This document shows positions 1 through 64,000 of a stretch of 64,000 bases of DNA, in pieces. The translations under genes were made by a program, and so were the position numbers. Where the stretch lies: positions 13,782 to 77,781 of the forward strand of contig NIVC01003765.1 of NCBI GenBank assembly GCA_002269645.1, written 5' to 3'. Positions within the stretch are counted from its first letter, which is position 1. Each line of letters opens with the position of its first letter. The notes under the pieces were generated by a model. It saw only the letters and a program-made list of their open reading frames with translations, had not been told where the DNA came from and made no database searches. The DNA comes from Macrostomum lignano (Eukaryota).

Positions 1-55
1 TTGAGTAGTGGGATTCGACCAAGGCTAAATCTCCAGTCCCAACTCGTGCCCCCAG

Positions 56-3000
56 ACTCCAAGTGGACGTCAGCGAGTGGCAACCGCCAGGCCGGGAGAT
101 TTTCACCGTGGCGGCGGTCGGCGGCTGCCCCTCTGGCTACCGGCTTCTGGAGCCGCGGCCGCCCTTCCAGCTGCTGCCCAACGGCAGCCTGCTGCTGCAG
201 CCGCCCGGCCTGGACTTCGAGACCGGGCCGCGAACTCGCGACCTTCGAGTCAGCTGCGACGGCATTGCTAGCTCCTCCGTCCTGCTGGTGAGCATCGGCC
301 TGTTGAACGAGAACGACAACCCGCCCGACTGCGGCCGGCCCGCATCCGCCGCCGCCGCTTCCGGCCAGTCGGTGCCGGACAACCTCCGGCCGGGCGACCG
401 AATTGACAGCCTCGCCTGCGAGGACCCGGACGGCGGCCCGGTCGGCCTCACCTACGAGCTGGCGGGCCCCGCCGCCGAGCGGCTGTCGCTGGCGCCGTCC
501 ACCGGCCTGCTGACCGTCCGCCGAAGCATCAGCGACCTCGCCGGCAGCGGCATCGACCTGTCCGTCAGGGTGTGCGACTCCGACCTGCTGTGCTCGAACT
601 TCACCCGCCGCCTGCTGGTGCGGGACACCAACGATCACCGGCCCGCGCTGTCCCAGCCGGCGGGCTACTGGTTCCTGGTCAGCGAGGCCGCCCCCGTCGG
701 CTCGGTGGTCGGCCGCGTGGCAGCCTCCGACCCGGACCTCGGCGACAACGGGCGCGTCCGATTCCGATTTACAACGCCCAGCGACTACTTTGGCATCGAC
801 GCGGTGGACGGCGCTGTCCGAGTTCTGCAGCCGCTGGACAGGGAGGCCCAACCGGAGCATCTCCTGACTGTCGAGGCGGCCGACGCTGGCACACCCAAGT
901 CTCTCAGCGCTATCGCCCCTCTCAGCGTGCTCGTCTCCGATGTCAACGACGCCGCGCCGACATTCGGACAGCCGGCCTACCGTCTGCTTGCGGCCGGCCA
1001 CTCGCCGCTTGGTGCCGCTCTGGCGACTGTGTCCGCCACAGACGCTGACGCACCCGAATCTGGAGGCGGCGGCAACGGCGACACCCGATTTGCCGTGTCC
1101 GGTCCCGCGGCCGCTTTCCTGACCGTCCATCCGGTGACCGGCGTTGTCTCTGTAGCTGGCCAACTGGCGGACCTGGACAGTGGCGGCGTGTCCGGCCAGC
1201 TGACGGCCACCGATGGGGGCGGCCTGACCGGCTCGTCGTCCATCAGCCTGCAAACTGTGCCGTTCGACAATGTCGATGCCGATAATGACAATGTCGGTGG
1301 CGATGACCGTTCGGACGGCTGGCGCAACAGCAGCGTCAGTTTGGCCGTGAGCGAGTCCGCCAGCGTTGGTCACGTGATCGGCCGGATCTTCACGGAGTCG
1401 CAGGCGGCGGCCTACTTCACTGTGGTGCGGCCGGCTGACTCGGCGGTGGCGGTGGCCATCGACAACGGCCGGGTGCTGGTGAACCGCCGCCTAGACCGGG
1501 AGTCGGCCCCAGTCCACGCCTACCAGGTGCTGGTGACCGAGGCGGCTCAGCGAGGCCCCGGCCGGCCCCGCTCCTGCTGGGTGGCACTCGAGGTCCGCGT
1601 TCTGGACGAGAACGACAACTGGCCGGTGTTCGCCGATGCCGCACCCGCGGTGACCGTGCCGGAGTCACTGCCCGCTGGCTCCCCGCTGTACCGCTTCTTT
1701 GCCGCCGATCCCGACACTGGACCCAACGGCACCGTCCGGTTCCGCCTGGCATTCGACCGACTTGCCGACTTTCTCTGGCTGCACCCGGTGTCCGGTCAGC
1801 TGTACACCAAGCGCAGCCTGGTTAGCATGGCAACCGCTAACAACAGCTTCGAGGTGGCCGCGGTGGCCACCGACCTGTGCGCCGGCCCGCCCGATTGTCG
1901 CAGGCGGCGTCACGCGGTGCTTCGCGTCCAACTCGTCCGCGATGTTAACAACTGGGCGCCGCAGTTCCGGCTGGGCGAGGGCGCCTTCTTCCTGCCCAGC
2001 GACCCGGCCGGCCGCATCGTGGGCCACCTGGAGTTGGCCGACCCGGACCCGGGCCCGGCCGGACTGGCTGCTCGGTTCCGCTGGAAGGCGGACGCTTCGG
2101 CCGGTCGGGCAGTCAGCATCGACTCGCTCGGCCTGGTGCGGCTTGCCGTGCCCGGCTCCGAGGCGGCTGCTGCGGCGGCGGCTGCAGCGGCCGCGGCTGC
2201 GTCTTCAACGGTGCAGCATCGGCTGCAGCTGCGACTCAACGTCAGCGTCGAGGACGCCGGCGCGGTGCCCCGCTCGGACTGGCGCCTTGTCGGCCTGCCA
2301 CTGCTGCCCGACGGCTCCGAGTCCGACTCGGCCGGCTTCTCCCAGCCCGCCTACCTGGCCAGCCTGTCCACTGCCGCGCCGCCCGGCCAGGAAGTCGCCC
2401 AACTAGCTGCCAGGAGCCGCTCCGCCCGAGTGTCCCGCCTGCAGCAGTCGGCCGCGGACCGGTTCGGCCTGCCCTCCGGCCTGTTCGACGACCTGTTCCT
2501 GGTTGACTCGGCCACCGGCCAGGTTCGGTTGTCCCGGACACTGCATCCGGACAGCAGGGATTTCTACTCTGTGACCGCGCTGCTGCGCGAGCCCGACGGC
2601 CAGCTGGCGGACACCTGCCTCATCACCGTGAGCCTGCAGGACGAGAATCTGCACTCGCCGGAGTTCGCCGAGCTCGAGTACTTCACCGAGGTGCCCGAGG
2701 GCCAGGCCTTCGCCGACTTGATCACCGTGACCGCGCACGACCCCGACCGCGGCCCCGCCGGCCGGCTTGTCTACTCCATCGACGGCGATGACGCTCTGAG
2801 CCGCTTCATCCTCGACCCGAGCAGCGGCCGCCTGTCCTGCTCGGCGCTCGACTACCCGAGGCCGCCGCGCGGCCCGGCTAGCCCGCGCTATCATCATCGG
2901 ATTCGCGTCGTAGCCACGGACGGTGGCGGCCGCACCGGGACCGCTCTGGTGCTGGTCCGGGTTCTGCCGGCCAACCGGTTCGCCCCGGTGTTCCGGGAGA

Positions 3001-3242
3001 GCCGCTACTCGGCCCGCCTGCCCGAGCTCGCCCCGCCCGGCCACCTGCTGCTCGCCGTGTCCGCCTGGGACCGCGAGGACGGCGACCGGCTCGCCTATCG
3101 CGTCGTATCGCAGTCCGGAGGTGCGGCGGCCGGTCTGTTCAGCGTCCACCCGGCCACTGGGGAGCTGCGGCTGGCCATTCCGGTCGATCGGGAGAAACTG
3201 GCCTTCGTGTCCATCACTGTGGCCGCCACCGACTCCAGCGAG
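56..3242 (+). CDS. ds: Dachsous-like protocadherin, large internal exon (cadherin repeats); gene begins upstream of window
   Basis: ORF 63..3305 carries serial cadherin motifs (NENDNPP, DTNDHRP, LDRE, DVNDAAP, DENDNWP, DENLHSP). In-frame stop at 6-8, acceptor cccag at 51-55, donor GT at 3243; joins next exon in phase 0 (ATDSSE|VNPMS). Confidence 0.85.
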
Positions 3243-3269
3243 GTGCGCACTGGTTTTCATAGTGACCCC

Positions 3270-3640
3270 CTATCCACCCATACAATCGCCCCTATCCTCC
3301 CATAGAATCTCTTCCTATCCGCCCAAAGAATCGCCCTTTCCGCCCATAGAACCACCCCCTATCCGCCCATAGAATCTCTTCCTATCCGCCCAAAGAATCG
3401 CCCTTTCCGCCCATAGAACCACCCCCTATCCGCCCATAGAATCTCTTCCTATCCGCCCAAAGAATCGCCCTTTCCGCCCATAGAACCACCCCCTATCCGC
3501 CCATAGAACCGCCCCCTATCCTACCATAGAATCTCTTCCTATCCGCCCAAAGAATCGCCCCTTTCCGCCCATAGAACCACCCCCTATCCGCCCATAAAAT
3601 CGCCCCTTTCCGCCTATAGAATTGCCCATAGAATAGCCCC
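3270..3640. repeat. Intronic minisatellite, 67-bp unit made of ~22-bp subunits
   Basis: catagaatct recurs at 3301, 3368 and 3435. Confidence 0.85.
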
Positions 3641-3702
3641 CTTCCAATGATCGCATTGCCTAGTATTTATCCGGAGTCTTTGTCCCCGCATACTGCGCGC
3701 AG

Positions 3703-4255
3703 GTAAACCCGATGTCCGCCCTGGTGAGCGTTGACGTCGAGATTGTGGACCAGAACGACCACCGGCCCGAGTTCGCGTCGGCCTTCTACTCGGCGCGGCC
3801 GGCCGGCCCCGGCCCCCTGCTGACCCTGCGCGCCACTGACCGGGACTCGAGCGCCGCGAACAGCCGCCTGACCTACAGCCTGGCCGAGCCGGACAGCGCC
3901 AGCCACGCCGTCACTGTGGATCCGGATAGCGGCCTGGTCAGTCTCGGACAGTCGGCCTTGCCAAACTCCCGACTGATTCGAGTGCGCGCGTCCGACTCCG
4001 GCCTTCCGGCTGCCCTGACGGCCGAGACCGCCATTCTGCTGCTGCCGGCGACATCCAAGCCGGCGCTGCTGTTCGACCGAAACTTTACCGGCAGCATCGC
4101 CGAGAACTCCGCAGCGGGCACCTGCCTGACTGCGGCCGGCACTGCTCAGTGCCTGATGGTGACAGCTCGGGTTGAAGGTGGCGACGCTGAGGATGTTCTC
4201 TACGACATCGTTGGTGGCAACGAGGACGGCCTGTTCTGCATCAACTCGGAGTCTG
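3703..4255 (+). CDS. ds: Dachsous-like protocadherin exon
   Basis: Acceptor AG 3701-3702, donor GTGAG at 4256; cadherin motif VDQNDHRPEF; phase-1 junction to next exon (INSES-G-RISV). Confidence 0.85.
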
Positions 4256-4279
4256 GTGAGGCTTCTTGCTGACACATTA

Positions 4280-4712
4280 GTGTTACAGAGTGTTGAAACA
4301 GTAGTGTTACAGGGTGCTGACAGTAATATTACAGGGTGCTGACACAGTTGTGTTACAGGGTGCTGACACAGTAGTGTTACAGGGTGCTGACACAGTAGTG
4401 TTACAGGGTGCTGACACAGTAGTGTTACAGGGTGCTGATACAGTAGTGTTACAGGGTGCTGACACAGTAGTGTTACAGGGTGCTGACACAGTAGTGTTAC
4501 AGGGTGCTGACACAGTAGTGTTACAGGGTGCTGACACAGTAGTGTTACAGGGCGCTGACACAGTAGTGTTACAGGGCGCTGACACAGTAGTGTTACAGGG
4601 TGCTGACACGGTAGTATTGCAGGGCGCTGACACAGTAGTGTTACAGGGTGCTGATACAGTAATATTACAGGGTGCTGACGCAGTAGTGTTACAGGGTGCT
4701 GACACAGCAGTT
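4280..4712. repeat. Intronic 24-bp minisatellite (acagtagtgttacagggtgctgac)n
   Basis: About 17-18 direct copies visible. Confidence 0.95.
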
Positions 4713-5815
4713 TAAAGCTCGTACTTTTACTTCATTTCAATTGTATTTGGCAAATTTTCAATTTGCTTTCCAAGTTTCGCCCGTCTATATTTCAGAGTGC
4801 AATTTATTTACTATAAAGGCCCCTGAGTGAGTCGCTTCTTTCTGCCTGAGCACACTGCAGCCCCCGCCCATATCCTGCCCAAGTTTCCCAGCGCTCTGTT
4901 CCCCGCTCCTGCAGCTTATTGAAAAAGGGCTGCATTATCCCGCCCCGATTCCGCAGCCCAGTGGTTTCCCACGCCTCATAAGCTCTCCCGGGCTTCTCAA
5001 GTTTCCCCTCCCCCGTCTCTGTCTGTTGCTCAGACAAAGACTATTAAAAAAAAGCTCCTAGTCTGAGCCAAGGACGCCTTAGGCTAGAAATCTGGATTGG
5101 AAGTAATTAATCGCCGGTTAAGAATTTTTATCTAGCTAGTTAATATTTTAGGGTCTGCTTCTTCACTGAGTTGAACTGGATAGTGGATAGTCTTGTATAA
5201 GGTTTGTGCCTGTCTGTATTTCTCTGTTTGTGTTTGTGTTTATCCAAAGTGGGGTGGTGGGGAGTCGGATGAGCCGGGCTCGCACTGCTGTGTGTGTGGG
5301 CCTGTTCATTAATTTGTCATGTATCCAGCTGAGAGACGGACTCAAAATACTCAAAACAACAGTTGCAACCTTGGGGCTGATCTGAGAAAATGCCTGCGAA
5401 GTTTCGTAGTCACGCAATGTAGTGAGTGAACTCAGAGATCTAACTGCCTACTCAGCTATGCTAGGCATATGGCTGCAACCCGAAAGTTGAGAACTACTGC
5501 TCACTATTTCTCAGGTGGTTGGTAGAGATTGTGGCCAGAGTGAGTCAGGCAGTTTCAGCTTGGAAAGAGAGGAGCTGAGAAGCCTGAGCGGATGCTGGGT
5601 GGACAAAAATGGAGGAACTTGAAACCACTTCAAACAGGAACTTGGGGCGGTGGGTTGGGGTAGGGCTTGACTGACTGAATGACTCCATGCTGGTGGGACA
5701 TTGGCAAGGGTCATTCTGTGGCTCCCTTTGGCTGTAGGACTTGATGTTAGATTAAGAATAGAAAATAGAAATGAAAAAATAATTTCATTCTATTTAAATT
5801 AAGTTTAACCAAGGT

Positions 5816-6023
5816 GCCCAGCGGTAGCGCAGCTGCTCTGGTGTGCCAGCGAAATTCCAAGCAGTCACAGGGTCTGAGGGTCTCGGCTTGGCTCTGCTCG
5901 CAAGGCCTTGGCCAACCCCCCGCTCAGTGGTGTACATGCCTAAGATTCTTCCGCTCACACTCTGTGTGAGTGTGTGCCTGCGTACGTATCCGCGCGCTTG
6001 TATGCCTGCTCAGGGGAGTCGGC
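5816..6023 (+). mobile_element. Degenerate copy of tRNA-derived SINE
   Basis: Collinear with 31403-31752 (gcccagcggtagcgcagctgctctggtgtgccagcga ... gtgtgagtgtgtgcctgcgtacgtatccgcgcgct ... caggggagtcggc), with many small deletions. Confidence 0.7.
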
Positions 6024-6059
6024 CCTGAGCATCAGCTCATGAGGGTCAGCCCCCAAGGC

Positions 6060-6638
6060 CAGGGGTTCGGCAAACTCCGGCCCGCAAAGCCTCTCTATCC
6101 GGCCCTCGGGTCCTTTGAAACTTTACAATAGCAATCCGGCCCGCTCAAGGTTGGTGTCTCTTCTAAGTGCTCTCCTCTCATCTCATCTCATCTTATCTCT
6201 CCTCTCCTCTCATCTCCTCTCTTCTCTCTCCTCTCATCTCCTCCTCTCATCTCCTCTCTCCTCTCATCTCCTCTCTCCTCTCGTCTCCTCTCTCCTCTCA
6301 TCTCCTATCTCCTCTAATCGCATCTCATCTCCTCTCTCCTCTAATCGCATGTCATCTCCTCTTTCCTTTCATCTCCTCTCCTCTCCTACCATATAATCTC
6401 CTCTCTCATCTCATCTCATCTCATCTCTCTCATCTCTCATCTCTCCTCACTTCTCTCTCTTATATTTTATCTCATCTCTTCTCTCATGTCGCCTCTTATC
6501 TCTCCAACTATTTTGTCATCTCTCATCTCCCCTTTCTTCTCTCTCCCCCATTCCATCTCCTTTCCACTCTCATTTGGCCCGCAGCAATCATCAAGACTTT
6601 ATCTGGCCCTTAAGGTAAAAAGTTTGCGACAACTGCTG
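6060..6638. mobile_element. Possible old hAT/Charlie-type MITE containing a CT microsatellite
   Basis: Left end caggggttcggcaaactccggcccgc and degenerate right end ggccc...aaaaagtttgcgacaactgctg resemble Charlie-type termini; no 8-bp TSD found. Confidence 0.35.
6165..6570. repeat. Pyrimidine-rich (tctcc/tctca) low-complexity tract
   Basis: Direct inspection. Confidence 0.9.
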
Positions 6639-6929
6639 TAGTCGGTGGGTGACTAATGAATCATGATCCACAGATGGGCACAGCCAACATCATTAGTACC
6701 GTGTAAATAGCTAACTAATGATGCTCGGAGCAACCGAGCGAGCCACCTGCCAAGGTGAACAGGATGAAATTGCAGCCGGCGTGCATTCAGAATCATCCCA
6801 CAAATTTCTGTGATCCGCGAGGCAGTGCAAATGCAGATGACCATGCACAATTAGCCTATGAAGCCGCTTGGCTTAGCAGCCAGGATAATAAGATGCGGTT
6901 TTACAATGCCGATATTCGGCCTGCCTGTC

Positions 6930-7165
6930 GGTAAGAGGCGTCCGACTTTCGCGCCACGACCCCTGGTGCGCAGGCCACATTCATTTGGGGCTTGTGTTCA
7001 CGAAAATTGGCCAGCTATGAGGGCCAGCCCCAAGGCGCAGGGAGTGAACATGCCTGACGATAAAAAAGCCGTCCTCAGGCTTTTTAATCGCTCATGCAGG
7101 GTGTACATCGGCCCTCTAATTGTTAGGTATGTGAATCGCACAACACCCCCACTCCGCTCCATCAC
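6930..7165 (+). mobile_element. Diverged SINE-related element
   Basis: Shares blocks with the 31403 SINE: cacatt(c/a)atttggggc, gcca.ccccaaggcgcag...acatgcct.acgata, and a similar 3' ca(a)c(a)cccccact block. Confidence 0.5.
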
Positions 7166-7217
7166 TAATAACAGTTCTTGAGTATATCCTGTGGCTCTAC
7201 TGATTGCCTCCTCCCAG

Positions 7218-8169
7218 GTCGCATCTCGGTAGCGGCCGGTTCAGCTCGTCCTGATTTCGAGACCCGCCAGCGGCACCTGCTGGTGGTCGCCGCTCGCCTG
7301 GCCAGCCGCCAGGAGGCCGCCCTGGCCACGGTCCAAGTTCGAGTCCTGAACGTGGACGACTGTGCGCCAGTGTTCGCCCAGCGCGAGCTGTCCGCGGTGC
7401 TGGAGGAGAAGACTCCGGTTGGCGCCCCGGTGGCGCGGGCCTCGGCTGCCGACTGCGACAGCCCAGTCAAGTACCGCCTGGCCGGCCCCGCCTCCGACAC
7501 CTTCGCCGTTGACGAGGACTCCGGCCAGGTGCTGGTGAAATCGCCGCCTGACTACAGCCACCGCAGCCGGCACGATGTCACCGTGCTGGCCGTGTCAGTG
7601 CACAACCCGCTGCAGACCGACCGCTGCTTCCTGACTGTCCGCATCGTCAACAAGAACAACCAGAAGCCGCTGCTGCAGCCGCCGCCTCCGGTGCACCTCG
7701 CGACCGCTGTTGCCCAGCCCGGCAGTCTCTTGGCCCAGCTGCGAGCCACCGACCTCGACGGCTATCCGCCGATCTCCTACAGTGTGCACGCGTTGCCATG
7801 GCAACAGCAACACCGGCTGCCGGTTGCTATCGGCCTGTTCACTGGCCAGCTCTGGCTGACCGACCGGCCCGCGCCCGGCTTCTACCTGCTGCAGGTCACC
7901 GCCAGCGACTCGTTGCACTCAGTGTCGCAGAATCTCTCCGTCATCGTTGAGCCGCCAGCTGGTTGGCTGAGATTCTCCCGGCCGCTGTTCGCCTTCTCCG
8001 TGCCCGCCTCCGGCGAGGCCGCCGCGTCCTCCAAGCCCATCGGCCGGCTGGAGTTTGACGGTGGCGCTGGTGGCGGCGGCAGCGGCCTGCGGATTGTCGG
8101 CACCGACCGGGACGCCGATGAGGCGCGACGGTTGTTCCGGTTGGATGAGCACGGCGGAGTCTATCTTAG
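7218..8169 (+). CDS. ds: Dachsous-like protocadherin exon
   Basis: Acceptor ctcccag 7211-7217, donor GT 8170; motifs NVDDCAPVF, PPDY, NKNNQKP; phase-2 junction gives GGVYLR|QPISRR. Confidence 0.85.
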
Positions 8170-8980
8170 GTGTGTGGGGTGTGGGACGGCGGAGTCTGAC
8201 TCAGGTGTGTGGGGTGTGGGATTTGTGGTGTGGGACGGCGGAGTTTATCTCAGGTGTGTGGGGTGTGGGACGGCGGAGTCTGATTCAGGTGTGTGGGGTG
8301 TGGGATTTGTGGTGTGGGACGGCGGAGTTTATCTCAGGTGTGTGGGGTGTGGGACGGCGGAGTCTGACTCAGGTGTGTGGGGTGTGGGATTTGTGGTGTG
8401 GGACGGCGGAGTTTATCTCAGGTGTGTGGGGTGTGGGACGGCGGAGTCTGATTCAGGTGTGTGGGGTGTGGGATTTGTGGTGTGGGACGGCGGAGTTTAT
8501 CTCAGGTGTGTGGGGTGTGGGACGGCGGAGTCTGATTCAGGTGTGTGGGGTGTGGGATTTGTGGTGTGGGACGGCGGAGTTTATCTCAGGTGTGTGGGGT
8601 GTGGGACGGCGGAGTCTGATTCAGGTGTGTGGGGTGTGGGATTTGTGGTGTGGGACGGCGGAGTTTATCTCAGGTGTGTGGGGTGTGGGACGGCGGAGTC
8701 TGACTCAGGTGTGTGGGGTGTGGGATTTGTGGTGTGGGACGGCGGAGTTTATCTCAGGTGTGTGGGGTGTGGGACGGCGGAGTCTGACTCAGGTGTGTGG
8801 GGTGTGGGATTTGTGGTGTGGGACGGCGGAGTTTATCTCAGGTGTGTGGGGTGTGGGACGGCGGAGTCTGATTCAGGTGTGTGGGGTGTGGGATTTGGAG
8901 TGTGGGACGGCGGAGTTTATCTCAGGTGTGTGGGGTGTGGGACGGCGGAGTCTATCTCAGGTGTGTGGGGTGTGGGATAT
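8150..8980 (+). repeat. 84-bp GT-rich minisatellite duplicating the exon end and splice donor
   Basis: Period 84 (8160 to 8244), about 9.5 copies; the unit contains ggcggagtttatctcag|gtgtgt, matching the true exon end ggcggagtctatcttag|gtgtgt. Confidence 0.95.
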
Positions 8981-9041
8981 CTGAATCAATGCCGGGTTTG
9001 TGGCTCTAAGCGGTCCCACCATCCCCGCCGGTCATCTGCAG

Positions 9042-9492
9042 GCAGCCGATCAGCCGGCGCGGCGACCACGTGTTCGCAGTCCGGGCCGGGCCCGACACCG
9101 CCGACTCCGCGGCCAGCGACTTCGCCACTGTGCGCGTGACCGCCGTGTCGATAAACCGGCGGCCGCCGACTCTGCGGCTGCTGCCGGCCGGCGAGCAACT
9201 CGACAGCTCCTCGTCACCATGGCAACTGGCCGTGCCGGAGGACGCCAAGCCGGGCAGCCGAGTTGGCCGGCTGGTCTGCTCGGACCCGGAATCCGGCCCG
9301 CTGGTTTCTATCAGCCTGGTTGCCATGGCAACGCCTGCGGATTCCGGCTCACCTCCCCTGGCCGTGGTGGCGCATACTGGGCAGCTGGTGCTGAACCGGC
9401 CGCTGGACCGGGAGCTGGCGGCCTCCTGGCGGCTGACGGCGGTCTGCGAGGACAACGGCCAGCCACGGCTGACTGCCTCGGCAGAGCTGACG
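9042..9492 (+). CDS. ds: Dachsous-like protocadherin exon
   Basis: Acceptor ctgcag ending 9041, donor GTGAG 9493; LDRE motif; phase-0 join SAELT|LEVTDVNDNAPEF. Confidence 0.85.
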
Positions 9493-9689
9493 GTGAGGAA
9501 CGGCGGCACTCTGAAAGGGGGGGTTGATGAAACTCTGAGCAAATGCAGCCTGCGGATGGAGTTTCACAGCTTCACTCCGGAGTGTCGGTTACCGGGTATT
9601 GGTTTGTGGGTAGCGGGTTCCAATCCAGTAGCAAGTCTTTGGGTACTGCGTTTTTGGTATTAGGTATTTGTCTTAGGGTATCGGGCACC

Positions 9690-10250
9690 TGTCTTTTCAG
9701 GTATCTGTCTTTAGGCATCAGGTACTTGTCTTTGAATATCGGTTGTCTGTCTTTGGGTATTGGTTGTCTGTCTTTGGGTATTGGTTGTCTGTCTTTGGGT
9801 ATTGGTTGTCTGTCTTTGCGTATCGTCTGTCTGTCTTTGAGTATCGGTCACCTGTCGTTGGGTTTCGGGCACCTGTCTTTGGGTATCGAGCGCATGTCTT
9901 TGGATATAGGGTATCTGTCTTTGGGTATCGGGCACCTGTCTTTGGGTATCGAGCGCATGTCTTTGGGTATAGGGTATCTGTCTTTGGGTATCGGGCACCT
10001 GTCTTTAGGTATATGGTATCTGTCTTTGGGTATCGGGCACCTGTCTTTGGGTATATGGTGTCTGTCTTTGCGTATCGTCTGTCTGTCTTTGAGTATCGGT
10101 CACCTGTCGTTGGGTTTCGGGCACCTGTCTTTGGGTATCGAGCGCATGTCTTTGGGTATAGGGTATCTGTCTTTGGGTATCGGGCACCTGTCTTTGGGTA
10201 TCGAGCACCTGTCTTTGGGTATCGGCTGTCTGGCTTTGGGTATCGGTTAG
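9690..10250. repeat. Intronic 21-bp minisatellite (ctgtctttgggtatcgggcac)n
   Basis: Degenerate tandem copies with higher-order blocks. Confidence 0.9.
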
Positions 10251-10709
10251 TTATTTTGGGCACCGATTACCAGTAGATCAACGGCTTGACAAAGTAACAA
10301 GCTTTTATGTCGCATTTTTACGGATCGATTTCCCTGCCCTAAGTGCACGCAACCTGCATAAAAATGATTGGTCCTGTGTCTTATCTCCCAAATGCTATCC
10401 TTTTACATTTCCCATTTAGCAAGGATTAAATCTGCATTCATTTCTCGTAACTTTGACTTTGACTTTTAACCGCGAGGCGTGTTTCATGGGAGGCGGCCAT
10501 TAAAAGGCGGAGCGGACCAGCCCTTGCATTTTTAGCTTTGCGCGCCTGAATGCCAAAGACGGGGGTTGGGGTAATATTTCACTCAGTCTGTGCCGTGCAA
10601 CACGCAGGACTTCTAGACCTTCCCTGGACTGGGAGCAGGGCCACAGTTTCAAATATAAAGTGGTTAATGTTTTCTATGATGTGAAGTTTCGAAGTTCCGA
10701 AGGTTCCTT

Positions 10710-11068
10710 TTTGTGAAGATTCTAGTTTGTGAAGATTCCAGCTTGTGAAGATTGCAGTGCATTCACAGTTTGAGAAGATTCCAGTTTGTGAAGATTCCAG
10801 TTTGTGAAGGGTCCAGTTTGTGAATATTCCAGTTTGTGAAGATTCCAGTTTGTAAAGATTCCAGTTTGTGAAGGCTCTAGTTTGTGAAGATTCCAGTTTA
10901 TGAATATTCTAGTTTGTGAAGATTCCAGTTTGTGAAGATTCCAGTTTGTGAAGATTACAGTTTGTGAAGATTCCAGTTTGTGAAGATTCCAGTTTGTGAA
11001 GATTCCAGTTTGTGAAGATTCCAGTTTGTGAAGGATCCAGTTTGTGAAGATTCCAGTTTGTGAAGCTC
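10710..11068. repeat. Intronic 16-bp minisatellite (gtttgtgaagattcca)n
   Basis: About 20 tandem copies. Confidence 0.9.
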
Positions 11069-11739
11069 ACTTCCAGTCCAGGTTTCGTGGAGTTTCGCAG
11101 TCCCTGCGCCATGGCACAGGGTTAGTTTATAGATAAGCTAAGCTTGAGGGTTCAAAAGAAGCAGTGCACAGTGTCCGGTTTCGGGGCCGCTCCTCTCTTG
11201 CCGATGCAGCGCCGAGCCTAAATGCGCAAGAACTGACAGGAAAATTATGGTATCGAAATAGCGGGGCCCGGAGCACCGGCTGCAGTTCTGCATTGGCGTG
11301 AATTTCTTCTCTAACCTCACTTTCGACTGACTCAGCTCAAGCCTGCAGTGTACAGCTGGTGTGCTCGATCCCAGGCCTAATCCCGTGCTTTCTGCGCAGT
11401 CTTATCCCCTTCCTGCGTGTTTAGAGATCCCGTATTCCCATGCCTTAGCGCTGGTCCCGTGTCAGCTGTCACTCCAAAATCTGGGTCTGTCTGTGTTGAA
11501 TTTGCGGCAGAAACACGGCTAAGGAAAAGTGCACCATGGACGCCTAGATTCCATGCATCTGGAGTCTGGCATGCAAACTTGTCACCGAGTTAGCCGGGTT
11601 CGGTTCCGCACAGAGTGCCAGTTCGCATCTGTTCAAATGTTTGACAAAATGAAACAGCAGCGTCTCCACCCAACTCTATACACTGTTGAGCCTCTCTGTA
11701 CCGAAGAAGTTGCAAGAGTCTGCAGAGAAATGAGGGAGA

Positions 11740-11882
11740 GGAGATAAAGAAGAGAGAGTGGGAGAGAAGAGAGGGAGAGGAGAGAGGGAGAGGAGAGAGG
11801 GAGAGGAGAGAGAGGTGGGAGGGGAGAGGAGAGGAGAGGAGAGAGAGGTGGGAGAGAAGAGAGAGAGAGGAGAGAGAGGAGG
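11740..11882. repeat. GA-rich low-complexity tract
   Basis: Direct inspection. Confidence 0.85.
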
Positions 11883-12481
11883 GGGAACTCCATGTTTGCA
11901 AGTACAATGTTCGACAATTGATAGTCTTGAAATCTTAAGAATCCCAATAAGGATTAAAACGCTATTGATATTAATATTTGATGCATCATGTAACACAAAC
12001 CCAGGTCTAAGGAGCTGGCATTCCAGACCCCAGGCCGAGAGCTCCGTGGCTCGGTCGCCTCTTTCCCCTGAATCGGACGCCTCTTTCCTAGGCCAGGAAT
12101 TCTTCCCTTATCCATTGTGTGCCCTGTCTAGATTTGCTGTTAGAAACTGTGTCTCCGGTAACGTCTGTGAAAGCATTTCCGAAAATGTAAAGCAAAGAAA
12201 TGCAACTCGACTTCTGCCGGCGCTGTCTGCTTTTCGAAGAGAAAAGTCTGTCAGTTTTGTTTTAATTGGTAGCAGAAATCTCCATTTTTGCGGCGGTCCG
12301 GCCGATTTCGGGCTCTGGTCATTCGCGGCTCTGAAACTCGCTGCGGAAACATTGCGTCTGGCGCAATTGGCCCGCTGCTAGCTTGCTGTGATCTGCGTGT
12401 TCACCTTTATGTTGGGTTTTTAAACACTTAATATCTGCTTGTTAATTATCACCTCTTGCTATCGATGTCTTCATTTTTCTC

Positions 12482-13020
12482 GCTCCTCCATCCTCTCCCT
12501 CCTCTCTCTCTCTCCTCCTTTCCATCCTCTCTCCTCCTTTCCATCCTCTCTCCTCCTTTCCATCCTCTCCTTCCTCTCCATCCTCTCCCTCCTCTCCCTC
12601 CTCTCCTTCCTCTCCATCCTCTCCCTCTCCCTCCTCTCCTTCCTCTCCATCCTCTCCATCCTCTCCCTCCTCTCCCTCCTCTCCATCCTCTCCTTCCTCT
12701 CCATCCTCTCCCTCCTCTCCCTCCTCTCCTTCCTCTCCATCCTCTCCCTCTCCCTCCTCTCCTTCCTCTCCATCCTCTCCCTCCTCTCCATCCTCTCCTT
12801 CCTCTCCATCCTCTCCCTCCTCTCCCTCCTCTCCATCCTCTCCTTCCTCTCCATCCTCTCCCTCCTCTCCATCCTCTCCTTCCTCTCCATCCTCTCCCTC
12901 CTCTCCATCCTCTCCCTCCTCTTCCTCCTCTCCTTCCTCTCCTTCCTCTCCTTCCTCTCCATCCTCTCCCTCTTCTCCATCCTCTCCCTCCTCTCCATCC
13001 TCTCCCTCCTCTCCCTGTCC
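12482..13020. repeat. CT-rich compound repeat (tccatcctctccctcc-like)
   Basis: Near-pure C/T tract with 9/18-bp periodicity. Confidence 0.9.
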
Positions 13021-13280
13021 TCTCTCTTGCCTTTATTGCAGGCTTGTGATTCTTTCTGTTGTCACGCCTCAAGTTTTCCTCCTCGCTGAACGTTTTTTCA
13101 ATTTTTTTAAATTCGGGAGAAGTTATAATAATTTTTTATCGTTCACATGGCCATCTCTGCAGTAGTATGTATGGCGAGCTGTAAATAAACTGTGTAGAAT
13201 TTCGTCACTACAACCCACACAGCGGTAAAGCAGAATTTCGCACCCGCTTCTGCATGGCCTCCTCTTCCCGAACTCCGCAG

Positions 13281-13718
13281 CTCGAAGTGACTGACGTGAA
13301 CGACAACGCGCCGGAGTTCGATCCCCATCCTGGCAGCGTCTCTCTGTCCGGCCCGGCATCCGCTTGGATTGGCCGCCCGATTCCCGGCATTCGCCTGGTT
13401 GCTAGGGACGCCGACAGCGTTACCAATGGCAACGGACGCGTCTCGTACAGCGTGGCCGCTTCGCCGGAGTCGTCGCTGTTGGCCAGAGTTGACCCCGACG
13501 GTAACCTCATCCTGCTGGCTGAGCCGCCAGCCTCCGGCTCTCTCGAGCTGCTCATCGTGGCATCGGACAGCCCCGCCGCCTCGTCCGCCGGCCCGTTGAG
13601 CGCCTGCACCCTGGTGACGCTGCAGTTCCCGACTCCGACGGTCCCGCGGCAACCTGTGACTGTGCCGCTTGTGCTGCGCGTCAGAGAGGGCCTGGGACCT
13701 GGGGCGCTTGTGGGAGAG
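13281..13718 (+). CDS. ds: Dachsous-like protocadherin exon
   Basis: Acceptor ccgcag ending 13280, donor GT 13719; DVNDNAPEF motif; phase-0 join GALVGE|VAPNC. Confidence 0.85.
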
Positions 13719-13744
13719 GTTGGTTGCAGATTATTCATATTGTC

Positions 13745-13985
13745 TGTCACATGTCAGTCATTCACATCCGCCTGTCACATGTCAGTCATTCACATCCGCT
13801 TGTCACATGTCAGTCATTCACATCCGCCTGTCACATGTCAGTCATTCACATCCGCTTGTCACATGTCAGTCAATCACATCCGCTTGTCACATGTCAGTCA
13901 TTCACATCCGCCTGTCACATGTCAGTCATTCACATCCGCTTGTCACATGTCAGTCAATCACATCCGCTTGTCACATATCAGTCAT
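13745..13985. repeat. Intronic 28-bp minisatellite (tgtcacatgtcagtcattcacatccgcY)n
   Basis: Period 28 (13745, 13773 ...), about 8.5 copies. Confidence 0.95.
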
Positions 13986-14038
13986 TCAAATCTCGTGGCA
14001 TGTCTTTCACTATCTTCCATGAACGTTTGGCTCCTCAG

Positions 14039-15121
14039 GTGGCGCCGAACTGCAGCCTCTCGCCAAGCTCCAGCCTGTTTCACCTGAGCCTGTCTACAGG
14101 CCTCTTGACAACGCTTCGCATCCTTGACTACGAGAGCAAGCAGCGCCACTCGCTCAGCGCCAACTGCACCAGCTTGGCGTCTCCGCTCCCGATCGAAGTT
14201 CTCATCGAAGACGTCGACGAGTTCCGGCCTGTGCTGCCGCGCCGCGAATTTCACCTGTCAGTCCCGAGTTCGAATCCGCATCCGCGCACCGGCCAGCTGC
14301 TGCCGCTGACGCTATCGGCTGTCGACGCCGACGGAGGCGCCGCCGGTCGCGTCGGCTTCTCGGCGCTTCTCAACGGCTTCCCCGCTGGCACCGACCGCCG
14401 TCACCGCAGCCGCCGCCTCAGGCTGGGCGTCAACGCCACCACAGGCCAGGTGTACATACGTCGCGGGTTCGATTCTGCTCGCCTGGTGGGCCCCGGTTCG
14501 ACGCCTGCGGAACGACGGAATTTCACCTACCGGCTGCGGGCCAGCAGCGGGCAGCTCGCCGCCGTGGCGACGCTCGTCCTGGAAGCGCCGGTGCCGCTGG
14601 CCGAAGCCAACGCGGCCGCGGACGCTGGCGGAGCCGCCCTCGCTGCTGGCATCGGCGGGGGCGTCCTCGGCGTCGTGGCTTTGATCGCCGTCGCGGTCCT
14701 GCTGGCTGTCCTCGGCTGCAGGCGGCGCTGCTGGCACCGCCGCCGACACTCGCGCCGCCGGCAGGGGAGGAAGCCGCCTTCGCCCGGTGCCGGCTCGCCG
14801 CCGCCGTCGCCCGCCATCTACGACAGCTGCTTCGATCGACTGTCGCCGCAGGTGCCGCCGGCTTCGCTGCTGTTGCAGCAGCAGCCGCTGCCGCCGCCGC
14901 CACCGCCGCGCACGCAGACGGACCTGTCCAGGCTGAGCAGCTCCGGCCGCGGCAGCAGCGACTGCGGCAGCGGCGTTGGCGTCGGCTTCGGCGACGGTGC
15001 CGAAGCCTCACTGCCGCGCGACCACCGGGAGTACCTGCTGCGCCTGGGCGTGCGCGAGCCGCCGCCGGATGCTGCCTCCCCGCTAAGGTGCCGGCGATGG
15101 TCCGGCGAGGATCACTACCAG
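14039..15121 (+). CDS. ds: Dachsous-like protocadherin exon: last cadherin repeats, TM helix, start of cytoplasmic tail
   Basis: Acceptor ctcag ending 14038, donor GT 15122; LDYE and DVDEFRP motifs; TM IGGGVLGVVALIAVAVLLAVLG (~14651-14715) followed by RRR; SSGRGSS motif typical of Ds tails. Confidence 0.85.
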
Positions 15122-15145
15122 GTTTGCTGCTCAGCATTGGCTGAA

Positions 15146-15560
15146 TCCACCTCACCCCAGTCATCCACCTCACCCCAGTCATCCACCTCACCCCAGTCAT
15201 CCACCTCACCCCAGTCATCCACCTCACCCCAGTCACCCACCTCACCCCAGTCACCCACCTCACCCCAGTCATCCACCTTACCCCCAGTCACCCGCCCACT
15301 GCACTCCAGTCACCCACCCACCGCTAGTCACCCACCCCACTGCACTCCAGTCACCCACCCCACCGCCAGTCACCCACCCCACTGCACTCCAGTCACCCAC
15401 CCCACCGCCAGTCACCCACCCCACTGCACTCCAGTCACCCACTCCACTCCAGTCATCCACCTTACCCCCAGTCACCCACCTCACCCCCAGTCACCCACCC
15501 CACTCCAGTCACCCACCCCACTCGTCACCCACCCCACTCCAGTCACTTACCCAGTTAGTT
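15146..15560. repeat. Intronic C-rich minisatellite, 18-bp unit (tccacctcaccccagtca) degenerating distally
   Basis: Direct inspection. Confidence 0.85.
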
Positions 15561-15622
15561 GAGCTGCCCGCAACCCGCAACCAAGCACTCGAATCGCCAC
15601 CACCGATTCCCCTCGCCCGCAG

Positions 15623-15838
15623 GCCACGCCGGTGCCCAGCCTGGAGCTGCCCCGATCAACCGCCGCGGCCGCGTCCGCCTTCTCCCAGGCGGCGGCGCCA
15701 TCGGGCCGGTTTCCCAGCCACCTGGTGAGCTGGACCCCTCAGTACCAGCCTCTGGCCAGCGTGTTCGCGGAGATCGCCCAGCTCAAGGACGCTTCGGCCG
15801 CCGCAGCTGCTGCCGCTGCTGCTGAGGCAGAGGCTTGA
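15623..15838 (+). CDS. ds: Dachsous-like protocadherin terminal exon
   Basis: Acceptor cgcag ending 15622; contains SWTPQYQPLASVFAEIAQLKD, matching the conserved Dachsous cytoplasmic motif (vertebrate DCHS1 W.PQFQPLASVF.EIA.LKD, from recall); stop TGA 15836-15838. The seven exons total 6880 nt with consistent phases. Confidence 0.85.
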   Translation, partial: ATPVPSLELPRSTAAAASAFSQAAAPSGRFPSHLVSWTPQYQPLASVFAEIAQLKDASAAAAAAAAAEAEA

Positions 15839-15896
15839 ATCCGCCTGCTGCTTTTATTGCAGCTGTATGGGTTTCAAAGTGGCTCCCTTAAGAGCA

Positions 15897-16175
15897 TTCA
15901 ATGGCACTTACAAAATATAAAATGGAACTTACAAGATCCAAAATGGCACTTACAAGATCCAAAATGGCACTTACAAGATCCAAAATGGCACTTACAAGAT
16001 CCAAAATGGCACTTACAAGATCCAAAATGGCACTTACAAGATCTAAAATGGCACTTACAAGATCCAAAATGGCACTTACAAGATCCAAAATGGCACTTAC
16101 AAGATCTAAAATGGCACTTACAAAATCCAAAATGGCACTTACAAAATCCAAAATGGCGCATAGAAGATCCAAAGT
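15897..16175. repeat. 21-bp minisatellite (aaaatggcacttacaagatcc)n just downstream of the ds stop (probable 3' UTR)
   Basis: About 13 copies. Confidence 0.95.
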
Positions 16176-17494
16176 GGCAGTTTTATGTCCACCAGCAGCG
16201 TGAGTATATAAACAAGTGCTTGCAAAATAAACAATGTACTTTACGGCGCACAAAGTGACACTTTCAATTTTAACCATACGAGTATATTACGGATCTCACG
16301 AATGTACAGTTGTTTTATCACATCAACAGCAAACCACCTTGTCGTCCTGTTGTAGATCCATAAATCTGCACAACTCTTCAACGGCTTGCATTTCCAATGT
16401 CCCAATTAGCAAACATTAGATACGCAATTCAATCTGCAGTTCTCTGCCCGATGCAGTGCATTTTTCTTTCCTTTCGCAACGCTTTGCTTCTAGTAGATTG
16501 TGCCGTTTTGCTGCTCTGCAATGGCCCACTACCGGCCCGATCTTCTAAGAGTACTTGGCAACCTCTATAGTGACCCTTCTGTCTATGCATTGAATCTCAG
16601 CAAACTTGAAATCGACAATTGTATACTCACTGTAATACTGCATCAAATAGGCGAAAAGCAGTGACACATAATTCTGCTTTTTTTATACACTTAAATTTTT
16701 TTAATAAAGTTTTGTTGCTTACCGAAAAAGCAGCTCGTCATTGTTTTACAAGCGTTTATTAATGTGGGTTGGGGTATGACAGCAAGTCAAATAAACAATA
16801 CAAATTTACATTTATTAAAATCTTCGCAGACAACTAAGGAATCATTGCAGTTCAGCTATAATTATTAGCGAAAATTCATAAAATCGCTTCTGGCGCTAGC
16901 GGTGGTTCCGAAACAGCAACTATAGCTCCGGATCACGTGAAGGAAGGCTTCATTCTCCCTTGAACGGTGAGGCTCGACGTCTTCTTCCCGTTCTCACCCA
17001 AAGGGCATGTGACACCTGTAGTCACTCGCCAAGACATGTTCTCCGACTGCAGGCATGTTTGGCCTTGTGTTTAGCGACGCTCCGTTTGTCGTTTAGAAAA
17101 AGGGCCGGTGGGCAGTACGGCATTGCTCTCGTGGCTGTCTCGTGGCAATTTTCTTTGCAGCAGGCTTTTTGTCAGCAGTTGCCTCCTGTTCACTGGCCAC
17201 CTCGGAAAGGTCGTGTGCATTCGGCCAGCTCGACGTCAGCGGCTGGAGCATTTTCATCCTGCAAAAGAATGCAGCTCGATCGAGCAGCAATGAAAATTGG
17301 GGCGAGCTTGGCGCTTGCAAGGCGGTAGCGATTCCCCTTCGAGGACGTTGAAAGTTTCGAGCTAAGAGGTTGATAAAAGACCTCGCCTCGTTCATAGTGT
17401 GAGACAAACACCAGCTCGGCGGGGCTCTTGCCACGGAATGCATGAAGATGAGACGCGATGATGGAAGCGAACCCTGTGCAAGTATGGAATGAAT

Positions 17495-17620
17495 ACCGGT
17501 CTTCATCATTTTGGCGGTCTAGGCGTTCGATGACGGCTTCCATTGGAGATCCGGGATTGAGAGACACCACCGGGATCCTCATCTTGCCCAGTGGACAAGA
17601 GGTGGCCGCGCTGCTGATGA
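17495..17620 (+). pseudogene. Relic fragment of atlastin-like GTPase gene
   Basis: gatgacggcttccattggagatccgggattgagagacaccaccgggatcctcatc...ggacaagaggtggccgcgctgctgatg matches 19218-19335 with a 2-bp and a larger deletion; preceded by PVFIILAV*AF, resembling PVAVISVAGAF. Confidence 0.8.
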
Positions 17621-18023
17621 CTCGCTGCAATATTAGGGCTGATTGTTATCTTCTACTCGTACGAGCTAAGAGCTAGTTCTGTCTTTGTAGATGATGTCTA
17701 CTGATGCCAACAGGGGATTTGCTATTGTCCTGTTGTACTCTCCAGCTAGTGCACATTCAGGCGCTCAGACCCCTAGCTCTCTCTCTCTCTCTCTCCGCTG
17801 TACAGATTTTCTAAGAAAATTTACGCGATACTATATGCAAGTACGTTTGGGACAAGTATTTTCTGTTGGAATCTGTGGGAAGCACTCATGGAAGCTGATT
17901 TGTTGGAAATTCCAAGCCTGAGGTAAGCCATTGTTTAGCAATTTGGCGATCATTATTCACATTTTTAATGCAGAACAATATATTACTACAAACAATGCAT
18001 TGTCTGTAGGATCGTCAAACAGA

Positions 18024-18148
18024 AAAACAATGCAAAGAATCGGCGGTCGCAGCACGTGACAACGATTTGTCTATGGCTCGCGCCTGCCGGCGCTCGCCAG
18101 ACAATCGTTGTCACGCACTGGGACCGCTGATTATTTATCCATTGTTTT
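18024..18148. other. Long imperfect hairpin (about 50-bp arms): MITE or pre-miRNA-like
   Basis: aaaacaatg...aatcggcggtc...cgtgacaacgatttgtct is the imperfect reverse complement of agacaatcgttgtcacg...gaccgctgatt...cattgtttt. Confidence 0.6.
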
Positions 18149-18946
18149 ACCCACGAGCTGCCACTGAACTTTCTATGTTCTAAGTAGGCAAACAGAAGTT
18201 ACACAAAATCTAACATCGCAATACGTAATTTAATTTTTAAACAATTGGACTAACGAGCAACTTGCCAAAGAACTGCTCAAAGATCTTGTCAAACATCAAT
18301 TTCGTTTGATTTTTTTCAGATTTTTTTTCAAACTGATCGCTGCAACGAGTTTTAAAAGTTCGTTCACGCCACCAACAAACAAGAGAAAGTTTCACGTGAG
18401 CCACAAGGTTGTGCATACTTTTCATTGAGCACAGCTGAGGAAGAAGTACGAGCGTATTTCTGAGAAATTCCAAGAAATATCTTTGCACTCTCCCAGACTG
18501 CGGGTGCTCAAGTGCCTGCAGTTTTACAAAAGCACATTAATTGTGCATTCGATCAGTCGCGAGTATTTACTCAGTTTGAAGGACAAACTCGCAGAGAAAG
18601 ACCGCGTGAGCAAATGCTCACGAGTTTCAGCACATTTTATTTATATCGAGCTGACAAAATTCTCGTGTTTGAGTTTTTTCTCACTTTATTCATATGAGCT
18701 ACATGCTCAGCTTATGGCAAGTCAAAGCGAACAGAAACTGTATGAAGATGATCTGTTTGATGTTAAGAGCACGATATTTTTAGCACAAGAGTTGGTGAGA
18801 AACTCCACAGCTTTCTATTGACAATAAAAGAAACACTGAGCAAATAATTAATCATAAAATATATAAAAAATTTCCTCAAAGCGTAGCAAGATTTTATTTC
18901 ACCACTGCATTAAAACAAACGAGATACCGATTTAACGGTGCTAAGC

Positions 18947-20734
18947 ATGGCCTCAAGCTATAATGCTGGGCGACCGCTGCCGCTTGTGGTGTCCGTGAAA
19001 GAGCGAACTGAAACTGGACCAAGGTTTGAGCTCGATGCAGAAGTGCTGAAGCAGATGATGGATTTGGACAAACTGAGCAGCGCCAAGGTGGCCGTCATCA
19101 GCGTGACCGGAGCCTTCCGCACAGGCAAGTCCTTCCTGCTCAACTTCTTCCTGAGATACCTCCGAGCTCTCAGTCGAGGTGACACTCGTGACTGGATTCT
19201 ATCTGAGGACCAGCTAGACGACGGATTCCACTGGAGATCCGGGATTGAGAGAGACACCACCGGGATCCTCATCTGGTCCGAGCCGTTCTTCATCCGCAAG
19301 CCCGACGGACAAGAGGTGGCCGTGCTGCTGATGGACACTCAGGGCACATTCGATCACCAGTCGACTCAGCAGGACTGCACAACTATCTTTGCCTTCAGCA
19401 CACTGATGAGCTCAGTGCAGATCCTCAACATTTCTCAGAAGGTCCAGGAGACGGATCTGCAGCACCTGCGGCTGTTTGTCGAGTTCGCTGGGATGGCGAA
19501 GGGCTCGAAGGAGAAGGCGCTGCAACACCTGTGGTTCCTTATCAGAGATTGGCAGAATCCTGATGATTTTGAGTACGGAGTCGCTGACGGAGCGGAGTAT
19601 TTAAAGCAGATCTTAAAGTGCGACGAGCAGATGCCGAGAGAGAACCAGGAACTGAGGCAGGGCATCACGCATCACTTCGAGCAGGCGTCATGCTGTCTGC
19701 TGCCGCATCCTGGAAACGCCGTAGCCTCGTCGAAGTTCCGCGGCGAGCTTAAAAAACTTGATGCAATGTTTGTCGACGAGCTGGAAAAGTTTGTGGCCCT
19801 CATCGCGTCACCTGAGAACATTCCAGTGAAGCAGATCAACGGCAGAGACTTCAAGGGTGTGGACTTCTTCGCTCTGAAGGAGTACTTTGACGCCATTTGC
19901 AGCAGCAGGCTGCCAACTCCGAGAAGCATATTTACGGCCACCGTCGACATGATCAACGTTCTCGCTGCCTCGGAGGCGAAGCAGCTCTTTGAGACGAAGA
20001 TCCAGGAGTTCTTCCGATCGGAGTCGTCGTTGGACATTAGCTCTGCCGAGATGGACAAAGTCCTCGCCGGCATCGAGAAAGAGGCGTTAAAGCTGTTCAA
20101 CTCTCGGTGCATGGAAGTCGCGGATTTTGACGTTGACTGCGTGAAGAGGAGGCTGCAGGAGGAGCTGCGATCGATTGGCAGCAAGCAGGCGCTGCTGCTC
20201 CAAGAGACTGCAAGGAAGAAGGAGGCGGACGCGAGGGCGGACTTGCTGGCGAAGGAGCTCGAGACCCAGCGGGCGGCGTACGCTGAGGGCGTGCAGAAGA
20301 TGCAGCAGTTGGAGGCTGACTTCCAGAAGCGAGTGGAGGAGATTCGGGCGAACAGCGTGAGCAAGGAAGAGATGACTCGACGACTGAAAGTGGAATCGGA
20401 TAGTTACAACATGCGGATCAGCTGTCTGGAAACCGATAAAAGGTTTATGGAAGGTCGTCTCTCTGAATTAAGCCGCAGCCAAAGCGAGAAATCCAACAGT
20501 GCTGTGCAGCGGCTTGAACGCGAGGTCAGCAGTCTTCGGAATGAGAAGGAAAAGCTCGACAGAGAACGAAACGAGGAGCGTAGAAACGCTAACAGAGAAA
20601 TTTCGGAGATCCAAAGAAACTTGGAAGCAGTGATGTTCGCGCTGAAAAATGAAGAGGCCAACAGTAGACAGAGTGCCCAAAAGCTGAACGAGATACAAGA
20701 TAGCTTCAATAAAGGCAACTGTGTGATGATGTGA
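18947..20734 (+). CDS. Atlastin-family GTPase, soluble coiled-coil form with CaaX (paralog 1, 595 aa)
   Basis: G1 GAFRTGKS, G2 ERDTTG, G3 DTQG, G4 IRDW, LLPHPG and helical middle domain as in atlastin; no TM segment; coiled coil; ends GNCVMM*. First ATG at 18947; no introns in the CDS. Confidence 0.92.
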   Translation: MASSYNAGRPLPLVVSVKERTETGPRFELDAEVLKQMMDLDKLSSAKVAVISVTGAFRTGKSFLLNFFLRYLRALSRGDTRDWILSEDQLDDGFHWRSGIERDTTGILIWSEPFFIRKPDGQEVAVLLMDTQGTFDHQSTQQDCTTIFAFSTLMSSVQILNISQKVQETDLQHLRLFVEFAGMAKGSKEKALQHLWFLIRDWQNPDDFEYGVADGAEYLKQILKCDEQMPRENQELRQGITHHFEQASCCLLPHPGNAVASSKFRGELKKLDAMFVDELEKFVALIASPENIPVKQINGRDFKGVDFFALKEYFDAICSSRLPTPRSIFTATVDMINVLAASEAKQLFETKIQEFFRSESSLDISSAEMDKVLAGIEKEALKLFNSRCMEVADFDVDCVKRRLQEELRSIGSKQALLLQETARKKEADARADLLAKELETQRAAYAEGVQKMQQLEADFQKRVEEIRANSVSKEEMTRRLKVESDSYNMRISCLETDKRFMEGRLSELSRSQSEKSNSAVQRLEREVSSLRNEKEKLDRERNEERRNANREISEIQRNLEAVMFALKNEEANSRQSAQKLNEIQDSFNKGNCVMM

Positions 20735-21962
20735 CAGCTGAGGCTGCCCTGACTACAGAAGAATTTTTCCCATTCTGCTGTTGTAATGACAGTTTTTCAT
20801 GAAATTCTGTTATACAAAAGTAGATCAACAAATGGTTTTATCGAATAGCTGTACCAGTATTCGAATTTCCCCCAAGATTTGTGACCCTAAAGAGCATCTA
20901 AAACAGGACCTGTGTACTGATAATTGGATTGCATCATTTTCCTGATGCGTGATAAAATAAAATTGCAAGACAAACGCGTTACGCTTATGTCTATTTTAGC
21001 TTTGATTTGGCTTTGTCACTCGCTTCAGCATTCTCTAACCCAAAGGGAATCAAATAAGGCGGTCGTTTCATAAGCTCGAAGTCCACATCGTCGGAAAGAC
21101 AATTGCTTGTCATTCACAACTAGGGAGATGCTTGACAAGCTTCGAGCTTTTAATATTTTGAGCTCATGGCGATATGAATAACCGAACTTATTGATTTCTG
21201 AATGGGTAAAAGGCTATCTCAATCCCTGCACTTGTATTATCCACTCTTTTCATCTCGTAAGAGTGCCCTAATTGTGAAGGATTTTTAAGGTATAATTTTT
21301 TATGCCTGAGCGCAAGGCTCTTTGCGAACCTCTCCGGCTGCTAAGGTGGTTTTGGTGCCCTCCGGGCCGCTGTAAATGCCTCGGAGGCGGCTACCACTCC
21401 TCACGAGCAGGCTTTGAGCAGGCTTTTACGCAAGAATTCTTAGGGTTTTTCAAGGAATTTGGGGAGCTGATTTCTGCCTGCCATAGCATAAAGCTAATAA
21501 TGAATATTAAGAACATTGAGAATGAAGCACAGTTGCAGTGGCAGAACAGCTCTGTGAAGGCACAGAGCGTTGGTGAGGAAGCGGGGGAAGCCTGATACCG
21601 GAGTAACTTGGCAGACATTCAATATACGAGTAATAAAATAAATTAATTTATCTGAGGTTAAATATATTTGTGTATTTAAAATTTCTGAAGAACACGAGGC
21701 TAAACAGGAAATTTATGTCAGAAACTGACAGAATATTCCAAAATCTTGAGTAGTAGGATAATTCTGGATGGAACCCTGTTTTGATAGTACGCTCGTTCCT
21801 AAAATCAATGATGTAGCTCGTACCGCTTTCAAATAAAAATTTGTTTGAACCAGAATGTCTGCAGGAATTCAAAAAAGGCAAAATATGCGGTGAATAAATA
21901 ACAAATATAGTCAATTATGATTACATCAAACATAATGTAAAGTAAAACACAATTTTGATCAG

Positions 21963-23843
21963 CTATTTCCCATCAGCTTCCTTTCCTTTTGGATCTTCCT
22001 GCTTCTGCGAAGCTGGGGGCTGAATCATGGGAAACGGGATGAAGGTTGGGGTTGAAGCCGCGGCTGCGGCAGAGCAAGAACTGGCGCCTCTTTTCTCGCT
22101 GCCACTGAAAAAATTCGAAATCGTTCCTTTAACAATTTCACCCCCAGCAGCCTGCAAAACTCCGAAAAGAAAATTCTCCCACTTAGCACTGCGTTCGGCT
22201 TCCTGCTCCCGACGTCTGCGCTCTTCTTCCATGTGCTTCTCCCACTGCGCCATCATCTGCTTTGCGTTGGCATCCTGCTGCCTGCGTTCCTCTTGGCTCT
22301 CGCGCACCTGGCGCTGCAGCTCCTCGTTCATCTTTAGCAGGGATTCTATCTTGGCTGCCTGCCGCGAGCTGCGCGCCTCGGACTCCTGCAGGGCCAATTG
22401 GCGTTGCATGGACTCTTTTTCTAGCAGCGACCGCATCTCCTCCTTGGACACGGACGACTCCAAGATTCTTTTCACTTTTTCCTGGAATTCCTGCTCCAGT
22501 TGCTGCATCCTTCTGTTGGTATCAACTTTCTCATCAAGGAGACGTTGAAAGTCTTGCTGCAGCAACTCTCCTTTCTTCTGCTCAGCGATCTTGTCAGACT
22601 TCAGCTGGTTCATTAGTATCAAATCCTGCACCTCCCTCTGTAGATCGTCGTGCAGTTTTCGTCGGCACTTGTCGCAGTCGGTTGAGTCCTTCTGCATGCA
22701 GCGCTTGTCGAATTGTTCGAGCGATTCGTCGGCCAATTTCTGCAGCTGTGGCTCCAATTCGATTGCGTCAACAGCGGATGCGGAGGCTGAAATCGGCCTG
22801 GCCTTGTCAACAAACGTCTGTCTGGCGGATGCGGCAACCACAGCGTTCGTCAATTCGACGGTGGCCGAGAACAGCGACTTTGGCGAAGGTAGCCTGCCGC
22901 TGCGGAAGGCCTCGAAGTAGACTTTGGCGAAGTTCAGCAGCTCGCGCCCAGTGAGTTCTCTTCCATTAACTGCTTTAATGACAAGCTTTTCAGGTGATAG
23001 CACGAGTTCCACAAACTTCTCAACCTCCTCAACAAAGTCTTCATCTAGCTTTTCCAGCTCCCCTCGAACATTCGATCTAGTCGCACACTTCCCAGGGCTG
23101 GGCAGCAGGCAGCAAAACATGCGAAATATTTCCTAATGCCTGCGCGGAGCTCACGGTTTTCAGCCGGCATGTTCTCATCTGACGCCACTACCTTGCGTAG
23201 ATATCTCATACCGCCGGCATGGCCGTTCTCGAACTCATCGGGGTTTTGCCAGTCCCGAATTAGAAACCACAAGTCTTGAAGGACCTTTTCGCTTTCATCC
23301 TTTGCCATCGAGGCGAACTCAACGAACAGTCGGAGGTGCTGCAGATCCGTCTCTTGAATGTTCTGCGAGATGTTGAAGATCTGCACTGAGCTCAGTAGTG
23401 TGCTGAAGACGAAGATTGAGGTGCTATTCCTGCTGAGTCGACTGGTGATCGAATGTACCCTGAGTGTCCATCAGCAGCACGGCCACCGCTTCTCCGTCGG
23501 GCTTGCGGATGAAGAACGGCTCGGACCAGATGAGGATGCCGGTGGTGTCTCTCTCGATCCCGGCTCTCCAGTGGAATTCGTCATCGAGCTGGTCATCAGA
23601 TCGAATCCAGTCTCGAGTGTCTCCTCGACTGAGAGCTCTGAGGTATCTCAGGAAGAAGTTGAGCAGGAAGGACTTGCCTTTACGAAATGCCCCGGCAACA
23701 CTGACTACAGCGACTTTAGACCGAAGGAAGCGCTTAGATGAAAGAATTCGACGCTCGATGCCAGCGTTCAGTTTGAATCTCTCGACGCTCTCAGACTCAC
23801 CGCTTGCTAGCTCTGCCAGGTAGACAACCTCGCCAGTCGTCAT
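21963..23843 (-). pseudogene. Atlastin-family GTPase paralog 2, two frameshifts (pseudogene or assembly error)
   Basis: Three overlapping ORFs (23843-23424, 23386-23045, 23120-21963) reconstruct a full paralog; +1 insertion at ~23425 (gaa t[a]gc acc, creating TAG) and a ~4-nt deletion at ~23120; tail WENFLFGVLQAAGGEIVKGTISNFF, no CaaX. Confidence 0.8.
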
Positions 23844-24723
23844 TGTCTTTGCCTGTTATCTGTTTGTCTGCAACATTTTTTCAGTTTTAATTTGTCGAAC
23901 GTAGAATAGCAACAATGCAAACAGCAAAGATGCACTTTCAAGATCCATAAACTAAAACTTTTGGAGTTTCGAGACGTTACTACGAGCTATATGTATTCAA
24001 AAAGTACAGCTAGACAGAGTTTTCATTTTGAATTACCTAATTTAGATATTAGGTATTAGGGAAGATTTAAGGACAGAAATGAAAATTCATGAGATTTTAA
24101 ATTTCAGTCAGTTGGTATGCGAGTAATACTTAAAATAAATCTGTGGAGTGCAACGTGAGCGTGACGTACAATTTGTATTTTTAAACTCTTGCAAAATTTG
24201 TTTTTGTGCACTCTGCTTAACCGTCGTCATTTCTAAAATAAGATTTAACTTGCACTCGCACTATCTTAGACGCCAAAGCAGATTCGCCACGCCCCACCAG
24301 AGCGTCACACCAGCAGCATTATGCGGGTATTGTACTAAACTGCTTTTAAACTGGTATTGTGTCTGCATGCAGTCTAGTTCGGTTTCGTTTGCTACGAGCG
24401 TACTTGTAGACGGGTAGATATTCACCTCGTTGAGTATGAGCATAGGTCGTGAACATTGCCAAGGAGCTACTGCTATCGTGCTATGCAAAAAAATAAAATG
24501 GAATTTTCCGTTATTTTCCGAAACAACTTGTGCGGAAAGAAGGCCTGCAAGGGACGGATACTATTCTGCTAAGAGCCAAGCTACATTAAAAAGTATTTGT
24601 ACTCGTAACAACGTCGCATGAGTTGAATAGCATATTAATTGCCTTCAAACGCAATTTCTAAAGCTATTATTTGCTAATCACCGCTGTCATTAACTCCCAA
24701 CTCTTTAAGTACAAGCACGCAAA

Positions 24724-26394
24724 ATGGCTTCATCAGTACGGAGCGGACCGATCCACCTCGTCCAGCTAGCTGAAGACACAGAAGATGACTGCATGCGATT
24801 CGAGTTCAACGCTGATATCTTCAAGCAAATGCGAAACGCTCAAAAGCTAGCGACCTGCAAGGTGGTTCTCATTAGCGTGGCCGGAGCCTTCCGCAAGGGC
24901 AAGTCTTTCCTGCTCAACTTCTTCCTGAGATACCTCCGAGCTCTCAGTCGAGGTGACACTCGAGACTGGATTCGATCTGATGACCAGCTCGATGACGGAT
25001 TCCACTGGAGAGCCGGGAGCGAGAGAGACACCACCGGGATCCTCATCTGGTCCGAGCCGTTCTTCATCCGCAAGCCCGACGGACAAGAGGTAGCCGTGCT
25101 GCTGATGGACACTCAGGGCGCATTCGATCACCAGTCGACTCAAAGAGACTGCGCTACGATCTTTGGATTCAGCACACTTCTGAGTTCGGTGCAAATTTTC
25201 AACATCTCGCAGAACATCCAGGAAACAGATCTGCAGCACCTCCGACTGTTTGTCGAGTTTGCTTCAATGGCGAGAGAGTCGAAGGATAAGAAAGTTCTTC
25301 AGCATCTGTGGTTCCTCACCAGAGACTGGCAGAATTCGCACGAGCATGACTATGGTTCTACTGGTGGACAGGAATACCTGGACAAAGTCCTTGCGTGCGA
25401 TAGCCGTAAGCCGAAGGAGAACCAGGAGCTCAGGCTGGGCATCAAGCGGTACTTCGAGCGCGCATCCTGCTGCTTGCTGCCGCATCCAGGAAAGGCAGTT
25501 GCAGCCAAAGACTTCCGAGGTGAAATACATCGACTGGATCCCGAGTTCGTGGATGAAATGGAGAAGTTCATTCCAGTCATTGCCAGTCCACAAGCGCTGG
25601 TAGTAAAAAAGGTGAACGGAACCGAACTTCCTGGAAAAGAGCTATTCAAGTTTTTTGACATATATTTCGAAGCCTTTAAAAACGGGAAAATGCCTACTCC
25701 AAGAAACATTTTCGATGCAACAGTTGAGATGGCAAACATCACCGCTGCTCAGGGGGCGAGGCAGATGTTTGAAGACTCTCTGGATCCGGACCTCCATGAT
25801 GACGAGTTTTTCGACATTCTAGAAGTCCTGAAGCAACAGTCACTGGAATATTTTCTTTCCAACTGCATGCAGCCAGAATCCGCGGCTACCAAGAAGACTC
25901 TGGAGAAGCTGCAAGAGGAGATCCAAGGGCTGCTTGATAACAAGAAGTTCGTCAGGAGGCTGCAGTCGAGGACTTTGAGCGCCGACAGAAAAAACCAACA
26001 ATTGCAGCACGAAATCGGGAGACTGCAGCTACAGAACATGGACGTATTGCAACAGATGGAAAACATGGAGGAGAACTTTAGGAGGACTGAGGAAGAAATC
26101 AGGAGGCAAAGCGTCTCAAAGGATGAAATGGATCGCTTACTGCAAGACTTGTCAATGCAGCACCTTGCTGACAAGATGAAAATTCAGGCTGATAGCGAGA
26201 AGCTTGTGGGAAAAGTGAACCAACTCGCGGAAATGAATTCACAATTGAAAAACCAGCTCTCTGTTCGCCAGCAAGAGGCTCAGCGCTCCTTTGAAAGGCG
26301 AGAACAGTTGAGGCAGAGTGAGGTGGCCGAACTGCAAAGTCGGATTTCCCAGCTCGAGTCGAGAAAACCAAAAAGATCGTGCGTCTTGATGTAG
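24724..26394 (+). CDS. Atlastin-family GTPase, soluble coiled-coil form with polybasic CaaX (paralog 3, 556 aa)
   Basis: GAFRKGKS, SERDTTG, DTQG, TRDW motifs; no TM; ends RKPKRSCVLM*. Confidence 0.92.
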   Translation: MASSVRSGPIHLVQLAEDTEDDCMRFEFNADIFKQMRNAQKLATCKVVLISVAGAFRKGKSFLLNFFLRYLRALSRGDTRDWIRSDDQLDDGFHWRAGSERDTTGILIWSEPFFIRKPDGQEVAVLLMDTQGAFDHQSTQRDCATIFGFSTLLSSVQIFNISQNIQETDLQHLRLFVEFASMARESKDKKVLQHLWFLTRDWQNSHEHDYGSTGGQEYLDKVLACDSRKPKENQELRLGIKRYFERASCCLLPHPGKAVAAKDFRGEIHRLDPEFVDEMEKFIPVIASPQALVVKKVNGTELPGKELFKFFDIYFEAFKNGKMPTPRNIFDATVEMANITAAQGARQMFEDSLDPDLHDDEFFDILEVLKQQSLEYFLSNCMQPESAATKKTLEKLQEEIQGLLDNKKFVRRLQSRTLSADRKNQQLQHEIGRLQLQNMDVLQQMENMEENFRRTEEEIRRQSVSKDEMDRLLQDLSMQHLADKMKIQADSEKLVGKVNQLAEMNSQLKNQLSVRQQEAQRSFERREQLRQSEVAELQSRISQLESRKPKRSCVLM

Positions 26395-27419
26395 ACTTCG
26401 CATTGTCTCCTTGCTGAGGCTTTTAGCTTATGAGGCGATATCTGTAGCTAATTGAATAACGATATTATTCGTTTCAAAATCAGAAAAGTACATGTAGCTT
26501 TTTGCATGCTTGTTACGCTAATATTTAATTCAATTTTTATTTAAGAAAATTTTAGTTTCTGAAATTCAAGTAGCTACCAAAAAATTATTATAATTAGTGG
26601 TTGCGAGAAATAATGATATGACATTGTAATATTGATATTCGTTTATTAACCCTTTTTAACACATCGTATATGTTTCAAGTAAGTTTTATATCCTCATATA
26701 ACAGTAGCAATGCACGAGAATATATCAATTTGTCTATCTTATTCTAAAATTGCACTCTAATGCTCTACGTAACTTTTTAGCTCCCACAGATATAATTTCA
26801 TGTGTTATTTTAAACCATCCATTGTTTACCTTGTTTGCGGTGTTTTATTTCAAGCTAATGACATCACAGATAATGAGCTATCTTTATTTTAAATTAATGA
26901 TCGAATTTTTAAGTTTGCATATCTAACAAATATATAGTTTAACTACTCAGCAATAATCTTTCTGGCTTACACCAAACTAGATGCGGATTTTTTAGTACAT
27001 TAGTGGTCCTTATCCTTATCCTTATCCTTATTTAGATTAATCCTTAACAATAAATTATTTTAATAATATTATTATTGTCTTTTATGAAATACCGTAGTTG
27101 TAGTAAAAGTAACTTCTTAGCGAAAATTTTATTTAACAAATGGGTCAATAACCTATCTCGCGGCTCATCAGGCCCTTCGGAATAGCTAGCAGACAAGGCT
27201 CTGTCAGTAGTCGGCAGTAGGCCATAGACTAATTCGTTTTCGTCTCGTGTTCCTTTTCGCCCCCCTCTGAAAGTAATATCGCAGTCATGAGCCAATAGGA
27301 AGGAACGGGGGAAAGGGATGCTAAAAGTGAAGGTCGAGCGAGACAAAAATAACTGGCTCAGATTAGCACTCCATTCTATTCTTTCCTCCGTGGTTGGAAT
27401 TGTCATAGTTCGTATTTAC

Positions 27420-27832
27420 ATATTGGTTTTGTCAGCCTTAACTGAGAATAAAGCCATCCAAATTGAGAATCCTGCCTACGCTGACTGCGAAGGGCCTGGC
27501 TGCGTGCAGCCTTAGTCTATGGGCCATAGACAATAAAGGACAAGCAAAGTGATAAAAAGCCATCCAATGTGAGAATCGATTGGTCTTTTAAAACTTTGCT
27601 TGTCCTTTATAGTCTATGGCTCATAGACTAGGCTGGACGCAGCCAGGCCCTTCGTATTCAGCGTTGGCAGGATTTTCACATTGGATGGCTTTTTTATCAC
27701 TTTGCTTGTACTTTATAGTCTATGGCCCATAGACTAAGGCTGCACGCAGCCAGGCCCTTCGTAGTCAGCGTAGGCAGGATTCTCACTTTGGATGGATGGC
27801 TTTATTCTCAGTTAGGCTGACAAAACCAATAT
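27420..27832. mobile_element. Foldback MITE-like palindrome with ~105-bp subrepeats
   Basis: atattggttttgtcagcc...actgagaataaagccatcc at left versus ggatggctttattctcagttaggctgacaaaaccaatat at right; internal unit with gtctatgg-ccatagac palindrome, about 1.5 copies forward and 2 copies reverse. Confidence 0.75.
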
Positions 27833-29766
27833 TGTTCCCTTTTGTCTATGGTTTCCGGCATTCATACTTGCGGTAACAATTTAATTGTTTGTCGGCTTTT
27901 TTCGATTGTTGCCGGATTTCAGACGAATGTATTTGGCTATCAAAACAAGGAACAACAATAGCAACACGGCGAAAGTGTTTCATAGTCACAAAAAGTTCTT
28001 AAGAACAAACCGATCGAATCAATTGTTTTACTTTCCGTAAAAGTTGAATGTGCAGTTGTGGAACTGACCACCACAGAGGCTTCTCGGCAGGTCTTGGCCG
28101 CCCTCGGGTGCTTTCATCAGCTCACTGAGTCACTCTCAAGTCGGTCCAACATTTCCAGATCTTCGCTACCTAGCTCAGGCAGCCCGTTGGAACTGGACGA
28201 CGCATCCAGGTTGTCCATCTCCAGAACGTAGCGCGTGCTCGACTCTCGGGTGACAAAAGCCAACTCGTCCGTGGAGAGTCCACATATTTCTCCGCCAGGA
28301 ATGTTTGCGTAGCGAATCATAGCTACTTTTCCTATTTGCACTCCGAATAGGAGAATTAATTCAAGCTCAAAATCAACTAGAGAATTAACTCATGGCAGCC
28401 AGGCTAGCTGTCTTCACTGTCCTTTAAATTTGCCATAAACGATTAATTATCTGTACAACCCTTTCATTTAGAGAGCAACTAAATTTGCCATAGACGATTG
28501 ATTATCTCTACAACCCTTTCAAAGCGCATTCCGGCAACAATCGCATTTCATACTCAGCATCCGCACTATGTCTGGGCCATAGACAAGGGAAGTCAAAAGG
28601 GTACAATAATGACATGTACCGATTTTTTTCGGCAGCAATTGCACTAATCGCCGGCTAAAGTTCTATGTAATTATAATTTATACTGTTGTCTATGGTACTA
28701 AGCTTTACATTTGAAATATACAAGTTGTAAAAACATTAACTTGAAATTCTTATTATATGCATATTGAGTTTTCTATTTATTGATGTTGGCTATAGAAAAT
28801 TGCAACGGGCGCGGGCTGCCGTGCGTTTCACCCCGTTTCAATTCAACACGTCTAGGCCAACTATGGCTAACGAAAACTCGTGCGTCATTGGCAAAAGCAC
28901 GAGTGCGACTAGAATCGTTCCTAACGACCCTAAACCCTCGTGCGCTTGTGGATAAGGAATTCAGTGCAGTACATTGGCTGCTACAGTTCGGCCTTGAACT
29001 CGTCCGTTAATGCATTCAGAAGCCGCGCGTTATCTAAATGAAAGCATGGCAATCATGGGTTGCCATGGAGACTTTTCACAACACGAGACAGCAAAAGCGA
29101 GCTGATAAATTGTGAAGTCACGGAATATTTTCATGCGCTGCCGCGTGAAAATTAAACTAAAATAATCGAGTATTATGTAGATAAGAACTCTAAAACCCCA
29201 GTAGAAATGCGAAAAATAAACACCACCCCAAAAGCCGGCCGAAACTTTATGCACTGCGTGCAGGAAGCAGTTAGAATAGGGATCTCGCATAGGGAGAGGA
29301 AAGGAGGGCAGAAAAGCTGACTGAAAAGTTCTTCTGGCTGGTCTATTTATCAAAAAAGATCTAGAATCTGTTCGGCTGTTATGCTCAGGTACGTACCTTG
29401 TTATGAACTATGTAAAGCGGCTGGGTATAAATGCGGCTCACTGTTCACCGAAAATCGGACCAGTTTTAATTCTTAACTAGAATTCGCTGCAACTCAGTGC
29501 ACCTTCAAGGTAAGACTCAAATTTAAATTGTTTTTTCAGTTTTCGCGACTGTTTGGCAAAGTCATCAAATAAAGCCGAAACTCTCTGTAGGACGCACTAA
29601 AAGTAGATGAGCGTAAAATATCATTCCTGATTACGTGAAAAAGCTTAAGTTTTCTCTTAAAGTAATTTGTCGGATACGGGAAATAAGATCTAACAATTTC
29701 CACATTGAGTCAAACCTTTTTTCTATACGAATTTTTCCATTTCGCTCGTTCCTAAAAGCAACAGAA

Positions 29767-30477
29767 TGTAAAGAGTTCGATTTAGCACACTAGAGAGAGA
29801 TGGAACAGAGAGAAAGAGAGAGAGATAATTAAGTCTAGTCTAAACGCACGAACTCCCACTTCCAAGACACTGGGGAACAAGTGCCTACTCGTAGGTATGC
29901 ACAAAATCAAATAACTGCAGCGGATCCTCTGGTGGTCTGTAGACGTCTGAGTCTTGTAGGTTGTCGGGCTGGTTAGCTTGTTGAGCGGTAACGGCGACCG
30001 GTTTCGGTGAACCGCGGTTGCTTCCGTGAGTCCCTTAACTTTATCTGTGGGCTGTAGCAACTTCCTTTATTTGTTTCACGTTCTGTCTTCCTCGCTCATG
30101 TTTGAATCTCTCTTCAATTCTGATTGGCTGCCTCTCAGCGCCTTATCTCTATCTTTGCCTTTCTTTGCCTTTTCGTCGCGCCTTATACCCACTCCCCATT
30201 GCACACTAATGTTTTTGTTATTTTTTTTCGACCCCCTCGCGCTCTCGTGCTCTATTCATCCCCCGGTCTCTTACCGTGGATGCAACCCCCATCCTCTCTA
30301 ATTTAGTCAATGCCTTATAAATATATGAATTTGGGCCCTGCGCCCTCTTGTCTGGTTTTGTGTGTTCAACTCCAATAAAATATTGACTAGCGTTTCCTGA
30401 TATTATTTACATGGGTCGACCAAAGTCGAGAGCGGGAGGATCAGAAGTCTTGACGGTCCTCGAGCTCGGAATTAACA
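29767..30477 (+). mobile_element. Solo LTR (711 bp) with 6-bp TSD
   Basis: Begins TGT(aaag), ends (atta)ACA; flanked by ACAGAA at 29761-29766 and 30478-30483; TATAAA at 30316 and AATAAA at 30374. Confidence 0.7.
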
Positions 30478-30903
30478 ACAGAACGTGCGGCCTTATGAAC
30501 AATTGAATTCCCTAAGTTTCTGCTATAGGTCCTCCTGAAGGGTGTCTTCTTCGTTACATCCGAAACGTAACGGATAACTTAAATCAGTCAATAAATCTTC
30601 TAGGAATATATCCTAGGAAACAAGGAGGCCTTCTTAAATCCCGGTGTAAAAAAGTCGTCGTTCGGACTCGTACATGTCAGGGTCCCCGGGTACGACCGCG
30701 GTACAAAGTATTTTAATCGAAAAGACGTCTTTTTCTTACCAACAGCGAACGATTTCCGGACTGTAGAAAAAGCGTTTCATACTACTTATAGTCGGATTCA
30801 GTAGGGTATACAAAATGTGTTTCGGATGCGTTTTGCTAAAATAATAGTTGATAGAATATTAATACGATATGTCGACAAAAACGGCTGTCGTAAACTTACT
30901 TAA

Positions 30904-32134
30904 CAGCAGGAATACCAAGCCATTTTTCCGCCCGTCGAACTACCAAGAGGGGGGAAAATCCCCCTGACAATTTTTTTTGCTGCGCCGGAACGGAGCAACG
31001 CAGGCATACGAAATTCAAGAACACGGGCTAACTTTTTGTTGCGCACCTTCTCAAACAAGAATCAAGTCGCCAGCCATCCGGACCGTCGAGATATTCGACG
31101 ATTCTGCCAGAAGGTCGGATTTTTCCCCTAAGCGCTAGTGCATTCAGTACACCCCTGTGCGCCAATCAGCACTGCACCTCAGTTCAGCCTTGCCAAGCCT
31201 CCAAATTTCATCAGCACGTCGACCACATGTGTCTGCATCAGCTCTGACTTTGTTGGTCACTAGCCTTCACCCAGGCGGAGCTTCTGGACCTTCAACAGGT
31301 GGCACCAAGTGACTATGGACACTCTGATACGAATTTCTCGAGTTTCGCTGATCAAGCCTCGACAGTGGGCAAACCTCAACTGCTAGGTATCCTCAGCTAG
31401 TCAAGGGGGGCCGTAGCCCAGCGGTAGCGCAGCTGCTCTGGTGTGCCAGCGACCCAGGCTCGATTCCAAGTGCAGTCACATTAATTTGGGGCTGAATTGG
31501 AATCTCGGCTTGGCTCTGTTCGTGCAATTAACGGCCTTGAGAGCCAACCCCCAAGGCGCAGTGAAGTGTACATGCCTAACGATAATATAAAGTTAGGGCC
31601 GCTGTACACTCCTGTGTGAGTGTGTGCCTGCGTACGTATCCGCGCGCTCAGGGGAGTCGGCGCAATGGGCAGTAATGCCTCTCGCCGGTTGTGTGCCTAT
31701 GTCGCTTAAAGTCGCTTATGCCAGGGTGCACACAACCCCACTGCCTCTAAAAATCCTCAGCTAGTCTCTCAAGCCTTCCATCATCACCCTGACGCCGTCA
31801 GCACCTTCAACAGATTACACCAGGTGACTACGAGTAGCCTGATAGGAATTTCTCGAGTTTCACTGATCAAGCCTTGACAATGGGCAAGCCTAAACCGTGG
31901 GACAGCCTCAGATAGTCTCTCAAGCATTCAGTCATCACCCGGACGCCGTCGGCACCTTCTGGCAGAATCGTCGAATATCTCGACGGTCCGGAGAGCTGGC
32001 GACTTGATTCTTGTTTGAGAAGGTGCGCAACAAAAAGTTAGCCCGTGTTCTTGAATTTCGTATGCCTGCGTTGCTCCGTTCCGGCGCAGCAAAAAAATTG
32101 TCAGGGGAGATTTCCCCCCCTAGTAGTTCCACTG
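30904..32134. mobile_element. TTAA-flanked non-autonomous DNA transposon (long TIRs), internally deleted, with nested SINE
   Basis: TTAA at 30900-30903 and 32135-32138; ends cagcaggaatacc / (rc) cagtggaactac; arms homologous to 32711-34587; left and right arms joined at microhomology accttc (31954-31959). Confidence 0.8.
31403..31752 (+). mobile_element. tRNA-derived SINE (350 bp) with 14-bp TSD
   Basis: Pol III A-box-like tagcccagcgg and B-box-like ggctcgattcc in a tRNA-like head; TSD atcctcagctagtc at 31389-31402 and 31753-31766; related copies at 5816 and 6930. Confidence 0.85.
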
Positions 32135-32710
32135 TTAATCAACTTGTTAGCGCTATAGTAGCAAAGAGCTAAATCTGGAAACGCTTATCAATCGGTCCGG
32201 ATTTCGTGCCTCAGAGATGGGTCTTCTTTTTTAAGTCTTCAAAAGTCAGTCTTGAGACTGCTCCGAGTCTGATTTTTTACTCAGATTTTTGCTTATGTCA
32301 TGCGCGTTTGATTAAGGGGTCATGAATGTTTGATTATTACCGTATATGGAATTAAGCAAATACAACATCTGAGAACCGGTTCCTTGCAAATAAACGTTGG
32401 TCCTACGTAGGGTTCTGAGTCACTACTGTTTACACATGACTCATTCTAAAAATAGATATTCTAAAAATAGATATGACTCATAATAACTCATTTAAAAACA
32501 GATTGCGAGTTTAAATTGGTTTTATTAGATGTTACTTTAAGTAGTGCATTAGGGTATGACTAACGGCTCTCTACAAATGGACCTGTCCTGTTCTGCTTGT
32601 GGCAGAATGATTGCGTCCTCTTCTTTCCGATAGCAGCCATAGTATGACAAAGTTGAAGTGACGGTTGGTTGGTTGTGAGCTGGGTAACGGTGCGGGGTTT
32701 GTTTGCTTAA

Positions 32711-34587
32711 CAGCAGGAATGCCAAGCCATTTTTCCGCCCGTCGAACTACCAAGGGGGGGAAAAAAATTCCCCCCCCTGACAATTTTTTTTGCTGCGCCG
32801 GAACGGAGCAACGCAGGCATACGAAATTCAAGAACATGGGCTGACTTTTTGTTGCGCACCTTCTCAAACAAGAATCAAGTCGCCAGCCATCCGGACCGTC
32901 GAGATATTCGACGATTCTTCCAGAAGGTCGGATTTTTCCCATAAGCGCTAGTGTATTCAGTACACCCCTGTGCGCCAATCAGCACTGCGCCTCAGCGCAG
33001 CCTTGCAATGCCTCCAAATTTCATCAGCACGTCGACCACATGTGTCTGCATCAGCTCTGACTTTGTTGGTCACTAGCCTTCACCCAGGCGGAGCTTCTGG
33101 ACCTTCAACAGGTGGCACCAAGTGACTATGGACACTCTGATACGAATTTCTCGAGTTTCGCTGATCAAGTCTCGACAGTGGGCATACCTCAACTGCTAGG
33201 TATCCTCAGCTAGTCTTTCGAGCCTTCCATCATCACCCCGACGCCGTCGGCACCTTCAACAGATGACACCAGGCGACTATGAACACCTTGATGCGAACTT
33301 CTCGAGTTTCACCGATCAAGCCTCGACAGTGAGCAAGCCTCAACTGCCGGACACCCTCAGCTAATCTCTCAAGCATTCAGTCATCACTCGGACGCCGTCG
33401 GAACCTTCAACAGATGACACCAGGCGACTATGAACACCTTGATGCGAACTTCTCGAGTTTCACCGATCAAGCCTCGACAGTAGGCAAGCCTCAACTGCCG
33501 GACACCCTCAGCTAGTCTCTCAAGCATTCCGTCATCATCCCGACGCCGTCGGCTCTTTCAACAGATTACAACAGGTGACTATGAACATCCTATTGCAAAT
33601 ATGTCAGGTTTTTCTGATCAAGCTTCAATATTGGGCAAACCTCAACTGCTGGACATCCTCAGCTAGTCTCTCAAGCATTCAGCCAGCACCCCGACGCCGT
33701 CGGCACCTTCAACAGGTGGCACCAGGGGAGTAATGACACCTGAGCGTGATTTTTCATCATGCTCTTAACATTTCTGAAGCTCTCAGATTTTTTTAAGCAC
33801 GAACATTGGTATAGTTAAGCTTGAACTCATGTTGCTGTATATTTATATTATTATTACACATACTTTTATGCATACGAGCTACATACATATTTTATTCGAA
33901 AAGCTGTTTAGTTTATTCAGCTATAATATTGAACCCAATGCAGAAAGGGTTATGCTTTTAAAAAGCCAGTAAATTCAGTCGGTTTTTTCATTTTTTTAAT
34001 GATTCAGAAATGTTAAGAGCATGATGAAAAATCACGCTCACGTGTCATTACTCCCCTGGTGCCACCTGTTGAAGGTGCCGACGGCGTCGGGGTGATGACT
34101 GAATGCTTGAGAGACTAGCTGAAGATGTTCTGCGGTTGAGGCTTGCCCATTGGCAAGGCTTGATCAGCGAAACTCGAGAAATTCGTATCAGAGTGTCCAT
34201 AGTCACTTGGTGCCACCTGTTGAAGGTCCAGAAGCTCCGCCTGGGTGAAGGCTAGTGACCAACGAAGTCAGAGCTGATGCAGACACATGTGGTCGACGTG
34301 CTGATGAAATTTGGAGGCTTGGCAAGGCTGCGCTGAGGCGCAGTGCTGATTGGCGCACAGGGGTGTACTGAATACACTAGCGCTTATGGGAAAAATCCGA
34401 CCTTCTGGCAGAATCGTCGAATATCTCGACGGTCCGGATGGCTGGCGACTTGATTCTTGTTTGAGAAGGTGCGCAACAAAAAGTTAGCCCGTGTTCTTGA
34501 ATTTTGTGTGTCTGCGTTGCTCCGTTCCGGCGCAGCAAAAAAAATTGTCAGGGGGGGGGGAATTTCCCCCCCTTGGTAGTTCTACTG
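32711..34587. mobile_element. TTAA-flanked non-autonomous foldback DNA transposon (1877 bp)
   Basis: TTAA at 32707-32710 and 34588-34591; left arm 32711-33778 and right arm 34003-34587 are inverted repeats around an AT-rich spacer; 151-bp subrepeat (33102, 33253, 33404, 33555, 33706) expanded in the left arm; no transposase ORF. Confidence 0.85.
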
Positions 34588-35428
34588 TTAACTTAGCTTA
34601 GTCACTTTGTTTGCATCGTGCGTTCAGCGTGTACTCAGTGAATCAGAGCGTACTCTGTGCAGTTCAATGTGCATCATTGAGCTAGCCTTGCATCGCTCCT
34701 TAAGTCTCTACCATTTCGTACTCTCTCCACTTACTTTGCCAGTGTTCATCAGTGAAATTCAATATTATTCAAGCTTTTGCTCTCGATTTTTAACTCGTTA
34801 GACTAACTTTAGCGTAACTGCAACGTTAGATAGCTAATTTAACTATCAATAACTCGTTTAAGTAACTTTGGCTATTCTACAAATATATCGCAAGAATTCA
34901 TACTCGTTATTAACAACAATCAGTTCCTGACGTCAGAAGTGGTGGCGAAAAAGTGCTGAAAAATAAACACATACACTTAGCAACATTGAAAAGTCGCCAT
35001 TCTATGCGCCAGTGAGCAATTTCTCTTGGACTTTTTTGAAAACAAATATACGAAAAAACTGATCGGGGTAGCTTTAATCCGTCCAACCCGCGACCTCTCC
35101 CCCACTTTATTCCTCAACTCAAGTCTGCCGCGGTGTAGCTAAGTTGCGGCAAAGATAGAGAGACTTTACCTGCACTCTCAAAAGTGGCGACCACAGACTG
35201 AATCTTCTGTGATGACGACTTTTAAATGTTGCTGAGTATATTACAGTTACGAAGGAGCTGACACATGCTGATTCGACGATTCCAGAAATGTACTTTAATT
35301 TTCCTATTCTAGCTCGTAAGGTGATGAAAAGTATTTCCTATTCGATAACACCACAACTGCAAGATATTTTGTGCGAGCTATGACAGATGAGACTAAGATC
35401 GAAATTCTTATGCAATCTATTTTCAGAA

Positions 35429-37150
35429 ATGCCAGGAAGACCCCTCCAAGTGACGAAGCCGGTCGTTGAAGGCCAGCAGTGGGATGATGAACAGGATCGA
35501 TTTCAATTTAACCGCGACTTCGCTGAACTCATTGACTCACCGGAAAGACTTGCCAAATCGCCTGTCGCCGTCATCAGCGTGGCTGGAGCCTTCCGCAAGG
35601 GCAAGTCTTTTCTGCTCAACTTCTTCCTGAGATACCTCCGAGCTCTCAGTCGAGGTGACACTCGTGACTGGATTCTATCTGAGGACCAGCTAGACGACGG
35701 ATTCCACTGGAGAGCCGGGAGCGAGAGAGACACCACCGGGATCCTCATCTGGTCCGAGCCGTTCTTCATCCGCAAGCCCGACGGACAAGAGGTGGCCGTG
35801 CTGCTCATGGACACTCAGGGCACATTTGATCACCAATCGACCCAGCAGGACTGCACCACCATCTTTGCCTTCAGCACACTGATGAGCTCAGTTCAGATCT
35901 TCAACATCTCGCAGAACATCCAGGAGACGGATCTGCAGCACCTTCGACTATTTATTGAGTTCGCTTCGATGGCGAAGAACTCTGCAAAGAAAGTTCTCCA
36001 ACATCTGTGGTTCCTCATCAGAGACTGGCAGAATCCAGACGAGTATGATTACGGAGCTAATGGCGGAGAAGACTACCTTAAAAACGTTCTTGCGTGTGAT
36101 GAAAAGAAGCCTCCAGAGAACCAGGCGCTGAGACAAGGCATCAAGCGGCAGTTCGAGGCGGCGTCCAGCTTCCTGCTGCCGTATCCTGGAAAAGCAGTCA
36201 CGCGAGCGGATTTCAAGGGTCAAGTTGACAGGCTCGATAGCGACTTTGTCGAGCACCTGGATTGCTTTGTCCGCCGTATTTTGGCGCCCGAAAATCTTGT
36301 GGTCAAGAAGCTGAACGGCAAGGTGCTCACTGGTCGAGAGTTTTTCTCACTTATTGAAGTTTACTTCGATGCCTTCCGCCTTGGCAAGCTGCCGACTCCG
36401 AAGAGCATCTTCACCGCCACCGTCGAGATGGCCAATCAATCTGCTTCGCGGGACGCAGTGAAATTCTTCGAAGATTCGATGGGCTCACTTTCGGGTCCGA
36501 CAGCCATCAGCGACCAGGAGCTGAGCGACCTACTCAGTACGATGTTTGAGCAGGCGATGCAGCACTTCGATGACAACTGCATGGAGAGAGGATCGAAAGA
36601 CACTGCTCAAACCAGGATGAAGCTCGAAGCTGAGCTCCGAGGACTGTTCCAGCAGCAGCAGATGCTGAACCAGCTGAAGTCGGACAAGATCGAGGCCGAG
36701 ACGAAGAGCCGCATGCTGATGGACCACATAAAGCGCATGCAGGACGAGAGCCTGGCAGCTGCACAACGAATGTGCGAGATGGAGAAGGAGTTCGCTGACA
36801 AAGTTGCTGAGATTCAACGCTCGGCGATTACAAGAGAGCAAATGGAGGAGATGCTGGTTAAGCACTCGACTGCGCAAAAGGAATTGGAAAAGCAGAATGA
36901 AAAGATGATGAAGCGAACCGTGGAGATGGCGGAGAAAAACCGGAAGTTGATGAGTAAGCTGAAGCAGAATAAAGAGGAGGCGATGCAGCAGCAGCAGGAG
37001 ATGATGGAGGAGTTTATGCGGCAAATGAAGGTTGCACAGGAAAAATACAGGAAGGCGGCAGAGGATTCTTCCAACTTTTTCACAAAGTATGTTTCTCCCA
37101 TTTTGTCCGCCGCCGTTCCTACAGCTTTGCGTCTTTGGTTTCAAAGTTAG
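35429..37150 (+). CDS. Atlastin-family GTPase, coiled-coil form with amphipathic/hydrophobic C-terminus (paralog 4, ~573 aa)
   Basis: GAFRKGKS, SERDTTG, DTQG, IRDW; ends SNFFTKYVSPILSAAVPTALRLWFQS*; ATG 35429 lies 2 nt after acceptor-like ttttcag (ORF track starts at 35387). Confidence 0.9.
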   Translation: MPGRPLQVTKPVVEGQQWDDEQDRFQFNRDFAELIDSPERLAKSPVAVISVAGAFRKGKSFLLNFFLRYLRALSRGDTRDWILSEDQLDDGFHWRAGSERDTTGILIWSEPFFIRKPDGQEVAVLLMDTQGTFDHQSTQQDCTTIFAFSTLMSSVQIFNISQNIQETDLQHLRLFIEFASMAKNSAKKVLQHLWFLIRDWQNPDEYDYGANGGEDYLKNVLACDEKKPPENQALRQGIKRQFEAASSFLLPYPGKAVTRADFKGQVDRLDSDFVEHLDCFVRRILAPENLVVKKLNGKVLTGREFFSLIEVYFDAFRLGKLPTPKSIFTATVEMANQSASRDAVKFFEDSMGSLSGPTAISDQELSDLLSTMFEQAMQHFDDNCMERGSKDTAQTRMKLEAELRGLFQQQQMLNQLKSDKIEAETKSRMLMDHIKRMQDESLAAAQRMCEMEKEFADKVAEIQRSAITREQMEEMLVKHSTAQKELEKQNEKMMKRTVEMAEKNRKLMSKLKQNKEEAMQQQQEMMEEFMRQMKVAQEKYRKAAEDSSNFFTKYVSPILSAAVPTALRLWFQS

Positions 37151-38070
37151 CATCGTCATGCAGCATATCATAGAGTTGATTCGATTACTCGCAGTTCTAA
37201 TTTTTCTATCTCCAAAAGTGCGCATGGCTCACTATATGCGCTTTGTAGTGTCAATAAAATGTTTAACGTTTTTAAAACAAACTTGAACGTTTCGGTTAGA
37301 ATCCAAATGAGCACGATGCTACTCAATAATCCTAAAAAGCCGGTATGTAAGAGAAAACTCAAGTAAAAAAAATTGCTTTGACCTTTGCGTAACCTTTGCG
37401 AGACCATATTTTACTGCCTCTGCAGCTCTGCTGGCATGATTTATTAGAAAATTATCTAATTATTGTTTGCGTGCAGATGCTGTCTATTTAATATTGAATA
37501 CATTACCTAGAATGTGAATTATATCCAATAGTTCTGCACCTGAGGCCCTTGCTGCGATTATTAAAATTGCATGCTTCTGCTGTTCCTTTTTACCTTTGAA
37601 TTGTACCTTTTAACTTCAATTCACAACAATTTTAAATGTTTTCTACTTTCATATACGCAAGTTTATGTATACTGTTCGCCTGTTCGAGGATAACCTGACG
37701 CGTGTGAGCACTTCGATAGGTGGGCGGCAAACCATTGACAACTCGAGCGTAAAGCAGATGGGCGCTAATCTTGCAAATCATGCAAAATTGAAAGTTTTCA
37801 GTTCTTAGTGCTAAATTCACAACACCTTACCTTCTGAACTTCTGAATTATAGCTCGTACGCTCGTAACTATAAAGCCAGTGTTTTTCGCTTGAGTTGCAT
37901 TCACAAGTATTTCATAAAAAAGAAGAAAATATATGGAAACAGTGGAAATTTCTTCAGCACTTTGCTTGCCTGTCAGTCTCTAATCTGGTAGTTTTTGGGA
38001 ATTTTGTGCTGTAAAACGTTATACTTCGTGTCTCATCAATGTGTTTAAATAGGCAAGAATCAACTAATGT

Positions 38071-41000
38071 ACAATACAGAACAGACCAACAGACAGCCAC
38101 AGCACCATTAAAGGACAATACAGAACAGACCAACAGACAGCCACAGCACCATTAAAGGACAATACAGAACAGACCAACAGACAGCCACAGCACCATTAAA
38201 GGACAATACAGAACAGACCAACAGACAGCCACAGCACCATTAAAGGACAATACAGAACAGACCAACAGACAGCCACAGCACCATTAAAGGACAATACAGA
38301 ACAGACCAACAGACAGCCACAGCACCATTAAAGGACAATACAGAACAGACCAACAGACAGCCACAGCACCATTAAAGGACAATACAGAACAGACCAACAG
38401 ACAGCCACAGCACCATTAAAGGACAATACAGAACAGACCAACAGACAGCCACAGCACCATTAAAGGACAATACAGAACAGACCAACAGACAGCCACAGCA
38501 CCATTAAAGGACAATACAGAACAGACCAACAGACAGCCACAGCACCATTAAAGGACAATACAGAACAGACCAACAGACAGCCACAGCACCATTAAAGGAC
38601 AATACAGAACAGACCAACAGACAGCCACAGCACCATTAAAGGACAATACAGAACAGACCAACAGACAGCCACAGCACCATTAAAGGACAATACAGAACAG
38701 ACCAACAGACAGCCACAGCACCATTAAAGGACAATACAGAACAGACCAACAGACAGCCACAGCACCATTAAAGGACAATACAGAACAGACCAACAGACAG
38801 CCACAGCACCATTAAAGGACAATACAGAACAGACCAACAGACAGCCACAGCACCATTAAAGGACAATACAGAACAGACCAACAGACAGCCACAGCACCAT
38901 TAAAGGACAATACAGAACAGACCAACAGACAGCCACAGCACCATTAAAGGACAATACAGAACAGACCAACAGACAGCCACAGCACCATTAAAGGACAATA
39001 CAGAACAGACCAACAGACAGCCACAGCACCATTAAAGGACAATACAGAACAGACCAACAGACAGCCACAGCACCATTAAAGGACAATACAGAACAGACCA
39101 ACAGACAGCCACAGCACCATTAAAGGACAATACAGAACAGACCAACAGACAGCCACAGCACCATTAAAGGACAATACAGAACAGACCAACAGACAGCCAC
39201 AGCACCATTAAAGGACAATACAGAACAGACCAACAGACAGCCACAGCACCATTAAAGGACAATACAGAACAGACCAACAGACAGCCACAGCACCATTAAA
39301 GGACAATACAGAACAGACCAACAGACAGCCACAGCACCATTAAAGGACAATACAGAACAGACCAACAGACAGCCACAGCACCATTAAAGGACAATACAGA
39401 ACAGACCAACAGACAGCCACAGCACCATTAAAGGACAATACAGAACAGACCAACAGACAGCCACAGCACCATTAAAGGACAATACAGAACAGACCAACAG
39501 ACAGCCACAGCACCATTAAAGGACAATACAGAACAGACCAACAGACAGCCACAGCACCATTAAAGGACAATACAGAACAGACCAACAGACAGCCACAGCA
39601 CCATTAAAGGACAATACAGAACAGACCAACAGACAGCCACAGCACCATTAAAGGACAATACAGAACAGACCAACAGACAGCCACAGCACCATTAAAGGAC
39701 AATACAGAACAGACCAACAGACAGCCACAGCACCATTAAAGGACAATACAGAACAGACCAACAGACAGCCACAGCACCATTAAAGGACAATACAGAACTG
39801 ACCAACAGACAGCCACAGCACCATTAAAGGACAATACAGAACTGACCAACAGACAGCCACAGCACCATTAAAGGACAATACAGAACTGACCAACAGACAG
39901 CCACAGCACCATTAAAGGACAATACAGAACAGACCAACAGACAGCCACAGCACCATTAAAGGACAATACAGAACTGACCAACAGACAGCCACAGCACCAT
40001 TAAAGGACAATACAGAACAGACCAACAGACAGCCACAGCACCATTAAAGGACAATACAGAACAGACCAACAGACAGCCACAGCACCATTAAAGGACAATA
40101 CAGAACTGACCAACAGACAGCCACAGCACCATTAAAGGACAATACAGAACAGACCAACAGACAGCCACAGCACCATTAAAGGACAATACAGAACAGACCA
40201 ACAGACAGCCACAGCACCATTAAAGGACAATACAGAACAGACCAACAGACAGCCACAGCACCATTAAAGGACAATACAGAACAGACCAACAGACAGCCAC
40301 AGCACCATTAAAGGACAATACAGAACAGACCAACAGACAGCCACAGCACCATTAAAGGACAATACAGAACAGACCAACAGACAGCCACAGCACCATTAAA
40401 GGACAATACAGAACAGACCAACAGACAGCCACAGCACCATTAAAGGACAATACAGAACAGACCAACAGACAGCCACAGCACCATTAAAGGACAATACAGA
40501 ACAGACCAACAGACAGCCACAGCACCATTAAAGGACAATACAGAACAGACCAACAGACAGCCACAGCACCATTAAAGGACAATACAGAACAGACCAACAG
40601 ACAGCCACAGCACCATTAAAGGACAATACAGAACAGACCAACAGACAGCCACAGCACCATTAAAGGACAATACAGAACAGACCAACAGACAGCCACAGCA
40701 CCATTAAAGGACAATACAGAACAGACCAACAGACAGCCACAGCACCATTAAAGGACAATACAGAACAGACCAACAGACAGCCACAGCACCATTAAAGGAC
40801 AATACAGAACAGACCAACAGACAGCCACAGCACCATTAAAGGACAATACAGAACAGACCAACAGACAGCCACAGCACCATTAAAGGACAATACAGAACAG
40901 ACCAACAGACAGCCACAGCACCATTAAAGGACAATACAGAACAGACCAACAGACAGCCACAGCACCATTAAAGGACAATACAGAACAGACCAACAGACAG

Positions 41001-44000
41001 CCACAGCACCATTAAAGGACAATACAGAACAGACCAACAGACAGCCACAGCACCATTAAAGGACAATACAGAACAGACCAACAGACAGCCACAGCACCAT
41101 TAAAGGACAATACAGAACAGACCAACAGACAGCCACAGCACCATTAAAGGACAATACAGAACAGACCAACAGACAGCCACAGCACCATTAAAGGACAATA
41201 CAGAACAGACCAACAGACAGCCACAGCACCATTAAAGGACAATACAGAACAGACCAACAGACAGCCACAGCACCATTAAAGGACAATACAGAACAGACCA
41301 ACAGACAGCCACAGCACCATTAAAGGACAATACAGAACAGACCAACAGACAGCCACAGCACCATTAAAGGACAATACAGAACAGACCAACAGACAGCCAC
41401 AGCACCATTAAAGGACAATACAGAACAGACCAACAGACAGCCACAGCACCATTAAAGGACAATACAGAACAGACCAACAGACAGCCACAGCACCATTAAA
41501 GGACAATACAGAACAGACCAACAGACAGCCACAGCACCATTAAAGGACAATACAGAACAGACCAACAGACAGCCACAGCACCATTAAAGGACAATACAGA
41601 ACAGACCAACAGACAGCCACAGCACCATTAAAGGACAATACAGAACAGACCAACAGACAGCCACAGCACCATTAAAGGACAATACAGAACAGACCAACAG
41701 ACAGCCACAGCACCATTAAAGGACAATACAGAACAGACCAACAGACAGCCACAGCACCATTAAAGGACAATACAGAACAGACCAACAGACAGCCACAGCA
41801 CCATTAAAGGACAATACAGAACAGACCAACAGACAGCCACAGCACCATTAAAGGACAATACAGAACAGACCAACAGACAGCCACAGCACCATTAAAGGAC
41901 AATACAGAACAGACCAACAGACAGCCACAGCACCATTAAAGGACAATACAGAACAGACCAACAGACAGCCACAGCACCATTAAAGGACAATACAGAACAG
42001 ACCAACAGACAGCCACAGCACCATTAAAGGACAATACAGAACAGACCAACAGACAGCCACAGCACCATTAAAGGACAATACAGAACAGACCAACAGACAG
42101 CCACAGCACCATTAAAGGACAATACAGAACAGACCAACAGACAGCCACAGCACCATTAAAGGACAATACAGAACAGACCAACAGACAGCCACAGCACCAT
42201 TAAAGGACAATACAGAACAGACCAACAGACAGCCACAGCACCATTAAAGGACAATACAGAACAGACCAACAGACAGCCACAGCACCATTAAAGGACAATA
42301 CAGAACAGACCAACAGACAGCCACAGCACCATTAAAGGACAATACAGAACAGACCAACAGACAGCCACAGCACCATTAAAGGACAATACAGAACAGACCA
42401 ACAGACAGCCACAGCACCATTAAAGGACAATACAGAACAGACCAACAGACAGCCACAGCACCATTAAAGGACAATACAGAACAGACCAACAGACAGCCAC
42501 AGCACCATTAAAGGACAATACAGAACAGACCAACAGACAGCCACAGCACCATTAAAGGACAATACAGAACAGACCAACAGACAGCCACAGCACCATTAAA
42601 GGACAATACAGAACAGACCAACAGACAGCCACAGCACCATTAAAGGACAATACAGAACAGACCAACAGACAGCCACAGCACCATTAAAGGACAATACAGA
42701 ACAGACCAACAGACAGCCACAGCACCATTAAAGGACAATACAGAACAGACCAACAGACAGCCACAGCACCATTAAAGGACAATACAGAACAGACCAACAG
42801 ACAGCCACAGCACCATTAAAGGACAATACAGAACAGACCAACAGACAGCCACAGCACCATTAAAGGACAATACAGAACAGACCAACAGACAGCCACAGCA
42901 CCATTAAAGGACAATACAGAACAGACCAACAGACAGCCACAGCACCATTAAAGGACAATACAGAACAGACCAACAGACAGCCACAGCACCATTAAAGGAC
43001 AATACAGAACAGACCAACAGACAGCCACAGCACCATTAAAGGACAATACAGAACAGACCAACAGACAGCCACAGCACCATTAAAGGACAATACAGAACAG
43101 ACCAACAGACAGCCACAGCACCATTAAAGGACAATACAGAACAGACCAACAGACAGCCACAGCACCATTAAAGGACAATACAGAACAGACCAACAGACAG
43201 CCACAGCACCATTAAAGGACAATACAGAACAGACCAACAGACAGCCACAGCACCATTAAAGGACAATACAGAACAGACCAACAGACAGCCACAGCACCAT
43301 TAAAGGACAATACAGAACAGACCAACAGACAGCCACAGCACCATTAAAGGACAATACAGAACAGACCAACAGACAGCCACAGCACCATTAAAGGACAATA
43401 CAGAACAGACCAACAGACAGCCACAGCACCATTAAAGGACAATACAGAACAGACCAACAGACAGCCACAGCACCATTAAAGGACAATACAGAACAGACCA
43501 ACAGACAGCCACAGCACCATTAAAGGACAATACAGAACAGACCAACAGACAGCCACAGCACCATTAAAGGACAATACAGAACAGACCAACAGACAGCCAC
43601 AGCACCATTAAAGGACAATACAGAACAGACCAACAGACAGCCACAGCACCATTAAAGGACAATACAGAACAGACCAACAGACAGCCACAGCACCATTAAA
43701 GGACAATACAGAACAGACCAACAGACAGCCACAGCACCATTAAAGGACAATACAGAACAGACCAACAGACAGCCACAGCACCATTAAAGGACAATACAGA
43801 ACAGACCAACAGACAGCCACAGCACCATTAAAGGACAATACAGAACAGACCAACAGACAGCCACAGCACCATTAAAGGACAATACAGAACAGACCAACAG
43901 ACAGCCACAGCACCATTAAAGGACAATACAGAACAGACCAACAGACAGCCACAGCACCATTAAAGGACAATACAGAACAGACCAACAGACAGCCACAGCA

Positions 44001-47000
44001 CCATTAAAGGACAATACAGAACAGACCAACAGACAGCCACAGCACCATTAAAGGACAATACAGAACAGACCAACAGACAGCCACAGCACCATTAAAGGAC
44101 AATACAGAACAGACCAACAGACAGCCACAGCACCATTAAAGGACAATACAGAACAGACCAACAGACAGCCACAGCACCATTAAAGGACAATACAGAACAG
44201 ACCAACAGACAGCCACAGCACCATTAAAGGACAATACAGAACAGACCAACAGACAGCCACAGCACCATTAAAGGACAATACAGAACAGACCAACAGACAG
44301 CCACAGCACCATTAAAGGACAATACAGAACAGACCAACAGACAGCCACAGCACCATTAAAGGACAATACAGAACAGACCAACAGACAGCCACAGCACCAT
44401 TAAAGGACAATACAGAACAGACCAACAGACAGCCACAGCACCATTAAAGGACAATACAGAACAGACCAACAGACAGCCACAGCACCATTAAAGGACAATA
44501 CAGAACAGACCAACAGACAGCCACAGCACCATTAAAGGACAATACAGAACAGACCAACAGACAGCCACAGCACCATTAAAGGACAATACAGAACAGACCA
44601 ACAGACAGCCACAGCACCATTAAAGGACAATACAGAACAGACCAACAGACAGCCACAGCACCATTAAAGGACAATACAGAACAGACCAACAGACAGCCAC
44701 AGCACCATTAAAGGACAATACAGAACAGACCAACAGACAGCCACAGCACCATTAAAGGACAATACAGAACAGACCAACAGACAGCCACAGCACCATTAAA
44801 GGACAATACAGAACAGACCAACAGACAGCCACAGCACCATTAAAGGACAATACAGAACAGACCAACAGACAGCCACAGCACCATTAAAGGACAATACAGA
44901 ACAGACCAACAGACAGCCACAGCACCATTAAAGGACAATACAGAACAGACCAACAGACAGCCACAGCACCATTAAAGGACAATACAGAACAGACCAACAG
45001 ACAGCCACAGCACCATTAAAGGACAATACAGAACAGACCAACAGACAGCCACAGCACCATTAAAGGACAATACAGAACAGACCAACAGACAGCCACAGCA
45101 CCATTAAAGGACAATACAGAACAGACCAACAGACAGCCACAGCACCATTAAAGGACAATACAGAACAGACCAACAGACAGCCACAGCACCATTAAAGGAC
45201 AATACAGAACAGACCAACAGACAGCCACAGCACCATTAAAGGACAATACAGAACAGACCAACAGACAGCCACAGCACCATTAAAGGACAATACAGAACAG
45301 ACCAACAGACAGCCACAGCACCATTAAAGGACAATACAGAACAGACCAACAGACAGCCACAGCACCATTAAAGGACAATACAGAACAGACCAACAGACAG
45401 CCACAGCACCATTAAAGGACAATACAGAACAGACCAACAGACAGCCACAGCACCATTAAAGGACAATACAGAACAGACCAACAGACAGCCACAGCACCAT
45501 TAAAGGACAATACAGAACAGACCAACAGACAGCCACAGCACCATTAAAGGACAATACAGAACAGACCAACAGACAGCCACAGCACCATTAAAGGACAATA
45601 CAGAACAGACCAACAGACAGCCACAGCACCATTAAAGGACAATACAGAACAGACCAACAGACAGCCACAGCACCATTAAAGGACAATACAGAACAGACCA
45701 ACAGACAGCCACAGCACCATTAAAGGACAATACAGAACAGACCAACAGACAGCCACAGCACCATTAAAGGACAATACAGAACAGACCAACAGACAGCCAC
45801 AGCACCATTAAAGGACAATACAGAACAGACCAACAGACAGCCACAGCACCATTAAAGGACAATACAGAACAGACCAACAGACAGCCACAGCACCATTAAA
45901 GGACAATACAGAACAGACCAACAGACAGCCACAGCACCATTAAAGGACAATACAGAACAGACCAACAGACAGCCACAGCACCATTAAAGGACAATACAGA
46001 ACAGACCAACAGACAGCCACAGCACCATTAAAGGACAATACAGAACAGACCAACAGACAGCCACAGCACCATTAAAGGACAATACAGAACAGACCAACAG
46101 ACAGCCACAGCACCATTAAAGGACAATACAGAACAGACCAACAGACAGCCACAGCACCATTAAAGGACAATACAGAACAGACCAACAGACAGCCACAGCA
46201 CCATTAAAGGACAATACAGAACAGACCAACAGACAGCCACAGCACCATTAAAGGACAATACAGAACAGACCAACAGACAGCCACAGCACCATTAAAGGAC
46301 AATACAGAACAGACCAACAGACAGCCACAGCACCATTAAAGGACAATACAGAACAGACCAACAGACAGCCACAGCACCATTAAAGGACAATACAGAACAG
46401 ACCAACAGACAGCCACAGCACCATTAAAGGACAATACAGAACAGACCAACAGACAGCCACAGCACCATTAAAGGACAATACAGAACAGACCAACAGACAG
46501 CCACAGCACCATTAAAGGACAATACAGAACAGACCAACAGACAGCCACAGCACCATTAAAGGACAATACAGAACAGACCAACAGACAGCCACAGCACCAT
46601 TAAAGGACAATACAGAACAGACCAACAGACAGCCACAGCACCATTAAAGGACAATACAGAACAGACCAACAGACAGCCACAGCACCATTAAAGGACAATA
46701 CAGAACAGACCAACAGACAGCCACAGCACCATTAAAGGACAATACAGAACAGACCAACAGACAGCCACAGCACCATTAAAGGACAATACAGAACAGACCA
46801 ACAGACAGCCACAGCACCATTAAAGGACAATACAGAACAGACCAACAGACAGCCACAGCACCATTAAAGGACAATACAGAACAGACCAACAGACAGCCAC
46901 AGCACCATTAAAGGACAATACAGAACAGACCAACAGACAGCCACAGCACCATTAAAGGACAATACAGAACAGACCAACAGACAGCCACAGCACCATTAAA

Positions 47001-50000
47001 GGACAATACAGAACAGACCAACAGACAGCCACAGCACCATTAAAGGACAATACAGAACAGACCAACAGACAGCCACAGCACCATTAAAGGACAATACAGA
47101 ACAGACCAACAGACAGCCACAGCACCATTAAAGGACAATACAGAACAGACCAACAGACAGCCACAGCACCATTAAAGGACAATACAGAACAGACCAACAG
47201 ACAGCCACAGCACCATTAAAGGACAATACAGAACAGACCAACAGACAGCCACAGCACCATTAAAGGACAATACAGAACAGACCAACAGACAGCCACAGCA
47301 CCATTAAAGGACAATACAGAACAGACCAACAGACAGCCACAGCACCATTAAAGGACAATACAGAACAGACCAACAGACAGCCACAGCACCATTAAAGGAC
47401 AATACAGAACAGACCAACAGACAGCCACAGCACCATTAAAGGACAATACAGAACAGACCAACAGACAGCCACAGCACCATTAAAGGACAATACAGAACAG
47501 ACCAACAGACAGCCACAGCACCATTAAAGGACAATACAGAACAGACCAACAGACAGCCACAGCACCATTAAAGGACAATACAGAACAGACCAACAGACAG
47601 CCACAGCACCATTAAAGGACAATACAGAACAGACCAACAGACAGCCACAGCACCATTAAAGGACAATACAGAACAGACCAACAGACAGCCACAGCACCAT
47701 TAAAGGACAATACAGAACAGACCAACAGACAGCCACAGCACCATTAAAGGACAATACAGAACAGACCAACAGACAGCCACAGCACCATTAAAGGACAATA
47801 CAGAACAGACCAACAGACAGCCACAGCACCATTAAAGGACAATACAGAACAGACCAACAGACAGCCACAGCACCATTAAAGGACAATACAGAACAGACCA
47901 ACAGACAGCCACAGCACCATTAAAGGACAATACAGAACAGACCAACAGACAGCCACAGCACCATTAAAGGACAATACAGAACAGACCAACAGACAGCCAC
48001 AGCACCATTAAAGGACAATACAGAACAGACCAACAGACAGCCACAGCACCATTAAAGGACAATACAGAACAGACCAACAGACAGCCACAGCACCATTAAA
48101 GGACAATACAGAACAGACCAACAGACAGCCACAGCACCATTAAAGGACAATACAGAACAGACCAACAGACAGCCACAGCACCATTAAAGGACAATACAGA
48201 ACAGACCAACAGACAGCCACAGCACCATTAAAGGACAATACAGAACAGACCAACAGACAGCCACAGCACCATTAAAGGACAATACAGAACAGACCAACAG
48301 ACAGCCACAGCACCATTAAAGGACAATACAGAACAGACCAACAGACAGCCACAGCACCATTAAAGGACAATACAGAACAGACCAACAGACAGCCACAGCA
48401 CCATTAAAGGACAATACAGAACAGACCAACAGACAGCCACAGCACCATTAAAGGACAATACAGAACAGACCAACAGACAGCCACAGCACCATTAAAGGAC
48501 AATACAGAACAGACCAACAGACAGCCACAGCACCATTAAAGGACAATACAGAACAGACCAACAGACAGCCACAGCACCATTAAAGGACAATACAGAACAG
48601 ACCAACAGACAGCCACAGCACCATTAAAGGACAATACAGAACAGACCAACAGACAGCCACAGCACCATTAAAGGACAATACAGAACAGACCAACAGACAG
48701 CCACAGCACCATTAAAGGACAATACAGAACAGACCAACAGACAGCCACAGCACCATTAAAGGACAATACAGAACAGACCAACAGACAGCCACAGCACCAT
48801 TAAAGGACAATACAGAACAGACCAACAGACAGCCACAGCACCATTAAAGGACAATACAGAACAGACCAACAGACAGCCACAGCACCATTAAAGGACAATA
48901 CAGAACAGACCAACAGACAGCCACAGCACCATTAAAGGACAATACAGAACAGACCAACAGACAGCCACAGCACCATTAAAGGACAATACAGAACAGACCA
49001 ACAGACAGCCACAGCACCATTAAAGGACAATACAGAACAGACCAACAGACAGCCACAGCACCATTAAAGGACAATACAGAACAGACCAACAGACAGCCAC
49101 AGCACCATTAAAGGACAATACAGAACAGACCAACAGACAGCCACAGCACCATTAAAGGACAATACAGAACAGACCAACAGACAGCCACAGCACCATTAAA
49201 GGACAATACAGAACAGACCAACAGACAGCCACAGCACCATTAAAGGACAATACAGAACAGACCAACAGACAGCCACAGCACCATTAAAGGACAATACAGA
49301 ACAGACCAACAGACAGCCACAGCACCATTAAAGGACAATACAGAACAGACCAACAGACAGCCACAGCACCATTAAAGGACAATACAGAACAGACCAACAG
49401 ACAGCCACAGCACCATTAAAGGACAATACAGAACAGACCAACAGACAGCCACAGCACCATTAAAGGACAATACAGAACAGACCAACAGACAGCCACAGCA
49501 CCATTAAAGGACAATACAGAACAGACCAACAGACAGCCACAGCACCATTAAAGGACAATACAGAACAGACCAACAGACAGCCACAGCACCATTAAAGGAC
49601 AATACAGAACAGACCAACAGACAGCCACAGCACCATTAAAGGACAATACAGAACAGACCAACAGACAGCCACAGCACCATTAAAGGACAATACAGAACAG
49701 ACCAACAGACAGCCACAGCACCATTAAAGGACAATACAGAACAGACCAACAGACAGCCACAGCACCATTAAAGGACAATACAGAACAGACCAACAGACAG
49801 CCACAGCACCATTAAAGGACAATACAGAACAGACCAACAGACAGCCACAGCACCATTAAAGGACAATACAGAACAGACCAACAGACAGCCACAGCACCAT
49901 TAAAGGACAATACAGAACAGACCAACAGACAGCCACAGCACCATTAAAGGACAATACAGAACAGACCAACAGACAGCCACAGCACCATTAAAGGACAATA

Positions 50001-51861
50001 CAGAACAGACCAACAGACAGCCACAGCACCATTAAAGGACAATACAGAACAGACCAACAGACAGCCACAGCACCATTAAAGGACAATACAGAACAGACCA
50101 ACAGACAGCCACAGCACCATTAAAGGACAATACAGAACAGACCAACAGACAGCCACAGCACCATTAAAGGACAATACAGAACAGACCAACAGACAGCCAC
50201 AGCACCATTAAAGGACAATACAGAACAGACCAACAGACAGCCACAGCACCATTAAAGGACAATACAGAACAGACCAACAGACAGCCACAGCACCATTAAA
50301 GGACAATACAGAACAGACCAACAGACAGCCACAGCACCATTAAAGGACAATACAGAACAGACCAACAGACAGCCACAGCACCATTAAAGGACAATACAGA
50401 ACAGACCAACAGACAGCCACAGCACCATTAAAGGACAATACAGAACAGACCAACAGACAGCCACAGCACCATTAAAGGACAATACAGAACAGACCAACAG
50501 ACAGCCACAGCACCATTAAAGGACAATACAGAACAGACCAACAGACAGCCACAGCACCATTAAAGGACAATACAGAACAGACCAACAGACAGCCACAGCA
50601 CCATTAAAGGACAATACAGAACAGACCAACAGACAGCCACAGCACCATTAAAGGACAATACAGAACAGACCAACAGACAGCCACAGCACCATTAAAGGAC
50701 AATACAGAACAGACCAACAGACAGCCACAGCACCATTAAAGGACAATACAGAACAGACCAACAGACAGCCACAGCACCATTAAAGGACAATACAGAACAG
50801 ACCAACAGACAGCCACAGCACCATTAAAGGACAATACAGAACAGACCAACAGACAGCCACAGCACCATTAAAGGACAATACAGAACAGACCAACAGACAG
50901 CCACAGCACCATTAAAGGACAATACAGAACAGACCAACAGACAGCCACAGCACCATTAAAGGACAATACAGAACAGACCAACAGACAGCCACAGCACCAT
51001 TAAAGGACAATACAGAACAGACCAACAGACAGCCACAGCACCATTAAAGGACAATACAGAACAGACCAACAGACAGCCACAGCACCATTAAAGGACAATA
51101 CAGAACAGACCAACAGACAGCCACAGCACCATTAAAGGACAATACAGAACAGACCAACAGACAGCCACAGCACCATTAAAGGACAATACAGAACAGACCA
51201 ACAGACAGCCACAGCACCATTAAAGGACAATACAGAACAGACCAACAGACAGCCACAGCACCATTAAAGGACAATACAGAACAGACCAACAGACAGCCAC
51301 AGCACCATTAAAGGACAATACAGAACAGACCAACAGACAGCCACAGCACCATTAAAGGACAATACAGAACAGACCAACAGACAGCCACAGCACCATTAAA
51401 GGACAATACAGAACAGACCAACAGACAGCCACAGCACCATTAAAGGACAATACAGACAGACCAACAGACAGCCACAGCACCATTAAAGGACAATACAGAC
51501 AGACCAACAGACAGCCACAGCACCATTAAAGGACAATACAGACAGACCAACAGACAGCCACAGCACCATTAAAGGACAATACAGACAGACCAACAGACAG
51601 CCACAGCACCATTAAAGGACAATACAGACAGACCAACAGACAGCCACAGCACCATTAAAGGACAATACAGACAGACCAACAGACAGCCACAGCACCATTA
51701 AAGGACAATACAGGACAGACCAACAGACAGCCACAGCACCATTAAAGGACAATACAGGACAGACCAACAGACAGCCACAGCACCATTAAAGGACAATACA
51801 GGACAGACCAGACAGCCACAACACCATTAATGTACAATACAGGACAGACAGACCACAGCAC
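38071..51861. repeat. Satellite array, 44-bp unit (acagaacagaccaacagacagccacagcaccattaaaggacaat), ~313 copies, 13.8 kb
   Basis: The printed 60-nt lines repeat every 660 bp (15 units); only a few variants seen (A>T at 39799, 39843, 39887, 39975, 40107; 43-bp units ~51455-51710; A>G units near the end). Confidence 0.99.
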
Positions 51862-53104
51862 AAATGAGCAATCCCTGAATGTTAGTATCTCAGGTTAAGC
51901 ATTATCAAAAAGCACAATCTAGGAACGTGCCCGAAGTGTCTACCAGGTTGTACTATTCTCTCTGGTTCTGACGACTGACGAACTCTTTCATTAGACCAAT
52001 GCATAGGACTAGAAGTTTTTAGTTAAAAAACCAGCAGTTGTTGACTAAGACAAATCATGTCAGGATTATGGGTGTTCGGGATAGCCATTTCTCGGGGGTT
52101 TCAGGGTCAACCCCGATCCCGAACATCTTTCGGGAACCCCGAAAACCCCACCGGTAATTTACACGAATTTACTTAACTAGGCAGGGGATCAGCACCAAGT
52201 GTAATAAATGCTTTTGTGCATACATCTGTTAGTTCTGGTTTAGCCAAGTAAACTAGTAGCTTATGTTCAGGCAGCAAATGAAGGATGAGTTTCAGCCTTC
52301 TTAAGTTACATTTCTCCATTCAGTCTGGTTCTCTGACCAGCTCCTAAATTTCGAATTTCGCTTAATTCCTTTGAATGCAAAAAAATCAACATTACGTGTG
52401 CTGGCCTACTACAATAGCCAAGAAAGAAAATTGCTTTGACGACAATACTTACGACTTTTGGCTTACTTCAGTTCAGTGTAAAATTAATGTCGAATGTATT
52501 TAGGAAAAATAAATGTTTTGATTGTTTTCCAATATTAAATTTTTGTCAATAAAGCGTTAAAAAACTTAAAATCCGATGAACTGCTGTTAGCTAGGCTAAG
52601 AGGTAAAAAACAAAAATTGGCAGCAGTCGCCTGAGCGGAACCAGGCGTGCATACAGAGTTTAAAACAGAAAACTACAAATTTCCATGGATTTTTTGTAAT
52701 TCTATTGGAATTTAGAAACATTTTTAAACCATGAAAACCCTTTCAACTGTTCTGGAATAGCAGCGTGCAACAAGAGACGAAGCGTGCTAAAAAAGCGATC
52801 CACGGATGTGACAAGAACGTCAGTCAAGGTTGTAATATTCTTTCTGGTATCAAATTTTCTTTTTCTTATAATAGCATATTTCCATTTTCATTTCACTGAT
52901 GCATTGTAGTCGTTGTTGAAAAAAACTTGACGGACTCGATTCAAGGCACTCCGTAGTACTGGATAAATTGTGTCAAGGTAATTATATCAGGTAGATTTGT
53001 AAGCAAACTTGGTAATTGTTCCGATTATTGAACTTATGAGAGGGTAACAATAGCGTTGATACATTGGATACAGTATTAACGAACTTTTAAATAACAATTA
53101 AATC

Positions 53105-53245
53105 AGCCTTTACTATTCTACTAACTCTAATGAGTCTACGGTTTATAGTGAGTCTACGGTTTCTACTGAGTCTACAAAGTCTACTGAGTATACTGAGTCT
53201 ACGGTTTCTACTGAGTCTACTACCGGTAAGTCTACTGAGCATACT
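53105..53245. repeat. Short 9/18-bp repeat (tgagtctac...) downstream of paralog 5
   Basis: Direct inspection. Confidence 0.8.
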
Positions 53246-53358
53246 ATTCTCAGCAGAAAAAAGACAGCCACACAGAACCCAAGTCTCTGAAAAAGTTTGG
53301 AGCCTGAACTATTTTGGGTAAATAAGAACCACAAAAATTCACCTTATTCTGCCGATGA

Positions 53359-55020
53359 TCACTGGATTGAACATCCACCGCCTCGTGGCGCTGCTGCCGC
53401 CTCGTGGCGGATACTCTCACACCTCATTCTTTCACGCTCTTCCAGCCTCGCATTTTCGATCTTAAGGTTTATAAGCTCAATCTGTGCAGCGGAACTTTGA
53501 GCACTCATGGTTTGCATCTGACTTATCTGCCTCCTTAGCTCGTTATTCTTCTCCTCCATCTTTATTCGAGCAACGTCTTGTTTGAGCGCTTCTTCCTGCA
53601 GCTTCCTCTCCATCTCCTCTTTGGAAATGCTCTCCGACTTGATCTGCTCGATTGTTGTCTTGAATGTGGCTTCCATCTCCTGCATCTGCTTCTGCCGGTC
53701 TTGAGTCTGCTGCTTTAGGCCCTCCATCTCGCCCTTCAGCAAGTCCGACTTCTTCTCGGCCGTTAGCTTCTCCGATCTGAGCTGCCTGTTCAGGACAGCC
53801 TTGTCTTTCAGCTCGGTTAGGTCATCTTGGAGCTTCTTTTTCGCTTTCCGGACTTCAGACGAGTCGCTCTCCATGCACTTGGAGTTGAAAGCATCCAGCG
53901 CCTCCTTTGAAGCTTCATCAACTGCCGCTTGAAACTCTTCGTCACTCTTCGCTGGATCCAAAAAGCTCTTGACTTTGTCTTCGAACAGTCTTTTTGAGTT
54001 TGAAGCAGCGGTCATGTTGACCATCTCGACAGTGGCGGAGAAAACACTCGACGGAGTTGGCATCCTGCCGCTGCTGAAAGCCTCAAAGTAAACCTCCATG
54101 AAGTCGATGAGCTCGCTGCCAGAGAGCTCATTGCCGTTGACTTTCTTAACTGTGATGTTCTCTGGAGCGGCGATCTTCTCAACAAAGCTCTCGATTTCTT
54201 CAACAAACTCCGTCTCTAGTCTCTGGACATCGCCCGTGAATTTAGAGTCTCTCACTGCTTTGCCTGGATGAGGCAGCAGATAGCAGGAAGCCTTCTCGAA
54301 GTGCTTCTTGATTCCCTCTCGTAGCTCTTTGTTTTCTTGTGGCCTGTCAGCACTACAGTCGAGAACGGTTGACAAGTACTCGCTTCCACCTTCTTCTCCA
54401 TACTGATGCTCATCTGGGAATTGCCAGTCTCTGATCAGAAACCACAGATGCTGCAGAGCCTTTCCCTCTGAGCTCTTTGCCAAAGCCGCGAACTCAACGA
54501 ACAGGCGCAGATTCTGCAGATCCGCCTCGGAGATGTTCTGCGAAAGGTTGAAGATCTGCACGGAGCTCAGCAGCGTGCTGAACGCAAAGATGGTCGTGCA
54601 GTCCTGCTGAGTCGTCTGGTGATCGAACGTGCCCTGAGTGTCCATCAGCAGCACGGCCACCTCTTGTCCGTCGGGCTTGCGGATGAAGAACGGCTGCGAC
54701 CAGAGAAGAATTCCAGTCGTATCTCGCTTGGATCCGGACTTCCAGTGGAATCCGCTTCTATGATGGTCATCCGAGTTAATCCAGTCTTCTGTGTTTCCAC
54801 TTACCAGGGCGGTCAGGTAGCGCAGAAAGAAGTTGAGCAAGAAGGACTTGCCTTTTCGGAAGGCTCCGGCCACGCAGATGATGGCGATCTTCGCTTTCAA
54901 CATTCGGTCAAGGTCTTTGACCTGTGCTGAGATCTTAGGATTCAAACTAAATCCGGTATTTTTCTCATCAGGAATGATGAGTTGTATTGCGGTAGCAGTG
55001 GTTTCAGTTGGGCTCGCCAT
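53359..55020 (-). CDS. Atlastin-family GTPase, soluble coiled-coil form with CaaX (paralog 5, 553 aa)
   Basis: GAFRKGKS, SKRDTTG, DTQG, IRDW; no TM; ends PRGGGCSIQ*; first ATG at 55020. Confidence 0.92.
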   Translation of the reverse strand: MASPTETTATAIQLIIPDEKNTGFSLNPKISAQVKDLDRMLKAKIAIICVAGAFRKGKSFLLNFFLRYLTALVSGNTEDWINSDDHHRSGFHWKSGSKRDTTGILLWSQPFFIRKPDGQEVAVLLMDTQGTFDHQTTQQDCTTIFAFSTLLSSVQIFNLSQNISEADLQNLRLFVEFAALAKSSEGKALQHLWFLIRDWQFPDEHQYGEEGGSEYLSTVLDCSADRPQENKELREGIKKHFEKASCYLLPHPGKAVRDSKFTGDVQRLETEFVEEIESFVEKIAAPENITVKKVNGNELSGSELIDFMEVYFEAFSSGRMPTPSSVFSATVEMVNMTAASNSKRLFEDKVKSFLDPAKSDEEFQAAVDEASKEALDAFNSKCMESDSSEVRKAKKKLQDDLTELKDKAVLNRQLRSEKLTAEKKSDLLKGEMEGLKQQTQDRQKQMQEMEATFKTTIEQIKSESISKEEMERKLQEEALKQDVARIKMEEKNNELRRQISQMQTMSAQSSAAQIELINLKIENARLEERERMRCESIRHEAAAAPRGGGCSIQ

Positions 55021-55279
55021 CGCAAATATTAAAAAGCTTTTCTTCAAACAACTTTAGCTCAGGCGTGACTCTTGGTACACTGGACTAACAACTTGTTTCC
55101 GTCACAGGCTACTTTATACCTTGAAGAGTTTCTGCTAATAGATTTGGTCTGGCTGCAACTTTAAACTCAAGTGTTCGAGCGCACTGCGTTCCTTGTTTTA
55201 TAGCTCTTAGTGAACTTCTGAAAAGCGAAGTTTCCTTTTTCTACTGTACTGTTTACGAAGTAGAATCGAAGTTTCCTTA

Positions 55280-55765
55280 CCGCAAGTACACTGGTTAAAA
55301 GGGAAGTTCCCTCTCCGCAAGTACACTGATTAAAAGGGAAGTTCTCTCTCCGCAAGTACACTGGATAAAAAGGAAGTTCCATCTCCGCAAGTACACTGGT
55401 TAAAAGGGAAGTTCTCTCTCCGCAAGTACACTGGTTAAAAAGGAAGTTCCATCTCCGCAAGTACACTGGTTAAAAGGGAAGTTCTCTCTCCGCAAGTACA
55501 CTGGTTAAAAGGGAAGTTCCTCTCCGCAAGTACACTGGTTAAAAGTGAGGTTCCCTCTCCGCAAGTACACTGGTTAAAAGGGAAGTTCTCTCTCCGCAAG
55601 TACACTGGTTAAAAGTGAAGTTACATTTCTGCAAGTGCATTGGTTAAAAGTGAAGTTCTCTCTCCGCAAGTACACTGGTTAAAGGGAAGTTCCATCTCTA
55701 CAAGTCCACTGATCAGAAGTGAAGCTCGATCTCTGCAAGTGCACTGGTTAAAAGTGAAGTTCCTT
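55280..55765. repeat. 35-bp minisatellite upstream of paralog 5 (ccgcaagtacactggttaaaagggaagttctctct)n
   Basis: Period 35 (55281, 55316 ...), about 14 copies. Confidence 0.9.
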
Positions 55766-56893
55766 TTCTGCAACTCAGATATCATATGAAATAGACGTCG
55801 TATCACGTGACCCTGCTTACTAAAGTTTTGGACGAAAGGAAATTTAAATTGATCCCCTTCCTCACCCTAACAATTTTGATAGATATGTGCTAAGATTTAC
55901 TCAGCTGCCGGGGCTCCGGGAATCCGGATACAGCGATGTGGCGTTGACGCCCATTCCGCTAACCCCTGGCAACAGCGGGCGGCTAGTGCTGCGGTGTTGT
56001 GCAGGTAGATCCGGTTGCGCCAGTGTTCATAGGTCACTGAAAGGCAAATGGGGGCTAAGGCAAGAGACTGCTGGGCCGTAACCCCAAACCCAACAGCAAG
56101 CCAAAAGATAGCGACCAGGAGTGGCTTAAGCTCTTACTGGAACGACCGCTAGCAACTGAGAAACTCTTCGGCTAAGATCCTGGATTGGAATAACCAGAGG
56201 CCAAACCAAAGGTCCATCAGCATGGTACTACACTGGGCCCTTGAGAGAGACAGAGAGGCTGTCTCCGGGGCCTGCAGACAAGCCGCGCACCCAAATTCAG
56301 AGGCTGAGACATGGAACAGAGGAATTTGCCAAAAACGCCTCCCTGCATGCATGCACCAAAGCCCAGCACCGCCAGCAACAGATATTACCGTAAAATTCCA
56401 ACAACTGTTTTATAATTGGCGTTGTGAGAGCATTCAGTGCATTCATTATTTGCATTAATGAGAACCGAAGTTCCTTTTCTGCTAAAGTGCACTGTTTAGA
56501 AGCCAAGCAGTTCTTCTGCATCAAATCTTCTGCATCAGCCAGTTTTTTTCCCAAGGCTGGAATTCCTGACAATGTTTCGCTTCGCCGGAACCGAGAAAGT
56601 CCGGCAAACTGTTTTGTTGCACGGAAAGAAGAATGTACTCAAAAAAATTGAGAAGAAAACTTCTAAAACAAGAATGTAACACGAAGGCCTGACCACAACC
56701 CTCCTGCGACTAAACTTTTATTTAAGGCAAAATAAGAAACAGTTTCTCGTAATAGGCTTATATTTAGATAAGCGAAAGTCCTTGATTTTTGTCTCTGTAA
56801 GCATAAGGCTACAAGTTAATGTTTTAAAATAGTCAACTTACTAACGCACTAGTTAAAAATCGTAAGAACGTTTGTGCAGAATAACTCTCAGCC

Positions 56894-58699
56894 TCACTGC
56901 TGTTTGCATCTCTTGTCGAGCTTGCCGACTTCAGAATCTTCTGTTATTTGGTTTTCTTGAGCATCTGGTCTCTCTCTGTCTTGTGCGATCCCAGATGCCT
57001 GGGCTCGATGCCTTCCATCCGTTCTTTCGTAGTGCTCGTACTCAGCGATGTAGCCTTCTTTTATTTCCTCTGTGCTCAACTTCAAATCATCATGGTGTCT
57101 TCTCTCCTCTTCTGTCTTCCTTCTCGATGGCTCCAGTCTCGATTCCATGGTCCTACGTTGCTCCTCCACCATCGCTTCACTGGCTTGCTTTTGTAGCTCG
57201 GCAAGTTTCGATGTCAATTGCAGGTTTTCCTGCTCCATTTTCCACTGGTTGATCTGGTGCTGCATGCTCTCCTTCTGCAACTTTTTCTCGAATTCGTCTC
57301 TTGATGCCATACCCTGCGAAAGCTCTTTCATGCTCTGCTGGAACCTCTGCTCCATCTCAACCATTCGTCTCGCAACCTCCTCGTTGTCCTTGTGCAGACT
57401 CTCGATGTCATTGGCGAGCATCTGGTTTCTCTCCTCCTCGGCAATCTTTTCGGATCGCAGCTGGTTCATGAGTCGGTGATGTTGCGACTGCTGCTGAAGG
57501 TCTTCTTCAAGACCCGCCCGGCAGTCAGCCGTGGCTTCAGAGCTCTTCTGCATGCAGTTCTTGTCAAAGTAGGCCAGCGCTTCCAGAGTCGCTGCACCGA
57601 GTAGGCTCTCGAACTCTTCGTCAGTGACCGCGGCTGCTGGATCGACTCGTGAGGCCACTTTCTGTTCGAACAGCTCTTTGGATGCCTTCGACACGGCCAG
57701 GTTCGTCAAGTCCACGGTGGCCGACAGGATGGTGCGCGATGACGGAAGCCTTCCGCTGCGAAAAGCTTCGTAATAGACTTCGGCGAAGGTTATCAGCTCG
57801 GAGCCCGTCAGCGCTCTCCCGTTGACGGCCTTGGAAGCGAGGCACTCAGGTGACAATATTCTAGCGGAAAGTTTATCGATCTCCGCCAAAAACTCCGGGC
57901 TGATTTTGTCCAGCTCTCCGTGAAAATCCTTTCTGGTAACAGCGAATCCGGGGTGCGGCAGAAGGCAACAAGACGTGTTTTCAAAAAACTTTCGGATGCC
58001 CTGCCGAAGCTCCAAGTTTTCCATTGGCTTTTTCGGATCGCACTCCAGGACCTTGTCAAGGTACTGGCGTCCGCCTTCTACACCGAACTCGTACTCATCA
58101 GGGTACTGCCAGTCTCTGATGAGGAACCACAGATGCTGGAGCACAGAGTCCTGCGAGTCCGAAGCGATCGATGCGAACTCGACAAATAGTCGGAGGTGCT
58201 GCAGATCTGTCTCCTGGATGTTCTGCGAGATGTTGAAGATCTGAACTGAGCTCAGCAGCGTGCTGAAGGCAAAGATTGATGTGCAGTCCTGCTGAGTGGA
58301 CTGGTGATCGAATGTGCCCTGAGTGTCCATCAGTAGCACGGCCACCTCTTGTCCGTCGGGCTTGCGGATGAAGAACGGCTCGGACCAGATGAGGATCCCG
58401 GTGGTGTCTCTCTCGCTCCCGGATCTCCAGTGGAATCCGTCTGAGAGCCTCTCGTCGGACCAAAGCCACTGCGAAGCATCGCCGCAACTCGCGGCCTTCA
58501 AGAAGCGAAGAAAAAAGTTGAGCAGGAATGACTTGCCCTTGCGAAAGGCTCCGGCAACGCTGATCACAGCAACCTTGCTCTTCTGGAGCCGGTCAGCGGA
58601 CTGCATCTCCGCCCAGATATTTGGGTTCAGTCGAAACCTCTCTGCCCCGGATTCGGACTCGACCAGAGTTGTGAGTTGCACTGGATGTGGGACCTCCAT
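56894..58699 (-). CDS. Atlastin-family GTPase, coiled-coil form ending CKQQ (paralog 6, 601 aa)
   Basis: GAFRKGKS, SERDTTG, DTQG, IRDW; no TM; ends KRCKQQ*. The last ~45 aa lose coiled-coil character, so a late frameshift cannot be excluded. Confidence 0.88.
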   Translation of the reverse strand: MEVPHPVQLTTLVESESGAERFRLNPNIWAEMQSADRLQKSKVAVISVAGAFRKGKSFLLNFFLRFLKAASCGDASQWLWSDERLSDGFHWRSGSERDTTGILIWSEPFFIRKPDGQEVAVLLMDTQGTFDHQSTQQDCTSIFAFSTLLSSVQIFNISQNIQETDLQHLRLFVEFASIASDSQDSVLQHLWFLIRDWQYPDEYEFGVEGGRQYLDKVLECDPKKPMENLELRQGIRKFFENTSCCLLPHPGFAVTRKDFHGELDKISPEFLAEIDKLSARILSPECLASKAVNGRALTGSELITFAEVYYEAFRSGRLPSSRTILSATVDLTNLAVSKASKELFEQKVASRVDPAAAVTDEEFESLLGAATLEALAYFDKNCMQKSSEATADCRAGLEEDLQQQSQHHRLMNQLRSEKIAEEERNQMLANDIESLHKDNEEVARRMVEMEQRFQQSMKELSQGMASRDEFEKKLQKESMQHQINQWKMEQENLQLTSKLAELQKQASEAMVEEQRRTMESRLEPSRRKTEEERRHHDDLKLSTEEIKEGYIAEYEHYERTDGRHRAQASGIAQDRERPDAQENQITEDSEVGKLDKRCKQQ

Positions 58700-59622
58700 T
58701 AGGCTTCGATCTGGCTGTCTGGAAGCATAGAAATTGTCAAGAAAATCAATCAGCTACAGGAGGTATATTGAAATGGAATGTGCCACCACCCACTTACTTG
58801 ATTTTGCTGGTTCTGCTGACGAACTTTCCTGTACTAGCAATTGCACTGGGAGCAGCTTTCATGGGGTGTTAAAATACCTAAATAGAAGCAATGGGGGGGG
58901 CAGCAGTGTGCAGTGCTTAAGTACAGTTTCTTAGCCAATCGCATGATTCGCCCTAATTTTATGCGCAGTGAGAGAACTGAAGTTCCCTTTTCTGCCTCGA
59001 AATAAAGCGTTCACAAGTGACTACTTAGTCGGGTAGAAGTATCGAAAACATGTAAGTCCAAGCTATCTTGTTTGCTTTTTTGGATCCTATTCTCTAAGCC
59101 AGAGATTTTGTTGATATGACAGCCGTAAAATCGAGAAATTTACGACACAAAAACCGACCGAAGATTGTTGGCTTGTGTTCAAATGACAAACTTCGATTTT
59201 GCGGAAGAATCTGCAAATAACAATTTTCTGAATGTTCGCCTAAAGTAAAATTTGCTCAAATTTTTATCATGGAGAATGCACTAGCCCCTCTATTGTAGTT
59301 AAAATATTTTAATGTTAAAAAAATTTACGAGCATAATAACAACTTCAGAAGCGAACTGTTTGAAGCTTCTATTTCTGACTCTTACAGGTCCTTTACGGCG
59401 GTTTTCAAAACACCGAGCCTCACTCCCGTGAAAATGCGAATAGTTACTATGTGTCCTTAAGCACCAAAGTAGAACTTTGCAATGTGTTTAAAATAAAATT
59501 CAATATTACTCGTAGATTTGCTTACTTTCAGTAGAGTTGTCAACATCTTGGCATTATTTTGTTTTCTTTTACTTACATTCACTCGGCTTTTTGATATAAT
59601 TGCAAACTGACGGTGCAAAACT

Positions 59623-59900
59623 GTGACCAATGAAGTCAGAGCTGATGCAGGCTCATGTGGCCGACGTACTGATGAAACTGGAAGGCTTGGCAAGGCTGCA
59701 CTGTGACGCAGTGCTGATTGGTGCACAGGAGTGCATTGAATACACTGGCGCTTATGAGAAAAAGCTACCTTCTAGAAAAACTGTTGAATATCTCGAAGGT
59801 CCGGAGGGCTGGTGACTTGATTTTTGTTTGAGAAGGTGCGCAAGAAAGTTAGCCCCGTGTTCATAAATTTTCCGTTCCACCCCATTTGGTAGTTCTACTG
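59623..59900. mobile_element. Diverged right-end fragment of the TTAA-flanked element family
   Basis: Homologous to 34257-34587; ends ggtagttctactg followed by TTAA (59901-59904). Confidence 0.75.
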
Positions 59901-60224
59901 TTAAGAACCCGTTACAGAACTTTGAGCAATAATTTCAAAAGTCAACTTACTTGAGCAATTAGAGAAGTTTACATCAAGCTGAAATTCTTTGGAGCTAAAA
60001 GAAGCATAAATCAATAAATATCACTGCAACCAAGCTTCAGTAAATCTGTGCTTACGTTACTTTCTCGTATTTTAATTGGTTTAATCTTCCGAAAAATTGC
60101 TACAAATTAAAACACTAATAATAGAATTTAGTCATGAGTAGTTTTGCTAGAATGATTGATGCTAATTCAGAGCAACATGCTGCATTGAACTGAGGCATCC
60201 AAATTAGAGATGAACAATTCAAGC

Positions 60225-60726
60225 TCAGAAAAAGTTCACATAGAAGCTCAGTTTATAAACAGTTATTGCAGAAATTGTCGTTAGCAAAATCGGACTCGTT
60301 CTTGCTACCGTCAAGCCAGTCAAACTTAAATTTGCGTTCAGCTCAGTTTTCGACTCAGTCAAGCACTGCTCGGGTCGCTGCCAGGCCTCAGGATCGAGGT
60401 CCTTCTCCAGAGCGAGCGTCGGCTCGAGGGCCGGGTAGTTCAGCACGATTCTTCTTGCTGCCGAGGACCGGTTGTACATGAATATGCGGGCATACGGCTG
60501 CGCGTGAAGGCTGATGTTCAGCACGTGAACGTGAGTTTCGTTGACAGTTAGAGCGAAAGCGCCGCTATTGTCAACACTGGCAACCGTTCGAGGAATGAAC
60601 TGGTAGAACTGGTCCTTGACTGCCACCAGGAAAAGCTCGACGTGCAGAATGCCGTAGCGGACATTGAGCATTCCGCTACTGCGGTTCAGGTAAACTAGAG
60701 CTGAACCGAAACCGAACTGACCGAAA
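60225..60726 (-). CDS. Beta-lactamase-like hydrolase, terminal exon (C-terminal domain, GPI-like hydrophobic tail)
   Basis: ctttcag acceptor, phase 2; ends SPILLTTISAITVYKLSFYVNFF*. The six exons total 1911 nt = 636 aa + stop. Confidence 0.8.
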
Positions 60727-61029
60727 CTGAAAGAGTGCAACACGAAATTTGAAACCTCAGAGTGTAGTTGATTTCCTCCGTGAACAGTGCTTCAGTTTAA
60801 CAAATCAATGATTTTTGAATTATCTATCGGCCAAGACGAAATCAACTTAAAGGCTACCTGATCCGAGTCTAGGGCTTACTTTCCCCCAAAACTCATGGCG
60901 TTCTGCTCATGGCCTCTTACGGAAGGCCAGGCCTGATAGGTAGGCTACACAGCTGATGCTCCTTGACCATCTGTTTCAAAGGACTATACTAATAGAATAG
61001 TATACTAGCTTTTAAATTACCGTACCCAC

Positions 61030-61327
61030 CTGCCGGAGCAAAATTCGACGTCTTCCTTCGTCAGGTTGAGTTTGGGAACCGCCACAACCTCAGTATTGAC
61101 CCGGTGCAGCAGGCTGCAGACGTTGCTCTCTGTGACAAACGAAGAGTTCATCAGCAGCACGTCGGCCAGGTATTTGTTGAGAATTGCCGCATATAGCGGC
61201 TGCAGCATCGACTGCTCGCCATCGGCCAGGTTGGTGTGGGTGAACACCGCCAGTTGGCGCTTCACAAACACGTCCAGCTGGCAGCGGACATCGAAGAGGC
61301 TGCCACCGTGGCTGTAGGCCAGGTTGT
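61030..61327 (-). CDS. Beta-lactamase-like hydrolase, exon 5 (HxG)
   Basis: YSHGGS third catalytic motif; phases 1/2. Confidence 0.85.
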
Positions 61328-61529
61328 CTGTCAATGGGACGGAAATTTTCGGTGTAAATTTTTCCTGATTTTATGTGTATATGAGTGCTCACGAGTCATC
61401 GGAATGGGCAGAATTGCCACACCGCTAGTTGAGGGACGATGTCTTTAAAGGCGTTGCGCCAGGGTGCCCACAGCCCTTCTAACAAACTAATACTATAGGG
61501 AACAGCTAAATTATTGTGTAGAAACTCAC

Positions 61530-61789
61530 TGCGGTACCAAGTCCTGAACCAGCCCTTGCTGTAGGACTCAATCTCCAAGTCTGGAAAGTCAGTGTCCGGA
61601 GCTGTGTAAAAGTCTCGGTCGAAGTATTTATTGAAGCCATTCTCTGCTACAAAAGCGTTCACCGGGCCGAACTGACTTGGCAACGGTCGCACACTTGAGT
61701 AGTTTGACAGCGTATGCAGTTGCATGTACTTTAGCATGTCGTCTAGGGAGATGTGCACACCGCCAGCTGCCTCCACCAGCATTGTGGAA
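61530..61789 (-). CDS. Beta-lactamase-like hydrolase, exon 4
   Basis: AAGGVHISLDDMLKYM motif and YSKGW; ttctcag acceptor, GTGAG donor; phases 2/1. Confidence 0.85.
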
Positions 61790-61883
61790 CTGAGAAGAGG
61801 TGGGCGAAATTATGGGCTGAGATTTCTTCTACATCAGTACATCGATTTCATATTTAAGTGCACTAAAAATGCATCGCCCTCAC

Positions 61884-62147
61884 TTGCGCAGGTCGCTGCT
61901 GTCGTAGGGAATGCCGTCAATTATGGAGCGCGAATTCTGGTAGACCCTCGACCAGAGGCTAGTATTCATCTCTGAGCTGGAAAAGGTGTCCATCATATTC
62001 AACGGCGTCCACAGGTGCTCGCGCATGTACTGCGCATAGGTCTGTCCGGTGAGGCGCTGCAGAGCCAAGTCCGCCACTGTCCAGGCCAAGTTGTTGTAGC
62101 GGAACGAGGCTCGGAAGCCGCGGATTGCCTGCAGCCGGCCTGTGGCG
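61884..62147 (-). CDS. Beta-lactamase-like hydrolase, exon 3 (YxN)
   Basis: FRYNN motif (62090-62098) and RLTGQTYAQYMREHLWTPLNM; phases 2/2. Confidence 0.85.
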
Positions 62148-62532
62148 CTGCGATAACGGAGTGATATCGAGCTTCGTATCCTTGAAGTTGCAAATCTCTG
62201 GATCAAGTTTTATTTCTTATATGCGTTTGTGCGTGTATGCATTACATGGTCGAACGTGACAAACTTCCTAGTAAGTAGTTTCGTCAAAGCATCTTCAGCT
62301 CATTTAACAGAGGTTCTTCTCCGACTAAATCAGCTTCCTGTTTTGTAACTTGTTGCATCTCTATATCTGAATTTTTAGCGACATATGCTAATAAAGCATG
62401 TAGCTCGTAAGTAGTAAGTACCTCGTAGTTTGATGTTGTACTTGTTTAATAAAGACTACTTTGTCGACTGCACTAGTACGTAAACGTTCTTGTTTTCCAC
62501 TAAAATTAACTTGTTATACCGTAGCAACTCAC

Positions 62533-62703
62533 TTGACAAGCTCCTCCTTTGAGCTGAAGTGTCTCAGGTACCAGAGCGAGTCATGTCGGGCTACCCCGGT
62601 CGAGTGGCTCATCAGATCCTCCAACGTCACCAAGTCGGTCCGCGTCTGGTCGATGAACCAGAACTCGTCGCCAAAAACCGATTTCAATGGCAGTTTTAGA
62701 AGG
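62533..62703 (-). CDS. Beta-lactamase-like hydrolase, exon 2
   Basis: Not in the ORF track; reads LLKLPLKSVFGDEFWFIDQTRTDLVTLEDLMSHSTGVARHD (family motif T..DL.SH.TG); cgcag acceptor, GTGAG donor, phases 2/2. Confidence 0.85.
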
Positions 62704-62993
62704 CTGCGGTTTGTAAATAAGACAAGTGGGAGAACTCAGAACTTAAACGTCAGGTGGTGGTTGATTATGCGAATAAAAAGTGCGAATCAGCCACAGCTCT
62801 TGTCCGCAAGATAAACTTAAATGAGAACCTGTGAGCTCCCCCCGCCCAGTTTCCTTCCAATTCAGAATTGGGACTCGGTCCTCAACACCCGCATGTCTGA
62901 AAGTGAGATTCTGAATAGAAACACAGTAAAATTAGGGGCTTCCGAAATTGTCTTTATCCCGAGTCACTCAACCCGTGTTGAACTATTGCTCAC

Positions 62994-63409
62994 CTGACAA
63001 CGCCAGGCGTGTCACGCGACAGGTTCTGTCCCAGCAGAGCGTTCTGAATACGCGGCAGCGCGGTGCCCAGCATTCCCTTGGACACGGACGCCAGGCTCAG
63101 AAGCATCTGCCTATTCAGGTCTCTGACCTCAACGCCGCCTTGAGCTGTCGTCGCCTCCAGTCGGAAGTCGAAGACTGGCCGACCGGCGTGGACAGCGGCG
63201 GCGTGCAGCTGCCGGATGCCCTGACAGCGCATGGCGCGGGACAGCACGGCGCGCAGCGACTGCAGCTCCGGCTGGAACGGCTCCCTCACTGCCGAAGCCG
63301 ATGCTGACGCGAAGTTCGCTGCAACGGCCAGGAGCAGCGTGGACAAAAGCAATCCGACATGTTCAGCACCGCTCGCTGCAGCTTGACATCGGCTTGACTT
63401 GAGGCGCAT
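62994..63409 (-). CDS. Beta-lactamase/PBP-like serine hydrolase, exon 1 (signal peptide, SxxK)
   Basis: ATG 63409; hydrophobic LLLSTLLLAVAANFASASA; catalytic SVSK at 63077-63088; donor GTGAG, phase 2. Confidence 0.8.
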
Positions 63410-64000
63410 TGAGCAACCCGACAAAAATCTCAACTCAGTAAATGGTTGAGAGTTTATACCCGTGTCCAACAGCCCAGTACCCAACCCCCGACACTCTCGA
63501 CCGTTGCTGTCCGAACATCCCTGGAGGCGGGGTTGGCCGAGGCTGGGCGAATCGTGGGAACAGTTGCCCAAATAAACACAGAGATTCGGCCCTCGCCGAC
63601 CCCTCGCTTCCTCTCTCTATCTCCCTGCATCTCTCTCTTTCTCTCCGGCTTGACTTACTTGACTTGCAGGGGGCATCGACCGGCCCCCCTCTCTTCCGGC
63701 TCTATCAGTTTAGACAATCGGCAATTGGTTGCATTTTCCAGGAACTGCAAGGCTCGTGTTCGTTTTGTTTGCGTACTTTAGATCCGCGGATTCTCGCCGG
63801 GGGCTGGGCGAGGGCGAGCGATTGCGGCAGTTTGATAAATTTACAGATGGGATTTCCTGACGCCCAACAACGGAATGGGGAGAGGAGAGGGGATGTTTTG
63901 CCAACTGGACCTCCGTCTCCCGCTTCGCTCTGCATGCCCGTGTTGCAAACAAGGACTGGGAGGAGGCTGAACTCTGAAAAGTTGTCGGAGACCAATTTTT

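What the first reader, a model, noticed from the sequence alone, without database searches (positions are those of the whole stretch)
19128..58445. GTPase core homogenised at nucleotide level while tails diverge: patchwork gene conversion
Seen: about 300 bp spanning G1-G3 (e.g. 19141-19480 vs 35617-35945, 24910-25245, 23335-23670 and, in part, 58195-58445) is nearly identical including synonymous sites, whereas N-termini and coiled coils barely align. Variants are shuffled: ILSEDQ in paralogs 1 and 4, IRSDDQ in 2 and 3; RSGIE (1), RAGIE (2), RAGSE (3, 4), RSGSE (6). Inference: ongoing interlocus conversion, also between inverted copies. This could keep GTPase dimer interfaces cross-compatible so that paralogs with different tails can hetero-oligomerise.
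Basis: partly seen in the sequence, partly recalled or inferred. Interest (0 to 1): 0.7.

Follow-up and report, generated by a model that had tools for sequence, protein, structure and literature searches.

The report
Gene conversion homogenises flatworm GTPase cores
Six neighbouring atlastin-like GTPase genes of the flatworm Macrostomum lignano share a stretch of about 250-400 bp that is nearly identical even at silent sites while the rest of each gene has diverged to saturation, which is best explained by repeated gene conversion between the copies, a known process seen here in a new gene family.

Summary
The window is the last 64 kb of M. lignano contig NIVC01003765.1. It holds six intronless atlastin-like genes, g1-g6; g2 has a disrupted frame.

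**Silent-site pattern.** Silent-site difference (pS) is 0.6-1.0 over most of each gene. It falls in steps:
- codons 76-109: 0-0.22 among g1-g4 only;
- codons 110-123: 0-0.19, now including g6;
- codons 124-157: 0.09-0.39 among all six (Fisher P 1e-4 to 1e-11).

**Evidence for conversion.**
- Boundaries differ between gene pairs.
- Informative sites inside the core conflict (PHI-type P=0.003).
- The three subgenome copies differ at silent sites as often inside the core as outside, so the core is not specially constrained.
- g1 differs from its homeolog mainly in the core (13 of 22 substitutions), and 11 of those 13 take another paralog's state.

Together these support recurrent interlocus gene conversion, including between inverted copies, with at least one event after the recent genome duplication.

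**Limits.**
- The assembly was polished with short reads, so the single-site patchwork needs read-level confirmation.
- The hetero-oligomer idea is untested and not needed, because these residues are already conserved in human and fly atlastins.

**Precedent.** MxA/MxB show localised conversion of the P-loop region. This is a new member of a known kind.

The parts
18947..20734 (+). g1, an atlastin-like GTPase gene. The ORF opens at GTG 18938 and the probable start is ATG 18947. The protein ends in CVMM (CaaX).
   Evidence: ORF. Pfam GBP domain, E=8.9e-63. The annotated start MASSY... appears in P0004 and P0276.
19103..19510 (+). g1 homogenised core, from the P-loop to the end of segment R4. 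The fully homogenised part is 19136-19381.
   Evidence: Coordinates, alignment. pS is 0.00 against g4 in codons 76-109.
21963..23843 (-). g2, an inverted copy with a disrupted frame: a +1 insertion after ...STQQ and a 4-bp deletion before MFCCLLP. It is a probable pseudogene, or only recently disabled.
   Evidence: Three reading frames; indels visible. The +1 insertion is present on contigs B and D and the 4-bp deletion on contig B. Homeolog pN/pS is 0.32.
23291..23699 (-). g2 homogenised core.
   Evidence: pS is 0.09-0.24 against the other paralogs in codons 76-157.
24724..26394 (+). g3, an atlastin-like GTPase gene of 556 aa ending in CVLM (CaaX).
   Evidence: AlphaFold2 model with mean pLDDT 84.1. 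Best Foldseek matches are the human atlastin-1 cytosolic domain, TM-score normalised by target (TMt) about 0.83.
24877..25284 (+). g3 homogenised core.
35387..37150 (+). g4, an atlastin-like GTPase gene. The annotated start is ATG 35429. It has a mildly hydrophobic C-terminus and no CaaX box.
   Evidence: P0274 and P0275 are 573 aa. Hydropathy scan.
35579..35986 (+). g4 homogenised core.
   Evidence: It is identical to g1 over 102 bp, alignment columns 228-329.
53359..55020 (-). g5, an inverted atlastin-like GTPase gene of 553 aa ending in CSIQ (CaaX). It is identical on three subgenome contigs.
54466..54696 (-). g5 shared part of the core (segments R3 and R4 only). Upstream of 54696 g5 is saturated against all the others.
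   Evidence: pS is 0.82-0.91 in codons 110-123 and 0.09-0.27 in codons 124-157. The sharp switch at alignment column 372 is visible.
56894..58699 (-). g6, an inverted atlastin-like GTPase gene of 601 aa ending in CKQQ.
58151..58423 (-). g6 shared part of the core (segments R2-R4). Upstream of about 58423 it is saturated against all the others.
   Evidence: pS is 0.75-0.76 in codons 76-109 against g1-g4, and 0.00-0.10 against the same four in codons 110-123. Run test against g3 and g4 gives P<=0.0005.
17520..17625 (+). An isolated, degenerate fragment of about 100 bp of a g1-type core (carries the RSGIE codons). It has a 2-bp and a 24-bp internal deletion and lies 1.3 kb upstream of g1.
   Evidence: tblastn and blastn hits. 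Alignment to the cores at 77-83% overall, with blocks at 86-92%. No other gene homology around it.

Best explanation
The six genes are old tandem duplicates of an atlastin-derived GTPase; their silent sites are saturated against one another. Short tracts of non-reciprocal recombination (interlocus gene conversion) have repeatedly copied the segment encoding the P-loop, switch I and switch II (G1-G3) from one copy to another, in both direct and inverted orientation.

Tracts start and end at different places in different pairs. That produces a nested pattern: g1-g4 share about 270 bp, g6 joins for about 145 bp, and g5 for about 100 bp. Inside the core this leaves a patchwork of variants, and on the 3' side similarity decays gradually.

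Inferred steps. The process is seeded and kept going because this is the most strongly conserved protein segment of the atlastin fold, so it retains enough nucleotide identity for heteroduplex formation. It is confined there because the flanks are too diverged, and perhaps because conversions that reach the specificity-bearing tails are selected against. Conversion of this segment is most simply neutral ('tolerated'), since it swaps functionally equivalent sequence.

Shown here: the silent-site pattern, the pair-specific boundaries, the mosaic, and the normal short-term silent-site divergence in the core. Inferred: the direction and number of events, why the tracts are confined, and any benefit.
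For: (1) pS is 0-0.39 in the core and 0.6-1.0 elsewhere, with Fisher P of 2.5e-4 to 6.9e-11. Codons 200-220 have low pN but saturated pS, so protein constraint does not explain the drop.

(2) Boundaries are pair-specific and sharp. In alignment columns 328-372, g5 alone differs from g1-g4 and g6 at 16 sites. In the next 100 columns it has only 2 private differences. g6 switches from saturated to near-identical at about column 312.

(3) A run test on polymorphic sites gives P<=0.0005 for six pairs, including three pairs on opposite strands.

(4) There is conflicting phylogenetic signal inside the core. Sites 215 and 224 group {g1,g2}{g3,g4}. Five sites between 281 and 311 group {g1,g4}{g2,g3}. 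Site 337 groups {g1,g2}{g3,g4,g6}. The PHI-type test gives P=0.003 in the core and 0.058 outside it.

(5) There is no sign of extra synonymous constraint in the core. Between homeologous copies, pS is 0.0126 in the core and 0.0134 outside without g1, or 0.020 and 0.0139 with g1.

(6) g1 compared with its copy on contig NIVC01000952.1 shows 13 of 22 substitutions within 345 bp of core (binomial P=4e-5). Eleven of the 13 fall on sites where g2, g3 or g4 differ from g1 and take the paralog's state (P=1e-7).

(7) There is no Rfam hit, no excess RNA folding (z=+0.89) and no conserved antisense ORF.

(8) The frame-disrupted g2 still carries the homogenised core.

(9) Paralog-specific core states recur on independent contigs and in gene models with UniProt A0A1I8 accessions, which I take from memory to come from the older ML2 assembly.
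Against: - No cross-species comparison was possible, so the classic test was not run. That test asks whether paralogs within a species are more alike in the core than orthologs between species.
- The assembly was polished with Pilon using Illumina and RNA-seq short reads, and the end of contig D is of poor quality, with many 1-bp deletions in g2D. Single-site patchwork and the g1A/g1D differences could therefore be partly mis-polishing.
- Some discordances lie 4 bp apart (g1D matches g2 at position 373 but not at 377). Simple tracts do not explain these; they need patchy repair or later mutation.
- The GC3 signal of biased conversion is mixed: raised in codons 110-200 but not in 76-109.
- Apart from g1, no multi-site tract distinguishes subgenome copies.
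- Counts in the homeolog test are small (7 synonymous differences in the core).
Confidence: 0.8

Rival explanations
1. Selected homogenisation. Conversion occurs, but it is maintained by selection because a common G-domain surface lets paralogs with different tails form GTP-dependent hetero-dimers or mixed coats, as GBPs do.
For: The homogenised segment encodes the P-loop (with the atlastin arginine), switch I and switch II. From established knowledge of atlastin and GBP structures, these form the nucleotide-dependent G-G interface. In codons 76-109, conversion makes g1-g4 identical at the protein level where g5 and g6 differ (pN 0.24-0.27 against 0-0.04). Tails are highly diverged and several end in CaaX boxes, an arrangement that recalls GBPs.
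Against: Most of the segment is conserved as far as fly and human atlastins, so purifying selection alone keeps the interface alike. Silent-site identity brings no protein-level benefit. The G4 and guanine-cap region lies outside the homogenised block. The frame-disrupted g2 is homogenised too. There are no interaction data.
Confidence: 0.12
2. Nucleotide-level purifying selection. The core holds a functional RNA or DNA element (a structure, a small-RNA target, a splicing or translational signal, or an overlapping antisense gene) that constrains silent sites in every copy.
For: All six copies share about 86-100 bp with only singleton differences. Long antisense ORFs overlap the core in g1, g2, g3 and g6.
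Against: The conserved block has different limits in different paralogs. Homeolog pS in the core equals that outside; under a 5-fold constraint about 1.5 silent differences would be expected and 7 were seen. There is no Rfam match and no excess folding. The antisense frame is interrupted in g5, g4 and g3 and is not conserved outside the core. The disrupted g2 and a non-coding relic also carry the sequence.
Confidence: 0.05
3. Assembly or polishing artefact. The near-identity was created by collapse of long reads or by Pilon correcting paralogs toward each other with mis-mapped short reads.
For: Mlig_3_7 was polished with Pilon using Bowtie2-mapped Illumina reads and STAR-mapped RNA-seq reads. 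The genome has three near-identical subgenomes. g5 is 100% identical on three contigs whose flanks differ by 1-3%. Annotation already jumps between cores: P0004 joins the g1 head to the g3 tail.
Against: Short reads cannot map across paralogs that differ by 40-60%, so polishing cannot create a 250-400 bp block out of saturated sequence. Each paralog keeps private core substitutions that recur on independent contigs (g2 on three contigs, g4 on two). The older-assembly gene models carry the same states. Block boundaries fall at codon-level positions that differ by gene. The artefact could still account for some single-site 'shuffling' and for part of the g1A/g1D difference.
Confidence: 0.03

Closest known systems
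Localised gene conversion between the MxA and MxB antiviral GTPase paralogs of mammals (Mitchell et al. 2015, PMC4687636)
   Same: These are dynamin-superfamily GTPase paralogs lying next to each other. Recurrent conversion is largely restricted to the segment encoding the BSE and the start of the G domain with the P-loop, while the specificity-determining parts stay distinct. The authors discuss the same two readings, 'tolerated conversion' and selected exchange.
   Different: The present case has six copies rather than two, the genes are intronless, and some copies are inverted. The tracts are much shorter (about 100-300 bp) and nested. The family is atlastin-derived and its function is unknown. 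Evidence for Mx comes from many species; here it comes from one polyploid genome.
Atlastins (ER-fusion GTPases ATL1-3, Drosophila atlastin)
   Same: Best sequence match in the PDB: E=8e-89 to fly atlastin and about 1e-84 to human ATL1, over the G domain plus the three-helix middle domain. The predicted g3 structure superposes on the ATL1 cytosolic domain with TMt of about 0.83. The P-loop GAFRKGKS and the RD motif are present.
   Different: There is no transmembrane hairpin and no atlastin C-terminal amphipathic helix. Instead there is a hairpin of two helices of about 75-80 residues each, ending in CaaX in g1 and g3 (canonical), in g5 (fairly canonical) and in g6 (non-canonical). The family is tandemly expanded and its tails diverge fast.
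Guanylate-binding proteins (GBP1, GBP2, GBP5)
   Same: All have the Pfam GBP N-terminal domain, a long helical C-terminal part and a C-terminal CaaX box. They are clustered paralogs. GBP_C matches weakly in g4, g5 and g6. Full-length Foldseek alignments to GBP1 and GBP2 span about 570-620 columns.
   Different: Sequence is far closer to atlastin: E of about 1e-12 to GBPs against 1e-89 to atlastin. TM-scores to GBPs are only about 0.45-0.49. No link to immunity has been shown.
Other atlastin-like proteins with long helical tails (P0176 from an unidentified Logan transcript; Bactrocera oleae 'atlastin isoform X2', P0139)
   Same: An atlastin-type head followed by a long coiled-coil tail. P0176 ends in CTIL (CaaX).
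   Different: P0176 is only 31% identical to g3. P0139 ends in a transmembrane tail anchor. Nothing is known about conversion in these genes.

Membership tests
Interlocus gene conversion (concerted evolution of a gene segment) | Regional collapse of synonymous divergence between paralogs relative to the rest of the gene | tested here: met
   pS is 0-0.39 in codons 76-157 and 0.6-1.0 elsewhere, with Fisher P of 2.5e-4 to 6.9e-11.
Interlocus gene conversion (concerted evolution of a gene segment) | Pair-specific tract boundaries and conflicting phylogenetic signal (mosaic) within the region | tested here: met
   Nested boundaries for g1-g4, g6 and g5. Run test P<=0.0005 for six pairs. Incompatible partitions and PHI-type P=0.003.
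Interlocus gene conversion (concerted evolution of a gene segment) | The low divergence is not due to constraint on silent sites | tested here: met
   Homeolog pS is 0.0126 in the core and 0.0134 outside. No Rfam hit, fold z=+0.89, antisense ORF not conserved. Counts are small.
Interlocus gene conversion (concerted evolution of a gene segment) | In the converted segment, paralogs within a species are more alike than orthologs between species | not testable with these tools
   No relatives outside M. lignano were found closer than ordinary atlastins. The M. cliftonense and M. hystrix assemblies exist (PMC10468722) but could not be searched.
Interlocus gene conversion (concerted evolution of a gene segment) | Sequence verified at read level (no collapse or mis-polishing) | not testable with these tools
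   Indirect support only: the same core states on independent contigs and in older-assembly gene models. The assembly was polished with Pilon and short reads.
Interlocus gene conversion (concerted evolution of a gene segment) | GC-biased signature in converted tracts | tested here: inconclusive
   GC3 is 0.63-0.93 in codons 110-200 of the converted copies, against 0.52-0.76 in codons 201 to the end and 0.50 in unconverted g5 at codons 110-123. There is no rise in codons 76-109.
Atlastin | GBP/atlastin-type G domain with the GAFRKGKS P-loop and the RD (G4) motif | tested here: met
   Pfam PF02263 with E of 1e-63 to 1e-66. Alignment to fly and human atlastin.
Atlastin | Three-helix-bundle middle domain following the G domain | tested here: met
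   AlphaFold2 model helices 304-380. Foldseek against the ATL1 cytosolic domain gives TMt 0.83 at 36% identity.
Atlastin | Two transmembrane helices and a C-terminal amphipathic helix anchoring the protein in the ER membrane | tested here: not met
   No 19-residue window in any tail exceeds Kyte-Doolittle 1.06. The model shows two long helices (387-461 and 466-546) followed by CaaX.
Guanylate-binding protein (GBP) | GBP C-terminal helical domain (PF02841) | tested here: inconclusive
   25.5 bits in g4 against a cut-off of 24.3; 22.7 and 20.1 bits in g5 and g6, below the cut-off; no match in g1 or g3.
Guanylate-binding protein (GBP) | Closer in sequence to GBPs than to other dynamin-superfamily branches | tested here: not met
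   E of 3e-12 or weaker to GBP1, GBP2 and GBP5, against 8e-89 to atlastin.
Guanylate-binding protein (GBP) | C-terminal CaaX prenylation box (present in GBP1, GBP2 and GBP5) | tested here: met
   g1 CVMM, g3 CVLM, g5 CSIQ, g6 CKQQ (non-canonical); absent in g4 and g2. Prenylation itself was not tested.

The most novel reading that the evidence does not exclude
This cluster could be a flatworm counterpart of the vertebrate GBPs that arose independently from atlastin. On this reading the proteins are prenylated, coiled-coil-tailed GTPases whose diversified tails target different membranes or invaders. Gene conversion would be selectively retained to keep one shared G-domain interface, so that the paralogs co-assemble into mixed GTP-dependent coats.
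Probability: 0.1. Interest if true: 0.7.

Novelty: new member of a known kind. Interest (0 to 1): 0.4.

Why it matters
Conversion restricted to one domain of tandem paralogs is a known way for gene families to keep a shared catalytic part while their specificity parts diverge.

This case is unusually clean. The genes have no introns. The flanks are saturated at silent sites. The tract limits are nested at base-pair resolution. Three subgenome copies serve as an internal clock. The host, M. lignano, can be made transgenic.

It has practical consequences for that genome. The shared core already causes chimeric and fused gene models, and it will mislead short-read mapping, expression estimates, RNAi or CRISPR target design, and phylogenies of the family.

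It also points to an uncharacterised atlastin-derived family with CaaX-ended tails.

Tried and rejected
- **RNA element.** The Rfam scan of the whole window gave 0 hits. Folding the g1 core gave z=+0.89. Rejected.
- **Overlapping antisense gene.** The antisense frame is open in g1, g2 and g6. It has stops in g5, g4 and g3 and is not conserved outside the core. Rejected.
- **P0004 as a real g1/g3 recombinant haplotype.** It is a gene model spanning 7.4 kb that joins the g1 head to the g3 tail across the identical core. This is an annotation artefact, not a deletion haplotype.
- **Cross-species test.** Three searches found no closer relatives outside M. lignano: a full-length search, a tail-profile word-index search (which returned only g5 and even missed known relatives, so it was insensitive for coiled coils), and an exhaustive HMMER search with the tail profile. 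The test could not be run.
- **Multi-site conversion tracts between subgenome copies of g2, g3, g4, g5 and g6.** None were found, only scattered single sites.
- **A decayed seventh paralog around the upstream relic.** No further homology was found.
- **GC-biased conversion.** The signal was mixed.
- **Literature.** No paper was found on M. lignano atlastin-like genes or on atlastin-like proteins with CaaX boxes.


Full report
**Where the window comes from**

The window is eukaryotic. The best protein relatives of the GTPase ORFs are Macrostomum lignano proteins.

A look-up of one of them places g1 at position 10001 of a locus cut from NIVC01003765.1 (assembly GCA_002269645.1, Mlig_3_7). By coordinates, the window is therefore the last 64,000 bp of that 77,781-bp contig.

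Upstream of the cluster lies a large cadherin gene. Between g4 and g5 lies a 13.8-kb satellite with a 44-bp unit.

**The genes**

tblastn with one paralog finds six full copies and one fragment:

| Copy | Window coordinates | Strand | Note |
|---|---|---|---|
| g1 | 18947-20734 | + | |
| g2 | 23843-21963 | - | read in three frames |
| g3 | 24724-26394 | + | |
| g4 | 35387-37150 | + | |
| g5 | 55020-53359 | - | |
| g6 | 58699-56894 | - | |
| fragment | about 17520-17625 | + | about 100 bp |

- All are single ORFs with the Pfam GBP N-terminal domain (E of 1e-63 to 1e-66).
- In the PDB they match atlastins far better than GBPs: 8e-89 against about 1e-12.
- An AlphaFold2 model of g3 (mean pLDDT 84.1) shows the G domain, the three-helix middle domain and then two helices of about 75-80 residues.
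- Foldseek superposes that model on the human atlastin-1 cytosolic domain at TMt of about 0.83.
- No tail contains a transmembrane-grade hydrophobic stretch.
- g1, g3 and g5 end in CVMM, CVLM and CSIQ; g6 ends in CKQQ.

These are therefore atlastin-derived proteins that lack the defining membrane anchor of atlastins and carry a GBP-like tail plan.

An exhaustive HMMER search with a profile of the six tails found only M. lignano gene models at E<1e-30. A 31%-identical protein of unknown origin, P0176, has the same plan and ends in CTIL.

**Checking the observation**

Windows outside the core are 25-65% identical.

On a codon alignment, pS behaves as follows:

| Region (alignment codons) | Copies compared | pS |
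|---|---|---|
| N-termini, rest of G domain, middle domain, tails | all pairs | 0.6-1.0 |
| R1, 76-109 | among g1-g4 | 0-0.22 |
| R1, 76-109 | g5 or g6 against any other | 0.60-0.76 |
| R2, 110-123 | among g1-g4 and g6 | 0-0.19 |
| R2, 110-123 | g5 against the others | 0.82-0.91 |
| R3, 124-157 | all six | 0.09-0.39 |
| R4, 158-200 | all six | 0.31-0.76 |

- Fisher tests of R3 against the sequence outside the core are significant for all 15 pairs.
- Codons 200-220 have low pN but saturated pS, so protein conservation alone does not lower pS.

**Conversion versus its alternatives**

*a. Boundaries are sharp and differ by paralog.*
- In alignment columns 328-372, g5 alone differs from g1-g4 and g6 at 16 sites. 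In the next 100 columns it has only 2 private differences.
- g6 switches from saturated to near-identical at about column 312.
- An element under constraint would be expected to have the same limits in every copy.

*b. Long runs of agreement.* A Sawyer-type permutation test on polymorphic sites finds runs of concordance with P<=0.0005 for g1-g3, g1-g4, g2-g3, g3-g4, g3-g6 and g4-g6. Three of these pairs are in inverted orientation.

*c. Conflicting groupings inside the core.*
- Sites 215 and 224 group {g1,g2}{g3,g4}.
- Five sites between 281 and 311 group {g1,g4}{g2,g3}.
- Site 337 groups {g1,g2}{g3,g4,g6}.
- A PHI-type test gives P=0.003 in the core.

*d. The three subgenomes give an internal clock.*
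- M. lignano DV1 has three homeologous subgenomes, differing by about 2.2% genome-wide and 1.1% in coding sequence (PMC10733133).
- The cluster is present on NIVC01000951.1 (g1 tail to g6), on NIVC01003048.1 (g6, g5) and at the end of NIVC01000952.1 (cadherin, g1, part of g2).
- Between these copies, synonymous divergence in the core (0.0126 without g1) equals that outside (0.0134).
- Silent changes therefore accumulate in the core at the ordinary rate over short times, yet are erased among paralogs over long times.
- A homogenising process predicts this pattern; constraint does not.

*e. Other nucleotide-level explanations find no support.* There is no Rfam family, no excess folding and no conserved antisense ORF.

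*f. The disrupted copy is homogenised too.* g2 has a +1 insertion and a 4-bp deletion. The insertion is also on contigs B and D, and the deletion on contig B. g2 still carries the homogenised core.

**Is conversion ongoing?**

- g1 in the window and g1 on NIVC01000952.1 differ by 22 substitutions.
- Thirteen of them lie within 345 bp of core (P=4e-5).
- Eleven of those 13 fall on sites where g2, g3 or g4 differ from g1 and take the paralog's state (P=1e-7).
- At the protein level, ILSEDQ...RSGIE becomes IRSEDQ...RAGSE.
- This implies at least one conversion after the subgenomes separated.
- For g2-g6, no multi-site tract separates the subgenome copies.

**Caveats**

- Mlig_3_7 was polished with Pilon using Illumina and RNA-seq short reads (PMC5730564).
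- The end of contig NIVC01000952.1 shows many 1-bp deletions.
- Polishing cannot create a block of several hundred base pairs out of sequences that differ by about half.
- Paralog-specific core substitutions recur on independent contigs and in gene models with UniProt A0A1I8 accessions. That those models come from the older ML2 assembly is from my memory, not a tool result.
- Single-site shuffling and part of the g1 difference could still be artefacts.
- Some discordances 4 bp apart do not fit simple tracts.
- The GC3 signal is mixed.

The homogenised segment is the part of the protein most conserved with fly and human atlastins.

The inference is that slow protein evolution preserved enough nucleotide identity to seed heteroduplexes. 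Conversion then maintained that identity, and the diverged flanks stop the tracts.

Purifying selection already keeps these residues alike. The G4 and guanine-cap region lies outside the block. The disrupted g2 is homogenised as well.

Only in R1 does conversion make g1-g4 alike at the protein level where g5 and g6 differ. That stretch is where a functional effect could be looked for.

**Comparison with what is known**

The closest precedent is the recurrent, localised conversion of the BSE and P-loop-encoding segment between MxA and MxB (PMC4687636). The authors of that paper discuss the same 'tolerated' and 'selected' alternatives.

The present case is a new member of that kind: more copies, nested short tracts, inverted partners, and an uncharacterised atlastin-derived family.

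**Verdict**

- Gene conversion is the best explanation (about 0.8).
- The functional rationale is unsupported.
- Novelty is modest.
- The main practical value is as a clean example, and as a warning for annotation and read mapping in this genome.

Noticed in passing
window 38071-51849; L004 11853-13581: A 44-bp satellite between g4 and g5 has 313 copies (13.8 kb, 99% matches) in the window. On the homeologous contig NIVC01000951.1 it has only 39 copies (1.7 kb). The third contig (NIVC01003048.1) ends inside the array.
   Followed up: partly
window 18947-26394 (L001 10001-17448): GenBank gene BOX15_Mlig034242g1 (P0004) is a chimeric model. It joins the g1 head to the g3 tail by a 5.8-kb 'intron' placed inside the identical core. 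UniProt models P0001, P0002, P0121, P0276 and P0277 fuse two or three neighbouring paralogs. The shared core evidently misleads spliced alignment and annotation.
   Followed up: yes
window 17520-17625 (+): An isolated, degenerate fragment of about 100 bp of a g1-type core (RSGIE codons, with a 2-bp and a 24-bp internal deletion) lies 1.3 kb upstream of g1 with no other gene homology around it. It could be a relic of a lost copy or a short templated insertion.
   Followed up: partly
window 21963-23843 (-): g2 carries two frameshifts (+1 and -4, net -3). The +1 insertion is on all three subgenome contigs and the 4-bp deletion is also on contig B. Yet the out-of-frame stretch of about 100 codons has no stop in its own frame, and homeolog pN/pS is 0.32 rather than about 1. 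Disabling therefore looks recent or incomplete.
   Followed up: partly
window 53359-55020; L004 8660-10321; L005 10001-11662: g5 is 100% identical over 1662 bp on all three subgenome contigs, and g4 differs at only 2 sites, while the surrounding DNA differs by 1-3%. This could reflect strong selection, exchange between homeologs, or homogenisation by RNA-seq-based Pilon polishing.
   Followed up: partly
L004 4964-6765; L005 6307-8111; L006 9872-14473: The homeologous copies of g6 (contigs B and C), g1 and g2 (contig D) contain single-base indels that would break the frame. These are either real decay of redundant copies or residual long-read errors near contig ends.
   Followed up: no
window 1-15800: Upstream is a large cadherin (FAT-like) gene. 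Its exons are about 65-69% G+C and are interrupted by many minisatellites with periods of 9-90 bp, in sharp compositional contrast to the roughly 45% G+C GTPase cluster.
   Followed up: partly
window 18958-19338 (-), 23358-23741 (+), 24847-25239 (-), 58323-58730 (+): Antisense ORFs of 126-135 aa overlap the core and N-terminal region of g1, g2, g3 and g6. The frame is interrupted in g5, g4 and g3 and is not conserved outside the core, so they look incidental.
   Followed up: yes
window 33101-33741 and 55268-55763: Further tandem arrays lie in the intergenic DNA of the cluster: a 151-bp unit with 4.2 copies, and a 35-bp unit (also scored as a 174-bp unit) with 14 copies between g5 and g6.
   Followed up: no

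What the first reader, a model, noticed from the sequence alone, without database searches (positions are those of the whole stretch)
18947..58699. Cluster of soluble/prenylated atlastins: GBP-like architecture built on an atlastin GTPase
Seen: six full-length paralogs with atlastin-type GTPase motifs (GAFRKGKS with the cis arginine, ERDTTG, DTQG, RDW, LLPHPG) and the helical middle domain. All lack the two TM helices and carry >100 aa of coiled coil instead; four end in CaaX-like boxes. Known: canonical atlastins are low-copy ER fusogens that need the TM hairpin; head + coiled coil + CaaX is the architecture of vertebrate guanylate-binding proteins (GBP1/2/5), which coat pathogen membranes. 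Inference: a lineage-specific, convergent GBP-like family derived from atlastin, plausibly a cell-autonomous immunity or membrane-remodelling system. I do not recall it being characterised.
Basis: partly seen in the sequence, partly recalled or inferred. Interest (0 to 1): 0.9.

Follow-up and report, generated by a model that had tools for sequence, protein, structure and literature searches.

The report
Flatworm cluster of TM-less, prenylated atlastins
A flatworm (Macrostomum lignano) carries a tandem cluster of five intact genes and one broken gene derived from the ER-fusion GTPase atlastin, in which the membrane-spanning hairpin is replaced by long helices and usually a lipid-anchor (CaaX) signal; this looks like vertebrate immune GBPs, but similar atlastin offshoots already exist in silkworm and barnacles and the function here is untested.

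Summary
The window is the last 64 kb of Macrostomum lignano contig NIVC01003765.1. It carries six atlastin-type GTPase genes. Five are uninterrupted ORFs of 553-601 aa. One (B) has two frameshifts and is probably a pseudogene.

All six have atlastin G motifs and the three-helix middle domain. They match human atlastin-1 at E 2.9e-89 and GBP5 at 4.5e-12. None has a TM-like segment. After the middle domain, AlphaFold predicts two helices of about 75-95 aa each. Three proteins end in canonical farnesylation boxes (CVMM, CVLM, CSIQ) and one in an atypical box (CKQQ).

The paralogs form one clade (99-100% bootstrap) on the atlastin side of a 100%-supported GBP/atlastin split. They are therefore not ordinary GBPs.

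A TM-less, cytoplasmic, antiviral atlastin (BmAtlastin-n) is published for silkworm. Ticks, mites and flies have TM-less atlastin-likes. Barnacles have their own independent family ending in CaaX.

The immune role is an analogy and was not tested here. I could not locate the canonical M. lignano atlastin or any expression data.

Verdict: a real, uncharacterised, lineage-specific variant of a known kind, of moderate to high interest.

The parts
17527..17619 (+). Relic fragment of the conserved G-domain patch (corresponds to aa ~89-128), a degenerate remnant of a further copy upstream of A
   Evidence: tblastn hits in two frames. blastn of the patch gives 88-93% identity over 60 + 27 nt.
18947..20734 (+). 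Paralog A: intact single-exon ORF, 595 aa from the ATG. P-loop GAFRTGKS. Ends NKGNCVMM (canonical CaaX, X = M).
   Evidence: (Pfam GBP 8.9e-63)
21963..23843 (-). Paralog B: probable pseudogene with two frameshifts (near 23430 and near 23060-23123). LLPSPG. No CaaX. Tail contains a hydrophobic stretch FLFGVLQAAGG.
   Evidence: The public model P0006 also has to skip the same places.
24724..26394 (+). Paralog C: intact 556 aa. Ends SRKPKRSCVLM (polybasic stretch plus canonical CaaX). This is the protein modelled by AlphaFold.
   Evidence: (1.8e-66)
35387..37150 (+). Paralog D: intact 587 aa (annotated as 573 aa from Met15 at 35429). LLPYPG. No CaaX. Ends in a mildly hydrophobic tail, VSPILSAAVPTALRLWFQS.
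   Evidence: (7.8e-64)
38071..51849 (.). 13.8 kb satellite of a 44-bp unit (313 copies, 99% matches) that splits the cluster into A-D and E-F. Not part of the genes; it is the cluster's internal spacer.
53359..55020 (-). Paralog E: intact 553 aa from the ATG. Ends PRGGGCSIQ (canonical CaaX, X = Q). The CDS is identical on three contigs of the assembly.
   Evidence: (3.6e-63)
56894..58699 (-). Paralog F: intact here, 601 aa. Ends KLDKRCKQQ (atypical CaaX-like box). The copies on two sister contigs carry 1-nt indels.
   Evidence: (9.1e-65)

Best explanation
This is a lineage-specific tandem family of intronless genes in Macrostomum lignano that derive from the ER fusogen atlastin. Each intact gene keeps the complete atlastin GTPase domain and the three-helix-bundle middle domain. 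The two-TM hairpin and the amphipathic tail are replaced by about 160-220 aa of two long helices.

Likely mechanism:
1. The head binds and hydrolyses GTP and forms nucleotide-dependent head-to-head dimers, as atlastin does. This is inferred from the fully conserved motifs.
2. A, C and E, and possibly F, are farnesylated at the C-terminal CaaX box. This follows from the rule that X = M or Q directs farnesyltransferase. They would then sit on membranes as lipid-anchored peripheral proteins. In C and F, basic residues just before the Cys would help.
3. GTP-driven dimerisation on or between membranes would tether or coat them rather than fuse them, because the TM hairpin that atlastin needs for fusion is gone.

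The architecture therefore works like a GBP built on an atlastin engine. The biological role I think most likely is defence or remodelling of foreign or damaged membranes. I infer this from the silkworm precedent (BmAtlastin-n) and from the birth-and-death style of the cluster. Nothing here demonstrates it.
For: Atlastin identity:
- Pfam GBP N-terminal domain at about 1e-63 to 1e-66.
- phmmer against PDB: atlastin-1 2.9e-89, colinear over residues 21-403; RNF112 2.6e-36; GBP5 4.5e-12.
- Foldseek: atlastin-1 TM 0.84-0.87 at 38% identity.
- G1-G4 and the LPHPG columns are invariant across 40 aligned sequences.

Loss of the TM hairpin:
- Hydropathy scan.
- No TM or tail exon in the 64 kb when searched with 102 canonical atlastin C-termini; best chance-level hit E = 0.025.
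- The stop codon directly follows the CaaX box.

Helical tail: AlphaFold models of C and D and heptad signal.

Functional constraint:
- Five ORFs of 553-601 codons stay open although they are only about 58% identical in the head and 28-37% identical from the middle domain onward.
- E is identical on three contigs.
- F against its L003 copy differs at about 8 synonymous and 5 non-synonymous sites by my reading.

Lineage-specific expansion:
- Monophyly at 99-100% bootstrap.
- An exhaustive HMMER search with a profile of the middle domain plus tail finds only M. lignano proteins below 1e-30.

Birth-and-death signs: pseudogene B, the relic at 17527-17619, and a gene-conversion patch.

Precedent for a defence role: BmAtlastin-n is TM-less, cytoplasmic, and restricts BmNPV (PMC4926086) and, per the 2022 review, microsporidia (PMC9005921).
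Against: - No expression, localisation, prenylation or GTPase data exist for these genes. I found no paper that mentions atlastin in Macrostomum.
- No transcript-derived copies of these proteins turned up in the protein collection, so transcription is unproven here.
- D and B lack CaaX, and F's CKQQ is not a canonical box.
- The canonical TM atlastin of M. lignano was not located. I cannot exclude that these proteins work with it, or instead of it, in ordinary ER biology.
- Whether M. lignano lacks true GBPs was not tested.
- The rooted position of the clade is unresolved: basal placement gets 56% bootstrap and long-branch attraction is likely. The time of origin is therefore unknown.
- I cannot see in the AlphaFold summaries whether the two tail helices form a coiled coil between subunits or a fold-back hairpin.
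Confidence: 0.6

Rival explanations
1. The proteins are housekeeping or tissue-specific modulators of ER or organelle shape. They would heterodimerise with the canonical TM atlastin, or with each other, to tune tethering and fusion. This resembles the way soluble atlastin cytosolic domains inhibit fusion in vitro (established atlastin biochemistry, from my own knowledge). There would be no immune role.
For: The G domain and three-helix bundle are the parts that mediate atlastin-atlastin dimerisation, and both are fully conserved. The segment covering the P-loop end through the DTQG region is kept 91-96% identical at the nucleotide level among paralogs. That would preserve mutual compatibility of the heads.
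Against: The heads are only about 39% identical to canonical atlastins, whereas canonical atlastins from sponges to vertebrates are about 61% identical to one another. That argues for release from the canonical constraint. A cluster of five or more fast-diverging copies plus a pseudogene is unusual for a dosage-sensitive housekeeping regulator. The only characterised TM-less atlastin is linked to defence (PMC4926086).
Confidence: 0.2
2. This is an ordinary expansion of bona fide GBPs that the first reader misread as atlastins.
For: The Pfam family that matches is named GBP (PF02263). There are weak GBP_C hits of 16.8-25.5 bits against a cut-off of 24.3. The overall architecture and the CaaX box resemble GBP1, GBP2 and GBP5. 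Foldseek aligns the full length of the model to GBP1 and GBP2 with TM about 0.5.
Against: PF02263 and PF02841 also hit canonical atlastins. The E-value to atlastin-1 is 77 orders of magnitude better than to any GBP. Identity to GBP-type sequences is 24%, against 39% to atlastins, and the GBP|rest split has 100% bootstrap support. The diagnostic motifs GAFRKGKS, RDW and LLPHPG are the atlastin versions.
Confidence: 0.02
3. The genes are dead retrocopies or truncated gene models. Either they are non-functional, or the real transcripts splice to TM-encoding exons elsewhere.
For: All copies are intronless. B is frameshifted. The F copies on two sister contigs carry 1-nt indels. Public annotations of the locus are messy fused models. 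No transcript evidence was recovered.
Against: Five long ORFs survive despite roughly 42% divergence in the head and 63-72% divergence from the middle domain onward. All catalytic motifs are intact. Cys at -4 immediately before the stop is kept in four proteins with otherwise unalignable tails. No TM or tail exon is detectable in 64 kb. The indels in F copies sit in short repeats and homopolymers of a long-read assembly and may be sequencing errors.
Confidence: 0.05

Closest known systems
Canonical atlastins (ATL1-3, Drosophila atlastin): ER membrane fusogens
   Same: The G domain has the cis arginine P-loop GAFRKGKS, RDTTG, DTQG, RDW and LLPHPG. The three-helix-bundle middle domain is present. 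The match is colinear with residues 42-429 of human ATL1, with Foldseek TM 0.84-0.87.
   Different: There is no TM hairpin and no canonical amphipathic tail. Instead there are two helices of about 75-95 aa and, in most copies, a CaaX box. The genes are multi-copy, intronless and fast-evolving: 39% identity to canonical atlastins, which are 61% identical among themselves.
BmAtlastin-n (with silkworm Atlastin3/4) and other arthropod TM-less atlastin-likes (Bactrocera, Culicoides, Planococcus, Amblyomma, Ornithodoros, Halotydeus)
   Same: They have an atlastin-type head, no TM segments and a long helical or coiled-coil C-terminal extension. BmAtlastin-n is cytoplasmic and antiviral, and was proposed to act like a GBP (PMC4926086).
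   Different: The Macrostomum clade never groups with them in the NJ tree. The tails are unrelated: the profile search matches them only over the middle domain. The arthropod examples I inspected, other than the barnacle ones, do not end in CaaX. I did not have the BmAtlastin-n sequence itself.
Barnacle 'atlastin-1-like' family (Amphibalanus amphitrite, Pollicipes pollicipes; annotated, apparently unstudied)
   Same: The architecture is the same: GAFRKGKS head, no TM, helical tail, multiple paralogs, and C-termini CTIL, CTIQ, CAIL, CNIL, CILL or CVIQ.
   Different: It is a separate clade (barnacle clade monophyletic in 100/100 bootstraps, grouped with Macrostomum in 0/100). Identity to the Macrostomum heads is about 35-37%. 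Most barnacle boxes end in L, which predicts geranylgeranylation, whereas the Macrostomum boxes end in M or Q, which predicts farnesylation.
Vertebrate GBP1, GBP2 and GBP5
   Same: A large dynamin-superfamily GTPase head of the GBP/atlastin class, an elongated all-helical C-terminal part and a CaaX box. The genes lie in a tandem cluster with a pseudogene.
   Different: The head is only about 18-24% identical. The helical domain is not the GBP alpha7-13 domain: GBP_C hits are marginal and cover only its first ~105-130 positions, aligning to roughly residues 295-435 of the proteins, i.e. the middle-domain region. No induction or pathogen-binding data exist.
RNF112 (ZNF179)
   Same: It is an atlastin/GBP-class G domain and the next-best solved structure (9jju; E 2.6e-36).
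   Different: Pfam finds no RING finger in the Macrostomum proteins, only GBP-family domains. Structure-based identity is only about 20-22%.

Membership tests
Atlastin (canonical ER fusogen) | GBP/atlastin-class G domain with atlastin-type motifs (GAFRKGKS with the arginine, RDTTG, DTQG, RDW, LPHPG) | tested here: met
   (invariant columns G54 A55 R57 G59 K60 S61, T103, D129-G132, R200 D201 W202, P253 P255 G256)
Atlastin (canonical ER fusogen) | Three-helix-bundle middle domain following the G domain | tested here: met
   AlphaFold helices 304-319, 326-351 and 359-380 in C. Foldseek to ATL1 residues 1-447 gives TM 0.84.
Atlastin (canonical ER fusogen) | Two closely spaced TM helices (hairpin) after the middle domain | tested here: not met
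   Kyte-Doolittle 19-residue maximum in the last third of each protein is at most 1.06, against 2.2-2.6 in canonical proteins. No TM or tail exon in the window.
Atlastin (canonical ER fusogen) | C-terminal amphipathic helix that perturbs the bilayer | tested here: inconclusive
   There is no sequence match to canonical tails. D and B have short hydrophobic C-terminal stretches of unknown meaning.
Atlastin (canonical ER fusogen) | Catalyses homotypic ER membrane fusion | not testable with these tools
   Needs liposome fusion or in vivo assays.
Guanylate-binding proteins (GBP1-7 type) | G domain groups with GBPs (YRTGKS-type P-loop, T(L/V)RD G4 motif) | tested here: not met
   E 4.5e-12 against 2.9e-89 for atlastin. 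24% identity. GBP|rest split has 100% bootstrap support.
Guanylate-binding proteins (GBP1-7 type) | GBP C-terminal helical domain (PF02841, alpha7-alpha13) | tested here: inconclusive
   Hits of 16.8-25.5 bits against a cut-off of 24.3. Only D passes. They cover only profile positions 2 to ~105-130. The same family is also recorded for canonical atlastins.
Guanylate-binding proteins (GBP1-7 type) | C-terminal CaaX prenylation box (GBP1, GBP2, GBP5) | tested here: met
   CVMM (A), CVLM (C) and CSIQ (E) are canonical. CKQQ (F) is atypical. D and B have none. Prenylation itself was not tested.
Guanylate-binding proteins (GBP1-7 type) | Induced by infection or interferon, and coats pathogen membranes | not testable with these tools
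   No expression or localisation data were available.
TM-less atlastin paralogs (BmAtlastin-n type) | Atlastin-type head, no TM, coiled-coil or helical C-terminal extension | tested here: met
   definition from PMC4926086
TM-less atlastin paralogs (BmAtlastin-n type) | Common descent with the arthropod TM-less atlastins | tested here: not met
   The Macrostomum clade is separate from all arthropod TM-less sequences in NJ trees. The tails do not match. This is a distance tree only, and BmAtlastin-n itself was not included.
RNF112 | N-terminal RING finger plus C-terminal TM segments | tested here: not met
   Pfam finds only GBP-family domains. No TM segment.

The most novel reading that the evidence does not exclude
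Flatworms independently rebuilt a GBP-type, farnesylated, membrane-coating defence GTPase from the ER fusogen atlastin. Barnacles and insects did so separately. If so, 'large GTPase head + long helical stalk + lipid anchor' would be a repeatedly evolved solution for cell-autonomous immunity in animals. The homogenised head patch would keep the paralogs able to co-assemble into mixed coats.
Probability: 0.3. Interest if true: 0.75.

Novelty: new variant of a known kind. Interest (0 to 1): 0.55.

Why it matters
A 2022 GBP review asks whether atlastins took over GBP defence functions in invertebrates (PMC9005921). So far only one silkworm protein speaks to that question.

This cluster adds a cleaner case. 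It has an atlastin engine, a helical stalk and a predicted farnesyl anchor, in several paralogs. To my knowledge (not checked here), RNAi and transgenesis are established in this organism.

Together with the independent barnacle family, it suggests that the GBP architecture is convergent. It also offers natural chimeras for asking what the atlastin head can do on a membrane without its TM hairpin: tether or coat rather than fuse.

If the proteins turn out to be ER regulators instead, they would still be a new class of lipid-anchored atlastins.

Tried and rejected
1. Search for hidden TM or tail exons. tblastn of 102 canonical atlastin C-termini against the window found nothing beyond chance.

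2. Word-indexed search with the profile of the middle domain plus tail (A2). It returned only two M. lignano entries and missed known paralogs, because coiled-coil words swamp the prefilter. It was uninformative. I replaced it with the exhaustive HMMER search.

3. 'Recombinant' protein P0002 (A head plus C body). I first took it for an unequal-crossover product. Its gene model spans 7.4 kb across B and joins within the identical patch, so it is an annotation artefact. P0003, P0004 and P0121 are also fused models.

4. Transcript evidence through exact-protein look-ups. Only genome contigs of GCA_002269645.1 were found, and D as the 587-aa ORF is not on record.

5. Poly(A) signal hexamers downstream of the stops. 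The result was inconsistent and not informative.

6. Literature. No paper combines Macrostomum and atlastin. There is nothing for LOC432253; Foldseek identified that entry as RNF112. The Macrostomum + GBP search gave only unrelated GBP papers.

7. Locating the canonical M. lignano atlastin. This was not achievable, because hit lists are capped at 120 and ranked by score.

8. Rooting the clade. The NJ placement basal to all atlastins has only 56% support, and I treat it as long-branch attraction.


Full report
**What the window is.** The best protein hit of paralog C is 99% identical to 'BOX15_Mlig009339g1 [Macrostomum lignano]'. A fetched locus from contig NIVC01003765.1 of assembly GCA_002269645.1 is 100% identical to window 8947-36394. 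By the coordinates, the window is the last 64 kb of that 77.8 kb contig. Two sister contigs carry about 99%-identical copies of part of the locus. Upstream, at 63-15562 on the + strand, are GC-rich cadherin exons.

**The observation.** Six atlastin-like genes lie between 18947 and 58699 in the order A(+), B(-), C(+), D(+), satellite, E(-), F(-).
- Five are single uninterrupted ORFs of 553-601 aa.
- B needs two frameshifts. One is a 1-nt insertion that creates an in-frame TAG. The public model of B also has to step around these sites, so B is probably a pseudogene.
- A small relic of the G domain lies at 17527-17619.
- The quoted motifs are present, with minor variants in A, B, D and E.
- The five intact proteins hit the Pfam GBP N-terminal domain at 1e-63 to 1e-66.

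**Atlastin, not GBP.**
- phmmer against all PDB sequences gives human atlastin-1 at 2.9e-89, colinear over residues 21-403 of C and 42-429 of ATL1. RNF112 (9jju) scores 2.6e-36 and the best GBP scores 4.5e-12.
- The AlphaFold model of C (mean pLDDT 84.7) superposes on the ATL1 cytosolic domain with TM 0.84-0.87 at about 38% identity. GBPs align at 18% identity with E about 1e-19.
- In a trimmed alignment of 406 columns, the Macrostomum heads are 39% identical to canonical atlastins and 24% identical to GBP-type sequences. The GBP|rest split has 100% bootstrap support.

**No TM hairpin; helices and CaaX instead.**
- No 19-residue Kyte-Doolittle window reaches 1.6 in any paralog. Four canonical atlastins each have 14-22 such windows.
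- In the alignment, homology to canonical atlastins stops where their TM hairpin begins.
- tblastn with 102 canonical C-termini finds no TM or tail exon anywhere in the 64 kb.
- The ORFs stop directly after the CaaX box, so splicing onward to TM exons is unlikely.
- AlphaFold predicts two long helices after the three-helix bundle: 387-462 and 466-546 in C, and 390-464 and 469-562 in D.
- The tails are rich in E, K, Q and R, nearly free of Pro and Gly, and show heptad periodicity above shuffled controls (z = 2.0-4.2).
- The C-termini are CVMM (A), CVLM preceded by KPKRS (C) and CSIQ (E). All three are canonical and, by the usual rule for X = M or Q, farnesyltransferase-type. F ends in CKQQ, which is atypical.
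- D and B have no CaaX box but have short hydrophobic stretches near the end.
- From the middle domain onward the paralogs are only 28-37% identical and of different lengths, yet Cys at -4 is kept in four of five. That points to selection on the box.

**Are the genes functional?** Direct evidence of transcription was not obtainable. Indirect evidence favours function.
- Five ORFs of more than 550 codons remain open at about 58% head identity and far lower tail identity.
- All catalytic columns are invariant.
- E is identical on three contigs whose flanks differ by about 1%.
- F differs from its L003 copy mostly at third codon positions, by my reading.
- Against this, F copies on the two sister contigs carry 1-nt indels. 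These may be long-read errors or real decay.

**Family history.**
- The five intact paralogs form one clade with 99-100% bootstrap support.
- An exhaustive HMMER scan of 1.84 billion representative proteins, using a profile of the middle domain plus tail, found only M. lignano proteins below 1e-30. Everything else matched mainly the shared middle domain.
- The clade does not join a trematode canonical atlastin (P0301, which has a TM hairpin) or any arthropod TM-less protein.
- Its deep position is unresolved (56% bootstrap).
- Canonical atlastins are about 61% identical across animals, against 39% to this clade. The family has therefore evolved fast or is old.
- A patch of about 250 nt, running from the end of the P-loop helix to just past DTQG, is 91-96% identical at the nucleotide level among A, B, C, D and F, and 82% in E. 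The rest of the genes are 50-65% identical. I read this as recurrent gene conversion. Because it covers the switch regions, it may also keep the heads mutually compatible; that is inference.
- Absence of introns suggests a retroposed origin followed by tandem duplication. That is also inference.

**What is already known.**
- TM-less atlastins are not new. BmAtlastin-n of silkworm has an atlastin head and coiled coil, has no TM, is cytoplasmic, is enriched in the midgut and restricts BmNPV. Two further silkworm paralogs also lack TM segments (PMC4926086).
- A 2022 review adds anti-microsporidian activity. It asks explicitly whether atlastins adopted GBP functions in invertebrates (PMC9005921).
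- My searches also turned up TM-less atlastin-likes in Bactrocera, Culicoides, Planococcus, Amblyomma, Ornithodoros and Halotydeus.
- The closest parallel is a multi-paralog barnacle family (Amphibalanus, Pollicipes) with the same head, no TM, and C-termini CTIL, CTIQ, CAIL, CNIL, CILL or CVIQ.
- That barnacle family is monophyletic and never groups with the Macrostomum clade (0 of 100 bootstraps).
- One more CaaX-ended protein (P0142, from an unidentified sequencing run) is only 33% identical to the barnacle protein.
- I found no paper describing prenylated atlastins.

**Mechanism and ranking.**
- Shown: atlastin head and three-helix bundle, loss of the TM hairpin, long helical tail, CaaX boxes, and lineage-specific tandem expansion with a pseudogene and gene conversion.
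- Inferred: GTP-dependent head dimerisation, farnesyl anchoring, membrane tethering or coating without fusion, and a defence role.
- I put 0.6 on the molecular model as a whole and roughly 0.3 on the specific immune reading.
- The main rival is a role in ordinary ER or organelle dynamics (0.2).
- A non-functional or mis-modelled locus gets 0.05, and true GBPs get 0.02.

**Verdict.** The claim that nothing like it is characterised is too strong, and the proposed function is untested. I class it as a new variant of a known kind, with interest 0.55.

Noticed in passing
window 38071-51849: A 13.8 kb satellite of a 44-bp unit (313 copies, 99% matches, strong AT skew) sits between paralogs D and E. 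The D-E gap is 16.2 kb here but only about 4.2 kb on sister contig NIVC01000951.1 (L002). The array length therefore varies between copies, or is collapsed in assembly.
   Followed up: partly
window 19172-19400, 23434-23630, 24946-25174, 35648-35876, 58261-58441, 54576-54787: A patch of about 230-250 nt (aa ~75-150, from the end of the P-loop helix to past DTQG) is 91-96% identical at the nucleotide level among paralogs whose remaining sequence is 50-65% identical. Synonymous sites are included. This looks like recurrent gene conversion confined to the switch region.
   Followed up: partly
window 17527-17619: Two short pieces (60 and 27 nt, 88-93% identical) of the conserved patch lie upstream of paralog A. 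They are a relic of a further, decayed copy.
   Followed up: partly
window 63-15562: Exons of a large cadherin gene lie on the + strand (five or more cadherin domains, Pfam 2.8e-70) in a 55-69% GC region. The region is full of minisatellites with periods of 9-90 bp.
   Followed up: partly
L004 10001-17448; proteins P0002, P0003, P0004, P0121: Public gene models at this locus fuse neighbouring paralogs: A head plus C body across B, and F plus E. The junctions fall inside the identical patch. These are annotation artefacts that inflate or distort the family in databases.
   Followed up: yes
proteins P0153, P0286-P0291, P0161 (Amphibalanus amphitrite, Pollicipes pollicipes and unnamed ENA/JGI contigs): Barnacles have their own monophyletic family of TM-less atlastin-type proteins ending in CaaX, mostly CxIL (which predicts geranylgeranylation). 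They are annotated as 'atlastin-1-like'. I found no paper on them.
   Followed up: partly
L002 4964-6765 and L003 6307-8111: The copies of paralog F on two sister contigs differ from the window copy by 1-nt indels in short repeats or homopolymers, which break the frame. These are either long-read errors or copy-specific decay.
   Followed up: partly
window 55268-55763 and 33101-33741: More tandem repeats lie inside the cluster: a 35-bp unit x14 between E and F, and a 151-bp unit x4 upstream of D. Their function is unknown.
   Followed up: no
protein P0301 (Paragonimus kellicotti): A trematode flatworm protein is a canonical atlastin with the TM hairpin. Its gene model contains an internal duplicated block. 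It shows that the TM form exists in Platyhelminthes and would be the right probe for finding the M. lignano canonical gene.
   Followed up: partly
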